A stretch of 64,000 nt of DNA from a virus (taxonomy: Duplodnaviria > Caudoviricetes): the IMG/VR virus record IMGVR_UViG_3300033555_000001, positions 1-64,000 of that record; one strand, given 5' to 3'. Position 1 is the stretch's first letter; every line of letters begins with the position of its first letter. This document shows, piece by piece, positions 1-64,000 of the stretch. The translations under genes were made by a program, and so were the position numbers. The notes under the pieces were generated by a model, which worked only from the letters and a program-made list of their open reading frames with translations, made no database searches and had not been told where the DNA came from.

Positions 1-867
1 GATACAGGTAATGGCTTTGATGGCGGAGGTGGTGCGTTCATTGACGGATTAGTTCGCTTACCTGCATCTGGTACTGTTAAAAATTTATATACGATTTGCG
101 CTGCACCAGGAGATGGAGGAGGCAGCGCCGACCCTAATTCACAGAACTCAAAAAATGGGGGTTTTGGAGGTACAGGATACGCGTTCAGTAATAATTCTCT
201 CCAAAGTTCAAACGGCGGTCTTGGCGGCAACGCAGGGAATGAAGAACAAAGCGGCGGTGCGGGTGGTGGTGGTGGCAGCGGCGCGCTATGGTATGAAGCA
301 GATGGGTTATTTATACCTATTGCCGTATCTCCTGGCGGCGGCGGCGGCGCCGGCCTGGGGCATACCCCTAATATTAAAGATCCAAGTATAGTACCAAGTA
401 ATAGATTGAATAAAAACATTTTTATTGATATTAACGCCGGAATTTTTTTAGGTGGCATTGCCGGTCAGGGATCAAATAATCTACCTCCACAGGTTACTTC
501 GCCATCATACGATGGCGGTGCGGGTGGTGGTGGTGGTTCGATGTCTGGTACCGGCGGAATCTACCCAACTGAATTCATACAAGGACAAACCCGACCGCAA
601 GATGAAACTGCCGGCACAGGCGGCTCTACTGGTTTTGCTCAATATAATACTTCTTACGTACTCTCGTCAAGTAATTATGCTTTCATTAATAATAATTCCA
701 GCACCTCGAGGGGCACCGTCAACACCGGCTGGCAATCGGGTAATTATGGCTTTGGCGGTATTGGCGGCACCTTTTCTATATCGGGCAGTTCTGGAGTTCA
801 AGGAGTTACTTCAATTGCGTGGAGCACTCAAGTTTCTCAACCTAACCTTACCCCACCTGGAGTTTAA
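1..867 (+). CDS. Glycine-rich structural/tail-associated protein, 5' partial
   Basis: Frame 1 is open from base 1 (DTGNGFDGGGG...) into the track ORF 406..867, with many GGxGG runs. The 406 start is therefore not the true start. Confidence 0.7.
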   Translation, partial: DTGNGFDGGGGAFIDGLVRLPASGTVKNLYTICAAPGDGGGSADPNSQNSKNGGFGGTGYAFSNNSLQSSNGGLGGNAGNEEQSGGAGGGGGSGALWYEADGLFIPIAVSPGGGGGAGLGHTPNIKDPSIVPSNRLNKNIFIDINAGIFLGGIAGQGSNNLPPQVTSPSYDGGAGGGGGSMSGTGGIYPTEFIQGQTRPQDETAGTGGSTGFAQYNTSYVLSSSNYAFINNNSSTSRGTVNTGWQSGNYGFGGIGGTFSISGSSGVQGVTSIAWSTQVSQPNLTPPGV

Positions 868-1197
868 ATGATTAAGCATTCTTTTGTAATTGGCTCATTG
901 AGCTGCTCTCAAACTAATCCGGCCAAGCCAGATCTTGTTGTTGCGCTGCAAGTACAGTTCATGGCCGTAGATGATACTGATGGAATTAGCGCAAATATGG
1001 GGGCAGTTCTAAAAATTACAGAACCCGATCAATTCATTCTATTTCATGAATTAACGGAAGGTGTAGTGAACTTATGGGTAGAAAATCACGAGCAGTTCAC
1101 AAAGATTAAAGAAAGCCTTGAGGGTATTATTGCCATGAAGCAAAATCCGCCAGTAATTGAGCGTACAGCGCCGTGGATCTCTAAGGTTGTTGTTTAA
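868..1197 (+). CDS. Hypothetical protein, possibly tail-associated
   Basis: 109 aa ORF whose ATG directly abuts the stop of the upstream gene. Confidence 0.6.
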   Translation: MIKHSFVIGSLSCSQTNPAKPDLVVALQVQFMAVDDTDGISANMGAVLKITEPDQFILFHELTEGVVNLWVENHEQFTKIKESLEGIIAMKQNPPVIERTAPWISKVVV

Positions 1198-1271
1198 CAT
1201 TACTTGACTCGGGTTGGCAAACCGGCGGATCTGCTAAATAACTGTGTTGAATACTGAACCTGAAATTAATT

Positions 1272-1299
1272 TTACTTATCGGGTTTTTGTGTTAAGATT
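1272..1299 (+). promoter_or_regulatory. Sigma70-like promoter upstream of the leader/tRNA array
   Basis: TTTACT-N16-TAAGAT with an extended -10 (TGtTAAGAT). Confidence 0.55.
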
Positions 1300-1376
1300 C
1301 ATCTATCGAACGTTGAGGCGCCGGACAGAACTACGTTACCCGGGCGAACGTTCACTAACCTTATTAAGAGAGTATC

Positions 1377-1499
1377 ATGACTAAATTTTGTATGCAAACT
1401 TCAAATCGCTTCTGGCAAAATTGCCAGCGGTTTGATTTTGCCCGCAAAAATGAACATGAGATTAATACACACTTCCAGGCTGGAGGTTCTAAAGCGTAA
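1377..1499 (+). CDS. Leader peptide (40 aa) of a putative attenuator
   Basis: ATG at 1377 after AAGAGAG; reads MTKFCMQTSNRFWQNCQRFDFARKNEHEINTHFQAGGSKA*. The stop lies inside the antiterminator stem-loop. Not in the ORF track because it is short. Confidence 0.7.
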   Translation: MTKFCMQTSNRFWQNCQRFDFARKNEHEINTHFQAGGSKA

Positions 1500-1558
1500 G
1501 CTCTAGAAATCCAAATCCAACCTGGGAGACTATGAAAATAGTTTCCCAGTTTTGTTTT
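1473..1558 (+). terminator. Attenuator: antiterminator overlapping an intrinsic terminator
   Basis: TTCCAGGCTGGA (1473-1484) pairs with TCCAACCTGGGA (1516-1527). The terminator is CTGGGAGACTAT-GAAA-ATAGTTTCCCAG (1522-1549) plus TTTTGTTTT. Both structures need CTGGGA 1522-1527. Confidence 0.75.
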
Positions 1559-1773
1559 CGACTGGATTTAACAACCGCTTTAAGCTTAGCGGAATAGAAA
1601 TAAGGTTGGACCGCGATGAAACTGTCGAGTAGCCTTCAGACAGACGAGTGCGATAAAGGCAAACAAATTTAATAGGCCTGCTGTGAAAGCAGCGGGTTTA
1701 TTTTAAAGCGCAGCTAAGTGAACTAGACCAGGTAAGTAGAGCCAAAATCTCGAACTAGCGCGCTTTAAAATGA

Positions 1774-1848
1774 AGGGAGTAGGTGGATTGGCGACACGCA
1801 ACCTTCTGAGGGTTGATGCACAAGGTTCGATTCCTTGACTCCCCGCCA
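1774..1848 (+). tRNA. tRNA-Gln(CTG)
   Basis: Anticodon arm CAACC-TTCTGAG-GGTTG, T-loop TTCGATT, encoded CCA. Confidence 0.9.
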
Positions 1849-1853
1849 ACATT

Positions 1854-1929
1854 GCCGAGTGAGCTAGTGAAGTCATAGCGCTGGATTGAAAATCCGGAGA
1901 ACATGGAGCGTTACCGTGACTCGGCACCA
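1854..1929 (+). tRNA. tRNA-Phe(GAA), atypical T-loop
   Basis: Acceptor GCCGAGT/ACTCGGC, arm CTGGA-TTGAAAA-TCCGG, T-loop AGCGTTA, CCA. Confidence 0.85.
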
Positions 1930-1934
1930 GAATA

Positions 1935-2006
1935 CTACCGTTCCACTTCGGGTGAGGTGACCTGCCCTTCAAGCAGAGAAGACGAGTTCGACTCTCGTAC
2001 GGTAGA
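1935..2006 (+). tRNA. tRNA-Glu(TTC)
   Basis: Acceptor CTACCGT/ACGGTAG, loop CCTTCAA, T-loop TTCGACT; no encoded CCA. Confidence 0.8.
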
Positions 2007-2012
2007 TAATTT

Positions 2013-2096
2013 GTTCCGTGATGACTGCTGGTAACGGTCAGTACCCTTTCAAGGTACCGCCTCAGGGCTAGGGTTCGACTCCCGTACGCGATACCA
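2013..2096 (+). tRNA. tRNA-Glu(TTC)-like with long D stem and variable arm
   Basis: Arm GTACC-CTTTCAA-GGTAC, 5-bp D stem GACTG/CGGTC, extra hairpin GCC-TCAG-GGC, imperfect acceptor and T stems, ends ACCA. Confidence 0.6.
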
Positions 2097-2099
2097 TTT

Positions 2100-2171
2100 T
2101 TCGTGTTCGACTTCAGGTGAGGTCAGCGGGTAGAAAGCCCGCGTAGACAGGTTCGAGTCCTGTACACGGAA
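2100..2171 (+). tRNA. tRNA-like gene with degenerate anticodon loop (possible pseudo-tRNA)
   Basis: Intact acceptor TTCGTGT/ACACGGA, D arm and T arm (TTCGAGT). The loop TAGAAAG lacks U33 and there is no CCA. Confidence 0.55.
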
Positions 2172-2202
2172 TTAGTTATTCAGTCGTTTAAGTGTACTTT
2201 GC

Positions 2203-2275
2203 TCCAGTGTAGCTCAGTGGTAGAGCAGCTCCCTGTTAAGGAGACGGTCGTTGGTCCGATCCCAGCCTCTGGAGC
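2203..2275 (+). tRNA. tRNA-Asn(GTT)
   Basis: TAGCTCAGTGGTAGAGC D arm, loop CTGTTAA, T-loop TCCGATC; no CCA. Confidence 0.8.
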
Positions 2276-2368
2276 AAAGTACATTTTAAAGTAACAACGC
2301 CTACACGGTGTAATCGCAAAAAACGAGAGCGTCTGTTCTCGTGATTAATTCTGTGTAGGCTTTTCAGT

Positions 2369-2443
2369 TGGGTGCAGGCGGATTGGCGACGCGCGACCTT
2401 TTGAGGGTCGAAGTACAGAGTTCGATTCTCTGGTGCCCTACCA
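2369..2443 (+). tRNA. tRNA-Gln(TTG)
   Basis: Arm CGACC-TTTTGAG-GGTCG, T-loop TTCGATT, CCA. Confidence 0.9.
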
Positions 2444-2449
2444 ACATTT

Positions 2450-2522
2450 AGTTCCAAGGTGTTCATGGACGCACACGGCCCTGTCACGGCTGAGGAGAGG
2501 GGATCGTTACCCCCTGGAACTG
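2450..2522 (+). tRNA. tRNA-Asp(GTC), atypical T-loop
   Basis: Acceptor AGTTCCA/TGGAACT, arm CGGCC-CTGTCAC-GGCTG, T-loop ATCGTTA; no CCA. Confidence 0.8.
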
Positions 2523-2530
2523 GCGAATAT

Positions 2531-2602
2531 ATGTCTGCCGATGGATACGGTTTTGGCCCTGCGAAGGCTGAACAGCAGGTTCGATTCCTGCCAGACGTAC
2601 CA
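2531..2602 (+). tRNA. tRNA-Arg(GCG), non-canonical 72-nt form
   Basis: Acceptor ATGTCTG/CAGACGT, arm TGGCC-CTGCGAA-GGCTG, TTCGATT, ACCA. The D hairpin directly follows the acceptor stem. Confidence 0.75.
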
Positions 2603-2610
2603 ACATTAAT

Positions 2611-2687
2611 GGGTCTTAGGCCGAAGAGGATTAGGCACCTGGCTTTTAACCAGACATTAGGGGGTTCGAGTCCCCCAGGACCCACCA
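2611..2687 (+). tRNA. tRNA-Lys(TTT)
   Basis: Acceptor GGGTCTT/AGGACCC, loop CTTTTAA, TTCGAGT, ACCA. Confidence 0.9.
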
Positions 2688-2726
2688 ATACAGCAGGCTG
2701 ATATACTTACCAGCCTGCGCTACCAG

Positions 2727-3131
2727 TTAATCCAGGAAAATAATTCTAGCAGTACCGCTTTGCACGGTATTGAAGGTTATTGTAATTGTGTCTGGATCGT
2801 TGATAGTAATAGAGTCCGGAAAAATAACGGACTTGTTATTATCAAACGCCTGCACTATTACATTCTCCGAATTGAAGTTATGATTGACTACCCAGGTCAT
2901 GGCGGGTGTAGTTACTGGCACGATTGCTTTACGAATACCATTTCCTGCAAGCGGCAAACCCACAAGAGCCCCGTTCACAAAGGCAAGTACCTGCCCTTCT
3001 TGAAGTGTAATAGCGTCGAACTGACGAGGTCCTGCACCACGTCGAACGATAATAGTTTCTTGGGCTGGGTCCGTGTTTAGGTAGCCACGTTTTGGCAATT
3101 CTACCTGGACAAAGTCTTCAAAAGCACTCAT
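2727..3131 (-). CDS. Hypothetical structural protein
   Basis: 134 aa, beta-rich; its start overlaps the stop of the upstream 548 aa gene by one base. Confidence 0.6.
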   Translation of the reverse strand: MSAFEDFVQVELPKRGYLNTDPAQETIIVRRGAGPRQFDAITLQEGQVLAFVNGALVGLPLAGNGIRKAIVPVTTPAMTWVVNHNFNSENVIVQAFDNNKSVIFPDSITINDPDTITITFNTVQSGTARIIFLD

Positions 3132-4777
3132 TATGCCACCTCTTCAATGTCTACTTGCAGGGTGCCGGTGGTATTAGCGCCAGCAAAGTCTGCATCGGTG
3201 AGGAAAAGAAAACCACCGTTTGGATTGTAAGTACCATCTGCGTTGGTGATGGTAAAGCCTGCAAAGAACTGTGAAGTATCAGTACGACGCGTCAGCACAG
3301 AAGATCCAGTATAGCTTGCGAGTGTTTTGGTAAAGTCAGTAACGTTAGTACCAATCGCTGCTGTTTGCGAGAATGCTGCAAAGACAAGAGTTCGACGAAC
3401 AAAACCACCAACAACATAAGAGGCACCAGCGGTAATTGTAGAACCAGCTACATTTGCAATATTCGTTAAAACAAGCGTGTTAAACGTTTGTGATCCATCT
3501 ACATCTGCATCAGTGATTCTGAGCGTACGTGAGTAAACTCCGGCTGAGAACGTCCATGCACCCTGAAAAGTTCCGCTTGAAGCAACTAGAGTTGGCAGCG
3601 CATTCAGCAGTTGATTTGCGGTAATACGTACCGTGTAGTCCTTACCCGCTGGTGTTGATGTAAGTCGGGTTGGATTTCCAACAATTGAAATTGCTGCTGT
3701 TGGAGCCGTATTTGCAATTGAAATAGCTGCTGTACTAACCGTAACTGCGGCGTTCGAAGTTTTTGTTGCGGTAATTGTATAGTTCTGAACTCCAATTACA
3801 TAGCCACCGCTGACACGCGTTACGGTCTTTGTTGCACCATAGACTGATGGGTCAGTTACTGACAGATCTGCTGAAGAAGTGTATGTAACCGTATCTGCAC
3901 TAGTAACAGCAGCGGTAACAGTCGAGGACTCTGTGCCCTTCAGCGCAGATTGACCAGTTGGGTAAGTAATAACACGAGCTGCAATGCCCGGATAAGTCTG
4001 ATTCAGTGTAACTGTATTAGTGGTAAGGACGGTGGAACCAAAGGTTCCAAGAGCGTTGCGCGCCCGAACTGATGCACTTTGAACGCCAGATGCCGCGCCC
4101 ACAATAAAGGTGCCTGTTAAAGTTTTAAATCCGGTACCACCTGAATCTGTTGCTCCCAGCGTTAGCGAAGAAATAGATTTTGCTGCACCGCTGACTATAA
4201 CTTCAGCGTACGTTGCCGAGTTAGCTACAACACCAGAGATTGGCAGCACGTCATTTTGCTTTACCTCTGTTTGAGATCCTGGAAGCACTCCAATTGTGGC
4301 AGTCTGTACGGCTGGGCCTGCTTCAGCAACGGTGATTGTTGCAGTAGCTGTTGCATTTGTGTTTGACGTAATTGTGACAACAGAGTTCACAGTAATAATT
4401 AAGTCTGCAAAACCAGAGAAGAAGCGACGGTCAAACTGGTCTTCTGAAATGGTACCGGTAATTGGTCCACCGGCTTGTGGTGGCTCAGTTGTTACGGTAA
4501 CAGTTGGAGAATAAAAAGCTGATCCACCCTCTGCAATAAATGAGACACGAACGTTTTGTGTATCAGTCGTGCCGTTAATAATGACCCTGTTTGCTGGAAT
4601 AGTGTTGGGAACAAATTGCTTATTGCCAACAATACCCGTTGATGTTGGGGAAATGTCTGTGATGAACACACCCCCTACAATGGCACCCGAGATCACCTGA
4701 GCATCAACATATCTCTTTGTTGCTATTTCTTGAGGCAGTGTTGGATCAGTAGTCGCGGTGCTTTGATAAATCTTCAT
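3131..4777 (-). CDS. Thr/Ser/Gly-rich beta-sandwich (Ig-like) virion protein
   Basis: 548 aa with surface/structural composition; TATAAATA on the minus strand at 4826-4833 upstream. Confidence 0.6.
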   Translation of the reverse strand: MKIYQSTATTDPTLPQEIATKRYVDAQVISGAIVGGVFITDISPTSTGIVGNKQFVPNTIPANRVIINGTTDTQNVRVSFIAEGGSAFYSPTVTVTTEPPQAGGPITGTISEDQFDRRFFSGFADLIITVNSVVTITSNTNATATATITVAEAGPAVQTATIGVLPGSQTEVKQNDVLPISGVVANSATYAEVIVSGAAKSISSLTLGATDSGGTGFKTLTGTFIVGAASGVQSASVRARNALGTFGSTVLTTNTVTLNQTYPGIAARVITYPTGQSALKGTESSTVTAAVTSADTVTYTSSADLSVTDPSVYGATKTVTRVSGGYVIGVQNYTITATKTSNAAVTVSTAAISIANTAPTAAISIVGNPTRLTSTPAGKDYTVRITANQLLNALPTLVASSGTFQGAWTFSAGVYSRTLRITDADVDGSQTFNTLVLTNIANVAGSTITAGASYVVGGFVRRTLVFAAFSQTAAIGTNVTDFTKTLASYTGSSVLTRRTDTSQFFAGFTITNADGTYNPNGGFLFLTDADFAGANTTGTLQVDIEEVA

Positions 4778-5030
4778 TTGTCAAGCTCCTGTTAATATAA
4801 AATACATCTTTAAGATACAAATCCATATTTATAAGTGCTGCCATGCCCCGTTTTGACGCGGGTGAAAATAAATGGCGGTATAACATTAACATCCCTCTGC
4901 TTACGGATTAAGCTCGAGCGCTTCGAACGCTTGATGGGTGGTTTGACTCCATCCAGAGGGGCCAAGTTTCAATGGTGCGTTTCGCGTGTTTGGTATTGTA
5001 AATACTTCATATTACCAAAGGGGAGTAACA

Positions 5031-5417
5031 ATGATACTGCGTGAATTATTAAAATTGACAGAACAAAAGGTGTTTGCCACTGGCAAAAATGGAGCTCCAA
5101 GTAAATGCTTCCGGGAGGTTACATCACCTAGTTTGCCTAAAGATACCATCATAGGTTATGGCTCTGTCAGTGACGGAACAGAGACAGTTACACATGTGTT
5201 CCTTCTGGATGATAATGGAGACATTCAAGAACCAACCATGATGAAAGGGCAAACAGGCTTTGCGAAAGGCGCACCTATCACTCATCTGAAATACAAAGTG
5301 CTTGGTACGATTAAGCTTGGTGATCTGCCGAATGACGGCACTGATGGCATGCAGAAATGGAAAACTCGTGAAATAGCCATAGCAAAAATTGCCAATGAGG
5401 CAGCTAAGACAACTTAA
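5031..5417 (+). CDS. Hypothetical protein, candidate internal virion protein
   Basis: GGGAG RBS then MILRELLKLTE. Confidence 0.6.
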   Translation: MILRELLKLTEQKVFATGKNGAPSKCFREVTSPSLPKDTIIGYGSVSDGTETVTHVFLLDDNGDIQEPTMMKGQTGFAKGAPITHLKYKVLGTIKLGDLPNDGTDGMQKWKTREIAIAKIANEAAKTT

Positions 5418-5438
5418 CATCAGAATTACGATTTCAAT

Positions 5439-5515
5439 GGTGCCTGTAGTGTAATGATTTAACACCTCCCCCTGTGAAGGGGATATAGCGGGTTTGATTC
5501 CCGTCAGGCACCCCA
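5439..5515 (+). tRNA. tRNA-His(GTG)
   Basis: G-1 present, arm TCCCC-CTGTGAA-GGGGA, C73, CCA. Confidence 0.9.
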
Positions 5516-5536
5516 TTTTTTTAATCAGGAGTTATC

Positions 5537-5716
5537 ATGACAGAACTACAACGTGCAAGTGCACGATTATTTGGCCCGCACGGTATTGGCTGCAGCGATA
5601 TTAAAATTTTTCCGGGCGATGGTCAGTTCACGGCGGAGCAATTAGCAGGTGAAATCAACAAAGCGTTAGACGCGCTTCAGAGCGGTAACTATGAGCTCGT
5701 GCTTGAGGATGACTGA
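5537..5716 (+). CDS. Hypothetical protein (59 aa)
   Basis: AGGAG RBS; MTELQRASARLFGPHG...; not in the track. Confidence 0.55.
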   Translation: MTELQRASARLFGPHGIGCSDIKIFPGDGQFTAEQLAGEINKALDALQSGNYELVLEDD

Positions 5717-5807
5717 TAGTCTGACTCCTGTAACGACCGTTACACTTTAAACCGGCATTTTTCTCAGGTTGATGTTATAATCACTCATCGACTCACGGAG
5801 AACAAAA

Positions 5808-6077
5808 ATGCAAAAATTAGTTATTATGTGGGATATCGAAGCAAGTGAAACTAAAAATGTTTCTTTAACTTCACCAGTTCTCTACGAATCGCCAAAGAAA
5901 TTTCTGATGGATTTTGAGGCGGCTGTTGTACAGTCTAAGAAAAATAATCAATCTACTTTTATTTTTGCAAATCTCGCGTGGCGAACAGCGGATTTTTACT
6001 TCTCTGGTTGTGACATACCAATACTGCCTGAAGTCTTTACGCTTGACCAATGGTTTGAGGATTTTGTTGCACTTTAA
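5808..6077 (+). CDS. Paralog family A, member 1
   Basis: Shares KLxIxW...PVLYES...F...LDxWFE with 6132 and 7185; has its own promoter TCAGGTTGATGTTATAAT. Confidence 0.75.
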   Translation: MQKLVIMWDIEASETKNVSLTSPVLYESPKKFLMDFEAAVVQSKKNNQSTFIFANLAWRTADFYFSGCDIPILPEVFTLDQWFEDFVAL

Positions 6078-6131
6078 ATTAAAAAATATCAGGTTGATGT
6101 TATAATCACTCATTGACACTCGGAGAGTCTC

Positions 6132-6392
6132 ATGGAAAAGCTGATAGTAATCTGGCAAAAATCGGACTTTTATCACACTGATATGCCGACACCTGTTCTG
6201 TATGAATCACCAGAGAGGTTTCTTAGCGATTTTGCTGCAGCAATTCGTGCTGGTGTCGCCGCCCGCGAGCCAGAAATAAAATTTGCTGGTGTTGAGTGGG
6301 TCTGTGATGATTTTTATTATAATAATGATGTGATCATGTATCCGGACGTGTTTACTGTTGATGAGTGGTTTGAAACATTTGTTCCAAAATAA
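6132..6392 (+). CDS. Paralog family A, member 2
   Basis: Same motifs and same upstream promoter cassette. Confidence 0.75.
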   Translation: MEKLIVIWQKSDFYHTDMPTPVLYESPERFLSDFAAAIRAGVAAREPEIKFAGVEWVCDDFYYNNDVIMYPDVFTVDEWFETFVPK

Positions 6393-6451
6393 TGTACGTA
6401 CTGCTCAATTAAGCGTATAATTTTATTCAATCTTGTAAACCGGAGAATCAG

Positions 6452-6796
6452 ATGCATCGCACCGATACTCACACTCGTAGAATTTACTGCGTAGATGTTG
6501 CGGCTTCCTTTGCTAAACATCGTGCTGATTTGGTAGCTGTGGCAAAAGCTGAAGACTTAACCGTTATTTTAGACAGCGCCGACGGGTTCGTTGCAGAGGG
6601 TTTTGATCACTGCAAGAGTCGAATCAGATATCTTGCTGGTTCAATTGATCAGCCATTTGCGAATGGCCCATCACTGACTTGCATGGACGGGCATCTTATA
6701 TACCACACGCTTTTCCTGCCAAAAAGCGCTAAACCAGAGCAATCACGTAGAACGCAAATCGGCAAACAAATTGGAGGCAACTGCCACGATGTATAA
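6452..6796 (+). CDS. Hypothetical protein
   Basis: GGAG RBS, 114 aa. Confidence 0.5.
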   Translation: MHRTDTHTRRIYCVDVAASFAKHRADLVAVAKAEDLTVILDSADGFVAEGFDHCKSRIRYLAGSIDQPFANGPSLTCMDGHLIYHTLFLPKSAKPEQSRRTQIGKQIGGNCHDV

Positions 6797-7046
6797 TAAG
6801 ACTAAAACTGAAGCACCATTCATCCCTGATGGTTATTTGGACAACGTAAATCAAGCTATTGCCGAAGCAAACTCGCGCTTGAACAGAGCAGGAATGCCAA
6901 CTTATTCAGACCTCTTAGATATGCTTCGAACAGCCGAGACCCTTATCACGGGAGAGTTTAATTCTGCATTTGCCCACCAAGATGAAACTATTCAGCTGAT
7001 GGCACAAATACACAGTGCTTTCATTTATGCGGGCCGCAAAACGTGA
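6789..7046 (+). CDS. Hypothetical protein
   Basis: GGAGG RBS before ATG 6789. Confidence 0.55.
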   Translation: MYNKTKTEAPFIPDGYLDNVNQAIAEANSRLNRAGMPTYSDLLDMLRTAETLITGEFNSAFAHQDETIQLMAQIHSAFIYAGRKT

Positions 7047-7184
7047 ATCATGTTGAGCTCTCCAAGCTAGCACACTTCAAGCAATGGAACACTTCCTGGG
7101 TGACACAGACACGGCGCCCACCTGAAGAGCGGGAGAATACGATCGTTGCCAACACCAAGGACCATTTTTATTGTCGAGAGTAAT

Positions 7185-7472
7185 ATGAAAAAATTAGTTA
7201 TTCAGTGGAAACACGGCGATGACTGCACGTACAGCTGTACTTTAACGCAGCCAGTTCTGTATGAATCAGCTGAAGCGTTCTTAGTAGAATTTGAAGACGC
7301 GGTTGTTCAGGCAATGCACGCGGGTGTTGCAGAGTTTACATTTGCAAATATAATTTGGAACACTCACGAATTTACAGCGTTTAGTTTTATATATGACTGC
7401 ACGTCCCCCGTACTTCCTGCAGTTGCCGAGCTTGACGAGTGGTTTGAAATTAACTGTCAAGCGGTTAATTAG
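7185..7472 (+). CDS. Paralog family A, member 3
   Basis: MKKLVIQW...PVLYES...LDEWFE. Confidence 0.75.
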   Translation: MKKLVIQWKHGDDCTYSCTLTQPVLYESAEAFLVEFEDAVVQAMHAGVAEFTFANIIWNTHEFTAFSFIYDCTSPVLPAVAELDEWFEINCQAVN

Positions 7473-7695
7473 TTTTTGTGAGTTAGCACTAGTGGAAGTG
7501 CACTGCCCCCATACGGCAGAACGAAATCAGTTCGAACCTGATACTCACAACCAAACATATTGCCCTTTAGTTATAATATCACTTCAGTCAGAAAACAAGG
7601 TTGTTCTTTTATAATCCTTTTTTCGACGGTTGCTAAATAGATATTGCAGGAACAAACTGTCGTTGACAGTCTCCTAACTACTCAAAGGACATAAA

Positions 7696-8109
7696 ATGAT
7701 TAAATCTACTCTCGTAGTTCTGACTGCCGCTGCATCGCTTGGTCTGACAGGCTGCGCAACTAAGCAACAAACTGGCGCGCTGGTTGGTACCATTGTTGGT
7801 GCTGCAGTGCTTGGCCCAATTGGCGGCAGTGCAGCTGCTCACATTGGTGCGGCAATTGTTGGTGGTGTTATTGGTAACATTATCGGTTCAAAGATTGGTG
7901 CAAGCATGGATGCTCGTGATCGTATGCTGGCTCAAGACGCAGTTGCTCGCAACCAAAAGACCACAATCACCAGCACAAGCTCGAACGCTGTTTACGTTGT
8001 AACTCCAGAAGACCAGGGTAACGGTACCTCCAGAGTTACCATGGAACGGACGCAGGACGGTAAGACTTCTTCAGAAACAGTTATCATGAAGAAGCCAATC
8101 CGCGAGTAA
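7696..8109 (+). CDS. Glycine-zipper 2TM lipoprotein
   Basis: Lipobox LTGC, GAxxGAxxG zipper; TAAATAG at 7634. Confidence 0.75.
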   Translation: MIKSTLVVLTAAASLGLTGCATKQQTGALVGTIVGAAVLGPIGGSAAAHIGAAIVGGVIGNIIGSKIGASMDARDRMLAQDAVARNQKTTITSTSSNAVYVVTPEDQGNGTSRVTMERTQDGKTSSETVIMKKPIRE

Positions 8110-8135
8110 TCAAGGTTAGTTCAGTTATAAATAAG

Positions 8136-8160
8136 AGGAGTCTTACGGGACTCCTTTTTT
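8136..8160 (+). terminator. Intrinsic terminator
   Basis: AGGAGTC/GACTCCT hairpin followed by a T run. Confidence 0.7.
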
Positions 8161-8169
8161 GATTTCAAT

Positions 8170-8241
8170 GCACCGATGCCAGAATGGTAATGGGCGCAGC
8201 TGCAACCTGCGTATTTGGCGGTTCGATTCCGTCTCGGTGCT
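8170..8241 (+). tRNA. tRNA-Cys(GCA)
   Basis: Acceptor GCACCGA/TCGGTGC, loop CTGCAAC, U73. Confidence 0.88.
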
Positions 8242-8250
8242 CATGAATAT

Positions 8251-8324
8251 GGGGAAATAGTTTAGTGATAGAACAGGGCACTCCAAACGCTCTGGCCGAG
8301 GTGTGATTCCTCGTTTCCCTGCCA
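8251..8324 (+). tRNA. tRNA-Trp(CCA), copy 1
   Basis: Loop CTCCAAA, T-loop TGTGATT, GCCA end. Confidence 0.75.
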
Positions 8325-8363
8325 GCTTTATGTTAAAATATTATTTTAACTACTAATATTACA

Positions 8364-8555
8364 ATGAACGCACTTGAACGAATTTGGGCCCGAGCCACTG
8401 GCCACTTAATGGGCGAAACAGATCAGGATCGTCCTGATGTTCCAGTGTTAAAATTAAAAGAGGCCAGAATTGCTTTGGCTCTAAAAACATTCTGGATTGT
8501 GCTTCATACTGTAACCTGCGTTGCGATCATTGCAAATGTAATCAGGCACTGGTAA
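8364..8555 (+). CDS. Small membrane protein
   Basis: 63 aa with a C-terminal hydrophobic helix ending VIRHW. Confidence 0.6.
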   Translation: MNALERIWARATGHLMGETDQDRPDVPVLKLKEARIALALKTFWIVLHTVTCVAIIANVIRHW

Positions 8556-8569
8556 TCACAATGAACGCT

Positions 8570-8641
8570 ACCTCGTCTGTGGGATACAGTATTGGGACTT
8601 CTAATCCTGAATGAGAGGTTCGACTCCTCTACGAGGTCCCA
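8570..8641 (+). tRNA. tRNA-Arg(TCT), non-canonical 72-nt form
   Basis: Acceptor ACCTCGT/ACGAGGT, loop CTTCTAA, TTCGACT, CCA. The D hairpin CTGT-GGGAT-ACAG directly follows the acceptor. Confidence 0.75.
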
Positions 8642-8687
8642 TCAGCCACGCGCCAGCTAAATAGCTCTATATTTTTATGGAGCCTAA

Positions 8688-9281
8688 ATGATTAACCTTC
8701 CACGCCTGCAAATTCTTGCAGAAGCACGCCAGCCTGATTTAAAGTACAGTGACAAACGCGTCAAGGGCGCACTTGAAAAAGTAACACTTGAGCTCCAAGG
8801 TAACAACTCTGGTGCCATGACACGGCTTACAAAACGCTATGAGCGCCTGGACCGATCAGCAAAGCTGCTGACTGAAAAACGAAATGAAGTAAACGCGCAG
8901 ATTAAAAATGTTGGTGATCAGCTCTTTGATGCTGAGGACAGTATTGCTACGCGAATTATCGAAACAATTTCATGCACCATCATGTTAACTGCTGCGCAGA
9001 AAGCAGCTGACAAAGCGCCAAGCAAAAAGATTGATTTTGAATCAGCATACGCTGAGCTTGCAAAGCTAGTGCCAGAGCTGCAGGAAAAAGTCGATATGAT
9101 TACTGCTAAGTACACCGAAATTATTGCCGCAAAAGATACTCCAACGGCTCTTCGAGTAAAATTGAAAGAGGGAATTTTGGATACCTTAAAGAGCTGGATC
9201 AAAGGGTTTATCAGCGAAATTAAATCTTGGGGAACATCTTATGACGCTAAGCTTGCCAAAATTAAGGCGCTGCTGAAATGA
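8688..9281 (+). CDS. Helical hypothetical protein, candidate virion protein
   Basis: 197 aa; TAAATAG at 8658; GGAG RBS. Confidence 0.65.
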   Translation: MINLPRLQILAEARQPDLKYSDKRVKGALEKVTLELQGNNSGAMTRLTKRYERLDRSAKLLTEKRNEVNAQIKNVGDQLFDAEDSIATRIIETISCTIMLTAAQKAADKAPSKKIDFESAYAELAKLVPELQEKVDMITAKYTEIIAAKDTPTALRVKLKEGILDTLKSWIKGFISEIKSWGTSYDAKLAKIKALLK

Positions 9282-10123
9282 AATTAAGCGAACTTCTATG
9301 TGAAAACGCGTCTGGTTATGATAATCTGAGTTCGTCTGCAAAAGAAATGTTGGCTTATCTTATTCATGATAAGTCACACGTGTTTGATAAAATCTCAACC
9401 AACAAAGACATGGTTGAAGTGCTCAGCAAGCACTCTGAAAAATGTAATAAGACACTGTATCGCGGTGTTTCACCTGCAGAGCTAAAGCAAATTAAGGCTG
9501 GAAAACCGCTTTCCTATCACACCTCATATTCAGAATCAAAAGAAATTGCTGAGGGTTTTGGGACAGTTATCACGGTACTTCCACCAACTACAGGTTTTTG
9601 CTATTGGAAGTACCAAAAGAAAACTCTTGAAGCTTTGCGCAAAAACGATCCAGAAGAATTTGATTCTGTCGATGGAGAACACGATCTTAAATTATCTCTT
9701 GACGAAAAAGAATGGATTTTTGATATTGGTGTAGTGTTCACGGAAACCGCTGAACTTACATATAAATTTGGCGCCGCAGAGCAAACAAAGAAAGCTGATG
9801 TTGCGGCGGCTAGCGATGCTTTAAAAATTGAAGACATAAAAGTCGGCGATAGAGTCTCGTTCTTATCTGATACCACATACGGGACAGGTGAGAAGAGTAG
9901 ACAGGCCGGTAAAGTAGTGTCAATCACTAGAGCTGGAGAACCTATTCCAGCCGTTCCAGGCTATGATTTCAGCATAAACAATAAAGATTCACAGCCGGGA
10001 AAACCTACAAAATTTGATTTGTTGTTTGTGAAAGCGGAACATGTTAACCTCGCTGGTAAAATTAGCTATGTGCCGATGCTCAGCAGTCAAATTGTTAAGA
10101 GTGCTAAATTTAGTTGGGAATAG
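9278..10123 (+). CDS. Putative ADP-ribosyltransferase (R-S-E class)
   Basis: LYRG, TSYS and EKE motifs in the correct order; C-terminal SH3-like segment. Confidence 0.55.
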   Translation: MKLSELLCENASGYDNLSSSAKEMLAYLIHDKSHVFDKISTNKDMVEVLSKHSEKCNKTLYRGVSPAELKQIKAGKPLSYHTSYSESKEIAEGFGTVITVLPPTTGFCYWKYQKKTLEALRKNDPEEFDSVDGEHDLKLSLDEKEWIFDIGVVFTETAELTYKFGAAEQTKKADVAAASDALKIEDIKVGDRVSFLSDTTYGTGEKSRQAGKVVSITRAGEPIPAVPGYDFSINNKDSQPGKPTKFDLLFVKAEHVNLAGKISYVPMLSSQIVKSAKFSWE

Positions 10124-10242
10124 ATAGATAAGCGTGTTATAATAGTTTCAAGATAATTCGAGAGCGAGTGAAAGACGAATTATGCTGCCTAGAGAAATTT
10201 AGGTTCTGCGGTTAGCAGAGGTAACAGAGTCTCGCAAGTTAT

Positions 10243-10313
10243 AGGGGCGTGGTGTAGTGATAGCACAAGGGTCTCCAAAACCTTTAGTGGGAGTTTGATT
10301 CTCTCCGCCCCTG
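10243..10313 (+). tRNA. tRNA-Trp(CCA), copy 2
   Basis: Acceptor AGGGGCG/CGCCCCT, arm AGGGT-CTCCAAA-ACCTT; no CCA. Confidence 0.8.
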
Positions 10314-10499
10314 GTCCTGGTTAATTTGTACAAGTAAAGTTCCCTAAGACCCTGCACGGGACAACCCACCAGTAAATGGTCTAGCACAGCCTAGGTAAGC
10401 GGAACCAATCTATAGTTCTAAACTCCATAATCAACAGTTTACACCTCTCTGGTAATAGAGTAGAATAATCTTTTATTCTGGTCTACGTCAAGGGATTTT

Positions 10500-11513
10500 A
10501 TGAATCGCATTGGTTTTGCCTGCAAATGGATCGACAGCGCGTCTCAGGTTAACGCAATTGGCGCCAATGATCCGGCAAAAGAACTTAATCCCTGCACTAC
10601 TACAATTACTTGGCTTGCAAAGCAAACGCGCGAAGTGGCTGAGCAAAAGCTGTTTAGCCTCATGAAGTACAATATTGAGGCCACGCGTCGGTTAGTAGAG
10701 CGAGTTGGCCAGCAGCCTGCGCACTTGCGCATGGTGCGGCTCAGCAGCGATTTGCTCATGGCGTACACACACGTAGACCACCGTGATTGGTGGCAGCGCC
10801 CTGACGTACAGGACTATTTGGAAAAGAATTTTAGAGTTGTTGGCGATTTAGCACGAGCACTAGACGTGCGTCTTAGCATGCACCCTGGCCAGTTCTGCGT
10901 ACTAGCAAGTGTCAGCGATGGAATTATTGAGCGCTCAATTGAAGAATTTGAGTACCACACGGACATGGCCCGATTTATGGGGTACGGCTCAAAGTTCCAA
11001 GACATGAAAATCAACGTCCACATTAGTGGCAAGCGTGGCCCACAGGGTATCAAGGACGCACTCCAGCGACTGTCGCCAGAGGCGCGCAATATGATTACCA
11101 TTGAAAACGACGAGATGAGCTGGGGTGTTGATGCAAGCCTGGCGCTGGCAGATGACCTGGCCTTGGTGCTTGATATTCATCATCACTGGATTCGCACGGG
11201 TGAATACATCCAACCAACTGATTCGCGCTTTCAGGCCATGATCGAATCCTGGCGTGGTGTGCAGCCCGTAATTCACTACAGCGTAAGCAGGGAAGATGTG
11301 TTGCCTGATCATGTTACGACCGTGCTGCCCGACCACGCGGCCCTGCTAAAAACAGGTCACAATAAATCCAAGCTCAGGGCGCACAGCGATTTTTACTGGA
11401 ACACTGCAGTAAGCGATTGGGCAGGCAGCTTCCAGCCCTATGCAGATATTATGTGCGAATGTAAATCCAAGAATTTAGGAAGTGCAGCTTTTGCAGCACA
11501 AGTTTATAAGTAA
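10500..11513 (+). CDS. uvsE: UV damage endonuclease
   Basis: RIGFACK, RLSSD, RLSMHPGQF, TIENDE, LDIHHHW, HYS and RAHSD motifs. Confidence 0.92.
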   Translation: MNRIGFACKWIDSASQVNAIGANDPAKELNPCTTTITWLAKQTREVAEQKLFSLMKYNIEATRRLVERVGQQPAHLRMVRLSSDLLMAYTHVDHRDWWQRPDVQDYLEKNFRVVGDLARALDVRLSMHPGQFCVLASVSDGIIERSIEEFEYHTDMARFMGYGSKFQDMKINVHISGKRGPQGIKDALQRLSPEARNMITIENDEMSWGVDASLALADDLALVLDIHHHWIRTGEYIQPTDSRFQAMIESWRGVQPVIHYSVSREDVLPDHVTTVLPDHAALLKTGHNKSKLRAHSDFYWNTAVSDWAGSFQPYADIMCECKSKNLGSAAFAAQVYK

Positions 11514-11519
11514 AACAAC

Positions 11520-11596
11520 ACGTCTGTAGCTCAATTGGACAGAGCAGCGGTCTTCTAAACCGCAGGTTGTGGATTCAAATTCCGCCAGACGTACCA
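11520..11596 (+). tRNA. tRNA-Arg(TCT), canonical
   Basis: TAGCTCAATTGGACAGAGC D arm, arm GCGGT-CTTCTAA-ACCGC, ACCA. Confidence 0.9.
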
Positions 11597-11602
11597 GATT
11601 TA

Positions 11603-11632
11603 AAACGCTATTTGTCACCTAATGCCTCTATA
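11603..11632 (+). repeat. 30-bp exact dispersed repeat, copy 1 (copy 2 at 53770-53799)
   Basis: AAACGCTATTTGTCACCTAATGCCTCTATA occurs at both positions. Confidence 0.85.
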
Positions 11633-11698
11633 TGGCGCGTAATACACATAACACTCTCAGGCACATCTAAATAGAACTCTCTATTATGCCTTTTTCGT

Positions 11699-12571
11699 AT
11701 GAAATTTTTCAAAAAAATATTGGCGTTAATGCTGGCACTTCCATTTGTCGGAGTGTCCCTGGCTACTGATCGCCCGCTTTATACAATTTACACTGCGTCC
11801 GCAAAGGGCACGTACTACCAATTTGGCCTTGATATTCAACGCGCCTGTCCTCATCTAAAAATTCAAGTAATCAACACACACGGCTCCCTAGACAACGTTA
11901 ATAATCTGATTCAGCCATCAGTGATGAGGACTGGTCACCAGTTTGCTCTTGTCCAAAATGATGCGCTTGCTGCAATGACTGAAGATGAACCGCGGCTTAA
12001 GGCGCTGATCACTCCAGCAATGCGGATGTACAGCGAGGAAATCACCGTGCTTGTTAGCAAGAGCTCTAATATTCAATCGCTGAGCGATCTTGCCGGGAAA
12101 CGAGTAGCAGTTGGAGTTGTAGGATCTGGTACCTGGTTTTCGGCTGCCGCCATCAAGTCTCAGCTTGGCATTACATGGGCTTCGATTGAAATACCAGCAG
12201 AAGAAAGTTTACTTGGTGTGCTGTCCGGGGATATTGACGCGCTTATTACCGTAAGCGGCCACCCAGTAAAATTTTTTAGTGAGCTTGGAGCCAGCATGAA
12301 GGGTCACGTAAAGCTGCTTAACATGAGTGGCGTTGAGCTGGACCAAATGTATAAAACCGCGGTGCTCCCAAAAAACACGTATCTTTGGCAAGACCGCGCC
12401 GTAGAATTACGCTCCACGCGCTCCACTATGATTACTCCTTCATCAACTCCTGAATCGGCCACACGCGCCCTTATTCAGTGCATCAGCTCGAAACAAGAAG
12501 AGCTGCGAGCATGGGGACACCCAAAGTGGCGCACCATGCAGTTTCCAGCAGTATCAACAAAGACTAAGTAG
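11699..12571 (+). CDS. TAXI-family TRAP solute-binding protein
   Basis: Signal peptide; GTYYQFG, THGSLDNVNNL, ALVQND, SLSDLAGKRVAVGxxGSGT motifs. Confidence 0.85.
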   Translation: MKFFKKILALMLALPFVGVSLATDRPLYTIYTASAKGTYYQFGLDIQRACPHLKIQVINTHGSLDNVNNLIQPSVMRTGHQFALVQNDALAAMTEDEPRLKALITPAMRMYSEEITVLVSKSSNIQSLSDLAGKRVAVGVVGSGTWFSAAAIKSQLGITWASIEIPAEESLLGVLSGDIDALITVSGHPVKFFSELGASMKGHVKLLNMSGVELDQMYKTAVLPKNTYLWQDRAVELRSTRSTMITPSSTPESATRALIQCISSKQEELRAWGHPKWRTMQFPAVSTKTK

Positions 12572-12573
12572 CC

Positions 12574-13296
12574 ATGGATCCTAAAAAAGATAAACTGACA
12601 GAAGATAAACTGACAGAAGATAAACTGAGTTGGGTTCCTGCAATACAGGATTTTACCGACAAGTTAACAATAACACGAATTGTCACAGCACTGTTTGCAG
12701 GTATCATGTTCACCGGAATGATGATGGTGTATGAAAACCGTGATTTGATTTTTGAAAAAATTTACAATACCGGCCAGCGCCCGCAACCCAGCGCAATGCT
12801 TTTGTCAGTGTGGGATGTAACTCCTAAAACAAAAGAAGATTTAATTTCCCTAGTAAAGGGTTCCAGCTTAATTTCTTTTGCGCTTATTACTGAAGTTGAC
12901 TTGCAGAAAAACCGCAGCACTGCTAAGCACTGGTTTCTGGACGATCCAAACGAGGCGCAAATCCGAGCGCGGGCTTCTACTGCCCTGCCGCAGGCGGTGT
13001 TTGACTATGACGCCAAAAACACGCAGCAAATGGTAGGTGTGTTAAACAACGATTTTGTGTGTGCCAAATTTACTGACACAATTTACGTGCGGTCATTTCC
13101 TGATCTTGCAAAACGTGTGCCAGTAATATGCCGCATTGCAATTCCACCGTTTTACGGGAAGTTTGTAGGTATCCTAACATTTGGCCTGCGCGTACAGCCT
13201 ACAAAGGACGAACTAGACTCGATTAGACTTGAGGCTTCTAGGCTAGCAGTTGAAATTTACTTGCGCGATATTCTAAAAAAGCAACCAACAAAGTAA
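12574..13296 (+). CDS. Single-TM protein with periplasmic GAF-like domain (T4 holin T-like), paralog 1
   Basis: N-terminal TM segment, two conserved Cys, ICRIAIPPFYGKFVGILTF...IRLEASRLAVEIY. Confidence 0.5.
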   Translation: MDPKKDKLTEDKLTEDKLSWVPAIQDFTDKLTITRIVTALFAGIMFTGMMMVYENRDLIFEKIYNTGQRPQPSAMLLSVWDVTPKTKEDLISLVKGSSLISFALITEVDLQKNRSTAKHWFLDDPNEAQIRARASTALPQAVFDYDAKNTQQMVGVLNNDFVCAKFTDTIYVRSFPDLAKRVPVICRIAIPPFYGKFVGILTFGLRVQPTKDELDSIRLEASRLAVEIYLRDILKKQPTK

Positions 13297-13355
13297 CTGG
13301 TAAACCTGGTAAACTAGCCAAAGATCCCTAAATAGCTTTGTCAAACGGAGCGTGT

Positions 13356-14015
13356 ATGGATCTCAAGAAAGTTTTGCCAGTTGCAGCAAATGTGATTTCT
13401 TGGCTGTCACTGAAAAAGATAGTCATGCTTGTTTGCGCGGGTCTAGTGCTCATTTTTGTCATGACGATTTTTGAAAATCGCTCGGTTGTAACCAAAATCT
13501 TCAAACCAAAAGACTATGCAATTCCAGCTGAACACCGGCTTGTTGTTGCTGACGACACCCAGAAAAAAATTCAAGAGTTAGTAACACGATCGCCCGACAT
13601 CAACATGATCATGATCATTGGCGCAGAGATCAGAGTTAATCAGCGAGAGCTTGTTTACTACTTTTCGGATGACGTAACAATTGATCTAGCAATGAAAAGT
13701 TATATTGGCACCCACTCGACACGTCAACCAATTTTTTCGGTTGACGAGCGCAATAACGCGCAAATGGTCAGCGTGATTAATGGCGAGTTTGGATGCTATA
13801 AGTACGAAGCTTCAATGAGCACGATTATTGCGCCCGCAGTAAGTTTGCAGGCACCAGCAATTTGTCGCATATCACTGCCACCCTACTATGGCGAATTCAG
13901 CGGCTATGTGAATATTACGCTCTCTAAATTCCCCGATGTGGCACTGCAAAATCAAATCAGAATTGACGCTGTTAGACTGGCAACTGAAATTTACGACAGA
14001 AGCCAAAAACAGTAA
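13356..14015 (+). CDS. Holin T-like paralog 2
   Basis: Same layout; ICRISLPPYYGEFSGYV...IRIDAVRLATEIY; TAAATAG at 13329. Confidence 0.5.
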   Translation: MDLKKVLPVAANVISWLSLKKIVMLVCAGLVLIFVMTIFENRSVVTKIFKPKDYAIPAEHRLVVADDTQKKIQELVTRSPDINMIMIIGAEIRVNQRELVYYFSDDVTIDLAMKSYIGTHSTRQPIFSVDERNNAQMVSVINGEFGCYKYEASMSTIIAPAVSLQAPAICRISLPPYYGEFSGYVNITLSKFPDVALQNQIRIDAVRLATEIYDRSQKQ

Positions 14016-14077
14016 TCAGCTGGGCTATTAGCACAGGTATTGTAAATAGAATAACGATTATGTTCTTAGGAGGACTT

Positions 14078-14188
14078 ATGATTTATTTTATTATTGGCGT
14101 AGCAGTTGGCGCAGCATTCTCACCTTTCTGGATCAAGCTTTGGTTTGCAATAAAAGCCAAAGCCCGCGATCTATCGGATAAAAAATGA
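14078..14188 (+). CDS. Small membrane protein (36 aa)
   Basis: AGGAGG RBS; MIYFIIGVAVGAAFSPFWIKLW; TAAATAG at 14043. Confidence 0.6.
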   Translation: MIYFIIGVAVGAAFSPFWIKLWFAIKAKARDLSDKK

Positions 14189-14388
14189 TCCCCGATCTAC
14201 AGGTCGGCACACCTGTCCTGGCACTGATGGCCGGCACTTTTGCGTGGGTGCTCTTTATTATTGTGCGCAGAGGCGTGGCATGTCATTCCTGGCGCAAAAA
14301 CCTAAACCGACGAGCTGAAACAAACAAAAAAGCAGAGGCAGTATTACACCGACGCCGTACTGATGGCTCTCTAATTGACACGAACTAG
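14185..14388 (+). CDS. Small membrane protein
   Basis: One TM segment with a basic tail; ATGA overlap with the upstream gene. Confidence 0.55.
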   Translation: MIPDLQVGTPVLALMAGTFAWVLFIIVRRGVACHSWRKNLNRRAETNKKAEAVLHRRRTDGSLIDTN

Positions 14389-14410
14389 ACAGTAAATACG
14401 CAGAGTAATA

Positions 14411-14440
14411 ACGGGAGCCAATTATTCGGGCTCCCGTTTT
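14411..14440 (+). terminator. Intrinsic terminator
   Basis: ACGGGAGCC/GGCTCCCGT hairpin followed by a T run. Confidence 0.7.
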
Positions 14441-14483
14441 AGCTTTAACACTAACCTAAAAATATATTATAATTGGAGTCATT

Positions 14484-14936
14484 ATGGATTCAATAGATGA
14501 ACTGCAGTACGAAAAACGCCCAAGGGCCGGTTTAATTCCGTACATGTGGGAAGATGGCATTTTGAAATTTTTGATGATGGTAAGCTCGAACGCTAAATTT
14601 GGCGGACCACGACCAATGATTTCAAAGGGTAAAATTGAAGAAGGCGAGAACACGTTTGAGTGCGCCATTAGAGAAGCTGAAGAGGAGCTTGGTCTAGTGC
14701 GTGAAAATTTGGCCGCTGTTCCAATACTAATTGCCAGCGAGCGTGTTGAGCTCAGGAGTGGAGCGTACAGACTTACCGTATATGCAGCACCAATTCAGGA
14801 CAAGTGGGACTTTAGTAAGTGGTGCGACGAGACCGAGTATATTTTATGGATGTCGCTCGAAGATTTTCGTGAAAACGGTCGTAAGGACCACGTAAAGTAC
14901 GTCGAGCAAGTAGCAGCTCTAGCCGCTCGCCTCTAG
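14484..14936 (+). CDS. NUDIX hydrolase
   Basis: Nudix box GKIEEGENTFECAIREAEEELG. Confidence 0.9.
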   Translation: MDSIDELQYEKRPRAGLIPYMWEDGILKFLMMVSSNAKFGGPRPMISKGKIEEGENTFECAIREAEEELGLVRENLAAVPILIASERVELRSGAYRLTVYAAPIQDKWDFSKWCDETEYILWMSLEDFRENGRKDHVKYVEQVAALAARL

Positions 14937-14945
14937 GAGAAACAG

Positions 14946-15542
14946 ATGCACAAGCACCAGATCCTTGCTCTTGACCAGCAAGGACAGCCGCACCGATGGA
15001 TTAGCGCAGAGCTTGCAATTACATACCACGCCAAAGGTTTGGTCGCTTGGCAACTGGGCGATGAGGCGCACTTGTTGTTTCGTGGTGGTGACAACAGAGT
15101 AACTGGTCAGCAATCTCAAATTGTTACTGCTCCAATCGTTGCAATAAAGGGCGAGTCCGTGGCCGGCAATAAGCGCGCCAGTCGTGTGCCAACGCTGTCT
15201 AACAAAGAACTCTTTGCCCGAGACCGGTGGACGTGTGCGTACTGCGGCCATATCTTTAATGACACTAAGCTTACTCGTGATCACGTTATCCCGGTGAGCC
15301 GTGGTGGTCTAGACGTGTGGACAAACGTAGTAACAGCGTGCGAATATCATAATCACAAAAAAGATAACAAGCTTTTGCAAGAGGCCGGTATGGAACTGCT
15401 GTACGTACCGTACACACCTAATCGCGCAGAGCACTTGATTCTTAAATCAAGAAGGATGTTACCTGTCCAGGCCGAATACCTGGCACAATTTATTCCTCAG
15501 GCGAGCAGGGCTCATTATCTGTTAGATGAAGTACAACATTAG
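14946..15542 (+). CDS. HNH endonuclease
   Basis: RDRWTCAYCG...TRDHVIPVSRGG...WTNVVTAC...N..K. Confidence 0.88.
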   Translation: MHKHQILALDQQGQPHRWISAELAITYHAKGLVAWQLGDEAHLLFRGGDNRVTGQQSQIVTAPIVAIKGESVAGNKRASRVPTLSNKELFARDRWTCAYCGHIFNDTKLTRDHVIPVSRGGLDVWTNVVTACEYHNHKKDNKLLQEAGMELLYVPYTPNRAEHLILKSRRMLPVQAEYLAQFIPQASRAHYLLDEVQH

Positions 15543-15556
15543 CATTAGGGAATTTT

Positions 15557-15808
15557 ATGAAATTGTCTGAATTAAACGCCGCACCAATAATCGAAGAAAC
15601 TGTCGGTTGGTATATTATCAGTAACGCAGAGGATTCATTTCCGGATGCCGGTCCATTTGAAACTTATTCAGAAGCCAGACGAGCCAGTCAAGGCTATTCA
15701 TGGTACAGAGAAGAAGACTTTGACATTGCATACGGTCGCGCCGATCCAGCCAGCCAGGATTTTTACGACCTGAAGGAACCAGACAAACAAAGAAGCCCTA
15801 CAGATTAA
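15557..15808 (+). CDS. Hypothetical protein, candidate internal virion protein
   Basis: Starts MKLSELNAAPIIEE. Confidence 0.55.
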   Translation: MKLSELNAAPIIEETVGWYIISNAEDSFPDAGPFETYSEARRASQGYSWYREEDFDIAYGRADPASQDFYDLKEPDKQRSPTD

Positions 15809-15851
15809 AACTGTGTTAAAATTTATTTGACGGTAACTACTTAGGAAAATT

Positions 15852-16337
15852 ATGCAAGTTAATAGCGAACGTTACGCGGAGTATTGCTTTAGGGCCGCCA
15901 GCATTGTGTGCATTGGTCTTACCTTCCTGTTCTGGGGTGAATGGCTAAAGGTGCTCTTTACTTGGCTGGGGCTTGTTCCAATGGCTATTGTGTTTGCATT
16001 TTTTGTAGGGGTAGTACTGCGAGCCATGGGCGGTACACTGCCCGACACCGAAGAAGCCACCGAGCCAGATCACGTTTGGCTAGAGGGTACAACAACTAAA
16101 GTATCAGATGAGATTGTTGGCGTCTATATGGACACGCAGATTCACGCCTGGGTTCTCATGAATAATCCTACTGAGGGTGGTGAGGACGTTAAGCTATTCT
16201 GGGAAAGCACAGTAGATCTTGAGGCAGGGTTTGATCCACCGCCAAATAGATGGTTCATGATCTTGCCACCGGGTTTGTTGTACCTGGAGCCAGCAAAAGA
16301 AGAAGCCGAATCGTTAACCACTACTACAGAGGAATAA
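15852..16337 (+). CDS. Membrane protein (2 TM)
   Basis: Two hydrophobic segments followed by an acidic domain. Confidence 0.6.
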   Translation: MQVNSERYAEYCFRAASIVCIGLTFLFWGEWLKVLFTWLGLVPMAIVFAFFVGVVLRAMGGTLPDTEEATEPDHVWLEGTTTKVSDEIVGVYMDTQIHAWVLMNNPTEGGEDVKLFWESTVDLEAGFDPPPNRWFMILPPGLLYLEPAKEEAESLTTTTEE

Positions 16338-16610
16338 AATGTTGCGTGCATGGATGAATATTTTACCGCTTTTTATAATAAAGATCTTGGCTAGAAAATA
16401 CGGTGAGCACTTTGCATTTGGTGGAATTGCTGTGGCTCAGGCTACACCAGGCGTTTTTGTTCAAGTCAGTAAAAAGTAAATCATGTAATAATTTTAACGT
16501 GGTCAGTGACCACGTTTTATTTTCAGGATGCGCACTGTTATAAATAGTAATATAATGACAATACGCGCTAAATAACAATATCACTCACACTGATACAACT
16601 AGAGGATCGT

Positions 16611-17264
16611 ATGAAACCGCAACAAAAACGGAATGCAGTTTACGCAGTGCTAGGTGTTCTAACACTGGTAGTGATTGTTGCGCTTGGAGTTAAACTTTAC
16701 CGAGATAAGGGTACTCTTAACACAACCGGCGAATTAAGCACCGCTTCAAAAGAGCAGCTAAAAGAAGAAGTTTCTGATACTAAACACGTGTTTGGCGCCT
16801 ATGTGGTCAGAATCAGCAAGTCTTCAAAAGACAACCCTATATTATGGTCGGGTTCCACTAATCCGGAGTTTAAAAGAATTACTGAGAATTTTTTAAAAAC
16901 AACAGGCGGAACTGGAGTTGGAGCACAGTATTTTGAACCAACAACCGGTAACTCTAATTTAATTTCACAGGCAATTTCAAAAGGTCAAATTGCCTGTGAT
17001 CGAATTGAAAATTCAGCTTTACCAGCTGCTATACCAGAGATCACAAAGTACGCTAAAACCGTGTGCTTTGGACCGCTTCCGCCGTTTGACACGGACTCAA
17101 GAGAGATAATTATAGTTTTACTTGACGTGCCAAAGGAAAGCTTGAATGCCCAGGTACTCAGAAAAGAAATTTTGCGGATCCAATTAGAAGTATATCACCG
17201 CGAATATCTTAATCAAGAGATCTGGTTTGAAAAAGTAATTAACCCACCAGGAGTAAAATCATGA
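16611..17264 (+). CDS. Holin T-like paralog 3 (divergent)
   Basis: N-terminal TM, IAC...VCFGPLPP, C-terminal helix; TATAAATAG at 16539. Confidence 0.45.
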   Translation: MKPQQKRNAVYAVLGVLTLVVIVALGVKLYRDKGTLNTTGELSTASKEQLKEEVSDTKHVFGAYVVRISKSSKDNPILWSGSTNPEFKRITENFLKTTGGTGVGAQYFEPTTGNSNLISQAISKGQIACDRIENSALPAAIPEITKYAKTVCFGPLPPFDTDSREIIIVLLDVPKESLNAQVLRKEILRIQLEVYHREYLNQEIWFEKVINPPGVKS

Positions 17265-18139
17265 AGAAAACAGTCCTAGCACTAGCAATTCTTGCAGCAA
17301 GCACCGCAGCCTCGGCTCAGATATCGTTTACTATTTCCGATACCGGTTATGGTCGTATCACCCTTGGCGAAAGCGTTCAGCCTGACGTGGTCTATCAGGA
17401 ACCGCGTACCGTGTATCAAACCTATCAGAATTACGAGCCAGTCTATGTCCGTGTTCCGGTTCAGCAACAACAGAACTGGTCCAGGTATTGTGCATCGTAC
17501 AACCTGTGCAATCGCCCAGTCTATTTTGTGCAAGAGTCTTGGTACCAATCTGAAACTCGCAATAACGACGACTTTGAAGAGCGCCGTGAAGAAGCACGCG
17601 CAGAAGCACGCGCCGAGCGCCGTAGGTTGCAGGAAGAAGCACGTGAAGCGCGCGAAAATCGCAAAGACTACCGCCGCGATGAACGCTATGGCCACCGCGA
17701 TGAAGTAGACTACAAAACTCGTTGGGTTCATGCAGCAAACGAGGGTCAGTCTTTCACGTTAAACGGAACAGCTACTGTACGTTATGGTGCTAACGGCAAG
17801 TTCGTACAAAAGAACGTCACGAATGCCGGTGCCTGCACCAACGCGTTCTTTGGCAGCGATCCAGCACCAAATGTTCGTAAAGAATGTGATGTGCTTACCC
17901 GCGATAACCATGACAGCCGCCATGACGACTACAGAACTCGTTGGGTTTTTGAGGCAAACGAGGGTCAGTCTTTCACGTTAAACGGAACAGCTACTGTACG
18001 TTATGGTGCTAACGGCAAGTTCGTACAAAAGAACGTCACGAATGCCGGTGCCTGCACAAACGCGTTCTTTGGCCGTGATCCAGCGCCAAATGTTCGTAAA
18101 CAGTGCGATGTTCTTACCCGTTACACACGCAGTAACTAA
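17261..18139 (+). CDS. Secreted protein with two tandem lectin-like beta repeats
   Basis: Signal peptide; WSRYCASYNLCNRPVYFV segment; two near-identical ANEGQSF...CTNAFFG.DPAPNVRKxC repeats. Confidence 0.7.
   Translation: MKKTVLALAILAASTAASAQISFTISDTGYGRITLGESVQPDVVYQEPRTVYQTYQNYEPVYVRVPVQQQQNWSRYCASYNLCNRPVYFVQESWYQSETRNNDDFEERREEARAEARAERRRLQEEAREARENRKDYRRDERYGHRDEVDYKTRWVHAANEGQSFTLNGTATVRYGANGKFVQKNVTNAGACTNAFFGSDPAPNVRKECDVLTRDNHDSRHDDYRTRWVFEANEGQSFTLNGTATVRYGANGKFVQKNVTNAGACTNAFFGRDPAPNVRKQCDVLTRYTRSN
17708..18120 (+). repeat. Intragenic tandem duplication, period 219 nt
   Basis: 17708-17901 and 17927-18120 are nearly identical at DNA level. Confidence 0.9.
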
Positions 18140-18172
18140 TCGCGGGGTCTAATAGACCCCTGGAAGTAACAC

Positions 18173-18200
18173 GGCCCCTTAACTGGGGCCTTTTTGTTTT
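18173..18200 (+). terminator. Intrinsic terminator
   Basis: GGCCCC/GGGGCC hairpin followed by TTTTTGTTTT. Confidence 0.75.
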
Positions 18201-18248
18201 CCTACGAAAATACACGATAAATAGGCTATCTGTCATACAAAGGAAAAC

Positions 18249-18737
18249 ATGAACACTATTCTACGGGCAATGATCAAGCCCTTTTTAATTTCAACACTAT
18301 TCTTATTCTCTTTGCTTGGGGTAGTGTTTGTGATTGGTCGCATGATTGGCTATGATGCGGTACCACCAGTGCAAGTACTCTACGCTGCCACTGATGTCAC
18401 ATGGTTAATCCAGGCCAGAGCCGCGGTGCACAGTACTGTTACTGTTACCCTAGTGCTAATGGGCATGGTGCTTTTGGCTTCTGCAAAAGTTCAAAGATTC
18501 ACATATGGCCGCCGTACACTTGGAATGACCGCGGTTGGATATATGCTGCTGACTACGGCCGCGTGGAACATGACTGTTGTAGGTTTAATTGTTTACGGCG
18601 GGCCATGGCACTTGATGAGTTTTATTATAGGATTTATTGAAGCCGTTATGGTGACAACTGCTGTGCTAATTATATGTCGTGCAGAATTGCTTAAGAGATC
18701 CGTGCGTGGAGAAAATCGTGAACAGCAGATTCGCTAA
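18249..18737 (+). CDS. Multi-pass membrane protein (about 4 TM)
   Basis: Hydrophobic segments; TAAATAG at 18218; AGGA RBS. Confidence 0.65.
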   Translation: MNTILRAMIKPFLISTLFLFSLLGVVFVIGRMIGYDAVPPVQVLYAATDVTWLIQARAAVHSTVTVTLVLMGMVLLASAKVQRFTYGRRTLGMTAVGYMLLTTAAWNMTVVGLIVYGGPWHLMSFIIGFIEAVMVTTAVLIICRAELLKRSVRGENREQQIR

Positions 18738-19317
18738 ACCATTCTTGATTGCTCTCGCCATAGTGCTCACGGTCATGTTTGCATTTACAGCGCTGTTTTC
18801 AGCTGAGAAATTAAAAAAACTAGACTATGTAAACACTGGATTTTCAAATCAGCTGCACCCGCAGACCATTAGATCCATTGAGGATTACTCTCAGCGGTAT
18901 CCGTTTATTGGCGCTATTTCGTTAATTGGGTTTGACTTTCAGAAAAATACCAGACTCCCAGTGTTTACAATAATTCCAAACGCCCAAATCAAGGAAATAG
19001 TTTCAAAGTATCCTGCTGGTGCCGACATTGCGCCAATTTTTACCAGTGATAAAAAGCAAAACGACGCAATGTCCGCGCTCTTAAACGGTGAATTTGCGTG
19101 CGTAGGCAGCAAAGCAGGTGCATTCTCACGGATCTTTAAATTGCAAGATATACTAACCACGTCCTGCAGAATTCCTATTTTACCGGCAAGTGGGCGCATG
19201 ATTGGTTATCTTGCCGTGCACCTCACAAAAACTCCGACGCCAGCTGAATTAAAGCAAATTGAAGCTGATACTAAAACTATCGCGGCCAGCATTTACTATG
19301 GAGAAGTTGTGCCATAA
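18718..19317 (+). CDS. Holin T-like paralog 4
   Basis: GGAG then GTG start; TM segment; FAC...SCRIPILP...GYLAV...IAASIY. Confidence 0.5.
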   Translation: MNSRFAKPFLIALAIVLTVMFAFTALFSAEKLKKLDYVNTGFSNQLHPQTIRSIEDYSQRYPFIGAISLIGFDFQKNTRLPVFTIIPNAQIKEIVSKYPAGADIAPIFTSDKKQNDAMSALLNGEFACVGSKAGAFSRIFKLQDILTTSCRIPILPASGRMIGYLAVHLTKTPTPAELKQIEADTKTIAASIYYGEVVP

Positions 19318-19463
19318 CTGTTAAACACTGTAACGCACTGTAACGCACTCGTGGGTCTGCACTGTTACAAGTTCAGACCCACGGTGGTATTCCGTTACAC
19401 TTTAGTTTACCACGATCCTGAAAACATGATATTATGTCTCTACTCCACCAGCCAAGAGATTAA

Positions 19464-19676
19464 ATGAATACCGCGCAAATAGCACTTCTCTCAAAAGCAA
19501 CTGAACAAGTTAATTCAAATCAGGAACTTGCATTCTTTGCACTCGAAGCAGAGTTTCGCGCGAATGGACCTTTTCATACTGCAAAAAAGTATGACTGTCT
19601 AGTGAATAATAGCGGTGAAGAGTTTGCGATTGCCGTCATGAGTATGCAGAATTCTATCGTGCCAAGGAGCTACTAA
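19464..19676 (+). CDS. Hypothetical early protein
   Basis: Follows the repeated promoter cassette at about 19393-19442. Confidence 0.5.
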   Translation: MNTAQIALLSKATEQVNSNQELAFFALEAEFRANGPFHTAKKYDCLVNNSGEEFAIAVMSMQNSIVPRSY

Positions 19677-19677
19677 G

Positions 19678-19986
19678 ATGGGCTATAAATCTATCGCGGT
19701 TATCGATCACGACGTGCTGCAAGAGGCACTCAATAATCCAGAAGAATTTGTCAAGCGTTTATTTACCGCGTGTTTGGCGCAGGGTAAATCTAAATCTGTT
19801 TCAGTAGCCGGCTGCACACCTGCAATTGTATTATGGACTGGTCCCGCTGATCAAACTCCTGTTCTGCGTTTTGAAGATTTTAACTGCGAGCAAGCAACTG
19901 GTGCAGTACTCGACGCGTATGAAACGGCTCTTGCAAAACGCGGGCGTGCTGAACAGGCTAAAAAGAAAACCTTAGGTTACGACTAA
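19678..19986 (+). CDS. Hypothetical protein
   Basis: 102 aa, tightly packed. Confidence 0.55.
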   Translation: MGYKSIAVIDHDVLQEALNNPEEFVKRLFTACLAQGKSKSVSVAGCTPAIVLWTGPADQTPVLRFEDFNCEQATGAVLDAYETALAKRGRAEQAKKKTLGYD

Positions 19987-20068
19987 GCAAGCCGTTACAG
20001 TTTAATTTACCACGATCCTGAAAAAGGTGATATTATGTCTCTACTGACTAAACGTGCTAAGAGAAAAT

Positions 20069-20350
20069 ATGACTGCTAATTCATTTCCTAATTTACGTAA
20101 AACAGTACATATTCATGCGCACTTTACGGCACAGGATTGGAGTTTGTCCGGCTCCGGTCTTCTAAACATTGCTGCACATATGCTAAATCGTCAACTTGAG
20201 CAGTTTGTTAACGCTGGTGGATATACCAAAAACGACGTTATGGAAAGAATGGTAACGTATATGAAAGAAGAACACTTGGAGTCTGAGGAAAATTATGCAG
20301 CGTGCACGCCATTTCTGAATAAAGTTCTTGATGAAATTTACGGAGAATAA
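20069..20350 (+). CDS. Hypothetical early protein
   Basis: Follows the second copy of the promoter cassette at about 19993-20044. Confidence 0.5.
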   Translation: MTANSFPNLRKTVHIHAHFTAQDWSLSGSGLLNIAAHMLNRQLEQFVNAGGYTKNDVMERMVTYMKEEHLESEENYAACTPFLNKVLDEIYGE

Positions 20351-20351
20351 T

Positions 20352-20591
20352 ATGACTATTCACTATGACTTGCTTGGCACTCACCCAGAGCTAGATGATG
20401 TTCAAGTACAAGAAGCAGTAACGCACTTGGGTCTGGCAATGGCTTCGCACTCCTCCGCGGTCAAAGATTTTGCCGATCGGCTCTTAAACATTATCAAGCA
20501 CCACTACGGCTTGCTGCTCGAAGATTTTAATTCTCTTGGCGCTCTTCTAGACGCGGTTGAAAGTGTAGAACAGGCAAACGCTGTTCGCTGA
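20352..20591 (+). CDS. Hypothetical protein
   Basis: GGAG RBS. Confidence 0.55.
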   Translation: MTIHYDLLGTHPELDDVQVQEAVTHLGLAMASHSSAVKDFADRLLNIIKHHYGLLLEDFNSLGALLDAVESVEQANAVR

Positions 20592-20629
20592 GAAGCGTGA
20601 TATAATTTAAAAAACTGCCAGGAAAAACT

Positions 20630-20923
20630 ATGAGCTTTGATAAAGACATGACGTACCTTCAATCCCTGAAATTTGTAACTCTGGGTATTATTAGAAGTCC
20701 TCTCACTGTTGATGAACTGTATGAGCTAAAAGAAGCTGCAACAACAGTTTTTTATTTGGTGTTTGCCGCGCTCTTCAGAATAGCGTGCTTGATTGCACTG
20801 CCAATCACAGCCCCGCTGTTTACTCTGCTGATTATGCAAGAGCGCCGAAAGGCCGCCAAACAAACTGATTTTAATTCTGCTAAAGAACAGCGCGCGGCAT
20901 TTAGAATAAATCGCGATGACTGA
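20630..20923 (+). CDS. Membrane protein
   Basis: Central hydrophobic stretch. Confidence 0.55.
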   Translation: MSFDKDMTYLQSLKFVTLGIIRSPLTVDELYELKEAATTVFYLVFAALFRIACLIALPITAPLFTLLIMQERRKAAKQTDFNSAKEQRAAFRINRDD

Positions 20924-21578
20924 GCTCAACAGGTTCCAACGACTGCTCATCTCTGCCCGGTACTGGTTGCTGGGCATCGCTGAAACTGACTCGCAGTACT
21001 TCAAAGTCCTTGAAGCACTGGAGTTCAGCCGCGAGCATCACAATGGCGAACGCAACGGCGGCGATCCGGAATTTATCCATCAGCTGGGTATTTTCCATCA
21101 TATTCGTACGCTGCACCGGCACCTGAAGAATCCACTCGTTGTGTACACGCTTATTTTCCTACATGACGCAGTTGAAGACAAGAACAAAAGTACTGGTGAG
21201 TTTATCTCGCTGACCGAGATTGGCGCCAGATTTGGCCCAATTATTGAGGCCAAGGTTAAAAAGCTTTCCAAAGAAATTTTAGGTCAAAAGAACAGTGAGT
21301 ATTCGTTAGACGTAATTTTTGATGATGAGGACTGTGGGCCAGCCAAAGGTGGTGATCGAGTTAACAACGTATCAAGTATGGTTGGCGTGTTCAAACCTGA
21401 TCGCTTAGAGCGTTATGTAAAAGAAACTGCTGATGAATTTCTGCCACGCTTGAAAAAAGCTCGGCGAAAGTTTCCACACCAAGAAGCCGTATATGAAAAC
21501 ATTAAGCTTGAGCTAATTAATCACTTACAACTTATTGCACACATTACCGGCACGCCAGAACATGAAGCTATTCAGTAA
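20916..21578 (+). CDS. HD-domain hydrolase, SpoT/Mesh1-like (p)ppGpp hydrolase family
   Basis: H.G..R..G.P...H, LHDAVED, V..LSK, K..DR..N motifs. Confidence 0.7.
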   Translation: MTELNRFQRLLISARYWLLGIAETDSQYFKVLEALEFSREHHNGERNGGDPEFIHQLGIFHHIRTLHRHLKNPLVVYTLIFLHDAVEDKNKSTGEFISLTEIGARFGPIIEAKVKKLSKEILGQKNSEYSLDVIFDDEDCGPAKGGDRVNNVSSMVGVFKPDRLERYVKETADEFLPRLKKARRKFPHQEAVYENIKLELINHLQLIAHITGTPEHEAIQ

Positions 21579-21831
21579 GCTCAATGCGTGGTACAGCAAT
21601 TTAGAGCAGCCATACCGGGCCATGCTTTTTATAATTCAGCTGTACGGAGCATTTATTGTTTTTAGATTTGGCGCTATTTTTTGGCTGCGCGTGCCAATGA
21701 CACTCGGCCTGATTGGTTTTTTAATATTGTTTTTGCTGAGCATTTCACGGTGGCTCAGCGGATACGGGCTTACTATGCTTGCAGCAACTGCTGGCGTGCT
21801 CACATATACTGCGTACATAACACTGTGCTAA
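21562..21831 (+). CDS. Membrane protein
   Basis: About three hydrophobic helices. Confidence 0.55.
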   Translation: MKLFSKLNAWYSNLEQPYRAMLFIIQLYGAFIVFRFGAIFWLRVPMTLGLIGFLILFLLSISRWLSGYGLTMLAATAGVLTYTAYITLC

Positions 21832-21858
21832 TCTTGCGCTGAAAATCAGGTAAATTAA

Positions 21859-22404
21859 ATGATTAAACTAATTACTGCGGTGGACGCCACCAACGCAATC
21901 GGTAACGCGGATGGTTCGCTGCCCTGGCAGCTCTCGCACGATCTTGCAATTTTTAAACAGAAAACTCTTGGTTCTACCGTGTTAATGGGCCGCAAAACCT
22001 TTGAGTCCCTGAACCGACCCGCGGGCCTGCCGGGCAGAACAAACATTGTTTTAAGCTCTTCACAAACACGGTTTACTGAAATTCAAGGGGTTAAATTTGC
22101 ACGCGGATTTGATCAGCTGCCAGCTGTAGATGGTGATCTCTGGATCATTGGTGGTGCTGCCGTGTACGCCCAGGTACTTGATCGCGGAATTGTTGATGAG
22201 CTACATGTTACGGAGGTTCACACTAACTCGGGTGCCAGCGTTCATTTTCCAGTTCAACTTTACAACACTCAAGAATTCGTAGCCAACCAGGCAAAGCTAG
22301 GGATTATTTGGGTGCTTACTAATATTCACCAGCCGACTGTATCGCACATTGGAATTACAATTAAAGTTTACAAGAGAGACCGCCGTGGCATCCCCGTACT
22401 TTGA
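21859..22404 (+). CDS. folA: Dihydrofolate reductase
   Basis: AIGN.G.LPW.L..DL..FK, MGRKTFESL, LPGRTNIVLS, WIIGGA.VY. Confidence 0.92.
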   Translation: MIKLITAVDATNAIGNADGSLPWQLSHDLAIFKQKTLGSTVLMGRKTFESLNRPAGLPGRTNIVLSSSQTRFTEIQGVKFARGFDQLPAVDGDLWIIGGAAVYAQVLDRGIVDELHVTEVHTNSGASVHFPVQLYNTQEFVANQAKLGIIWVLTNIHQPTVSHIGITIKVYKRDRRGIPVL

Positions 22405-22609
22405 GTACTCCAAAATAATTTGTAACGGTTCTGCCCTAAGAGTGCGAATTGGCAGCGAACTGTGGTATGATACACTTCAGGCTGGAAACAAGCAGAAACA
22501 AATTTTTAGCTTTAACGTGCTAGAAGAACAAACTGCTCCGCCAGGAATGAAAAAGCTTAGAGCATACACGGTTATAATTTTATGGTTTTGTTTATCAATT
22601 TGCTTTTAA
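22349..22609 (+). CDS. Hypothetical protein with C-terminal TM (start uncertain)
   Basis: Fills the gap between DHFR and the bactofilin gene. Confidence 0.4.
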   Translation: MELQLKFTRETAVASPYFEYSKIICNGSALRVRIGSELWYDTLQAGNKQKQIFSFNVLEEQTAPPGMKKLRAYTVIILWFCLSICF

Positions 22610-22616
22610 GAGAAAA

Positions 22617-23015
22617 ATGAAAAATCCATTTAAAGATTCTGGTTTTGATACACTGATTGGCACTGGCACAATCATCATCGGAAATATGATGATTGAGCCG
22701 GGCTGCACTGCTGTTGTTGATGGTCGAATAGCCGGTGAATTAATCGCTGGAGGGGCAGATCTAGAAGATACCGGTAAAACAGTGCTTGTGGTACGGGGTA
22801 CGGTTGAAATGAGCAGCTCTATTCATGTACACAACGTAACCGTGAGTGGACATTTAAAATGTAAAACATTAATCGTGAACGGCCAGCTCTCGGTTAAAAA
22901 TGGCGCCAAGATCACCGCCGAAACTATCAAGTACCGAGCGCTGCACGTAGAATCGGGCGCGATTTTGCTGGGACAGATGATTCACCTTGATCATGTGCAG
23001 TCTGTTTCAGAATGA
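22617..23015 (+). CDS. Bactofilin (polymer-forming cytoskeletal protein)
   Basis: TLIG.GT.I.G, VDG.I.G, V.G.L.V..GAKI...I.Y..L.VE.GA.L.G beta-helix pattern. Confidence 0.75.
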   Translation: MKNPFKDSGFDTLIGTGTIIIGNMMIEPGCTAVVDGRIAGELIAGGADLEDTGKTVLVVRGTVEMSSSIHVHNVTVSGHLKCKTLIVNGQLSVKNGAKITAETIKYRALHVESGAILLGQMIHLDHVQSVSE

Positions 23016-23118
23016 TTGCTATAGAGTCAGGATCAATCAAATAAACTTTACTGCGCCTCTCAGTTTAGTGTTATAGTAACCATGTACCACGAAATAACCA
23101 CCCAAAGGAGTTTCACAT

Positions 23119-25077
23119 ATGTCAGCACTTACATCTCTTGCTTCTAGCTTTGCTGCTAAGTTCGCAGCTCCAGAAGTAATTTCACTTGAAGCATATCTGG
23201 AAAAATGTTCTACAGATAAGATGGTGTTCGCAACTGCTGCTGAACGCATGGTTGCTTCGATCGGCGAGCCAGAAGTTGTCGATACCTCAGACGATCCTCG
23301 CTTGAGCCGCATTCACAGCAACAAAAAGATTCGTGTTTATTCTGCGTTTAAAGATTTCTACGGCGCAGAAGAAGCAATCGAGCGTTTAGTTGCGTACTTC
23401 CGCCACTCTGCTGCTGGGCTGGAAGAGTCAAAGCAAATCCTGTATCTCAAAGGACCAGTTGGCGGTGGTAAGTCCTCCATTGTCGAGCGCCTCAAAAGTC
23501 TGATGGAGAAGCATCCAATTTACGCGCTGTATGATGCCAGTGAAAAAGATCCTGAAATGCGGATCTCTCCAGTGTTTGAATCGCCGCTTGGCTTGTTTAA
23601 CCCGCACGATGCAGAGCACGCTGCAGTGTTGAATGAATCCAATATTCCACTGAACTATACTGGTCAAACAGTACTGAGCGGCTGGGCACTGAAAAAGCTT
23701 GAAGAGTTTGGCGGTGACATTACCAAGTTCAGTGTTGTAAAGCTCTTTCCAAATAAAGACACGCAAATCGGCGTGATGAAGGTTGAACCAGGCGACGAGA
23801 ACAACCAAGACGTCTCGGTGCTGATTGGTAAAACTGACCTGCGTAAACTCGAAAAGTACTCGCAGAATCACCCGTACGCCTACACATACTCAGGCGGTCT
23901 GAATCGCACAAACCAAGGTATGATGGATTTTGCCGAGATGTTTAAAGCAAACATCAAGACGCTGAATCCGCTGTTGATGGCGACTCAAGAGCGTAACTAC
24001 AACGGTACTGAGGCTATTCCAGCAATGCCGTACACTGGTATTATTTGCGCGCACTCTAACGAGAGCGAGTGGTTCGCATTTAAGAACAACAAAACTAACG
24101 AGGCTTTTCTTGATCGTGTGTACATTGTTGATGTGCCGTACTGCCTGCGCGTTGATGAAGAAATTAAGATTTACCAGAAAATGCTGAATGGTTCCAGCTT
24201 GCGCGACGCGCCTGTGGCTCCTGGTACTCTTAAGATGTTGGCACAGTGGATGGTACTTACGCGGTTGCGCGAGCCAGAGAACTCAACAATATATGGAAAG
24301 CTTCGTGTATACAACGGCGAAAACGTCAAGGACACCATGCCAAATGCCAAGCCGTACGAAGAGTACCGCGATGCAGCTGGGGTGAACGAGGGTATGAGCG
24401 GCATGAGTACGCGCTTTGCCTTTAAGGTGCTCTCATCGGTATTTGATTTGCGCCCTGAAGAAGTCCAGGCAAACCCGGTTGATCTGATGTTTGCGATTGA
24501 AGAAGCCATTAAGAAAGAAGCACTGCAAGAGGAAACACACAAAAAGTTCTTAAGCTTTATTAAAGATTGGCTCCATAAAGAGTACTTTAATTTCTTGGAA
24601 AAAGAGCTGCGTGCTGCGTATCTGGATAGCTTTAATAGCTTTGGGCAAAACATGTTTGAGCGCTATGTATTGTTTGCTGAAGCATGGATTAGCGATGAGC
24701 AGTGCCGCGATCCAGAAACACATACCTTGCTGAATCGTGAAAGTTTGAATCAGCGCCTGGAGGAGATTGAAAAACCAGCTGGTATTGTTAACGCAAAGGA
24801 TTTCCGCAATGAGATCGTTAACTATGTGCTGCGTTACAAGCACAAGCATGACGTGGCTCCAAAGTGGAATGAGTACGAAAAGATTAAGGTTGTGCTTGAA
24901 AAGCGGATGTTTAGTGCTACTGAAAACATCATGCCTGTTATCTCCTTTGGCCAGAAGCAGGACAAAGAGACTGAAGAAAAGCACGGTAAGTTCCTTGATC
25001 GTATGGTAGAATCTGGTTATACAATTAGCCAGGTTAAAACCCTAGTGAGCTGGTGGAGTTCGAACAAAAAGAGCTAG
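23119..25077 (+). CDS. prkA: PrkA/YeaG AAA+ ATPase-like serine kinase
   Basis: ATAAERM...IGEP, LYLKGPVGGGKSS, PGDENNQDVS.LIGK.D, GMSTRFAFK motifs. Confidence 0.95.
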   Translation: MSALTSLASSFAAKFAAPEVISLEAYLEKCSTDKMVFATAAERMVASIGEPEVVDTSDDPRLSRIHSNKKIRVYSAFKDFYGAEEAIERLVAYFRHSAAGLEESKQILYLKGPVGGGKSSIVERLKSLMEKHPIYALYDASEKDPEMRISPVFESPLGLFNPHDAEHAAVLNESNIPLNYTGQTVLSGWALKKLEEFGGDITKFSVVKLFPNKDTQIGVMKVEPGDENNQDVSVLIGKTDLRKLEKYSQNHPYAYTYSGGLNRTNQGMMDFAEMFKANIKTLNPLLMATQERNYNGTEAIPAMPYTGIICAHSNESEWFAFKNNKTNEAFLDRVYIVDVPYCLRVDEEIKIYQKMLNGSSLRDAPVAPGTLKMLAQWMVLTRLREPENSTIYGKLRVYNGENVKDTMPNAKPYEEYRDAAGVNEGMSGMSTRFAFKVLSSVFDLRPEEVQANPVDLMFAIEEAIKKEALQEETHKKFLSFIKDWLHKEYFNFLEKELRAAYLDSFNSFGQNMFERYVLFAEAWISDEQCRDPETHTLLNRESLNQRLEEIEKPAGIVNAKDFRNEIVNYVLRYKHKHDVAPKWNEYEKIKVVLEKRMFSATENIMPVISFGQKQDKETEEKHGKFLDRMVESGYTISQVKTLVSWWSSNKKS

Positions 25078-25134
25078 CAATCCGGAATGATTCAGCAGGG
25101 TGAAAATCTTGCTGAATCTCTGTGAAAGAGCATA

Positions 25135-26808
25135 TTGAATCTACAAGAAAAAATTAACGCATATCTCAGGACCCCTAACGGGTCCTGGTCTCGTTCCAGA
25201 ATGGACTCCCCTGAAAATGCGGAATTGATTCAGGAAATACGCTTAAAATTTCCACTCCTTGATCTTGAAGAAGCAATTTGGCTGTGCCTGCAAAATGCTG
25301 ATCCAAGTACATGTCAAGAGTGTTCTGCACTTATTAAATTCAAATCGCTGCGCACGGGCTATGGTGGCAGATATTGCTCAATTAGCTGCTCGTCAAAAAA
25401 TACCTCGGCTCAGGCGCGCGTAACTAAACTTAAGAACGGAACTGACGGATCGTTTGGCTCAGTGAAGTTTAAACAGTCCATGGTTGACAAGTACGGAGTT
25501 TCAAACTCAGGCCAAAGCGCAGAGATTAAAACAAAAATAAAAGAAACGATGTTGGAGCGCCATGGGGTTTCCAGCGGGCTACAACTAGTGCAAGATAGAA
25601 GTGCTGCGCAGAGTTCAGCAGCAAAAATAAAAAGAGCTGTTACTAATCTAGAAAAGTACGGCACGGCTCATGCAATTTCTGCTGTGGTTACCAGAGAGAA
25701 ATCTGGTGCAACGCTGCTTAAAAACTACGGTGCAACTAACCCCATGCACTCCGTTCAGATTGTTGCCAAAATGTCCGGCGTAAAGTTAGAAAAGTACAGA
25801 GTGGCGCGGGTTGCTGCGCTCTCTTCAACCGTTGAGCTGATCAGCCCGGTGGGTGATTTAAAATCTAAAAATAGTATGCTTAGCTGGCGGTGCGTTCAGT
25901 GCTCTAATGAGCTCCAGAGCAATCTAGATGACGGAAAAACACCTCGCTGCATAATGTGTTATCCTCACCAGAAAACCGGATCAGCGCTGGAGAGCAAATT
26001 TTTAGATTTGATAAGCAGCGATTTAGGCCCCGTCAGAGTAAATGACCGCACACAACTCAGTCCACTGGAACTTGATTTTTACTGGCCAGAGAAAAATATG
26101 GCGGTTGAAATCAGCGGGTTGTACTGGCACAGCGAAAATGTCGGCGGTCGTGGTAATAAAGAGCTGTCTAAATTAGAGCAGTGCACTCAGAAAAACATAA
26201 GGCTGCTGACCTTTTACGAGGATGAAGTACTTGGCAAGGCGGCAATAGTGCGATCAATTGTGCTTGCAGCGGCCGGAGTTTTTAAAAGAAAGATTGCGGC
26301 CAGAAAAACCACCGTGCGAGAACTAACAGCGCAGGAATGTAGAGAGTTTATTGACTTAAATCATATTCAGGGTTATTCAGGTGGTTTCTTGAAATTGGGC
26401 CTTGAGCACCAGGGTGAACTGGTCGCGGCGTTGGTGATTGGAAAATCCAGATTTAAATCAAAGAGTCAGTACGAGCTTATTAGATTTTGCCAAAGTTTAG
26501 AAACTCAAATTGTTGGTGGATTTGCTAAGCTACTGGCAGCGGCAAAACGGCAGGTTTCTGGGACGTGCGTGAGCTATGCCGACCGCCGACTCTTTACTGG
26601 AGCGGCGTACTTGAGGCACGGCTTCGGGTTAGACTATTACACCTCTCCTGGTTTCTACTGGACTGACTATCGTGTTAGAATAAATCGTCAGCGTTTTCAG
26701 CGGCATAAGTTACCAGCAAATGAAAAGACTGCCGCACAAATAGTATTTGAGCGCGGATATGACCGGATTTGGGACTGTGGACAAGCAGTCTTTACAGGAA
26801 ACCTTTAA
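25135..26808 (+). mobile_element. Free-standing homing-endonuclease-like gene 1 (Zn finger, KYG repeats, Vsr/PD-(D/E)xK, GNAT-like C-terminus)
   Basis: CxxC clusters; ELDFY...AVEISGLYWHSE; NHIQG...ELIRFC...GGFAKL...SYADRR. Confidence 0.7.
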
Positions 26809-26816
26809 GGAATAAA

Positions 26817-27455
26817 ATGGAAAAGCTACCTACAACATCGTACATCTTTGTAGACCGCCGTGTTCTTGGTCGCGGTAAATCAATGGGTAACAGGCAGCGG
26901 CTCTTGCGTCGCATCACCGATGCAATTCGTCAGGCTCGCCCAGAAGACATTGATGCTGGTGGCGTAAAGAGCATGGGCGGCGGTGCAACACCACAGGGTA
27001 ATATGAATCCGGTAAAGGTCACGCGGCAGTCCCTGTACGAGCCAACCTTTCACTACGCCAGCGGTACTGGTACTCACGACATTGTTCTTATTGGCAACGA
27101 CGAGTGGGAGCGTGGTGATCAATTCCCAGTATCCAGTCCTGAAGAAGGCCAGGGCGGCGGTGGGCCGGGTGATGATGGTGAAGATGATTTTATTATCAAC
27201 GTAAGTCGCGATGAATTTTTTAACGTGTTCTTTGAGGACTGCGAACTGCCTGACCTGGTTCAGACACACGAGAAAGAACTGCCGGAACTAATGCCCAAGC
27301 ACGCTGGCTTTCAGAAAGAGGGAAATCCTGCACAGCTTAATGTTGTACGCTCGTTTAAAAATGCACTGCCACGCCGTCGTGCCCTGTCAAAAGACTCACG
27401 TGAACAATTAGAAATACTAGAGGCAGAGCTAGCAGCGCTAAAATCCGGAAACTAG
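26817..27455 (+). CDS. yeaH: YeaH (DUF444) N-terminal half
   Basis: IFVDRR...KSMGNRQRLLRR, EP.FH, GNDEW.RGD, FFEDCELPDL, AGF..EG.PA.L...RS; ends in a coiled-coil helix. Confidence 0.85.
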   Translation: MEKLPTTSYIFVDRRVLGRGKSMGNRQRLLRRITDAIRQARPEDIDAGGVKSMGGGATPQGNMNPVKVTRQSLYEPTFHYASGTGTHDIVLIGNDEWERGDQFPVSSPEEGQGGGGPGDDGEDDFIINVSRDEFFNVFFEDCELPDLVQTHEKELPELMPKHAGFQKEGNPAQLNVVRSFKNALPRRRALSKDSREQLEILEAELAALKSGN

Positions 27456-27478
27456 TATAACCACTAAGAGATCTAATT

Positions 27479-28024
27479 ATGCGCGTCAAGACAGTAATTA
27501 TTTTTACAATTTCAATTGTTGTGTGTTTAGTGGCGGCCTTTGCAACAACGCTGCCACAAGCGCTATCACTGCGGCCGGTCTTTGCCGGTGTGGCGCTTTT
27601 CTCGTTTGCAGTATGTTTATCACTGTGGTTGTTTACATCAGGGCGCAGTTCTGAAAAAAGATCCGATGGAACTCTAGCACTTGTGCCCCTGAATAACCCT
27701 GCTAAGACTGAAGAAACTCCACTCAGTGGGGGCACTTACATGTACACCGAAAGTGGTGGTGGAAACTATCAAATTAACATTGGTTTTAAGAGCATGTCTG
27801 AAATGCACGACGCGCATGACTTTCTGTGTGATTTAATTAAGGCGTCTCCAAAATCAAATATCGATTATAGGTGTGTACTGTCTTGTGGCTGCAAGAGTTC
27901 GTATGGTGGATTTCCATCAGAGTGGGATGCATCCGATCGCGATGGCAGTCTTGCTATTGCCAGTGGTGTGCTGTGTGAAAAGTGTTTTCACGCGTTTGAG
28001 GCGCGGCCAGCACCGCACAATTAA
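27479..28024 (+). CDS. Unrelated 2-TM protein with Cys motifs, inserted between the yeaH halves
   Basis: Two N-terminal TM segments; CxxxCxC and CxxC motifs. Confidence 0.55.
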   Translation: MRVKTVIIFTISIVVCLVAAFATTLPQALSLRPVFAGVALFSFAVCLSLWLFTSGRSSEKRSDGTLALVPLNNPAKTEETPLSGGTYMYTESGGGNYQINIGFKSMSEMHDAHDFLCDLIKASPKSNIDYRCVLSCGCKSSYGGFPSEWDASDRDGSLAIASGVLCEKCFHAFEARPAPHN

Positions 28025-28108
28025 CGCCAAGGAAAAGTAAAAATTTATGCAGCCCATCGGGTTGGTTATAGGTTATGATAACGTATGCACGTCCTCTAAG
28101 GGTTTTAT

Positions 28109-28822
28109 ATGAATGAGATTACTGGAATCACTGACAAAGAGCTTAAGATTGCCGAAATTGAGCTGCAAATCGCAGAGCTCAAGGCTAAAATCTCGGGCAT
28201 ACCGTTCTTTGAAAAGCTAGATCTGCGGTATACCAAAAAAGATAAAGTGCTTGTCAAGTCCGCCGATGCCGTGTTCTGCATGATCATGGACGTATCAGGA
28301 TCAATGGATGAAGACAAAAAGCGCATGGCCAGAAAATTCTTCAGCCTGCAATATGCCTTTATCAAACGCAAGTACCCGCAGACTGATTTGGTTTTTATTG
28401 CACACACCGAAACGCCAGAAGAACTTACTGAAGAAGAGTTCTTTACAACGCGGCGCAGTGGTGGCACCGTTCTCTCGCCTGCATATACTATGCTGAATCA
28501 AATTATTAAAACCCGGTACGACGCAAACATCACGAATATTTATTTGTCACAGGCAAGTGATGGCGACAATTGGTCTGATGACAATAATAATATTATTCCT
28601 GAGCTTGAGAGCAACGGCCTAATGGCCAAGCTCAGATACATGTCTTATGCACAGGTTGGCGAAAGTTTCTCCTCTAGCTATGGCGGTGGAGTAACACTGT
28701 GGAGTGTACTGCAGTCAATTATGAACACTAGCAAGAAAATGGCCATGGTTAAAATTGGCCAAGACTCAGAAGTTTTTGATGCGTTCCATAAGATTTACAA
28801 AAAGGGCAAAGACCGCAAGTAA
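28109..28822 (+). CDS. yeaH: YeaH (DUF444) C-terminal half with VWA/MIDAS motif
   Basis: IPF...DLRY, AVFCMIMDVSGSM, GGT.LS, NIY.SQASDGDNW. Confidence 0.88.
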   Translation: MNEITGITDKELKIAEIELQIAELKAKISGIPFFEKLDLRYTKKDKVLVKSADAVFCMIMDVSGSMDEDKKRMARKFFSLQYAFIKRKYPQTDLVFIAHTETPEELTEEEFFTTRRSGGTVLSPAYTMLNQIIKTRYDANITNIYLSQASDGDNWSDDNNNIIPELESNGLMAKLRYMSYAQVGESFSSSYGGGVTLWSVLQSIMNTSKKMAMVKIGQDSEVFDAFHKIYKKGKDRK

Positions 28823-28885
28823 CATAATATGATCCGGATAGCGGCTGGGTTAGATGCTCAGCCGTACTGGGAACATAACTTTATG

Positions 28886-28914
28886 TTGTACTAACTGATT
28901 AATTGTGTTATAAT
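28886..28914 (+). promoter_or_regulatory. Sigma70-like promoter of endonuclease gene 2
   Basis: TTGTAC-N17-TATAAT. Confidence 0.6.
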
Positions 28915-28919
28915 TTATA

Positions 28920-30512
28920 ATGCAAAACGCCAAGACCGCCAAATTCTTAAACTTACTGAACGTAAGCACAGTAAAAGAACTCAGGGCAGCAGAACTTCCA
29001 TCATCATGGTCGTACATTTCTAGAGCTCGTTATCTTAATTCCACCGCACCACTTTACTCTTTGCTGGACACGGTAAATTGCAGAACGCTTTCTGAGGCAG
29101 CATATACGCTGCTCAACGGCCCTGGAGCCTGCAAAGTGTGTTCATCAGGTACTCCATTTAAAACTTGGAAGTCAGGCAGAGCAACGTACTGCGGAAAAGC
29201 GTGCATGCACAAAGACGCCGACCTGGCTCTTTCTCAACGGCTAAAGCGCGAGGCAACAATGCTCGAGCGCTATGGTGCAAAGCACACGCTAAGTTCTGCT
29301 AATCTGCGCGCAAAGGTAGAAAAAACTTCACTGACTAAGTACGGCATAACTCACCCGGCTTCATCAGATGCGTCAAGGAATAAAAGAAAAAAGACAAACA
29401 CTGAGCGCTATGGTGGTCCTTCTCCGGGTGCCTCTGCTGAGATCTCAGCCAAATACGGTAAAACACGACGCGCTAATAAAGCCACAAACCATATTGCAAC
29501 AGCAGAACAACTTGGGTTTAAACTAATCAGTGGAGATCCGTTTGACCGAGAGCCAAGCACTTGGCAGTGCTCCTGCGGTTCGCAGTTCTCTCATTCATGG
29601 ATGACTGCGCAACACGCGCCAATTTGTAGAGTCTGCACGCCAATGATTCGCGGCACTTCTAAAGAAGAGCAAGAACTTGCTGAATGGCTCAGAGGTCAAC
29701 TACAAATTGAAACTAATTACCGAATTTATACGGGCAAAAAGACGTACAGCGAGCTAGATGTCTTTGTTCCATCTAAAAAGGTAGCAATAGAATTTAATGG
29801 GCTGTACTGGCACAGCGAGCTATTTGGTCGCGGCTCCAGGTATCACGCAGATAAAATGAAGCTCGCCGCCGAAAACGGAATTAAACTTGTTCAAGTGTTT
29901 GAGCACGAGTGGTCAAAGAAAAAAGAAATTTGCAAAAGCATTATCTCTGCTAAGTTAGGGTTAATTAAAAACAAATTTCATGCCAGAAAATTAGAGCTTG
30001 TCCAGTTAGATAAAGCTGAGGCCCGCGCGTTCTTCGATCAGAATCATATTTCTGGAAACAGCACGTTTAACGTGGCTTTTGGCTTAAAGTTAAATGGAGA
30101 ACTCTTGTGCGCCGGATCATGGGCACAAGATCGATTTGCGCGTGATAAGAGCAAAATTGAACTTATCAGGTTCACCAGTAAAATAAATTGTTCAATCTCT
30201 GGAGGACTTGGTAGAATAACAGCAGCAGCTCAAGCCTTTTTCCCAGGCAGAACCTTAAAGACTTTTTGTGATCTGCGATGGGGAACTGGCGATGGTTATA
30301 CAGCAGCAGGTTGGGATAGAATAAAAGAAACTGCACCGGCATATTGGTACTTTACTGGATTAAATGTGAGTCACAGAAGCATGTACCAGCGTAAGAAGTT
30401 ATTAGAATTAAGCGGTAAAGATAGTGGTACTGAATGGGAACTCGCGCAGTTCTGTGGGTTAAACAGATTTTGGGACTGTGGAAATGCCGTCTTTGAAAGG
30501 GCACCGAAATGA
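28920..30512 (+). mobile_element. Free-standing homing-endonuclease-like gene 2 (paralog of 25135)
   Basis: Same architecture; ELDVFVP..KVAIEFNGLYWHSE; NHISG...ELIRF. Confidence 0.7.
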
Positions 30513-31999
30513 GCGATCTAATTATTACATCAAAAACTGACTGGACTCCCGATCTATTAGAGCGAGTCTGGAAAGAAATTGAAAAAATCTCTATTGAAGA
30601 GCTTGAGCTGATTCCAGGCCGAGATCTCTATACAAATCAATTTGAGATTGTAAGCGCGGAACAAATGCTGGATGCGTACGCCAGTATTGGTTTACCGGTG
30701 CACTACAACCACTGGAGTTTTGGAAAAGACTTTTTGCAGAACGCAAAAGCCTATGAAAAAGGCGAGCAAGGTTTAGCGTATGAGATGGTAATCAACAGCA
30801 ATCCATGTATTAATCTGCTGATGGAGGAAAATTTAGCTTACATGCAAACAATGGTGATGGCGCATGCTGGCGTAGGTCACAACGCAGTATTTGCTAACAA
30901 CGTGTACTTTAAAGAATGGACCCAAGCCGGCTCCATTATTGACTACATGTTGTTTGCTCGTGATTATATCAGGCACTGTGAAGAGCGCTATGGTGCTATT
31001 GAAGTTGAACTAGTGCTTGATGCGTGCCACGCACTTGCAGCCCATGGCATTGACAAGTTCAAGCGACGCCATCGTCCAAAATTGTCAGAAGAAGCGCGTC
31101 TGAAAATGCTGATGACCAGCGATGACCAGCGCCAAAAAGAGCTAGACATCATTCTGCAGCGCACTACCATTGATGAAAAGCTTGAATCAGCAATGGATCT
31201 AGACGAGGGTGATTTCCTAGAAGAAGACGAAGAAAATATCCTGTACTACATCATGAAAAAATCGCCCAATCTGGAGCGGTGGAAGCGTGAAATTATCCGG
31301 ATTGTTTACAAGATTAACCAGTACTTTTCGCCACAGGGTCCGACAAAAATCTTGAACGAGGGCTTTGCCACGTTTTGTCACCACTACATCATGCAGCGCT
31401 TGGAAGAAAAGGGAATTATTACCAGCGACGCTTTTATGGCGTACCTGACATCGCACAGCGGAGTTATCTTTCAACCAACGTACGACAAGCGCTACTACAG
31501 CGGCACCAACCCATATGCACTTGGTTTTGCAATCTTGTCAGATGTAAAGCGAATTTGCGAGAATCCAACTGATGAAGATCGCCAGTGGTTTCCTAATTTG
31601 ATCGGGCAGCGGTGGCAGGACGCTATTAAAGAAGCAGCGTTTGAGCACCGTGATGATAGCTTTATTATGCAGTACATGTCGCCTAAAGTTATTCGTGATC
31701 AAAAATTGTTTACGGTTAGTATTGACTACAGCAACGATGACGAAGCACCGGATGCTTTTGTCTCTGAGATTCACGACGATATAGGTTATGCAAATATCCG
31801 CAGTGCTCTTGCAAAGTCTAAAGAGCGCGTGAACTATGTGCCGCAAATTGTAGTTGAAGGCGCTGATCTTGAGGGCGATCGTACATTGTACCTGCGGTAC
31901 GACGCGTATCAAGGACGCGAGCTTGACGAGGAAGATGCTGCTGCAGTGTTGCAGTACGTAGACAGTCTGTGGGGATATACTGCAGAACTTGATGCCTGA
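30509..31999 (+). CDS. ycgB: SpoVR/YcgB family protein
   Basis: DWT.DLL, QMLDAYASIGLP.HYNHWSFGK, GLAYEMVINSNP, TKILNEGFATF.H, NPYALGF. Confidence 0.93.
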   Translation: MSDLIITSKTDWTPDLLERVWKEIEKISIEELELIPGRDLYTNQFEIVSAEQMLDAYASIGLPVHYNHWSFGKDFLQNAKAYEKGEQGLAYEMVINSNPCINLLMEENLAYMQTMVMAHAGVGHNAVFANNVYFKEWTQAGSIIDYMLFARDYIRHCEERYGAIEVELVLDACHALAAHGIDKFKRRHRPKLSEEARLKMLMTSDDQRQKELDIILQRTTIDEKLESAMDLDEGDFLEEDEENILYYIMKKSPNLERWKREIIRIVYKINQYFSPQGPTKILNEGFATFCHHYIMQRLEEKGIITSDAFMAYLTSHSGVIFQPTYDKRYYSGTNPYALGFAILSDVKRICENPTDEDRQWFPNLIGQRWQDAIKEAAFEHRDDSFIMQYMSPKVIRDQKLFTVSIDYSNDDEAPDAFVSEIHDDIGYANIRSALAKSKERVNYVPQIVVEGADLEGDRTLYLRYDAYQGRELDEEDAAAVLQYVDSLWGYTAELDA

Positions 32000-32050
32000 T
32001 CCTGAAAACAGTGTATAATAGCACTGTTGCTAATTTTATTCGGAGACAGT

Positions 32051-32299
32051 ATGGACTTATCTTATCTCGCAAATTTATCTGAAACTCAATTTGAAGCAGA
32101 GCGCTACCGATTGATTAAAGCAGAGATTGAAAAGGCACCAACACCGGTACTTAAAAAGAAAGCGCTGGCTCTTCAGTTTGAGCTTGACGCTCTCAGAGAA
32201 ACGCTGTCTACAGAGGACTTCTTGCAGTCAATTGCGCACAGGATAAGAGACAATTTAGAGAACATAGAAGATCAAATCCAATATGCAAAGAGTGTGTAG
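32051..32299 (+). CDS. DUF3135-like protein
   Basis: FEAER..LI...IE.AP.....ALALQFELD; GGAG RBS. Confidence 0.5.
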   Translation: MDLSYLANLSETQFEAERYRLIKAEIEKAPTPVLKKKALALQFELDALRETLSTEDFLQSIAHRIRDNLENIEDQIQYAKSV

Positions 32300-32324
32300 C
32301 CAGACATACTCAGACTAACCACGC

Positions 32325-32355
32325 AAAAGAAAGGGACTCAATGAGTCCCTTTTTA
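32325..32355. terminator. Bidirectional terminator
   Basis: AAAGGGACTC/GAGTCCCTTT with flanking A and T runs between convergent genes. Confidence 0.8.
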
Positions 32356-32400
32356 TATGGCGCTACATTAATCCGCAGCAGTGCAACAGGGCACCACCGG

Positions 32401-33051
32401 TTAAGTTAAGTTCGCTTCAATCTGGTTTCTTGTCGTTTCAATTTGATTAAAAGCTGTTACGGCTGCTTCCAGCGTCGCAGCGTTTTTAATCAAGTACTTG
32501 TCCATCCGCAGATTGTCAAGCGCAAAAAGTGCAGACCTGAATCCTGCAGCTTGATTTAAAATAATCCCAGCGGCAGTCTGATAAGTTATGTTATTATTAT
32601 TAGCAAAGCGAGTAATCCACTCTGTTGGTGCTATCGTGAAATTAGAATCAGTATACTCGCGAGCCGCCTTTTCTCTTTCGATATAGCCCATGTAAAAGCG
32701 CGTCTTTTTTGTAATTATTTCGGCGATAGTATCGTCTACTGTTACCATCATTTGCTCTCGCTTTTGTATATCACTGAGAACAGGTGGCGGTGGAATTATG
32801 AATTCCCCCTTAATCTGCTTTTCAAGCGCTCGATCCGCAAAGCCTGATATGTTATCTTCTTTTACAATTTGCTCAGCAAGCGCAATAACACCAGCTTCAG
32901 TGCGATCCGGAATTGGGCTAGGAAAAAACTTACTGCTCTCAGTTTTTAACGACACACCTGCCGGGTTAGTTACCGTAAAGTTAAATTTAACGCTTGAGAT
33001 TCCAGTTTCATCACGCTGAGCGCTAACATCTTCAATTATATATGTGTTCAT
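32401..33051 (-). CDS. Tail fibre assembly/chaperone-like protein
   Basis: Directly downstream of the tail fibre; Y..RE..A..Y...LD.LRM pattern. Confidence 0.55.
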   Translation of the reverse strand: MNTYIIEDVSAQRDETGISSVKFNFTVTNPAGVSLKTESSKFFPSPIPDRTEAGVIALAEQIVKEDNISGFADRALEKQIKGEFIIPPPPVLSDIQKREQMMVTVDDTIAEIITKKTRFYMGYIEREKAAREYTDSNFTIAPTEWITRFANNNNITYQTAAGIILNQAAGFRSALFALDNLRMDKYLIKNAATLEAAVTAFNQIETTRNQIEANLT

Positions 33052-33060
33052 TTGTAATCC

Positions 33061-36000
33061 TTAAATTTCAGCGTTGATTATAGCGTTTGCTTGTGTAAAG
33101 CCGTGGTTGGGGCCAGTGGTTATAACCACTGAAAAAACATAGGTTTGTGGGTTAGTAGTCACAACCTGCAGGTTTTGCGCGTTAGCGTACGCAGCAGCTG
33201 GGAACGTTACTACTGGCGCCGTCCTCATGACTGTGCCCCATCGACCTGTTGTATACACGGTGCCACCAGTAGCGTGGTAACCACCAAAAATTAAATCGTT
33301 GTGCACAGTGTAATATCGTTGGCACAGTTGTATTTCAACAGCACCTGGTCTGCGCTCAAAGCTGTTTAACGCACCGGGTTCTAGTTGAACTTGCGTAATT
33401 TCAAAAAAGTCGCCTGCGGCGGGTGCCTGAACTCTAATTGCTATTTTTAGGAAGTGGTCAACGCCGAATGTTTTACCCACAATAGAAGGCATAGTAAATG
33501 TTAAAGAAGACCGCTGAAACGCGGCGCCGGCGTTCCCAGCACTTACTTGAACAACTGAACCAAAAGTTGAGGCACTTGCACCACCTCCCGTCCCAAAATT
33601 TTGCTCAATGTACACTGATACACTTTTAGCTGTTGCACCAGTGCGATGACTAAAAGACAGTGTTACTAACTGACCCGATAGGGTAGCCACACCCTCAACG
33701 CGCTGGCTAATATCATAAAACGTAGTAGCACCACTTGTAGTTTGGGCAATGCGCATGGCATTGCTTAGGCCATCAACAGTCTGTGGGTTTTGCGTTGTTT
33801 GGCTTACTGTGTACGACGAGCCCGAAAGCGAGTCAGTGGAAATTATCCACCGATCCGCAGTGTACACGCCGGTAACATTAGAAAAAGAAGTGCCGCGCTG
33901 CCAGATGCCAAACCCCGGGTTAATAAGTCGGTTTCTAAAACCTGTGGCTGCCGTGATTCCACTCAGCGCGGTCTGTACAAATTCAGTAGTGGCGACTTTA
34001 GTAGAGTTATCTGCCAGGGCCTGAGTAGGGGCACTAACAATTGCCGAAAACGATGTGTTTCCGGAAAATGTATTAACCCCCGACAGTGTCAAACCTGATT
34101 TATATTCAAGAGCAGTACCAGCAGCATTGACTCCCAGCACCTGATTTGCAGTACCAAGCGCGGTAAGATTTGTACCACCTTTGCTAATTGCCAAAGTTCC
34201 ACTGATATTGTTGAGAGCAAGATTTGCCTCGGCAACATCAATGGTTGGGTTTCCTGCAACTCCGCCGCCATCAGTGACAGTAAGCTTTGTCGATCCTGCA
34301 GTAAGCGTACGTGTTGCACTGGTACCAGCACCAGTAACAGCGTACAATCCTGTAGTAACAGTATTTGCAAGAGCTGTCAGATCTGAATCAAGGCCTTGTG
34401 CATCAGTGATGCCGTAACCGGCTAATGTGGTTGGATTTGTACCAGCGGTTACACGCCCAAATGCGTCAGTTGTTACTGACTTGTATGTTCCAGCGGCACC
34501 AACTGCCACCAGGTCAATTGCCGGACCGGCCGTAACTCCATCGCCATTTAATACTGATACTCTACCAGCGGCACCAGTAATCGATCGTGTTGCCCAAGTA
34601 TCCGCACCGGTCCGCGCGGCAAATCCATTCCCAGATAATCCCTCAAGAGCGGCCAAATCATTTGACAGCAAAAAGGTCAGTGTTCCGCTGTTTGTAATAG
34701 GTGATCCGGTAACAGTAAAGCCGGCAGCTGGTGCAATTGCAGCAACTGAAGTAACAGTTCCGACATTGAGCGCAGCAATAGTGACAGATCCTGTTCCGTG
34801 CGTTACGGAGATACCAGATCCAGCTGCAATTGTTTTATACTCTAACGTACCGCCCGCAGATACAACGCCCAGCACCTGATTTGCGGTTCCTGCGGCGCTT
34901 AAATCCGTACCGCCTTTTGCGATTGACAAAGTTCCACTAATGTTGTTGAGAGCAAGGCTGGATTCAACAACGTCAACCGTTGGGTTTCCTGTAACCCCAT
35001 TACCACTTGCTATTGAAATCTTGGTTGACCCGGCAACAATCATGCGTGTAGAGCTTGTTCCTGCACCAGTAACGGCGTACAACCCCGTAGTAATGGTGTT
35101 TGCAAGAGCTGTTAGATCTGAATCCAGACTTTGCGAGTCAGTAATGCCATACCCAACCAGAGTTGTTGGAGTATTAGTCAGTGTATTCCAGTTCTGCGTT
35201 GTACTGGCAGCAGTAACACGACCATAACCGTCAGTAGTTACAGCAACGTACGAACCTGCAGTTCCAACAAGTGCCAAGTCAATAGAGTCAGCGTTAACAA
35301 CGATCCGGCTCACAGCAGCGCTTACAACATCAAGTGAGTTCAGCGTGCGAGTTAAACCGTTTCCAGCGGTTAGTACTGTGCCGTCAACATAGGATTTTGT
35401 TGTTAGATCACCAGCACCTACGGGAGCAACACCTGCTACTGGCAGCGTGAAAGACCAGGCACCAGTAATTGTTTCTGTTCCGGCGTTTCTGGCCAAGAGA
35501 GCGCCATCTGTGATTTGCGACTCTGTAACTGTAAGTGCGCCTTGATGCTGCACAACGCTGCCTGCAGAAATTCTGGCGTTGTCAAATGCACCGCTTGTGG
35601 TTTGGGCAGCAGAAATAGCTATTGGTGTGCTGCTTGCAGCGGTAACTAAACCCTTGTTGTTAACTGTAAGCGTTCCAACTGCAGCTGCCGTGCCAAACAC
35701 ACCAGGGTTAACGTTTACAATTGCAAGCAGCAACTCTGCGGTGGTGCCAGTAACAGTGCCGCTAATATCGCCGGTGATGGTGGTGCTTGGCGCAGGTCCC
35801 GATCCTACTCGCTGCCAGGCGTTAGTCTCATCGTAAAAGTATAATCCTTCTGAGGCGTTATTTGTATTGAGATAGTAAATCTGGCCGCTGGTTCCACTGG
35901 TTGGTAGTGCAATTCCACTTGGGGTAACTAGCTGCTGCTCAGTGCTGATTCTGGTCCATGCGCCGGCAATGTAAATGTTGAGGCCTAGAATAGTATTGTC

Positions 36001-36120
36001 AGCAGATGTGTGAAAAAATAACTCTCCAACGTTTGGTAGTGCGGGGAATGACAGACCAGAGGCAACCGTGAGGTTAGTAATTACTGATCCTTCTGTAAGC
36101 TGAATACCATCATGACGCAT
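33061..36120 (-). CDS. Long tail fibre / receptor-binding protein
   Basis: Likely start [12 protein letters not shown] at 36120 (homologous to the 51877 start); internal repeats; C-terminal [13 protein letters not shown] domain. Confidence 0.8.
34180..35270 (-). repeat. Internal duplicated module in the tail fibre
   Basis: Two copies of a module (VTTD.FGRVTA...[10 protein letters not shown]...GNPT.DV...[15 protein letters not shown]) about 735 nt apart; boundaries approximate. Confidence 0.75.
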
Positions 36121-36205
36121 TATAATTCCGATATGGTTAGGGGTGACAGCGTATTTACGAATATAAGACCAATACCATAAATAAAGATCGATTACTGAGA
36201 AGACC

Positions 36206-36502
36206 ATGACATCCACTGTAGCCGCTGTTATTTCAGACACTAATCCAATCCTTGCTGCGACTATTCCGTGGCCGGAAAAAGGTAAAAAGGTAGAGCTCAT
36301 TGCAGAAAAATTTAAAATTTCTGCCAGTGAAGCCAGTAATATTTTTGAATTTGGATGTGCTGATCGGGGCTGGGGTGAAATGTCCACTGAAGCCAGGGGC
36401 ACGGTGCACACGGCATATCAAGAAATTTTTCTTGAAGAAGCAGACGCTGAAGTTTCCCAGGCAGTTGTGATGGCAACACTACAGAAAGAGTTTAACCTGT
36501 GA
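36206..36502 (+). CDS. Hypothetical protein
   Basis: TAAATA at 36178; GTGA overlap with the next gene. Confidence 0.55.
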
Positions 36503-37377
36503 TTTCATTTAAGCAGTTTTTAACCGAGGGCGGCAAAGCTACAGAGAAGCACGGAACCGTTCGTGCTACTCAGGCGGACATGCAGGCAGCTCTTAAGTTT
36601 GTGTCAAATGCAATTGAAGTTCCAGTTTCTAAGCTGGCCAAACAACTGCTTGGCTCGGCACGGCTAACACACGCTGGGCATCAACTAGATTCAGGCGATG
36701 TAGATATTGCGCTGCCACTAGAATTAAAAACCACTGCCGTTGAAAAATTAACTGCGGCAGTTGGATCTAAACCACTTGCAATTGGCGGCTCAACTTTTTC
36801 CTTTGCTGTTCCAGCCGGCGATAAAAAAGTCCAAGTTGATCTTATGTTTGTAACAGATTTAGACTGGGCCAGTTTTTCGCATTATTCAAGCAAGGACAGC
36901 GCGCACAAGAGCGCCGTTCGCAATGAGCTGCTGCACAGTGCACTGAAATTCTCTGCAGAAGATGGAAAAGACCTGCGCGTCAAAGATGCGGGTGGAGAAG
37001 ATATTGTGCGTGCTTCCCGCGCGTACAAGCTTGATACTGGCGTAGAGCGAATTTTTAAAGTAGCCAAGAATAGAAAAGATGGCAAGGGCCGCGTAAAGGG
37101 AACCAGTGCTGTGTCTCCGCTGGAAGTACAGGCTGCGCTAGATGCGTTAGGGCACTCTGGAAAATTCAGTTCAGAGCAGGACCTTATCACGGACCCAGAT
37201 AAATTTGCTGCGCTGTTGTTTGGCAATACGGTTACCGCTGCTGATCTTAAATCCGCTGAACAACTAATCAAACTTATTGCCGCACACTCGTCAGCAAAAG
37301 AAATTTTCAAAGACGCGGTTAAGGGTATGATCAGACGAAAACTTGTGGTTCCACCAGAACTAGAAGAATACAGATAA
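36499..37377 (+). CDS. Putative Pol-beta-family nucleotidyltransferase, candidate virion protein
   Basis: LGS...SGDVDIA...VQVDLMF; N-terminus [10 protein letters not shown]. Confidence 0.6.
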   Translation: MISFKQFLTEGGKATEKHGTVRATQADMQAALKFVSNAIEVPVSKLAKQLLGSARLTHAGHQLDSGDVDIALPLELKTTAVEKLTAAVGSKPLAIGGSTFSFAVPAGDKKVQVDLMFVTDLDWASFSHYSSKDSAHKSAVRNELLHSALKFSAEDGKDLRVKDAGGEDIVRASRAYKLDTGVERIFKVAKNRKDGKGRVKGTSAVSPLEVQAALDALGHSGKFSSEQDLITDPDKFAALLFGNTVTAADLKSAEQLIKLIAAHSSAKEIFKDAVKGMIRRKLVVPPELEEYR

Positions 37378-37380
37378 AGA

Positions 37381-37405
37381 AAAAGGGAGCTAATTAGCTC
37401 CCTTT
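37381..37405. terminator. Bidirectional terminator
   Basis: AAAGGGAGCT/AGCTCCCTTT between convergent genes. Confidence 0.8.
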
Positions 37406-37421
37406 ATTATTTCTGCAGCAG

Positions 37422-39323
37422 TTAAAGCTTGTTGACAATAAGCCTACGATTTAACTTTTGTACTTCTTCAGTCAGCTCGGTTATTTGAAGCTGCTGAGCC
37501 TTGATTGCTTCAACAAACAACCCAGCTAAGTTACCGTACGCCAGCGCGAGCATGCCACCATTATCAGATACTGCTTCTGGTAGTACAGCTTGCACATCTT
37601 GCGCAATCAAACCTGTTCTGCGCTGGCCAGTTGCAATGTCAGTAAAGTTTACACCATTTAAACCTTGCACTTTAGCCAAGGCGTCTGGTATTGTTGAAAT
37701 ATCAGTTTTTAATCTGGAATCGGAAAAGGCGCTGATGTTACCGCCTGATGAAATGCTGCCATTTGCAGTAATGTTGCCGCCCGCATCAACACGAGCCACA
37801 ACACCGCTTGATCCATTACCAAAGAACGTGCCGTCTGTCCCGCCAAAGTAATTTAAAAATACGCCGGTTGCGCCTTCAGCAGAATCAAGGTGCAAGTTGT
37901 TTGCCGGTTTAGCTAATACTGCTGAAGTGTCAACTCTATTAAATGCTCCAATGTTACCGTCTATTACGCTTGTAAAAAGTGTTCCCTGCACCGAAGCATT
38001 GCTTTGCACTACAAGCGTTGGAGTTGTTACTTGACCGCTAAAGGTAGGACTTGCGAGCTTTGCATATCCCGCGGCATTACCTAACTGACTCAGGTCGGTT
38101 AAGTTACCCTGATCCCAAAGAGTTCTAAAAGCACCCCACACACCAGTGTTTCCAGTATTGTCGTTCACGCGGAACTTCAGGCCGTTTGGTGCGCCTTCCT
38201 CAAAGTTCCAATTCGCGGCGAGCTGCATTGCTCTGGCACCACCACCTGCACCACCCACAACGGTAAGGCCTACGTGAAATGCCCCAATGTCGCTAGAAGT
38301 AAACGAATCAAATCCGCTTATAGAGTTTATGTTGAACTGCGGTGGCGTCATTGACAGAGCGCCTGAGCTGCCCATGTCATAAAACAGAGCTGGCTTAGCG
38401 TGCGCGGTAAATCCACTTGCTGGAGAATTTGGAAACGTTTGCGTGGCAGTATTAAGTGCAACGATTCCGGTCCACGGCACGCTCAGCGCATTCTGCGCGG
38501 TAGTTGCAGTAGTTGCAGTAGTAGCGCTGTTTGCCGTGTTAGCAGTTGAAGCGTTACCAACGCTCAGCGTGGATTGATCTACGAATTTTGGTGCTGCGGC
38601 TCCCTGAGAAATAAGCACTTGGTTTGTTCCGCCAAGTACTGCACTAACTGACACGCCAGCGCCATAGAGCACTGCACCTGCGGCTGGCGGAATTACAGTT
38701 CCAAGCCCACCAAATTCAACCCGTAACGCGCCATTTAAAAAGTATGTTGGCAGATCTACGTATGAAGCACCATTTAGGCCGTCCAGTAAATCCGCATTTA
38801 GCCCGCTGCCAGCCCCGTCATTTTCAGCGGTCCAAACTTTGGCACCTCTAAAAGTCAGGCCAACAGCAGAAGCGCCATTTACAACAAGCGCTTGGGATAA
38901 GTTTAGCGTGCCGCCTGAGCCGGTCCATGAATCGCCGGTACCCATAGATATGATACCGTTAACGGCTTCGATTATTGACGGCTTATTAGTTCCACTGCCG
39001 TCTTGGTTACCAAGAAGTACTCGTTGTGCGCCCGCGGCCTGCGTGATTTTTAAGAATGATGGCACAGTAAGTGCGCCAGTCATTGTATCGCCGCTCTTTG
39101 AGACAAACAAATCAGGTGAAGTTGCCTGCACCCAGTCTTGAGTAGGTTGATAACCCAGAGCGCCAGTATTGGCGTCCTGAATAAAACCAAACATGTACAA
39201 GCCTTGTGAACCACCAGTTCCGCTGTCCGTCTTGAAAAACAGCGATCCGTCGGGGGTGGTATTAGTTGGCGGCAGCAGCGGACCGTACGAGATCATTGCG
39301 CTGCCGTTGAGGATTTTTGCCAT
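37422..39323 (-). CDS. Tail fibre with C-terminal peptidase S74 intramolecular chaperone
   Basis: SDSRLK.DI...GLIAQDVQ.VLPEAV...LAY...L.VEAIK followed by a coiled coil. Confidence 0.85.
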   Translation of the reverse strand: MAKILNGSAMISYGPLLPPTNTTPDGSLFFKTDSGTGGSQGLYMFGFIQDANTGALGYQPTQDWVQATSPDLFVSKSGDTMTGALTVPSFLKITQAAGAQRVLLGNQDGSGTNKPSIIEAVNGIISMGTGDSWTGSGGTLNLSQALVVNGASAVGLTFRGAKVWTAENDGAGSGLNADLLDGLNGASYVDLPTYFLNGALRVEFGGLGTVIPPAAGAVLYGAGVSVSAVLGGTNQVLISQGAAAPKFVDQSTLSVGNASTANTANSATTATTATTAQNALSVPWTGIVALNTATQTFPNSPASGFTAHAKPALFYDMGSSGALSMTPPQFNINSISGFDSFTSSDIGAFHVGLTVVGGAGGGARAMQLAANWNFEEGAPNGLKFRVNDNTGNTGVWGAFRTLWDQGNLTDLSQLGNAAGYAKLASPTFSGQVTTPTLVVQSNASVQGTLFTSVIDGNIGAFNRVDTSAVLAKPANNLHLDSAEGATGVFLNYFGGTDGTFFGNGSSGVVARVDAGGNITANGSISSGGNISAFSDSRLKTDISTIPDALAKVQGLNGVNFTDIATGQRRTGLIAQDVQAVLPEAVSDNGGMLALAYGNLAGLFVEAIKAQQLQITELTEEVQKLNRRLIVNKL

Positions 39324-39439
39324 TTATGCTCCAGAAGAACCGGGTTGTCGTAGATCTGCTATTTAGCCTGATCCTCGGCCTGTGGTAGTAGTACGCCACA
39401 AAAGTGTTAGAATTACTAATCACTAGTAAAGAGGAAAAT

Positions 39440-40429
39440 ATGGAACACCAACAAACTGGCGAGTTAAACAACGATTTCCGCACTTGCTTGTCTCATCTAA
39501 TGGAGAATGGGCTTACTGCAAATCCTCGCGGCACTGTTACTAAAGAGTTACTAAATTACAATATTTCTTTGCTGGACGCGCGAAATCGCGTTATTACATT
39601 TCCAGATCGCAAAACTAACCTAAAATACTTGCTTGGCGAATTTGTGTGGTATCTCACTGGAGCCAATACGGTTAATGGCATATTACCTTATTCAAAATTC
39701 TGGGCCAATATTACAAACTCAGGCGATTTTGAAGAGATTGGTTATGCAGCCGGAACTATTAATTCAAACTACGGTTACCGGTTATTTGGGCACGACGAGT
39801 TTTCGGACGTTCCAGGCAAGCGCGATGAGACTGGTACAATCCAGTGGTTGAGTCAGTGGGAGGCCGTTATTGATCTTCTCAGCCGGGATAAAGACAGTCG
39901 TCAGGCAATTTTAAATATTCACCGCCCAAGCGATCGCCATCCAGGAAACTCAGATGTGCCGTGCACACTGTCTCTGCAAGTGTTGATCCGCGAGAATAAG
40001 CTGCACATGATTACCAATATGCGCAGCAACGACATTGTGCTTGGATTCACAAATGACGTGTTTCAATTTACCATGCTGCAAGAGTGTTTGATGGTTCAGC
40101 TTAAAGATGTCTACCCGGAACTAGAGCTTGGCACGTATTTCCACAACGCTGGTTCCATGCATGCTTATGACCGGCACTTTGCAATGGCTGCAGCTATTAT
40201 TGCTGATGAAAATGCAGTCGAGAAATCCATGATTCCAATGGACGAATTTAACCTGGGTGTAGTTGAGAAACTAGCATTTATTGAGCAGTTATGGGTTCAC
40301 CACGGAATGCCTGCAGCTTTTGATTTCGCTCAAGTGCCATCTTTTAACGAGCTGTCTCCTTACTGGCAAAATTTAGTTAAGTTCTGTTTTTCCTCGGATC
40401 CTGCAGCAGAACTAGCAATCTTTAAGTAA
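39440..40429 (+). CDS. Thymidylate-synthase-fold enzyme, dCMP hydroxymethylase/hydroxylase type
   Basis: PCT...MRSND...GFTND matches the T4 gp42 pattern (FRND) rather than ThyA (PFN). Confidence 0.75.
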   Translation: MEHQQTGELNNDFRTCLSHLMENGLTANPRGTVTKELLNYNISLLDARNRVITFPDRKTNLKYLLGEFVWYLTGANTVNGILPYSKFWANITNSGDFEEIGYAAGTINSNYGYRLFGHDEFSDVPGKRDETGTIQWLSQWEAVIDLLSRDKDSRQAILNIHRPSDRHPGNSDVPCTLSLQVLIRENKLHMITNMRSNDIVLGFTNDVFQFTMLQECLMVQLKDVYPELELGTYFHNAGSMHAYDRHFAMAAAIIADENAVEKSMIPMDEFNLGVVEKLAFIEQLWVHHGMPAAFDFAQVPSFNELSPYWQNLVKFCFSSDPAAELAIFK

Positions 40430-40436
40430 GACTTAC

Positions 40437-42179
40437 ATGAAATATAAAGAACAAATAGAGGAAGCTTATAATTACCTTGGGTTCACCCCTAGAGGAAACC
40501 AATTAGCGGACATCAGCTTGATTTTAACTGGTTTTCTTGATGAAGGATTTAAGACTCAAATCTTGTCTGCACCAACTGGTACTGGCAAATCTATAATTGG
40601 CGCAATTACTGCAGAAGTTCTGCATAAAATTAGAGCTCCTGACGTACATCACGGGGCCTCTTTTTTACTTTCGCCAACTAACATATTGAGCGAGCAATAC
40701 CACAACACTTTTCAAAAAGGCCGTGATCCGCTTGACACCCGCTTCAGGATGCTAAAGGGCGCCAGTAATTTTACCTGTGCAGCGCTGTCAACCCCAGAGG
40801 AACCCCAAACAGCAGAGCATTGCGCAATCAGAATGTTTCAGAAAGCTGACATGCTGTCAGTCATTGCCGACAACTGTGACAGCTGCGAATTTGCCCTGCA
40901 AAAAAGAATGCGCGACAAGGCCAGGCATTTAATTACAAATTATAGCTACTACTTTGTTGACCGAATGTACTTGGAAATTCTGGCCAAGCGCACCGTCACC
41001 GTCTTTGACGAAGCGCACATGATCAACGATTTGTTCACAGAGCACAACGCAATTTATTTCAGCGATTCTAGACTCAAGAAAATGGTTGATGAAATTGGTG
41101 AGCACCTGTCTATTGGCCACCGCGGAATTTTTAAAATAATCAAAGAAATTAAAGAAGCCATGAACAATGGCGAGATTGAACAGCACACGTACATGAAGTA
41201 CTTGGGGCTGCTTGCAGATGTCTATGGTCAGGTAACTGAAGCCGCGCAACTTGAACTAGAACGGTGTAACCCACGCAACCAGACAAAATACATGGCTCTT
41301 AGCAAGCTATCAAAAAAGTATTTTGGCCTTGGTTGCAAGATCAGTGACTTAATGATCTATGACTACCCACATGCTTTTGAGTACAAAGAAAAAAATCCAA
41401 AAGAGAAATTCTCAGAGGATGAGGTTTCGGTTAAGCCAATTTTTGTTGGTGAGATGTTTGACAAGTTAATTAACGCTGAATTTAATTTGTTAATGAGCGC
41501 GACTCTCAGCGAGCAGTACGCCCGGCGCACAATGACCCTTGAAAATGCTAAACACATTAGGCTGGCCCCGTCGTTCCCGCGAGAGAATAAAAAAGTTGTG
41601 TTCTATAAGCCTCAAAATTTAAACCAGACAACGCTTAAAACTCCGGTCACAATCAAAGCGCTGCAATCGGCAGCGTATGAAATCGCAGCGCATCACTCTG
41701 AGTTGGGCCACCGGGGCGTTGTGCTTGCGCCTAGCTTTGCTCTTACTGGAGATATAGCCGCGGCGCTTGAGGCCCGCGGTCTTAAAGCCAGAATTTACGA
41801 GCATCAGCGAGGTGAAAAGCTAGCAGAGGTGCTTGGTAGATTTACTCGTCACGCTGATGGCCCCGCAATTCTTCTTACGCCATCGGGCTTTGAGGGGCTA
41901 GACTTGGTCGGCGATTTAAGCCGGTATCAAATTATTTTGAAGGCGCCGTTTGGCTCTCTAGGCGAGGCGCGCATGAAAAAGATTTTGGCGGTTTGGCCGG
42001 ACATTTATTCTCTGATGACATTATCAAAATTAGTACAGGGTGCCGGAAGATCAGTTAGATCAGCAGAAGATTTTGCTACTACGTACATGTTAGACTCGAA
42101 TATTCAGAGGCTGTGGACTTCAAAACAAAACGAGTGGAGCAACGAGTTTCAGACCAGTTTTTCCAGCATTCTGTCATAA
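40437..42179 (+). CDS. DinG/Rad3-like SF2 helicase
   Basis: APTGTGKS, DEAH, EGLDL, QGAGRSVRS.ED. Confidence 0.85.
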   Translation: MKYKEQIEEAYNYLGFTPRGNQLADISLILTGFLDEGFKTQILSAPTGTGKSIIGAITAEVLHKIRAPDVHHGASFLLSPTNILSEQYHNTFQKGRDPLDTRFRMLKGASNFTCAALSTPEEPQTAEHCAIRMFQKADMLSVIADNCDSCEFALQKRMRDKARHLITNYSYYFVDRMYLEILAKRTVTVFDEAHMINDLFTEHNAIYFSDSRLKKMVDEIGEHLSIGHRGIFKIIKEIKEAMNNGEIEQHTYMKYLGLLADVYGQVTEAAQLELERCNPRNQTKYMALSKLSKKYFGLGCKISDLMIYDYPHAFEYKEKNPKEKFSEDEVSVKPIFVGEMFDKLINAEFNLLMSATLSEQYARRTMTLENAKHIRLAPSFPRENKKVVFYKPQNLNQTTLKTPVTIKALQSAAYEIAAHHSELGHRGVVLAPSFALTGDIAAALEARGLKARIYEHQRGEKLAEVLGRFTRHADGPAILLTPSGFEGLDLVGDLSRYQIILKAPFGSLGEARMKKILAVWPDIYSLMTLSKLVQGAGRSVRSAEDFATTYMLDSNIQRLWTSKQNEWSNEFQTSFSSILS

Positions 42180-42227
42180 CCTGAAGCAGCAAGACTATAA
42201 CTTTTAAATTCTGTATAGAATAGAGCT

Positions 42228-43463
42228 ATGAGCGATGACATAGATGACATGATGGCTGAATTAGACCGCGGCTTTTTAAGAGGGCTGTCGCTAGGTAGGG
42301 CGCCAGGTGGTGGCTTTACCGCTAAGAAGCGGCGCCGAAGAATTAAAGCTGAAGACAAGCGTAGGCAACTAGCCCGCCGGTACAAATCAAAAAAATTACT
42401 TGACCCAATAGAAATGAGGAACCATATGGAAGACGCGCCACTCCGGACCAAAGAAGCTCAAGAGACAAGCGGTGTTATTTTTGGTGCCTACAGTACCGAC
42501 GAGTGGGTATCTAGTACTCACCTGCGCACATCAATTGAAGCTGGTAAAAATACTCTTGCTATGGAAGGCACGTGGGTAACTCCAGCGGGCTGGAAATTGA
42601 GTGAGTGGGTCATGCAAATTAGTGATCGTTATAATTTTGTTTCAATGAACCGAGCGCTTGTCTTTATGCCATGGGGCATGATTGAAGCCAGTGTGAGCCG
42701 CGGCAAATTAGAGCTTGAACTAAACGGCACTCCAGAAAATGTTTTGGCGTTTATCAAAGCGCTGGACGACAGAACTACCACAGCACTAAAGCGAGCTGAG
42801 AATTTAATTGAGTGGGTTTACAGCGCCAGAGGTGATTCTATTTCAGTGCCACTGAACTACCGCCCCGCAATTAATGGTGCCTATCCATGGCTGCCAAAAG
42901 ATCTAGACAGCTATATTGATGACTACCTTAATTCACAGGCCAGCGTACTTATTCTGATTGGCAAGCCTGGAACCGGTAAGACTACATTCATCAAAAACCT
43001 GATTCACCGCAGCGGTGGTGATGCAAAAGTAACCTATGATGAAGCGGTAATGTCCGGTGATTCGTTGTTTGCTGGCTTTATTGAATCAGAAGACCGCTTT
43101 ATGATCATGGAAGATGCTGACATGTTCTTGAAGAGCCGTGAAGATGGGAACAGCATGATGCACCGGTTCTTGAACGTGAGTGACGGCCTGATTTCGGCGC
43201 AGGATAAAAAGCTCGTATTCAGTACGAACCTGCCAAGCGTGCGCGATATTGATTCTGCACTGATGCGACCAGGCCGCTGTTTTGACGTGGTGGAGTTCCG
43301 CCCTCTCACTCGTGTTGAAGCACAAGTAGTAGCCTCTGAAATGTCGGTTGAGCTGCCTGATGGAAATGAGTTCACTCTTGCCGAAATATTTAATGTGCAG
43401 CCAAGTGGTGACGTTAACAGCAACGCCCGCACCGTAAAACGTAAGATTGGGTTTGCCTCATGA
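42228..43463 (+). CDS. AAA+ ATPase
   Basis: GKPGTGKT, MEDAD, STN, ALMRPGRCFD; alternative start at 42426. Confidence 0.85.
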   Translation: MSDDIDDMMAELDRGFLRGLSLGRAPGGGFTAKKRRRRIKAEDKRRQLARRYKSKKLLDPIEMRNHMEDAPLRTKEAQETSGVIFGAYSTDEWVSSTHLRTSIEAGKNTLAMEGTWVTPAGWKLSEWVMQISDRYNFVSMNRALVFMPWGMIEASVSRGKLELELNGTPENVLAFIKALDDRTTTALKRAENLIEWVYSARGDSISVPLNYRPAINGAYPWLPKDLDSYIDDYLNSQASVLILIGKPGTGKTTFIKNLIHRSGGDAKVTYDEAVMSGDSLFAGFIESEDRFMIMEDADMFLKSREDGNSMMHRFLNVSDGLISAQDKKLVFSTNLPSVRDIDSALMRPGRCFDVVEFRPLTRVEAQVVASEMSVELPDGNEFTLAEIFNVQPSGDVNSNARTVKRKIGFAS

Positions 43464-43756
43464 TTATTTCATCGCGCCCTGATGAATCATTTTCAGCGCA
43501 CGCTGATTTTACTCAGGCAGAACTTGAGCTTATGACCGTGCTGTTGTATAATGTAAAGCTCGGCAATGGTTTTACTGAATGGAGAGACGCTGCTTTTACG
43601 CTGATTAACAAATTAGACGATATGGCGTTTTACAAATATCAAAATATGGATTTTGCTGCCGATGCGGTTGCAAAGATAAACATGGAGATTCACTTGCTTG
43701 ATTCCCGTGGTCGTGCTGCAGGAATCTTAAATGAAGATTACGAAATAGTCGTTTAA
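43460..43756 (+). CDS. Hypothetical protein
   Basis: ATGA overlap with the upstream gene. Confidence 0.55.
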   Translation: MIISSRPDESFSAHADFTQAELELMTVLLYNVKLGNGFTEWRDAAFTLINKLDDMAFYKYQNMDFAADAVAKINMEIHLLDSRGRAAGILNEDYEIVV

Positions 43757-43765
43757 GGAGCTAGT

Positions 43766-44299
43766 GTGGTTAAAAATTTAATGATTGAGGGGCTTGATCG
43801 TCTCGGTAAAGATACGCTTATTGAGGGCATTCAAAGTCTATTAGGTTACCATCAGGTACTGCATTACTCAAAGCCAATGGCTCTCAAGAAGTATCTTAAT
43901 GACCTGCAAATGTATCAACGAGTCTCGTTTACCGTGATGTTTGATTTGCTAAACAGTTATCACCGGATAATTTGTAATCGAGCGCACTTGGGCGAGTGCG
44001 TATATGCTCCTCTGTACCGAGGGTACGACGGAAACTACGTGTTTGACATTGAGGACAAGTTTGACACTAGCAATACTCGGCTAATTTTGCTGACCGAAGA
44101 TTTTAAAATTGCTCGACACTTTGTTGACGACGGCCTGTCACTTGGCGCAATTGAGAATCGCGAGCGCGAGCAAAATATGTTTATTGAGGCATTTGAAAAA
44201 TCAACCATTGAAGATAAGAGAATTATCTGTGTTACTGACGAGAAGCTGGGCGGTTTTAAACCAAAGCACAGGGTGCTTGAACTAGCGCTTGCCGCATGA
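43766..44299 (+). CDS. dNMP (thymidylate-type) kinase
   Basis: IEGLDRLGKDT P-loop; NRAHLGECVY..LYRGY. Confidence 0.75.
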   Translation: MVKNLMIEGLDRLGKDTLIEGIQSLLGYHQVLHYSKPMALKKYLNDLQMYQRVSFTVMFDLLNSYHRIICNRAHLGECVYAPLYRGYDGNYVFDIEDKFDTSNTRLILLTEDFKIARHFVDDGLSLGAIENREREQNMFIEAFEKSTIEDKRIICVTDEKLGGFKPKHRVLELALAA

Positions 44300-44934
44300 G
44301 ACTGGTCCTGACGAGTGATACTCATTCACCCGTCAGGCCAGGTGACATTCCAGATGGTGACGTATTTGTACATGCTGGCGATTTGCTGCGCACCGGTTAT
44401 GTTACTGAATGGCCCGCTGCGCTGGACTGGTTAGCCGCACTTCCTCATAAGATTAAACTGTTTGTGCCTGGCAATCATGACTTTCACCTTCAAGTCTATC
44501 CTGGCCCAGCGCTGCAGGATTTACGGCGAGCAGGTGTGGTTGTGGTTGGCTTGCCAAATAACCCTCATTATGAAACTTACTTGTTGCCTAACAAGATGTC
44601 GTTACTAGGCCTGCCGTACGTGACCGGACTTCCACGGTGGGCTTTTAACACTACGGAAGTAGAGCTCTGTGCATACCTTAAACGGGTTGGCAGGCATGAC
44701 GTAGTCATCAGTCACGCGCCGGTATATGGAATATTAGATCAGGTTAGTACTGTTAACTCCGGCATCACTGCGTACCGATCATATCTCCTTGAACACACAC
44801 CACTGTTGTGGGTGCACGGCCATATTCACGAGTGCTATGGATCTGCGCTTGTTGAGGGCTGCCAATTTTATAATGTTGCCATGTGCAACAGAAAGTATGA
44901 ACATGCTAATGCACCAGTAATTGTAGATCTCTAA
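44296..44934 (+). CDS. Calcineurin-like metallophosphoesterase
   Basis: SDTH, HAGD, PGNHD, ISHAP, HGHIH. Confidence 0.9.
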   Translation: MRLVLTSDTHSPVRPGDIPDGDVFVHAGDLLRTGYVTEWPAALDWLAALPHKIKLFVPGNHDFHLQVYPGPALQDLRRAGVVVVGLPNNPHYETYLLPNKMSLLGLPYVTGLPRWAFNTTEVELCAYLKRVGRHDVVISHAPVYGILDQVSTVNSGITAYRSYLLEHTPLLWVHGHIHECYGSALVEGCQFYNVAMCNRKYEHANAPVIVDL

Positions 44935-45066
44935 TCGGTCAGAGATTTGTTACGTGTGATCCCATAAATTGTGAACTATTCTTTTGTTGCTGACAGTATA
45001 ATGGTGTTGACATTGTAAATTGTTAAAAAATGTAACATTTAATTATAAAAAGAAAAGGGAGTCACA

Positions 45067-45267
45067 ATGAGTACCGAACACCCAGCTTTTCAGATCTCGG
45101 CAGCACAAATTATAGCAAACAGATATTACGCACTTCTTGCCGTGCACGGACCAGCCATTGCGCTATTGCTGCAGTGCAAAGAGGCGCACATTGGCATCTT
45201 GCTAGACCAGCTAGCAGCTCAGAAAAACTGTGAACATTCCTGTATAAACAACAAAGACCATCAATAA
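45067..45267 (+). CDS. Hypothetical protein
   Basis: GGGAG RBS. Confidence 0.45.
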   Translation: MSTEHPAFQISAAQIIANRYYALLAVHGPAIALLLQCKEAHIGILLDQLAAQKNCEHSCINNKDHQ

Positions 45268-45314
45268 ACGCACCTTGCCCTGCCGATAACAAGTGGTTAA
45301 TTAAAAATAATAAT

Positions 45315-45572
45315 ATGGGAAAGATCATGCGACAATTTAGAAGAATCACTGATTTAATCAGGACTAATTTATTTCGTTTAGCTGGTTCATCCATTGGCGG
45401 CTGTACATACCTGGTACGGGCCAACCCCTGCTCATGCACGCAAAAGGCGTGTATCTGTAACCCATGGCATATTCTAACTCCTGAAAAAGACGTTCTTGTT
45501 ACGTGCATGGACAAAAAAGACGCTGAAGAAATCGCAGAAACAATGAACCTGAAACGGCGCAAAAACGATTGA
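45315..45572 (+). CDS. Hypothetical protein
   Basis: 85 aa with a Cys-rich centre. Confidence 0.45.
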   Translation: MGKIMRQFRRITDLIRTNLFRLAGSSIGGCTYLVRANPCSCTQKACICNPWHILTPEKDVLVTCMDKKDAEEIAETMNLKRRKND

Positions 45573-45651
45573 TCTACCCAGGATTGGTCCGACCGGTATT
45601 TTTAACCGGTGTATGATCTCTCTATCAGAAAATATTTAAGCAAGGAATACA

Positions 45652-46803
45652 ATGAAGATTGCCGTTATTAAACTTGGTGCCAGAATTACTTGGGAAACAG
45701 ACGCAGCGGTCGGGCCGGGCGAGGCAATCTCCATCTGTAAAGCTCTTACACTGGGTGGTGCAGAAGTTCACGTGTTTACTAAGCTCCTGACAAAAGACAC
45801 GCTTGACCCAAGTTTAGTGTGGCACAACTTGCTAGATGATACCGACACTGGCGCACTTGATGCTCTACTCATAATTAACGGCAATGTTAATTTTTTTGGA
45901 GGCCAAGAAGACGAGGCGCAAATTCTAAACTACAAAATTATCAATCAGTTCGCTGGTACTGTAGTGTACGTGATGTGCGACCCCGAACTGCCGCTGTGTC
46001 AGATCTGGGACAGCGTAAGTAAAAAGCCGTGGGGCTCAAAGTACAATGAAGCCGATGTTAACATTACGCGTTTAGATATTAACGTGCTGTCACAACCCTT
46101 TTCGGTACCCAAGGTGCTGGGTCGCTGGACAAATAAAAAGGGTACTGCACCCGTTGCCCGGCTGTTTCACTTTCCAATGGAGAGATTTCCACTGTTGAAC
46201 GAGTGGTTAGATCCTAAGCCAGCACCAGAGATTGATCTGCTATATGGTGGTACTACGCGCGGTGGGCGCCGAGTTCCTAATTTGTTTAAGTGGTACTACG
46301 GCATGCCAGAGTCTATCAAAACCGAAATTTTTGGTTCTATTGATCATGATGATTTTGTAAAGCATACGAAAATTAATCAGGATTTGCTGGCAAGTACTCG
46401 TGCACCAGATTTTACTGGCATGGTGAAATACCGGCATGTGCTGCCAAAAATGAATAATTCACTGGCTCACCTGGTAACCGGCGATCCGTCCTATGAAGAA
46501 CTAGACATAATTCCACAGCGCACGTATGAGTGCATTGCTGCGGGTAACGTGGTTTTTGTTGATGCGGCAATGGACATCAGCCGGCGAATTTACCCTGCTG
46601 GCGACGAAATGGCAGAATTTTTATATGTTAACACGCGGGCTGAGCTGATTGATAGAATTACAGCATTAAAAGAAGACAGCTCTGTACGGCAGTACGTATT
46701 AGATTATCAAAAAAGTGCTACAAATTTTAACGCCGTAAATTTCTGCACATCACTAGTGCAGAAAATAAAATCACTAGAAACTTATCCCTGGTGCCGAAAA
46801 TAA
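45652..46803 (+). CDS. bgt: T4 beta-glucosyltransferase-like DNA glycosyltransferase
   Basis: Colinear with T4 BGT: MKIA.I..G, NFFGG, D..LP..Q.W..V..KPW, D.LYGG..R.G.R, YVN.RAELIDR. Confidence 0.8.
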   Translation: MKIAVIKLGARITWETDAAVGPGEAISICKALTLGGAEVHVFTKLLTKDTLDPSLVWHNLLDDTDTGALDALLIINGNVNFFGGQEDEAQILNYKIINQFAGTVVYVMCDPELPLCQIWDSVSKKPWGSKYNEADVNITRLDINVLSQPFSVPKVLGRWTNKKGTAPVARLFHFPMERFPLLNEWLDPKPAPEIDLLYGGTTRGGRRVPNLFKWYYGMPESIKTEIFGSIDHDDFVKHTKINQDLLASTRAPDFTGMVKYRHVLPKMNNSLAHLVTGDPSYEELDIIPQRTYECIAAGNVVFVDAAMDISRRIYPAGDEMAEFLYVNTRAELIDRITALKEDSSVRQYVLDYQKSATNFNAVNFCTSLVQKIKSLETYPWCRK

Positions 46804-46822
46804 AATTACTAGGAACCACAAA

Positions 46823-46981
46823 ATGAATAGCCTGGACGGTTGGTTTGCATTTGCACTTTTACTACTTGTTTTTGTTTGCTATTTTTCGCTAAGCGGTCTA
46901 ATGATACCGCACGCTGGGCTGATCACACTTGGCTATGCTGTAGTAATGGCAGTGCTCACATTTGCTAAGCATAAAAAATAA
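46823..46981 (+). CDS. Small membrane protein (52 aa)
   Basis: AGGA RBS, two hydrophobic helices. Confidence 0.5.
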   Translation: MNSLDGWFAFALLLLVFVCYFSLSGLMIPHAGLITLGYAVVMAVLTFAKHKK

Positions 46982-46990
46982 CGGCACACA

Positions 46991-47470
46991 ATGAGCACCA
47001 TGTTTACACGGCTGTCTGAAAGCGACCAAGCCGCGCTTCATCAGCGCGTGCTGTATCGACAAATTAAATTTTTAAATCCGGTGATGCGCTGTGATCGACA
47101 AATTTTGCTTGTTGGTGATCGTCCGGCGCCGGATGCACCGCTTGATCCTGATTTTCACTTTACCCCATTTGGCGCACTGCGACATTCCTCGCTGTACTTG
47201 AATTTAAAACTTCACAGCGCAGGCATTCAAGAGGAGCGTCTCTCCTGGGTAAATTCGCGGGATGCCTGGGGAGAATATAGTTCGCACAGCGTGTTGCTCC
47301 AGCCTTGGATCTTGATCATAGCGCTGGGTGGCGCTGCAGAGCAGTGGCTCAAGCGGTCGGTTTGCCGCAGTCCAATTATCCGAGTTCCTCACCCAGCCGC
47401 GTGGAAACGGTTTCACGCCTCAGAAGAGTACCAGTTAATCCCGGAGCTTGTCAGAGCTCTTGGTGTCTGA
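46991..47470 (+). CDS. Uracil-DNA-glycosylase-fold protein
   Basis: LLVGDRP, IIALG..A..WL, PHPA motifs. Confidence 0.5.
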   Translation: MSTMFTRLSESDQAALHQRVLYRQIKFLNPVMRCDRQILLVGDRPAPDAPLDPDFHFTPFGALRHSSLYLNLKLHSAGIQEERLSWVNSRDAWGEYSSHSVLLQPWILIIALGGAAEQWLKRSVCRSPIIRVPHPAAWKRFHASEEYQLIPELVRALGV

Positions 47471-47517
47471 ACCCTATTTCAGGATTCGTACGAACTTAAA
47501 AAGTTTAGAATATAAAA

Positions 47518-47688
47518 ATGAAAAAGCTAAAGTTAATTCTGTTTTGGGTAACGTTTCCAATCGCGGTACCAGTTATGTACGCGGTCGGCGTTTTTGCGGA
47601 CCTGGTAGGTACTAGGGCTCAGGACGCGGCAGAGATTTTCTTTGAGCATATGTCTGATTTTGAAGAATGGTGTTTTGATAAAGAATAA
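47518..47688 (+). CDS. Small membrane protein (56 aa)
   Basis: N-terminal hydrophobic stretch; not in the track. Confidence 0.45.
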   Translation: MKKLKLILFWVTFPIAVPVMYAVGVFADLVGTRAQDAAEIFFEHMSDFEEWCFDKE

Positions 47689-47722
47689 CTGCGCACTAAG
47701 TTAGCACAACACGAGAAAGATT

Positions 47723-48388
47723 ATGCTTAAATTTGATCACCCAACGCTTGTAACCTTAACCGCCCCAACGTGTGCAGGAAAGAATTTTTTACTTGACGCT
47801 CTCGCGGAAAATTTTGGTTTTTCGAGAATCGTCAGCACCACTGATCGTGCAGCTCGCATGGGCGAGATTGAAGGCGTGCACTACAATTTTATCAGCACTG
47901 AAAAATCTCTAGCAATGGAGAGAGATAATTTGTTTGCAGAACTTGTTACGTACAACGGCACGCGGTACGGAGTGACCCATGTAGAGATGGCAAATAAAGT
48001 ACAGGCTGGTTTACCGCCGCCAATTGTAATTCTCGAGCCACAGGGGCTGCAGATTTATAAGAAGTACTGCATGCAGCAAGGTTGGCAACTCTTCAGCGCG
48101 TTTATCAATACGCCTGAAAAGATCCGGCTCAGTAGATTAGTTCAACGAACAACAGATGATATTTGTACTGCAGTAGACAGCCTAGAATCAGATATTCTGG
48201 CCGCATCTATTGCTAAAATAATTGCCGTGAACAACGCGCGGCTGACGTCAGTAATTGAGAATGAACGGATGTGGTTGCACGCAAGCGACTGGCACGCAAT
48301 TGTTTCCGGTACTGACATTAAAGAGGCACTAAACACAGTGCAATTAGGTGTTGCAAATCGTAAGCTTAAAAACGGCGTATATCAATAA
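47723..48388 (+). CDS. Guanylate-kinase-like protein
   Basis: APTCAGK, STTDR..R.GE.EG.HYNF, Y.G..YG. Confidence 0.8.
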   Translation: MLKFDHPTLVTLTAPTCAGKNFLLDALAENFGFSRIVSTTDRAARMGEIEGVHYNFISTEKSLAMERDNLFAELVTYNGTRYGVTHVEMANKVQAGLPPPIVILEPQGLQIYKKYCMQQGWQLFSAFINTPEKIRLSRLVQRTTDDICTAVDSLESDILAASIAKIIAVNNARLTSVIENERMWLHASDWHAIVSGTDIKEALNTVQLGVANRKLKNGVYQ

Positions 48389-48408
48389 CTTTACTAATAG
48401 GAAATAAA

Positions 48409-48693
48409 ATGACAAACTCAACTACAATCATCAGCGCAATTGAATCAAACGAAGCTCAAGAACTGTACGCAACTGGTCTGAAATTAACATCAACAGATCG
48501 GCAGCTACAAAACGGCACAATCTCGCTGATTGGCACCGTTAACAAGCAAAGTGTTAAGTACCTGATTACTGCATCAGGTAAAGTGTTCAGCAATGGTTTT
48601 CTCGTGCGTACCGTGCGTGGTGCATACCCACTACAGCAGTACCGCGCTGGACTAAAGGCCGCTGCACAATTGCTCTCTAATCGCACTGCATAA
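48409..48693 (+). CDS. Hypothetical protein
   Basis: AGGA RBS. Confidence 0.55.
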   Translation: MTNSTTIISAIESNEAQELYATGLKLTSTDRQLQNGTISLIGTVNKQSVKYLITASGKVFSNGFLVRTVRGAYPLQQYRAGLKAAAQLLSNRTA

Positions 48694-48863
48694 TGACCCA
48701 ACGGGTTCATCCAACGCCTCCTAGCAACAGGGAAGTTTGCGACAGTTGCGGGCCGGTGAAGAATGGAGCACACAAGTGGTGGTGCAATGCCATCTCAATT
48801 GCTGTTCCTCCAGCAATTGTACTCACAGTAATAGTGCTTGTATTGCTGATTGAGTACTATTAA
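48693..48863 (+). CDS. Small membrane protein (56 aa)
   Basis: TAATG overlap; CxxC plus C-terminal TM. Confidence 0.45.
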   Translation: MTQRVHPTPPSNREVCDSCGPVKNGAHKWWCNAISIAVPPAIVLTVIVLVLLIEYY

Positions 48864-48880
48864 CCTGAATTCTCAGGTGT
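48860..48880. repeat. 21-bp palindromic site, copy 1 (copy 2 at 51914-51934)
   Basis: TTAACCTGAATT[C/A]TCAGGTGT, 20 of 21 identical; contains ACCTGA-N4-TCAGGT. Confidence 0.8.
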
Positions 48881-48901
48881 TGCGCAGTACAAGCAGAAAT
48901 A

Positions 48902-48931
48902 GGAAAGAGCCCTCAATTGAGGGCTCTTTCC
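48902..48931. terminator. Terminator-like hairpin between convergent genes
   Basis: GGAAAGAGCCCTC-AATT-GAGGGCTCTTTCC, 13-bp stem. Confidence 0.7.
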
Positions 48932-49007
48932 ACATCCTTGATAATTTCCTCTTATCAAGTTGGAGCGGATTGTAACAACTGTTACCTGCGCAGGAACAGA
49001 TAAGGAA

Positions 49008-49556
49008 TTACTGCAAATTATTAAATGATTGTGTTTGCACAGCTTGAACAGTCGTGATGTTGTTAAGCGTTGTCCACGCAGTGCCGTCAGACGAATACTG
49101 AAATGCATATGATTTAGCATGATACCCACTGCTGGCATCAAAAGCAAACATTTGTACAGAACTTATTGCTTTAGTTATTCCAGCACCAAAGTTTATTCCC
49201 CAGTGAACAACCAAGTTACTTCCCTCAGCACCTACATTTTGCCAATAAGTTGACACGTCTTCGTCAGCTGCCTTAGATGTGTCAAATGTCCCACCTAAAG
49301 TCTGATTAGATATAGCAATGCCACCTGTTGATAAGTTTGGCCCAGAACAATCAATGCTTTCATAGAATCTGTATTCGCGAACAGCATGAAAATATGGTGC
49401 GGTGCCGTACGGATCTATCCAGCTTGTGTTTGTTGCGAGCAATCGCCAGTACTGATAAGAAGCCTTGGTGTTGATAACACTAGCTATAACACTAGCCTTG
49501 CTAAATTTACCAAGCCCGCCCAATAAACCGTTTGATAGTGTGCTAATAATCGGCAT
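49008..49556 (-). CDS. Discoidin/F5-8-like carbohydrate-binding protein
   Basis: YQYWRL...EYRFY...FQYSSDG..WTT. Confidence 0.55.
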   Translation of the reverse strand: MPIISTLSNGLLGGLGKFSKASVIASVINTKASYQYWRLLATNTSWIDPYGTAPYFHAVREYRFYESIDCSGPNLSTGGIAISNQTLGGTFDTSKAADEDVSTYWQNVGAEGSNLVVHWGINFGAGITKAISSVQMFAFDASSGYHAKSYAFQYSSDGTAWTTLNNITTVQAVQTQSFNNLQ

Positions 49557-49570
49557 ATAATTTTCCTATT

Positions 49571-51877
49571 TTAAGCAAACTTGGTAGCAGTTGCCAAGAC
49601 CGTGTATGTTGAAGCTGCCGTCTTGATAACTGTTAATGAGTACGAATCAATTGCATTCACTGAACCAGCTGTTGGTGCCGTTCCATTCCATTTTGGCGTT
49701 ACTACAGTACCATCAATTGTAAAGACGGTTGGATAAAACGCAGTAGCGCCGTTTGTGACTAGCACCGCGATCGACGCTGACTGGCCAATTGCCATGGTGT
49801 TATTCAGAGTAGCTGTGCTGCTGCCACGGATGTTCAGCGTGAAGTTAGCAGTTGCAGCAACTGTAAAGTTCCAAACAGCGGCAGTGTTTAGATCAATTTG
49901 TGTTGTTGCTGTTGGCGCGGTAGCTGTGGTGTTTACTTTCTCCAACATTGCTTGAACACTGGTATTACCAGTAAGTGTTGCACCAGTAAGTGTTGCACCA
50001 GTAAGTGTTGCACCAGTTGATGAAACATAACCCTGAGCTTTTACAAACGCGGTTGTTGCAAGTTTTGTTGATGAGTCTGCAGTAGCTGGTGTTACCGATG
50101 TTGGACTAATCTTAAAATCTAGAATCTTAGAAGCACGGTTAATGCTATAAACTATAGTTTGAGTGCCTGTATCACCTTGAGCAACCATGTTAAAATTTGA
50201 ACCACCATCACTTCCAGACTCAGCTGTGTTATCAGCGTGCATATTCCAACGACCGCTGGCGCCACTTGTCCAATACAGTGTTCTGAACGAACCAGCAGGA
50301 CTGCTTATGAGGAGATTATTGGTGGTTGCGGTAATTGTGCCGACGTTATCAATACGGAAGCGTTCCGTATTAGCTGTCTTCATGTAAACAAAACCCGGTA
50401 TTCCACTGCCGCCAGCACCACCAGCAAGTGTTATATCGCCGCCGCCAGCCGCCCCAGTATTGTTGTTACCACCACGAACAATTACGCTACCAGCTCTCTG
50501 TTGTGCTGAATCAGCACCACGCACTGTTAATAGTCCAGCTGCATTGGCTGTAGACACGTCACCAGCATTAACTGTTAAGTCCCTTTGTTGATCTGATCTA
50601 AAACTAGCGGTAGCAGTACTGATCGTTATGGAGGTGGGAGTTATAGTTATTTTATCTGCCGCAACTGTTGGGTTGGTAAGAGTTAAAGCACTACTTGCCG
50701 CATATGTAAAGTTTGACGACGCGCCAAAAGCCCCTGCATTGTTATATTGGATTTGTGTATCAGCACCCGCAACAGTACCACCAACACCATACCCTTGTGC
50801 TTTAACGAATGCAGTAGTTGCTAACGCCGTAGAGCTATCAGCGGTTGCTGCGGTTGGGGCTGTCGGTGTACCGGTAAGGGCAGGTGATACTGCATGCACG
50901 CCGGAACCGGTACCAGTTGACGTAGTTGTTCCTGTACCACCTTGCAGCACTGATAGCGCTGTTGTTAAACCAGTAAGCGATGTGATGTTAGAGTTTGCGC
51001 CTGATGTAGCAACGCCACCGACGTCGGCCGCGACCAGAACAACAGCTCCTGTTTTGCCAGCTACGGATGTCACAGATCCAGCAGTTGTAACATACCCTTG
51101 GGCTTTAACAAATGCCGTGGTTGCGAGTTGAGTAGAATCTGTAGCCGGGGCTGCCGTTGGAGCTGTTGGAGTACCAGTAAAGGCAGGTGAAGCAAGTGCA
51201 GCAACTCCACTGACGTCCGCTACAGTAAGTACAATTGCGCCCATCCTACCAGCAACACTTGATACTTCGCTTTGTGAACCGTCAATTCCGTCCCAGGCGG
51301 TGCCGTTGAACAGAACCAAATCGCCAACATTAAAACTAACTAGCCCATTCAACGAGGAAAAGAAAGTAAATGTTTGAGTTGGGTTAGTGAACGTTGCTTG
51401 ATCAATTGTTAGAGATGTGCCACTTACTATAGTGACGGTTGCTGTGCCAATGATGTTCCCACCAGTAACACTTTGACCTACTGTAATTCCAGTAGAGCTG
51501 ATCAGTATCGTAAGGCCGCTGTTACTTTCCGTTGGTGATCTTACGGTTGTAGTACCTGGTAACAATCCAGCTGTTGATACTTTGTAGTATTCACCTTTTA
51601 CGCCAACACTAGAAACAAGAGCGGGAGTGTTTGTAACAGGATTCCAAGTACCCTTAAAATCAAGGCCACCAGCTACACCTGCAATAGCCGCATCAACGTA
51701 AACTGAGTCTGGCTGTCGAAGCCACGCAGCGCCTGAGTAAACGTGCAGCCCTAGTCCAGCGTCTGTTCTAAAAAAAAGTTCGCCAGTGCTTGGATTAAGT
51801 GGAAATGTGGTTCCCTGAGCAAGTGTCAGGTTTTGAAAAGTAGAGCCCTCAATAAGGGTAAGGCCATCGGTCAACAT
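49571..51877 (-). CDS. Tail fibre / receptor-binding protein
   Basis: N-terminus shared with the 36120 fibre; SPA.TGTPTAPTA...TTAFVK repeats; TAAATA upstream. Confidence 0.8.
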   Translation of the reverse strand: MLTDGLTLIEGSTFQNLTLAQGTTFPLNPSTGELFFRTDAGLGLHVYSGAAWLRQPDSVYVDAAIAGVAGGLDFKGTWNPVTNTPALVSSVGVKGEYYKVSTAGLLPGTTTVRSPTESNSGLTILISSTGITVGQSVTGGNIIGTATVTIVSGTSLTIDQATFTNPTQTFTFFSSLNGLVSFNVGDLVLFNGTAWDGIDGSQSEVSSVAGRMGAIVLTVADVSGVAALASPAFTGTPTAPTAAPATDSTQLATTAFVKAQGYVTTAGSVTSVAGKTGAVVLVAADVGGVATSGANSNITSLTGLTTALSVLQGGTGTTTSTGTGSGVHAVSPALTGTPTAPTAATADSSTALATTAFVKAQGYGVGGTVAGADTQIQYNNAGAFGASSNFTYAASSALTLTNPTVAADKITITPTSITISTATASFRSDQQRDLTVNAGDVSTANAAGLLTVRGADSAQQRAGSVIVRGGNNNTGAAGGGDITLAGGAGGSGIPGFVYMKTANTERFRIDNVGTITATTNNLLISSPAGSFRTLYWTSGASGRWNMHADNTAESGSDGGSNFNMVAQGDTGTQTIVYSINRASKILDFKISPTSVTPATADSSTKLATTAFVKAQGYVSSTGATLTGATLTGATLTGNTSVQAMLEKVNTTATAPTATTQIDLNTAAVWNFTVAATANFTLNIRGSSTATLNNTMAIGQSASIAVLVTNGATAFYPTVFTIDGTVVTPKWNGTAPTAGSVNAIDSYSLTVIKTAASTYTVLATATKFA

Positions 51878-52022
51878 AAAAGCAATCTCCTAGAGTAGAT
51901 CGTGTATTTAGTCTTAACCTGAATTATCAGGTGTCAAACCGCCTCACGCCAGAGATAGAATGAATCTTACTTTGGTGTGAGGCAAACATGAAAAATTCCC
52001 TGTACAGAATAGAGAGCTCAAC

Positions 52023-52178
52023 ATGAGGCTCTGGATGTGGCAGCTGCTGATTTGCCTGTTTTTGCTGGCGTGGACGGCCGTTGGGATTTGGGACTGGAGC
52101 CTGTGCGTTGAGAGCGGCGGTGATTCTCTTGCGTGCACGTTCAGGTATCCTGTTTCTCAGCTGTATCTACTGCAGTAA
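52023..52178 (+). CDS. Small membrane protein (51 aa)
   Basis: GAGAG RBS; MRLWMWQLLICLFLLAW. Confidence 0.4.
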   Translation: MRLWMWQLLICLFLLAWTAVGIWDWSLCVESGGDSLACTFRYPVSQLYLLQ

Positions 52179-52248
52179 CCGTTACAATTCTCTTGTGTTA
52201 TTAATAAGAGCTAATTGTTAGAATATACTCAATTACTAAGGAACAACC

Positions 52249-52524
52249 ATGTCTGATTTAATTAGCCGTATCAATGACATTACAAAAGACGCCAACAACA
52301 GCGATGACGTAAAAATCAAAGAGCTAATAGGTTTCTATTTTAAAAATACTGTGTACCTTTCTCCAGATATGATTGGCCTAATTCTTTTTAATATTGAGCG
52401 AATTGTAAATGCGCGTGTGATTAAAAATCCGGATCCTGGTGTTCCGCTTAATGCAGGTGTTAATGTCGTGCAGCTAGTACCAAAACATCCAGACAGGCGG
52501 TCCAATCGCGGGCGCGAAATTTGA
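52249..52524 (+). CDS. Hypothetical protein
   Basis: AAGGA RBS. Confidence 0.5.
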   Translation: MSDLISRINDITKDANNSDDVKIKELIGFYFKNTVYLSPDMIGLILFNIERIVNARVIKNPDPGVPLNAGVNVVQLVPKHPDRRSNRGREI

Positions 52525-52542
52525 TACCCGCGAAAGATTAAA

Positions 52543-52791
52543 ATGATTCCACCAGATCAGCCACTGAACACTGCGGTTTTTAAAAGTAGTGATTTGATAA
52601 AGTGTTATAGACCGCCTAGTCTTCTGTCAGTAATGCCTGGAAATAAAGTAATGTTAGGTTCGTCAGGGCCGTGTATGATTGTTGCTGATGTTGATAAAAA
52701 TGGCGATGCAGTATGCCAATTTGAAGATGATGGAAAATTGGTGCAGTATACTTTTCCCTTAGCCATGCTTACGTGCTTTGGCGCTGAATAA
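52543..52791 (+). CDS. DUF2158/YodC-like protein
   Basis: V.L.S.GP.M.V...C.F....F....L pattern. Confidence 0.6.
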   Translation: MIPPDQPLNTAVFKSSDLIKCYRPPSLLSVMPGNKVMLGSSGPCMIVADVDKNGDAVCQFEDDGKLVQYTFPLAMLTCFGAE

Positions 52792-52804
52792 TATTGAGAT
52801 TAAA

Positions 52805-53218
52805 ATGATTCATATTATCTATTTGATTCTAATTGTCCTTGCATACAATTTTGGCTGGACAGCTGCACACCGAATGGTTGCAAGAGAATCCGAGTTGCTT
52901 GGCAAATTCTTTGTAGGTTCTAAAGTTTTTAAGAGTGAGCTGATTGAAGATCGCAGTCCAGCAGTCAAGGCAGATCTTCAACCGATACCGCAAGATTCTA
53001 TTTCAACTAACACTGTTAAAACTTCAGAGTCTGCAGTAGATTTAACTCACTTTATAGTAGGCAGCAAAGTATTTTTAAAATCCGGTGGTGCGCTAATGGA
53101 GGTTATTGGAATTCTTGATAACACGGATGTAGTCTGCTGGTATAGGAAAGATTCAGCAATTACGTTTGGAACTTTTCCACAAGCTGTGCTAAGAGGTTTA
53201 TCCAAGCAAACTAAGTAA
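52805..53218 (+). CDS. TM protein with C-terminal DUF2158/YodC-like domain
   Basis: VGSKVFLKSGGALMEV...CW...F.QAVL. Confidence 0.6.
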   Translation: MIHIIYLILIVLAYNFGWTAAHRMVARESELLGKFFVGSKVFKSELIEDRSPAVKADLQPIPQDSISTNTVKTSESAVDLTHFIVGSKVFLKSGGALMEVIGILDNTDVVCWYRKDSAITFGTFPQAVLRGLSKQTK

Positions 53219-53243
53219 TAATTGCATTTTAACGGGGGCTAAC

Positions 53244-53483
53244 GTGATATTAAATCTTTCTACAGAAAAGCATTTTGAGTTGTATGTTCTTGCTGCCATC
53301 GCAGCACCAGGCCCAACTACAGAGCAAATAACGACGGCTCAGAGGATGGATAAAAACTTGAATCCATATAACGACTACAATAAACCTAAGTTGCGAGATA
53401 CGGTTGAGATTATTGCTGATTACAAATTAGGCTGTGCAGACATTCTTCTAGCACGAGCAGTAAAGCAATTTGAAAAGGCATGA
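53244..53483 (+). CDS. Hypothetical protein
   Basis: GTG start after GGGG. Confidence 0.45.
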   Translation: MILNLSTEKHFELYVLAAIAAPGPTTEQITTAQRMDKNLNPYNDYNKPKLRDTVEIIADYKLGCADILLARAVKQFEKA

Positions 53484-53489
53484 TGTTAT

Positions 53490-53771
53490 ATGTGCAAAAA
53501 CCCATGTAAAGAATGTCCGTTTAAAGTTGAGAACGCCGGGCAGCTGTGTCATATCATGGTAGACCAAATGGAGGATAATGCTCAGTACCTCAAAGGGTTT
53601 CCGTGCCACATGAAAAACCCTAACAACGATATCCTGACGTGCGAGTCCCCAGCGCAAAACGCGAATGACTGCTCCGGGTTTAAGCGGATGCGAGAAAATC
53701 AGATGGCGGGATATGACGTAACTCTTCACCCAGATGTCGTTAGTTCATTTGACGAATTAATGAATTACTAA
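53490..53771 (+). CDS. Cys-rich hypothetical protein
   Basis: PCKECPF...FPCH...C.G. Confidence 0.55.
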   Translation: MCKNPCKECPFKVENAGQLCHIMVDQMEDNAQYLKGFPCHMKNPNNDILTCESPAQNANDCSGFKRMRENQMAGYDVTLHPDVVSSFDELMNY

Positions 53772-53799
53772 ACGCTATTTGTCACCTAATGCCTCTATA
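53770..53799 (+). repeat. 30-bp exact dispersed repeat, copy 2
   Basis: Identical to 11603-11632. Confidence 0.85.
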
Positions 53800-53812
53800 A
53801 CGCGAGAATAAG

Positions 53813-54268
53813 ATGCGATTTTACTGCTTTGTTAATAACGTCTATATGTCTGCCATCCAACACGGAATTCAGACCGCTCACGCCGTGTCAGAAATGAGCT
53901 TTAAAACCGCTCGTAATCCTGAAGCTCACGCAAAATATCTGATGTGGGCAGCGTGGCACAAGACGATCATTGTGTTACAAGGCGGGAATGTAGAGAATCT
54001 GCTGCGCTTAGAAAATGAAATAACTATATTGGCTAAGGAACTCGAACTGCCAGCTGTATCGTTCAGAGAAGATGAGGCGAGTCTCGGCGGAATAATTACC
54101 GCTGTGGCCGTGATACTTCCAGAAGCACTCTACGACACTGAGGTAGTGAAAGACGAAGACGGCTATACTGCCTTTAAACCACCTGTGGTTGGTGCGCAGT
54201 GGATCTCTGATTCATGGAGCCCCGAGCATAAACTGCTGTCGTTAATCAAGCTTGCTCGCCTTGCCTAG
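53813..54268 (+). CDS. PTH2-like peptidyl-tRNA hydrolase
   Basis: GIQTAHA, KTIIVL.G, F.ED...G..TAVA. Confidence 0.6.
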   Translation: MRFYCFVNNVYMSAIQHGIQTAHAVSEMSFKTARNPEAHAKYLMWAAWHKTIIVLQGGNVENLLRLENEITILAKELELPAVSFREDEASLGGIITAVAVILPEALYDTEVVKDEDGYTAFKPPVVGAQWISDSWSPEHKLLSLIKLARLA

Positions 54269-55017
54269 TCCAGACTCTTGACCCAGCGCTGATTAATTTT
54301 GGCGCGCTCTTCTGCGGTTATGGATAACAGCGCTTTTGCAATAATACTCGGGAGCACTGTGTTTCCCTTTAGTACTGCAAAATTGTAGGCGTAGTCGAAT
54401 CCAATCTGAGTTGCAGAGGTAGGAAGTTCAGTATTTTGGCGCAGCCACAAGTACGTGGCGTGATCCATTACTGCAGCCTCTACCGCGCCGGCGAGCATGG
54501 CGTCCATTGACAGCGAATCATTATCAAATTCAACCAGCTTTGCAAATGGCAGTTCGCTGTCAACCCAGGCTTTTACGGAGAATTTTTTTGCAATACTTAC
54601 AGATTTGGGCAGCTCCAGTACTGGGGCAGTGGTTACCAGCACGCCGCCCACTAAAGAATATGGCGGCGTAAATTCCAAGTACTCTAGCCGTTCAGCATTA
54701 ACTCTAATTGTGGTAATAAGATCTACTTTTTTGTCTTGAACGGCCACCAGTCCGGCATGAAATGTGCTGAACTCAACGGGGACTAATTTTAGCCCGGTTT
54801 TCCGCTCAATTAGTCGCACATAATCTATAGACATGCCGCGGAGTTTATCACCGTCCTTAAACATGTACGGTGCATGAGCTGTTTCTGCAACAAAAGTAAT
54901 TGTCGGATTAGCTCTTATATATTCTTTTTCAAAAAGAGTTAACCCAATATCTGGTTTAATGGGCGTACATGCTGTGAAAAACGTAGTAGTAAAAAGAAGA
55001 ATAAATTTAAGCATCAT
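54265..55017 (-). CDS. Family-3 periplasmic solute-binding lipoprotein
   Basis: Lipobox-like FTAC; PYMF.DG...GMSIDY..LI...GL, R..YL.FT.PY; TAAATA at 55040. Confidence 0.8.
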   Translation of the reverse strand: MMLKFILLFTTTFFTACTPIKPDIGLTLFEKEYIRANPTITFVAETAHAPYMFKDGDKLRGMSIDYVRLIERKTGLKLVPVEFSTFHAGLVAVQDKKVDLITTIRVNAERLEYLEFTPPYSLVGGVLVTTAPVLELPKSVSIAKKFSVKAWVDSELPFAKLVEFDNDSLSMDAMLAGAVEAAVMDHATYLWLRQNTELPTSATQIGFDYAYNFAVLKGNTVLPSIIAKALLSITAEERAKINQRWVKSLD

Positions 55018-55128
55018 CTAGCCCCGTGAGTGATGTACTTATTTACACCCGGAAATTCATCCTGATCTATATCGTTTAAGCGGGTGTTTTTCGATTAGAA
55101 TAAGTTCTTATATGTTATTGGAGACAGT

Positions 55129-55755
55129 ATGACTAGCCTGGCAAAAACAAACATTGAGCGCCAAATTGCAGCGCTTGAGCAACTTAACGGTGTTATTGAA
55201 TCAGCGGTATATCAGAAAATTGTTGATGCAGTTACCTCAGTGGCGCGGCAGAATTATCGTACTCGGGTGCTCATGGCTGGTGTTGGTAAAAACGCCAATA
55301 TCGCCGCTAAAATTTCAGAGACAATGGCAAGCTTAGGTATTCCTTCTATGCCAATTAATGTGTCGCACTTAGGGCATGGCGATTTTGGCTATATTGGTCC
55401 CTACGATACAATCATTCACATTTCACGGTCAGGTACTACGCGTGAGATGCTTGTGGCAATGGAACACATTGCGCTTATTCGACCAAGTGTGCTGCAGGTA
55501 CTGATTCACTGTAAGGCCGGCAAACCCGCAAACCCACATGCCGGTCTGGAGTTGTTTATTGGCGCAGTCAAAGAGGGTGATGAGCACGGCTTGGCTCCAA
55601 CAACAAGCACCACTGCGCTGCTCTGTATTTTAGACTGCATTTCTGTAGAAGCCTCGCACAACATTAAATTTGCTAGACTGAACTTTTTAAAGTTTCACCC
55701 GGATGGCGCACTTGGCGCGTTGCTTAAGGCTGAGCAGGAGAAGACAAATGTGTGA
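55129..55755 (+). CDS. SIS-domain sugar-phosphate isomerase (KdsD/GutQ arabinose-5-phosphate isomerase-like)
   Basis: GVGK...A.KI..T..S.G, HGD.G, SRSG.T.E, LAPTTSTT, FHP.GALG; no CBS domains. Confidence 0.85.
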   Translation: MTSLAKTNIERQIAALEQLNGVIESAVYQKIVDAVTSVARQNYRTRVLMAGVGKNANIAAKISETMASLGIPSMPINVSHLGHGDFGYIGPYDTIIHISRSGTTREMLVAMEHIALIRPSVLQVLIHCKAGKPANPHAGLELFIGAVKEGDEHGLAPTTSTTALLCILDCISVEASHNIKFARLNFLKFHPDGALGALLKAEQEKTNV

Positions 55756-56026
55756 GTGCGAAGTTTGTAAGCACGGCCGGATTTTTACTAAGAAGATTGA
55801 GGAACTGCTCCCAGAGCAGCGAGATTATTTTATCAGCCTGTACGAAGAGCTAATCGAGACTAAGTTTGATCTGGAGTATAAAACAGCCCTCATTAACGGA
55901 ACACTGTCTAATTCAGTAGCCCGGTTATCCAAGGCACTAGAGCGCGCGGAAAATAACATTCGGATTATAAAGGGCAAAGCTTCATGCGTACTTAACCGCC
56001 CTATTCCAGGCAGAGAGGAATACTAA
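55748..56026 (+). CDS. Hypothetical protein
   Basis: AGGAG RBS; MCECEVC. Confidence 0.5.
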   Translation: MCECEVCKHGRIFTKKIEELLPEQRDYFISLYEELIETKFDLEYKTALINGTLSNSVARLSKALERAENNIRIIKGKASCVLNRPIPGREEY

Positions 56027-57684
56027 TGAACGTAGTAATTGTTGCAGGTGGACTTGGATCAAGACTGGCACCGCTCACAAACAACGTGCCAAAGTTCCTG
56101 GTGAATATCGGCAAACAAACTGGTTACGTTGAACAGGTCAGATACTGGCTTAAAAATTTGCCACTGTTTGATGGTGGGAACTTATCGGCCAATACACTCA
56201 ATCTTACTGTAATTGTGCACAGCGCTTATGCAGACATGGTCAGCGAGTATCACAAGATGTATTTTCCGCTCGTTGAGCTCACCATCAAAACTACTGACGC
56301 GGCTAATGGATCAGCACATGCCATTAGTACTTGCTGCGAGCACCTAACTGGAGAATCGGTCTTTTTCCAGTGGTGCGACACCATGCCAAATCAACCGTTT
56401 ACTGGTGATATGTTACGGTGGATAAGTGGAAAAGCGAATATTATCTTTACTAATTACGACCACCCAAATCGCTATGGCACTAAGCAATTAGACGAGCTTG
56501 GCCCGGTTGAGGCTGTTTTACAGCCAGACGGCCGCGGCGGAATTTTCGGCCTGTACCACATTAGCAACTTTAAACCGCTTCCATACGCAGACGGTCAAGA
56601 TTTCGTAGAAGTAATTTCTCAGTACGGTACAAGCTATGAAGTACGGCTGGACTCCATAGTTGATTGGGGCGACATGCCTAAGCTTGAGCGCACTCGCTCT
56701 ACTGCTGATTCCGCTCGAGAGTTTAATAAAGTTGAGTTCCACGGTGAGCTTGTTGTAAAGTCCTCCTTGAACGAACAGGGTGACGGCCTCATTACCAAAG
56801 AAATGAATTGGTATAAGCTATTAAATGAGTTCAATGCGCCACTGCGTGGTATCAGAATTCCTAATACGTACTTTGGATCTGATGGAAAAAGTTTTATTAT
56901 GTCCCGCGTTAAAGGTGTGCCAGTATTTGAGCTGTGGCCGAGCCTGGACTCTGAAAATCGCGCTCTTGTTCTACAGCGGTTAATTGACCAAATGAAAAAG
57001 TTACATAGTCTGCATTCGATAAATGTGTCTAAAAAAGTTATTATCGACGACATTAAGACTGAGGCTCGAAATAAACTAATTTCCAGATGGCATGAAATTC
57101 GCGGCTTTGTTGAATGTTTTGGCGCGGTGAGCAGTGTTAACGGACAGGAGCTCTCTGGCTGTGGGCGAGATTACCCAGAATATATTATTAATTCGCTGTG
57201 TGACGAGTTAATTGGATGTGACGGAAATTCTGGAGTTTATGGCGCCCTTAACTTTTATTCTATCGTGCACGGCGATCTACAGATGTCAAACACCATGATT
57301 GACCCTGACACTCTAGAAGTTTCTATCATTGATCCTCGTGGATATTTTGGAAAAACCCTAGGTTATGGTCTGCCTGATTATGACATTGCTAAGTTGCTGT
57401 ACTCCCTTAATGGATACGACCTGTTTAACTACTCTAAGACCTTTCATATTGACGTGGTTAAAACTCCTTATAACACGACAGATATTAAATTCGATATCCC
57501 TCAGCCCGCTCTGGGGGGCTGCGAAGATATAATCGCACGCACCTTTAGAAGAGAACACCATATCTGGCTTGCCATCATCTTTCTTGGTTTGGCACAGTAC
57601 ATTAAAAATGATCCAGTTAAATGTATTGCTGCACATTATCACGGGCTGAGCCTTGCAGAGAAAGTGCTGTCCAGAAAGATATAA
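56026..57684 (+). CDS. Nucleotidyltransferase fused to an APH/choline-kinase-like domain
   Basis: AGGLGSRL.PLT..VPK.L at the N-terminus; HGDL...N...IDPRG...YD.AKL at the C-terminus. Confidence 0.85.
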   Translation: MNVVIVAGGLGSRLAPLTNNVPKFLVNIGKQTGYVEQVRYWLKNLPLFDGGNLSANTLNLTVIVHSAYADMVSEYHKMYFPLVELTIKTTDAANGSAHAISTCCEHLTGESVFFQWCDTMPNQPFTGDMLRWISGKANIIFTNYDHPNRYGTKQLDELGPVEAVLQPDGRGGIFGLYHISNFKPLPYADGQDFVEVISQYGTSYEVRLDSIVDWGDMPKLERTRSTADSAREFNKVEFHGELVVKSSLNEQGDGLITKEMNWYKLLNEFNAPLRGIRIPNTYFGSDGKSFIMSRVKGVPVFELWPSLDSENRALVLQRLIDQMKKLHSLHSINVSKKVIIDDIKTEARNKLISRWHEIRGFVECFGAVSSVNGQELSGCGRDYPEYIINSLCDELIGCDGNSGVYGALNFYSIVHGDLQMSNTMIDPDTLEVSIIDPRGYFGKTLGYGLPDYDIAKLLYSLNGYDLFNYSKTFHIDVVKTPYNTTDIKFDIPQPALGGCEDIIARTFRREHHIWLAIIFLGLAQYIKNDPVKCIAAHYHGLSLAEKVLSRKI

Positions 57685-57752
57685 TTCAGCTCTGGTTGTA
57701 CGGTGTACTTTTCTAAAAAACTTGTATATAATCTCTCCTAACAGGAGTGGAT

Positions 57753-58061
57753 ATGAAAACAATCTACAAGTATGTGTTACCTTTTATGGAAATTGTGCAC
57801 ATTGATTTGCCAAAGGGTGCAGAGGTTATCAGGTGCGATGGGATCGAGGGCTTCATTTATATTTGGTGCGTAATTGACACTGAAGCTCCTCTTGAAAAGC
57901 GCACGTTTTACCTGTTTAAAACTGGCGCAAAAATAGATGATAATCTGAATTTAAAATATCTGGGCTGTGGTGCGATCTTTATTCAGATGGAATTAATGAT
58001 GTACATCTTTGAATCAAAAGATCCATGGCGCCCATATTCAGCTACTTCAACGGTGTGCTAG
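57753..58061 (+). CDS. Hypothetical protein
   Basis: MKTIYKY.LP...LP.GA..I pattern seen in phage proteins. Confidence 0.55.
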   Translation: MKTIYKYVLPFMEIVHIDLPKGAEVIRCDGIEGFIYIWCVIDTEAPLEKRTFYLFKTGAKIDDNLNLKYLGCGAIFIQMELMMYIFESKDPWRPYSATSTVC

Positions 58062-58062
58062 C

Positions 58063-58689
58063 ATGCTAATAGGAAATGCGCCAGTAATTCTTGGACCGTA
58101 CGGTTTAGACATTACTGAGTTTCTATTCTGCCAGGACATGCCAATTTCTTTAGTTGGCAGTACTGGCGTCTCCATACCCGACAATTTAAAGTTTACAGCT
58201 CCTCTAGTAAACGCGGTCAAAGCAGACCTCCATAAAAATAATATTAAGTTAGATGGGGTCTACATTTATTTGACGGCTAAAAATACAATTGTCCCTGCAA
58301 ATCAAGAACAGGCGCGACCGGGCTGGCACACTGATGGCTTTGGCTCAGCTGATCTGAACTATATTTGGTACGATAAAATCCCAACGGTGTTTTGTGCTGG
58401 TGAGCTTGAAGTATCTGACGATCATGAACTTTCAATGTTAGAGATGGCTCAAGGCTGTGAGGGCCGAGAGCTTAAAACCTATCCCAACCATTTCTTGTTG
58501 AAGCTAGACCAAACCGTAATCCATCGCTGTGGCACTTCAGAAAAGACCGAGCAGCGCGCATTTATCAAAATTTCAGTATCCAAGAACAAATACAACTTAC
58601 AGGGTAATGCTAAAAATTACCTGCTGAACTACGACTGGGACATGCTGCCGCGAAATCAAACTCGTAACAATCCACACAAGCCAGAATAA
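58063..58689 (+). CDS. Putative 2OG-Fe(II) dioxygenase-fold protein
   Basis: RPGWHTDG (HxD), distal VIHR, then R.F.K.S. Confidence 0.5.
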   Translation: MLIGNAPVILGPYGLDITEFLFCQDMPISLVGSTGVSIPDNLKFTAPLVNAVKADLHKNNIKLDGVYIYLTAKNTIVPANQEQARPGWHTDGFGSADLNYIWYDKIPTVFCAGELEVSDDHELSMLEMAQGCEGRELKTYPNHFLLKLDQTVIHRCGTSEKTEQRAFIKISVSKNKYNLQGNAKNYLLNYDWDMLPRNQTRNNPHKPE

Positions 58690-58953
58690 CCGTTACAAAA
58701 TATTTTTTTGGGATCAGTGTTATTTTCCAGAAAAGGTGATATTATTCTTCTTGTACCACTGGAGATTATATGCACAGCTCAAGATTACTGGCAACGCAGA
58801 TAAAATGCGGATTTTTGTTTCAGCCAGCAGGATTTTGGATTGGGGCGCACTGGTCGCGGCATAACAGACGCCTCTGCATTAATGTGCTGCCATGTTGCAC
58901 TATGTGGATCGCGCTACCAGGTGGAAATCTTCCAAACAAGGTTAAACTCTAAT

Positions 58954-59148
58954 ATGAAGACTAAAATGGCAGAGCAAAAAGACCTAGACATGGATCTTGT
59001 GTATTCAATTGTTCGTGCTGCAATAACTGCCGCGCGCCGTGATCAGATTAAAAAAGTTTCGACCCTAAGAGAAATTCTGATTACTGAATTTTGTGACAGA
59101 GCTGCTGTTAATGCGGCGTTGGTTATTTGGTCTGTTAATTCAGAATAA
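58954..59148 (+). CDS. Hypothetical protein
   Basis: Likely start MKTKMAEQ. Confidence 0.45.
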   Translation: MKTKMAEQKDLDMDLVYSIVRAAITAARRDQIKKVSTLREILITEFCDRAAVNAALVIWSVNSE

Positions 59149-59173
59149 TTCGAGAATATGAAGACTGAAATGA

Positions 59174-59398
59174 TTGTTCCAAGCTTACGATAATTTTAAC
59201 TTTTTTGGAGTTTTAATGGGCGTTGAACCTGGGGAAAAGCGAATCAAGGACTTTGGACTCTGGCTGGACGAGCCAATGGATCTTGACGAATTTTTTGGAA
59301 CGCCGCCGCCTTACCCAATAATGCTGACCAAAGCAAAAAGCGCTATCCTTAAACTGTGTGCAGCCGCCAAAGGAAAAATGTTAAAGAAAGTAGCTTAA
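59174..59398 (+). CDS. Hypothetical protein
   Basis: Fills the operon. Confidence 0.45.
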   Translation: MFQAYDNFNFFGVLMGVEPGEKRIKDFGLWLDEPMDLDEFFGTPPPYPIMLTKAKSAILKLCAAAKGKMLKKVA

Positions 59399-59407
59399 GG
59401 AAATAAG

Positions 59408-59749
59408 ATGAAAATCAAAACATCAGAATTAAAAGACGCCGCCCTTAATTATGCAGTGGCTCGGGCTTCGGGAAAGCGTCCGAGCATGTTTATATTCCAG
59501 CAGACCGGAAAATTGGCAGCGGAGCACAACTATTCAACAGACTGTGCACAGGGCGGGCCGGTCATTGATCGTGAACATATTGGCACTGATTGGTGCGGGT
59601 TTGGCGTCTGGGAGGCGTGGGACGACAAAACTATGCCGGCGCCGCGCTACACCGGCCCCACACGCTTGATCGCAGCTATGCGTTGCTACGTTGCCAGTTG
59701 TTTAGGGGGTGAAGTTGAGATCCCAGAGGAGCTTTGTAATGTTAATTAA
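59408..59749 (+). CDS. NinX/DUF2591-like phage protein, copy 1
   Basis: SEL...ALNYAVA...YST...GGP.I...GPT.LIAAMRC.V....G.EVEIPEEL. Confidence 0.75.
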   Translation: MKIKTSELKDAALNYAVARASGKRPSMFIFQQTGKLAAEHNYSTDCAQGGPVIDREHIGTDWCGFGVWEAWDDKTMPAPRYTGPTRLIAAMRCYVASCLGGEVEIPEELCNVN

Positions 59750-60083
59750 AGTTAATACTTTGGCCGACCTTGCCCTTAACTGGGCAGTTGCGAAAGCGCT
59801 TGGGGAATACGAGCACAACCTTGAGCCAAAGCAGTTTACGAAGCTGCACGATGCTGGGGAGTTTCACTATTCAACCGACTTGTTCCAAGGTGGGTCAATC
59901 ATCGAGTGGGAACGTATTAACCCTACACCGTACACGGTCGGCAAAGATTGGTTCGCCACGCTACCGAATGCCACGGGCGGTGTATGTGTTACAGGCCCCA
60001 CCCTGCTCATTGCAGCCATGCGCTGCTTTGTGACATCGAAGTTGGGAGAGGAAATTGAAATACCCGATGAGTTGTTAAGTTAA
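59739..60083 (+). CDS. NinX/DUF2591-like phage protein, copy 2
   Basis: Tandem paralog with the same motifs. Confidence 0.75.
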   Translation: MLIKVNTLADLALNWAVAKALGEYEHNLEPKQFTKLHDAGEFHYSTDLFQGGSIIEWERINPTPYTVGKDWFATLPNATGGVCVTGPTLLIAAMRCFVTSKLGEEIEIPDELLS

Positions 60084-60205
60084 AACTTAATATGGAGCTG
60101 ACATGGCTGAGCCAATGGATCTTGACAGATATTTTGGCACGGCCCCACCACCCTCTAAACTAGTGATTGCAGTACGGGGTTGGTTTAAAAAATTGGGAGG
60201 ATAAA

Positions 60206-61057
60206 TTGCCAGAAGGCCCGGAAGTTAAACGTGTTGCCACAGGACTAAACGATGTTATCACTGGTCTTACCATAACCGGTGCAGAAATTATTAGTGGTCG
60301 ATACACCCGTGTTGGTGAAGCTCTTGGGCTGTCTGCTCTAGTTGGCTGTACGGTAACTGGTGTGCGGTGCAAAGGCAAATTAATTGTATTTGATTTTATT
60401 TCCGGCGCAGGTAATAAATTTTCGGCGCTGAGCACGCTTGGCATGACCGGCTTTTGGACACCGGATTCCAGATTCAAGTACAAACGACTTGAGTTTAAGT
60501 TCAGTGATGGCAGTCAAGTCGGGTACCATGACCCTCGTAACTTTGGCACTTTTAAAATTGTTAGCACTGAACAGGCGCAGAAAAAACTCAATGAGTTGGG
60601 CCCAGACATTTTGGATGTTCAGCTCAGCAATAGAACCGAGTTACTAAAACAGTTTATTTCTCGAATAGAACGCTATGGCAAAAATCACACGCTTGCCACG
60701 GCACTACTGGACCAACGAATTGCCGCTGGTAGTGGGAACTACATCAGAGCTGATGCAATGTACCTGGCTGAGCTCTCACCACACCTGGAAGTGCACACGC
60801 TGGACCATGACCGGTTAAAGAGAGTGTGGACTGCACTTACGGAAATTGGCGAGGCGGTAGAACTAAATCGTTATCCACGCTTATTTTTACTGGGGGTAAG
60901 CAACAGGCTTGCTGAATTATCTCAGCGGGTACCGGTGTTTGACGAGTATCAGCACTTGGTTTACTACCAGCAGACATCTCCATTTGGTACTCCGGTTACT
61001 TCATACCGAGATAAAAATAAACGGACTGTTTGGTACGCTCCAGAGGAGCAGCGCTGA
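60206..61057 (+). CDS. Fpg/Nei-family DNA glycosylase
   Basis: GGGAGG RBS then TTG-PEGPEV; R.KGKL, LGMTG, D.RNFG, LLDQ..AG.GNYIR.D. Confidence 0.88.
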   Translation: MPEGPEVKRVATGLNDVITGLTITGAEIISGRYTRVGEALGLSALVGCTVTGVRCKGKLIVFDFISGAGNKFSALSTLGMTGFWTPDSRFKYKRLEFKFSDGSQVGYHDPRNFGTFKIVSTEQAQKKLNELGPDILDVQLSNRTELLKQFISRIERYGKNHTLATALLDQRIAAGSGNYIRADAMYLAELSPHLEVHTLDHDRLKRVWTALTEIGEAVELNRYPRLFLLGVSNRLAELSQRVPVFDEYQHLVYYQQTSPFGTPVTSYRDKNKRTVWYAPEEQR

Positions 61058-61064
61058 AAATAAA

Positions 61065-61094
61065 ATAGGGAGCCAATGGCTCCCTATCATTTTT
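61065..61094. terminator. Bidirectional terminator
   Basis: ATAGGGAGCC/GGCTCCCTAT between convergent genes. Confidence 0.75.
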
Positions 61095-61110
61095 ACAACA
61101 CAGCAGTCAG

Positions 61111-61428
61111 TTACTTCAAGCTGCGAAAGAGCAAGCCAGCAAGAAATCCAACAGCTGCTGCAATACCAACGGCAGCGGCTGGTTGTTCACGAACTTGAGC
61201 GCGGCTCTTATTCATGGCTGCAGCGTGGGCGTCTTTTAACTGCGCACCCTTAACTTTTGCAGCAGCGCTTGCCTCTGTAGCCTTTGACATGAAGCGGTCA
61301 ATAATAGGCTTTGCTTTTGTTTCAACCGTGCTCTGTGCAAAACGAGCCGAACCAGCTGCAGCGGTTACTGCGTCCAAGCCGGCTTTTTCGGCCTGGTCAA
61401 TCACTGGGGTTTTTGGAAAAGTGTCCAT
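61111..61428 (-). CDS. ElaB/YqjD (DUF883)-like membrane-anchored protein
   Basis: C-terminal VREQP.AAVGIAAAVGFL.GLL. Confidence 0.75.
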   Translation of the reverse strand: MDTFPKTPVIDQAEKAGLDAVTAAAGSARFAQSTVETKAKPIIDRFMSKATEASAAAKVKGAQLKDAHAAAMNKSRAQVREQPAAAVGIAAAVGFLAGLLFRSLK

Positions 61429-61443
61429 AATAAGTCTCCTTAA

Positions 61444-61719
61444 TTAACGGCAGTATCTGACGTTATTTTCAATAAAGCAATCACTGCGGCGATCATTGCT
61501 GCCACGGTGGTCGTAAGTACGTCCATTGCGCTGAATTTGCGATCCAATTAACCCGCCAACTGCAGCACCGCCAATAACTGATGCTGTGTTGCCACCAATT
61601 AATTGTCCGGCAACTGCGCCAATAGCTGCACCACCAAGTACATTTCGTTCGGTTGGAGACATGTTAGCACAGCCACTCAGTGCTGAAACTGCAAAAACTA
61701 CTGCGATTAGTGATTTCAT
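61444..61719 (-). CDS. OsmB-like glycine-zipper lipoprotein
   Basis: Lipobox LSGC; GAAIGAVAG.LIGG...GAAVGGLIG. Confidence 0.75.
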   Translation of the reverse strand: MKSLIAVVFAVSALSGCANMSPTERNVLGGAAIGAVAGQLIGGNTASVIGGAAVGGLIGSQIQRNGRTYDHRGSNDRRSDCFIENNVRYCR

Positions 61720-61997
61720 TTTGACTCCGGTGTAACAGTAACTGATCCACGCTTGACATCAACGTCTGGCGCAGTAAAATCAACGTCTGGTGTTTTTACG
61801 TTTGGAACAGTAACAGTCTGGTCTTCCATCTTGATAATAGGAGAACCGTCAGCTGCTGTCTTTACATCAGGGGTAAAGAACAGGAAAAACATCAGCGCAA
61901 TAAAGGCAATAATACCAACCACGGTAATAATTAACCCGGTGTTTGATTTCTTGCCCGCCTTTAATTCTGAATCAGTGTTTTGATTTCGTGGTACCAT
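61716..61997 (-). CDS. Single-TM protein with VxxPxV repeats
   Basis: TM segment, VPNVKTPDVDFTAPDVDV; TAAATA at 62036. Confidence 0.6.
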   Translation of the reverse strand: MVPRNQNTDSELKAGKKSNTGLIITVVGIIAFIALMFFLFFTPDVKTAADGSPIIKMEDQTVTVPNVKTPDVDFTAPDVDVKRGSVTVTPESK

Positions 61998-62216
61998 GTG
62001 ATTCTCCTTAGTAGATGATCAAAGCGATCTTAGGTTATTTAGCAGAAATACCTTTTAAGCAATGCTTTTTAATCTCAGTTTAACCCGAGCGCGGCTCATA
62101 GCGCGGTCATGCGTTGTACATTTATCGGCTATAATGTATAATGATTAAATCAACAGCAAAGTCCTATCAAACCAGACAATACTCTGACAGATTTTAAATG
62201 CAAGCGGGATGTTAAA

Positions 62217-62477
62217 ATGAAAGCTAAACTAAGACGTTATCGCCGGCGGTTGTGGTGCTGGTGGGTTGAATGCAAAAGAGAACACTGCTGGATTAGCGCC
62301 GATGCGATTTCAACAATGATTGCCGAGCGCAAACGGCAAGACTCGCCAAAAACAGAACCTGAAAACATTTTAGCAAACGCAGCACCCGTACGAGAAGAGC
62401 GCGCGTGTGTTGAGTGCGGACGGCGCGAGTACCTTAAAAATAAAGACTGGATTAACTTTGGCCCGCGTTCGCAATAA
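62217..62477 (+). CDS. Hypothetical protein
   Basis: 86 aa with CVECG. Confidence 0.4.
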   Translation: MKAKLRRYRRRLWCWWVECKREHCWISADAISTMIAERKRQDSPKTEPENILANAAPVREERACVECGRREYLKNKDWINFGPRSQ

Positions 62478-62589
62478 AGGATTTATAATCCGCACAAGCG
62501 GGTGTACATAGATCACCTCCACGAATTAAAGAAGTGAACCTGAATTTTAAAAGGTGTATAATACACACAGTTCTATACACAGGTAAAAC

Positions 62590-64000
62590 ATGACAAAGCA
62601 TATTGCACAAACGTATCACGTCTTAGACGAGATAGAGCACGTCCGAAAGCGGACGGGAATGTACGCAGGCTCTACTGAACTTACTTCTTCAAACGAGTGG
62701 GTCTATGATCCTGCTGCCAAGAAAATGGTAAAGCGAGATGTTCAGTACATTCCAGCTTTTGTCAAAATCTTTTCTGAAATTCTGGACAACGCAATTGATG
62801 AAGCCCGCCGCCACGGCGTGTGTGATGCTATTCGAGTAGAGTTTGACCAAGACGGTTCTATTTCGGTAACTGATAATGGTTCAGGTATTCCAGTTCAAAT
62901 TCACCCGCAAACCGGCAAGTACGTTGCTGAGACGGTTTTTTCTAATCTGCGAGCTGGTTCTAATTTCAATGACTCTGAAGACCAACAATTAATCGGTACT
63001 AACGGAGTCGGCAGCACGCTCACAAATATCCTGTCAAAACACTTTAGAGTTGAGTCGTGCGACGGTAAAAAGCTGCTTCGTCAGGATTTTTATAATGGTT
63101 TGCGCGAGCGCACAGACCCAAAGATTACGGCCCACAATAAAAAGTATACTAAAATCACCTTTACTCCGGACTATGAGTTCTTTAAACTCACTGAGCTCAG
63201 CACTGACCACGTGCTAAAGATGACAAAAAAGGTTGCCGACGCTGCTGCATGTAATCCAGCAGTCAAGTTCTATGTGAACGGCGAACGGTTAAATGTTGCA
63301 GACTTTGGCGACTACATTGCTCTCTATGCCACTGATTTTGTATACGATGACACCACAGATTGGAAGGTCGGTATCTCGGCGTCAGACGGCTTTGAGCAAG
63401 TTTCCTTTGTTAATTCCGTAGAGACTTATCAGGGTGGCACGCACGTGTTCTATGTAATGGATCAGATTACTGAAGCCATTCGCACGTTCTTGAAGAAAAA
63501 ATACAAAGCAGACGTGAAGCCCGCCGATATTCGCAATCACATGCGCGTATACATTAGCGCAAACGTGAACCGCCCTAAGTTTTCAAGTCAGACAAAAGAA
63601 AACATGATCAGTCAGCCCGGCACCTACAAGACTAGCTGGCAGGTGCCGGACAAAATGATCACAAAACTGTTGAAGTCCCCAATCATTCAAACAGTGCTGG
63701 ACTGGATTGAAGCCAAGGCAAAAGCTGCCGAGCTTGCTGAGCTCCGTAAGCTGAATAAGGACGCCAGCAAGACTAACCCAAAGCGCGTTGATAAGTTTGA
63801 CGACGCCGTGGAAAAGACTGATCGTCACCTGTGCGAGTGCTATTTTACCGAGGGCGATTCCGCACGAAACTCAATTCAGTCTGCACGCGGTAAAAACAGG
63901 CATATTGGTTCGTTTTCTCTGCGGGGCAAGCCAACTAATGTGTATGACGAGGACATCAAGGAGTTAATTAAGCCTCGCAAGAGTGGTGAGCTCTCTGAAT
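62590..64000 (+). CDS. Type II DNA topoisomerase ATPase/TOPRIM subunit, 3' partial
   Basis: EHVRKRTGMYAGS, EILDNAIDE, DNGSGIP, GTNGVGS, FTEGDSA, LRGKP; runs off the window so it is absent from the track. Confidence 0.93.
   Translation, partial: MTKHIAQTYHVLDEIEHVRKRTGMYAGSTELTSSNEWVYDPAAKKMVKRDVQYIPAFVKIFSEILDNAIDEARRHGVCDAIRVEFDQDGSISVTDNGSGIPVQIHPQTGKYVAETVFSNLRAGSNFNDSEDQQLIGTNGVGSTLTNILSKHFRVESCDGKKLLRQDFYNGLRERTDPKITAHNKKYTKITFTPDYEFFKLTELSTDHVLKMTKKVADAAACNPAVKFYVNGERLNVADFGDYIALYATDFVYDDTTDWKVGISASDGFEQVSFVNSVETYQGGTHVFYVMDQITEAIRTFLKKKYKADVKPADIRNHMRVYISANVNRPKFSSQTKENMISQPGTYKTSWQVPDKMITKLLKSPIIQTVLDWIEAKAKAAELAELRKLNKDASKTNPKRVDKFDDAVEKTDRHLCECYFTEGDSARNSIQSARGKNRHIGSFSLRGKPTNVYDEDIKELIKPRKSGELSE

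What the first reader, a model, noticed from the sequence alone, without database searches (positions are those of the whole stretch)
39440..57684. Dispersed sugar-hypermodified cytosine pathway, possibly pentose rather than glucose
Seen: a TS-fold enzyme with the dCMP-type Asp (GFTND), a dNMP kinase, a colinear T4 BGT homolog, an arabinose-5-phosphate-isomerase-like SIS protein and an NTP-transferase/kinase fusion. Established: T4 BGT uses host UDP-glucose and needs no sugar-synthesis genes, while RB69-like phages with arabinosylated cytosines encode an isomerase, NTP transferase and kinase. Inference: this phage makes its own NDP-sugar and may carry an arabinosyl or new glycosyl-cytosine. 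The genes are spread over 18 kb rather than in one cluster.
Basis: partly seen in the sequence, partly recalled or inferred. Interest (0 to 1): 0.72.

Follow-up and report, generated by a model that had tools for sequence, protein, structure and literature searches.

The report
Hybrid hmC–arabinose DNA modification pathway
An uncultured 311-kb phage combines T4's enzymes for sugar-coated hydroxymethylcytosine with the arabinose-donor enzymes of RB69-type phages, so its DNA probably carries arabinose on hydroxymethylcytosine, a base I found described in no paper.

Summary
The thymidylate-synthase homolog has the dCMP-hydroxymethylase signature (L143D, Cys146, Asp169, N177D). It lacks the D169N change that marks the flavin-dependent 5-hydroxy-dCMP synthases of RB69-type phages (Lee et al., NAR 2026), and it falls outside their clade.

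The glycosyltransferase aligns over its full length with T4 beta-glucosyltransferase and keeps its catalytic and UDP-binding residues. The isomerase is 46% identical to RB69 gp55. The nucleotidyltransferase-kinase fusion is 29–33% identical to RB69 gp52:53 (AfhE type) over its full length. No AfhF-type phosphatase and no RB69-type arabinosyltransferase was found.

The same gene set and order recur in about a dozen uncultured jumbo-phage contigs. More distant relatives (Ralstonia phage RsoM2USA, LR756500) have only the synthase-kinase-BGT trio. All other sampled AfhE loci with a synthase homolog nearby have the D169N type.

Best reading: 5-hydroxymethylcytosine DNA decorated with phage-made arabinose. 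Whether the BGT-like enzyme transfers arabinose itself or transfers glucose is unresolved. This is a new variant of a known kind. Earlier notes of this scan report similar hmC-plus-own-sugar modules in other jumbo phages. Nothing here is tested chemically.

The parts
39404..40429 (+). Thymidylate-synthase-fold enzyme, predicted dCMP hydroxymethylase (5-hmdCMP synthase). The ATG at 39440 is the likely start.
   Evidence: PF00303 1.7e-21. Best solved relatives are MilA CMP hydroxymethylase (1.4e-25) and T4 gp42 (2e-17). Motifs SDVPCT (L143D, Cys146) and MRSNDIVLGFTND (Asp169, N177D) match T4 gp42 MRSNDVVFGFRND and differ from RB69 gp48 MRSQNCAVVMQLD. In the tree it lies outside the N169 clade, which has 100/99 support.
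43766..44299 (+). Tmk-like P-loop nucleotide kinase, a candidate kinase for the modified dCMP.
   Evidence: phrog_761 'thymidylate kinase' 1.4e-8. It is 43% identical to the RsoM2USA gene beside that phage's TS and BGT, and 47-58% to clade relatives. It shows weak but collinear similarity to the RB69 gp45 class of kinases (E 0.005 pairwise; down to 9e-7 against Straboviridae copies).
45652..46803 (+). DNA glycosyltransferase of the T4 beta-glucosyltransferase family (GT-B, PF09198).
   Evidence: PF09198 2e-22, phrog_7922 3e-50. It aligns to T4 BGT 2-332 at E 1.3e-35 with Glu22, Asp100, Arg191, Arg195, Tyr261, Arg269 and Glu272 conserved. Identity is 62-68% in six jumbo-phage contigs and 40% to RsoM2USA_2.
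46991..47470 (+). UDG-superfamily-fold protein of unknown role, a conserved neighbour of the BGT-like gene.
   Evidence: No Pfam hit. The Atlas model has TM 0.71 to an archaeal UDG-superfamily cluster, and one viral cluster pairs this fold with Thymidylate_kin. Homologs lie beside BGT in four relatives and in L046.
47723..48388 (+). Guanylate-kinase-like nucleotide kinase.
   Evidence: PF00625 3e-13, TIGR03263 5e-18 (below cut-off), phrog_1815 4e-26. Conserved in the clade and absent from RsoM2USA.
55129..55755 (+). SIS-domain-only arabinose-5-phosphate isomerase (ribulose-5-P to arabinose-5-P).
   Evidence: phrog_5670 2e-65, KdsD/KpsF/GutQ models 1e-22. It is 46% identical to RB69 gp55 over 205 residues and stands directly before the AfhE-like gene in all 13 clade loci.
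55703..56026 (+). Small Cys-rich ORF (CxCxxC) between the isomerase and the fusion gene. Its stop overlaps the next start (TAATG).
   Evidence: phrog_11280 7e-7. The TAATG junction was read. It has no counterpart in relatives, so it is probably not a core part.
56026..57684 (+). AfhE-like bifunctional enzyme: an N-terminal sugar-1-phosphate nucleotidylyltransferase and a C-terminal APH/choline-kinase-like sugar kinase.
   Evidence: PF00483 1.6e-6 and PF01636 5e-6, phrog_4098 6e-102. It is 29-33% identical to RB69 gp53 + gp52 over the full length. The GGLGSRLAPLT..PK, HGDLQMSN and IDPRGYFG motifs are shared with RB69 and PAU. Identity is 48-58% in clade relatives.
44296..44934 (+). Calcineurin-like metallophosphoesterase inserted between the kinase and the BGT-like gene. 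It is specific to this genome and only a speculative stand-in for the missing sugar phosphatase.
   Evidence: PF00149 2.3e-10. No counterpart in the syntenic loci. Only a marginal match (1.6e-4) in one of six related records.
58063..58689 (+). 2OG-Fe(II)-oxygenase-like (double-stranded beta-helix) protein downstream of the sugar cassette. It is accessory.
   Evidence: phrog_1843 7e-30. The Atlas model has TM 0.5-0.58 to PhyH / 2OG-FeII_Oxy_5 clusters, and a WHTD...H motif was read. A homolog exists in RsoM2USA near its TS, but none in G001-G004.

Best explanation
The phage replaces cytosine with 5-hydroxymethylcytosine at the nucleotide level. It then attaches sugar to that hydroxyl on the DNA, and at least part of the sugar is arabinose that the phage activates itself.

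Steps, with their basis:
1. The TS-fold enzyme converts dCMP to 5-hm-dCMP. This is inferred from the active-site signature and the tree.
2. The Tmk-like and/or guanylate-kinase-like kinase phosphorylates the product. Host enzymes make the triphosphate and the polymerase incorporates it. This is inferred.
3. The isomerase draws ribulose-5-P into arabinose-5-P. The AfhE-like kinase domain makes arabinose-1,5-bisphosphate. An unidentified phosphatase removes the 5-phosphate. The N-terminal domain makes UDP-arabinofuranose. This is inferred by homology to the HY126/RB69 enzymes as cited in PMC13326640.
4. The BGT-family transferase flips out 5hmC and glycosylates it.

My preferred version is that this enzyme uses the phage-made UDP-arabinose and yields arabinosyl-5hmC. 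The close second is that it adds glucose and a second, variable transferase adds arabinose. The likely purpose is protection from restriction enzymes, CRISPR and DNA glycosylases, by analogy only.
For: - The hydroxymethylase-type signature is found in all 7 clade members.
- The N169 (5hoC-synthase) group is monophyletic at 100/99, and the window enzyme lies outside it with RsoM2USA and LR756500.
- The own genome and three 94-100% complete relatives each hold only two TS-family genes: a canonical Td and this one.
- The BGT homolog is full length with its catalytic and UDP-binding residues intact.
- The isomerase is 46% identical to RB69 gp55 and the fusion 29-33% identical to RB69 gp52:53, with motifs intact.
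- The isomerase-fusion pair is adjacent in 13 of 13 clade loci. It lies among UvrD helicase, topoisomerase II and other DNA-metabolism genes.
- All four whole related records carry the fusion. RsoM2USA and LR756500, which have only the TS-Tmk-BGT trio, do not.
- BGT is the only glycosyltransferase shared by all fusion-bearing genomes. The second GTs differ between genomes.
- None of the 21 longest of the 46 ORFs that are clade-conserved but absent from RsoM2USA is a recognisable GT.
Against: - There is no chemical evidence of any kind.
- No AfhF-type phosphatase was found by profile search, and no HAD motif I was seen in any ORF of 100 aa or more. One step of the known UDP-arabinose route therefore has no enzyme.
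- The BGT-like proteins of the clade keep every residue that is invariant in T4, RsoM2USA and LR756500. They differ systematically at only four such columns (T4 Y59, I69, I135, I256). That is fewer changes than I would expect for a switch from a hexopyranose to a pentofuranose donor.
- The candidate dCTPase is only a PRA-PH/MazG-like protein with marginal similarity to T4 gp56.
- The record is 87% complete.
Confidence: 0.55

Rival explanations
1. Two-step glycan. The BGT-like enzyme works like T4 BGT with host UDP-glucose. The phage-made UDP-arabinose is used by a second transferase (in this genome the GT4-like gene at genome position 93576-94700) to cap glucosyl-5hmC, or a subset of 5hmC, with arabinose.
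For: The BGT donor-side residues are essentially unchanged relative to relatives that lack sugar genes. Each related genome has some second GT: GT4-like in G000, G001, G002 and RsoM2USA, and GT2 in G003. In T-even phages a BGT or AGT is usually accompanied by a second transferase (PMC13216743).
Against: The second GTs are not orthologous across the clade. The one shared by G001 and G002 is also in RsoM2USA, which has no arabinose genes. No homolog of the T-even second transferase (CC31p040) exists in any of the five genomes. The GT of G000 is an orphan with a single weak hit among 50,697 phage records.
Confidence: 0.22
2. Plain T4-like glucosyl-5hmC DNA. The isomerase and the fusion enzyme serve something other than DNA, such as arabinose-5-P supply for host KDO/LPS, or glycosylation of virion or host surface molecules.
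For: Arabinose-5-P isomerase is a KDO-pathway enzyme in bacteria (NCBIfam KdsD/GutQ hits). RsoM2USA and LR756500 manage with TS-Tmk-BGT alone. The AfhF step is missing.
Against: The only documented role of the fused AfhE-type enzyme with a CBS-less isomerase in phages is DNA arabinosylation (PMC13326640). Of 40 sampled IMG/VR loci with this fusion, every one that has a TS homolog within 10 kb has a cytosine-modifying type. In the clade the pair is embedded among replication genes, not structural or lysis genes.
Confidence: 0.13
3. RB69-like arabinosyl-5-hydroxycytosine. The TS homolog hydroxylates dCMP despite keeping Asp169, and the BGT-like enzyme has replaced the usual GT4-type arabinosyltransferase.
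For: The sugar-donor genes are the RB69/HY126 type. The best solved relative of the TS homolog, MilA, is also the best structural match reported for the RB69 and DLP3 synthases (PMC13326640, Table 1).
Against: All 5hodCMP synthases tested by Lee et al. carry D169N, and the authors propose it as diagnostic (PMC13326640). The window enzyme has Asp169 and the Trp of 'KFW' like T4 gp42, where RB69 has 'NVA'. It lies outside the strongly supported N169 clade. No N169-type gene exists in the complete relatives.
Confidence: 0.05

Closest known systems
Phage T4 glucosyl-5-hydroxymethylcytosine pathway (gp42 dCMP hydroxymethylase, gp1 kinase, gp56 dCTPase, alpha- and beta-glucosyltransferases)
   Same: The TS homolog has the same active-site signature as gp42 (L143D, Cys146, Asp169, N177D). 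The transferase is a full-length homolog of T4 BGT (E 1.3e-35) with its catalytic base and UDP-binding residues. A separate canonical Td is also encoded.
   Different: T4 takes UDP-glucose from the host and has no sugar-activation genes, whereas this phage adds an arabinose-5-P isomerase and an AfhE-type kinase/nucleotidylyltransferase. There is no gp1-type kinase. There is no clear gp56 homolog (only a PRA-PH/MazG-like protein), no alpha-GT and no T-even second transferase. The genes are spread over about 18 kb of a 311-kb genome.
Arabinosyl-5-hydroxycytosine pathway of RB69, DLP3, HY126 and relatives (RB69 gp45-gp55; Afh/Aat genes; Lee et al. NAR 2026, PMC13326640, and the He et al. and Mahler et al. 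2025 papers cited there)
   Same: The CBS-less arabinose-5-P isomerase is 46% identical to RB69 gp55. The fused nucleotidylyltransferase-kinase matches RB69 gp52:53 over its full length with the same motifs. A Tmk-like kinase accompanies a cytosine-specific TS homolog and a DNA glycosyltransferase.
   Different: The TS homolog keeps Asp169 (folate/hydroxymethylase type) where those phages have D169N (flavin/hydroxylase type). The transferase is of the BGT family, not a GT4-like arabinosyltransferase. No AfhF HAD phosphatase or U32-like protein is present. The host lineage is a jumbo phage, not a Straboviridae member of about 170 kb.
Ralstonia jumbo phage RsoM2USA (MG752970) and uncultured phage LR756500
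   Same: These are the nearest database phages. They have the same TS (35-36%), Tmk-like kinase (34-43%) and BGT-like (39-40%) trio, with the Asp169/N177D signature.
   Different: Neither has the isomerase or the AfhE-like fusion. They are predicted to make glucosyl-5hmC from a host donor. No DNA modification has been reported for RsoM2USA (PMC8504454).

Membership tests
T4-type glycosyl-5hmC pathway | TS homolog with catalytic Cys146, N177D (cytosine substrate), an acidic residue at 143 (hydroxymethyl product) and Asp169 retained | tested here: met
   SDVPCT ... MRSNDIVLGFTND. Alignment with T4 gp42 and RB69 gp48. The same signature is in six relatives.
T4-type glycosyl-5hmC pathway | DNA beta-glucosyltransferase fold (PF09198) with the catalytic base Asp100 and the UDP-binding Arg191, Arg195, Arg269 and Glu272 | tested here: met
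   PF09198 80 bits against a cut-off of 27. Residue-by-residue alignment to PDB 1bgt and to the T4 gene. The residue roles come from my recollection of the T4 BGT structure papers.
T4-type glycosyl-5hmC pathway | dCTPase (gp56) that removes dCTP from the pool | tested here: inconclusive
   PF03819 MazG gave no hit. A PRA-PH-type NTP pyrophosphohydrolase lies at genome 193314-193799 (PF01503 1.8e-7), but it resembles T4 gp56 only marginally (E 0.07).
T4-type glycosyl-5hmC pathway | The sugar donor is taken from the host (UDP-glucose), with no phage sugar-activation genes | tested here: not met
   The isomerase and the AfhE-like fusion are present and conserved in the clade.
Afh/RB69-type arabinosyl-5hoC pathway | 5-hydroxy-dCMP synthase with the D169N signature | tested here: not met
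   Asp at position 169. The enzyme lies outside the N169 clade. No second candidate exists in the own genome or in the complete relatives.
Afh/RB69-type arabinosyl-5hoC pathway | CBS-less arabinose-5-phosphate isomerase | tested here: met
   46% identity to RB69 gp55. phrog_5670 2e-65.
Afh/RB69-type arabinosyl-5hoC pathway | AfhE-type fusion of a sugar-1-P nucleotidylyltransferase and a sugar kinase | tested here: met
   Full-length tblastn match to RB69 gp53 + gp52. Shared motifs. About 32% identity at 99% coverage to 367 phage records. The enzymatic activity was not tested.
Afh/RB69-type arabinosyl-5hoC pathway | AfhF HAD-type arabinose-1,5-bisphosphate 5-phosphatase | tested here: not met
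   A profile of 18 AfhF homologs (A2) finds nothing in the genome (best E 0.19 with filters off). The same profile finds AfhF at 1e-35 to 1e-66 in 24 Straboviridae loci. No HAD motif I was found. The record is 87% complete.
Afh/RB69-type arabinosyl-5hoC pathway | GT4-like DNA arabinosyltransferase (RB69 gp46:47 class) | tested here: not met
   tblastn gave no hit at E 0.01. The unrelated GT4-like gene at genome 93576-94700 has no detectable similarity to it and is not conserved in relatives.

The most novel reading that the evidence does not exclude
A T4-BGT-family enzyme has been retargeted to UDP-arabinofuranose, so this clade of environmental jumbo phages carries true 5-(arabinosyloxymethyl)cytosine. 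That is the structure first, and wrongly, assigned to RB69. The donor would be made by an AfhF-independent route, with the 5-phosphate removed by a non-homologous enzyme or even kept on the sugar.
Probability: 0.3. Interest if true: 0.75.

Novelty: new variant of a known kind. Interest (0 to 1): 0.62.

Why it matters
Phage DNA hypermodifications decide which restriction, CRISPR and glycosylase defences work against a phage. They also supply enzymes for epigenetic sequencing chemistry; T4 BGT is the standard 5hmC-labelling tool.

This clade suggests the pathways are built from three exchangeable modules: a base activator, a sugar-donor factory and a transferase. Here the T4-type activator and transferase are joined to the RB69-type donor factory. 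If the BGT-like enzyme accepts UDP-arabinose, it would be a new 5hmC-labelling enzyme with a different donor. It would also add a new natural DNA base.

The missing AfhF step, also missing in phage PAU and in one other sampled contig (L046), points to an unrecognised enzyme or route for UDP-arabinose synthesis.

Tried and rejected
- Megablast of the 19-kb region against 50,697 phage records found nothing.
- PF03819 MazG gave no hit in the genome.
- The AfhF search failed by tblastn, by profile through the genome search, by hmmsearch with filters off and by a HAD motif regex.
- Candidate stand-ins for the phosphatase were rejected as core parts because relatives lack them: the metallophosphoesterase 44296-44934, the oxygenase-like 58063-58689, the Cys-rich ORF 55703-56026 and DUF7352 57747-58061.
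- The PTH2-like gene 53813-54268 is conserved near the cassette in 11 loci but absent from L046, so I did not assign it a role.
- A phyletic-profile hunt for a clade-wide second GT or phosphatase gave 46 ORFs, of which 21 were scanned, and found none.
- No T-even second-transferase homolog exists in the five genomes.
- The comparison of BGT specificity positions gave only four columns and no verdict on the donor.
- The first attempt to scan IMG/VR with alignment A3 failed because the split RB69 rows left no conserved block. It was redone with A5.
- Sequencing runs: only one DNA holder, an ice metagenome kept as contigs and probably the source, and no RNA holder listed. No read-level look at modification or expression was possible, and read laying was not used.
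- Paper searches found no description of a hydroxymethylase-type TS plus BGT plus arabinose genes.
- Structure prediction and complex prediction were not used, because no fold result would settle the donor sugar.
Full report
**Setting.** The window is the first 64 kb of a 310,728-bp IMG/VR virus record that CheckV rates 87% complete. It is a T4-related jumbo phage from an ice metagenome. Megablast finds no close relative among 50,697 phage records.

**Observation.**
- The TS-fold ORF 39404-40429 (ATG at 39440) scores PF00303 1.7e-21.
- Two kinases are present: a Tmk-like P-loop kinase at 43766-44299 and a guanylate-kinase-like protein at 47723-48388.
- ORF 45652-46803 matches the T4 beta-glucosyltransferase family (PF09198 2e-22, phrog_7922 3e-50). 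It aligns with T4 BGT residues 2-332 at E 1.3e-35.
- ORF 55129-55755 is a SIS-only protein of PHROG 5670, 'arabinose 5-phosphate isomerase' (2e-65).
- ORF 56026-57684 combines NTP_transferase with an APH-type kinase domain (phrog_4098 6e-102).

Lee et al. (NAR 2026, PMC13326640) showed that RB69 and Acinetobacter phage DLP3 carry arabosylated 5-hydroxycytosine, not 5-hydroxymethylcytosine. The hydroxyl is installed on dCMP by a TS homolog that uses a flavin. All tested enzymes of this kind have Asn at the position of E. coli ThyA Asp169. Cytosine specificity goes with N177D. A hydroxymethyl rather than methyl product goes with an acidic residue at position 143. Citing He et al., the paper gives the donor route: arabinose-5-P isomerase; then AfhE, whose kinase domain makes arabinose-1,5-bisphosphate and whose N-terminal domain makes UDP-arabinose; then AfhF, a HAD phosphatase that removes the 5-phosphate.

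**The base-modifying enzyme.** I aligned the window enzyme with T4 gp42, RB69 gp48 and the RsoM2USA homolog.

| Enzyme | Motif around positions 165-177 |
|---|---|
| Window | MRSNDIVLGFTND (preceded by SDVPCT) |
| T4 gp42 | MRSNDVVFGFRND |
| RB69 gp48 | MRSQNCAVVMQLD |

- The window enzyme therefore has L143D, Cys146, Asp169 and N177D, which is the dCMP-hydroxymethylase signature.
- It also keeps the Trp of 'KFW' (T4 'KIW'), where RB69 has 'NVA'.
- All six relatives have the same motifs.
- In a maximum-likelihood tree of 25 TS homologs, the N169/D177 proteins (RB69 type, phage PAU, contig L046) form one group with 100/99 support on a long stem. The window clade lies outside it, with RsoM2USA and LR756500.
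- The own genome holds only one other TS-family gene, a canonical Td at 69479-70342 with Leu143, Asp169 and Asn177.
- Three relatives that are 94-100% complete also hold exactly these two.

The predicted product is 5-hm-dCMP.

**The sugar-donor genes.**
- tblastn of the RB69 cluster against the whole genome finds gp55 (isomerase) at 46% identity, and gp53 plus gp52 (one gene in reality) at 29-33% across the full 552-residue fusion.
- The alignment shows the nucleotidylyltransferase signature GGLGSRLAPLT..PK. It also shows the kinase motifs HGDLQMSN and IDPRGYFG, shared with RB69 and with Sphingomonas phage PAU gp215.
- The small ORF 55703-56026 is translationally coupled to the fusion through a TAATG junction, but relatives lack it.
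- RB69 gp51 (AfhF), gp46/47 (arabinosyltransferase), gp45 and gp50 give no tblastn hit.
- A profile built from 18 AfhF homologs finds nothing in the genome even with all filters off (best E 0.19). The same profile scores 1e-35 to 1e-66 in 24 Straboviridae loci.
- No ORF of 100 aa or more has a HAD motif I.

One step of the published route is therefore unaccounted for.

**The transferase.** The BGT-like protein keeps T4 BGT Glu22, Asp100, Arg191, Arg195, Tyr261, Arg269 and Glu272. The roles of these residues come from my recollection of the T4 BGT structure papers.

**Relatives.**
- Six IMG/VR contigs encode BGT-like proteins of 62-68% identity. They keep the order tail fibre, TS, helicase, AAA, Tmk, BGT, UDG-like, Gmk ... 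PTH2-like, API, AfhE.
- All four whole related records carry the fusion at 54-58% identity.
- Ralstonia phage RsoM2USA and the 462-kb LR756500 are the nearest database phages (BGT 39-40%). They have the TS-Tmk-BGT trio with the Asp169 signature, but no fusion gene.
- A scan of IMG/VR with an AfhE alignment returned 40 loci, which I classified:
  - About a dozen (48-61% identity) belong to the window clade. Eleven of the twelve with a full-length match have the isomerase adjacent, none has AfhF, and none has an N169 synthase nearby.
  - About 24 are Straboviridae with the complete RB69 set: N169 synthase, gp46/47 transferase, gp45 kinase and AfhF.
  - One 112-kb contig (L046) has an N169 synthase and an RB69-type transferase, but no AfhF.
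- Cultured phage PAU has the isomerase, the fusion and an N169/D177 TS homolog.

In this sample the pairing of arabinose-donor genes with a hydroxymethylase-type synthase and a BGT-family transferase is confined to the window's clade. No searchable paper describes it.

**Who uses the donor?**
- BGT is the only transferase common to all fusion-bearing genomes.
- Second transferases exist but vary. G000 has an orphan GT4-like gene at 93576-94700. G001 and G002 share a different GT4-like gene that RsoM2USA also has. G003 has a GT2.
- I assembled the three complete relatives and RsoM2USA from fetched stretches. Of 328 G000 ORFs of 100 aa or more, 137 are in all three relatives and 46 of those are absent from RsoM2USA.
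- These 46 include the isomerase, the fusion and the Gmk-like kinase. None of the 21 scanned is a recognisable transferase or phosphatase.
- This elimination favours direct use of the phage-made donor by the BGT-like enzyme.
- Against that, the clade's BGT-like proteins differ from T4, RsoM2USA and LR756500 at only four columns where those three agree: T4 Y59, I69, I135 and I256. That is little for a change from glucopyranose to arabinofuranose.

I therefore keep both versions open. I put direct arabinosylation slightly ahead of a glucose-then-arabinose glycan.

**Context supports a DNA role.** In the clade the isomerase-fusion pair lies among UvrD helicase, NUDIX, topoisomerase II subunits and DnaJ genes. 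In the window it is followed by an Fpg/Nei glycosylase and the topoisomerase gene.

**Limits.** All functional statements rest on homology and gene co-occurrence. The dCTPase is only a candidate. The record is incomplete. Only one public run holds the DNA, and it is kept as contigs, so I had no read-level evidence.

**Earlier notes of this scan.** Notes on the same genome pointed me to the second TS gene and the MazG-like gene, both of which I checked. Notes on other genomes report similar hmC-plus-own-sugar modules in other jumbo phages, which I did not check.

**Verdict.** This is a new variant of a known kind of system, predicted to make an arabinose-bearing 5-hydroxymethylcytosine.

Noticed in passing
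window 46991-47470 (+): A 159-aa protein with no Pfam hit has a predicted uracil-DNA-glycosylase-superfamily fold (Atlas TM 0.71). It is conserved right after the BGT-like gene in relatives and also occurs in the N169-type contig L046. One viral Atlas cluster combines this fold with a thymidylate-kinase domain. It may be a nucleotide- or base-binding part of the modification pathway.
   Followed up: partly
window 58063-58689 (+): This phrog_1843 protein looks like a 2OG-Fe(II) oxygenase (WHTD...H motif, DSBH fold by Atlas). A homolog lies next to the TS homolog in RsoM2USA (RsoM2USA_12), but none is found in the close relatives G001-G004.
   Followed up: partly
L020 and L024 (Sphingomonas phage PAU, NC_019521, about 135.2-135.9 kb and 154.0-158.2 kb): This cultured phage has an arabinose-5-P isomerase (gp212), an AfhE-like fusion (gp215) and a TS homolog with MRSNNAVKTICFD (D169N, N177D), but no AfhF hit. 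By the Lee et al. rule it should carry glycosylated 5-hydroxycytosine. I found no report of this.
   Followed up: partly
L046 (IMG/VR 112-kb contig): An intermediate lineage. Its AfhE-like gene is 41% and its isomerase 59% identical to the window's. It is combined with an N169 synthase, an RB69 gp46/47-like transferase and the UDG-like protein, without AfhF.
   Followed up: no
L016:3350-4555 (-) and L016:672-1493 (+), relative G003: GIY-YIG homing-endonuclease sequences are fused to or abut the isomerase gene. A GIY-YIG/NUMOD3 ORF follows the AfhE-like gene, so the sugar cassette is a target of mobile endonucleases.
   Followed up: no
window 49008-51877 (-), 54265-55017 (-), 11699-12571 (+): These genes have no counterpart in the syntenic loci of relatives: an F5/8 type C (carbohydrate-binding) protein followed by a 768-aa protein of unknown function, a family-3 solute-binding protein and an NMT1-like binding protein. 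They are unusual cargo for a phage.
   Followed up: no
window 60167-61057 (+) and 10500-11513 (+): The phage encodes an Fpg/Nei-type DNA glycosylase (PF01149 9e-18, H2TH 1e-8) and a UvdE UV endonuclease (4e-36). These are DNA-repair enzymes that would have to tolerate hypermodified cytosines.
   Followed up: no
own genome 66618-69350, 222668-223795, 261686-262981 (outside the window): Genes conserved in the clade but absent from RsoM2USA include two DnaJ-like proteins, a cpYpsA SLOG protein, Tpt1/KptA, an HD + P-loop kinase protein and an RNA ligase. Together they look like an RNA-repair set.
   Followed up: no
own genome 93576-94700 (L007:844-1968): An orphan GT4-like glycosyltransferase (PF13692 8e-9) has a single weak hit among 50,697 phage records and no ortholog in relatives. 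It could add a strain-specific outer sugar.
   Followed up: partly
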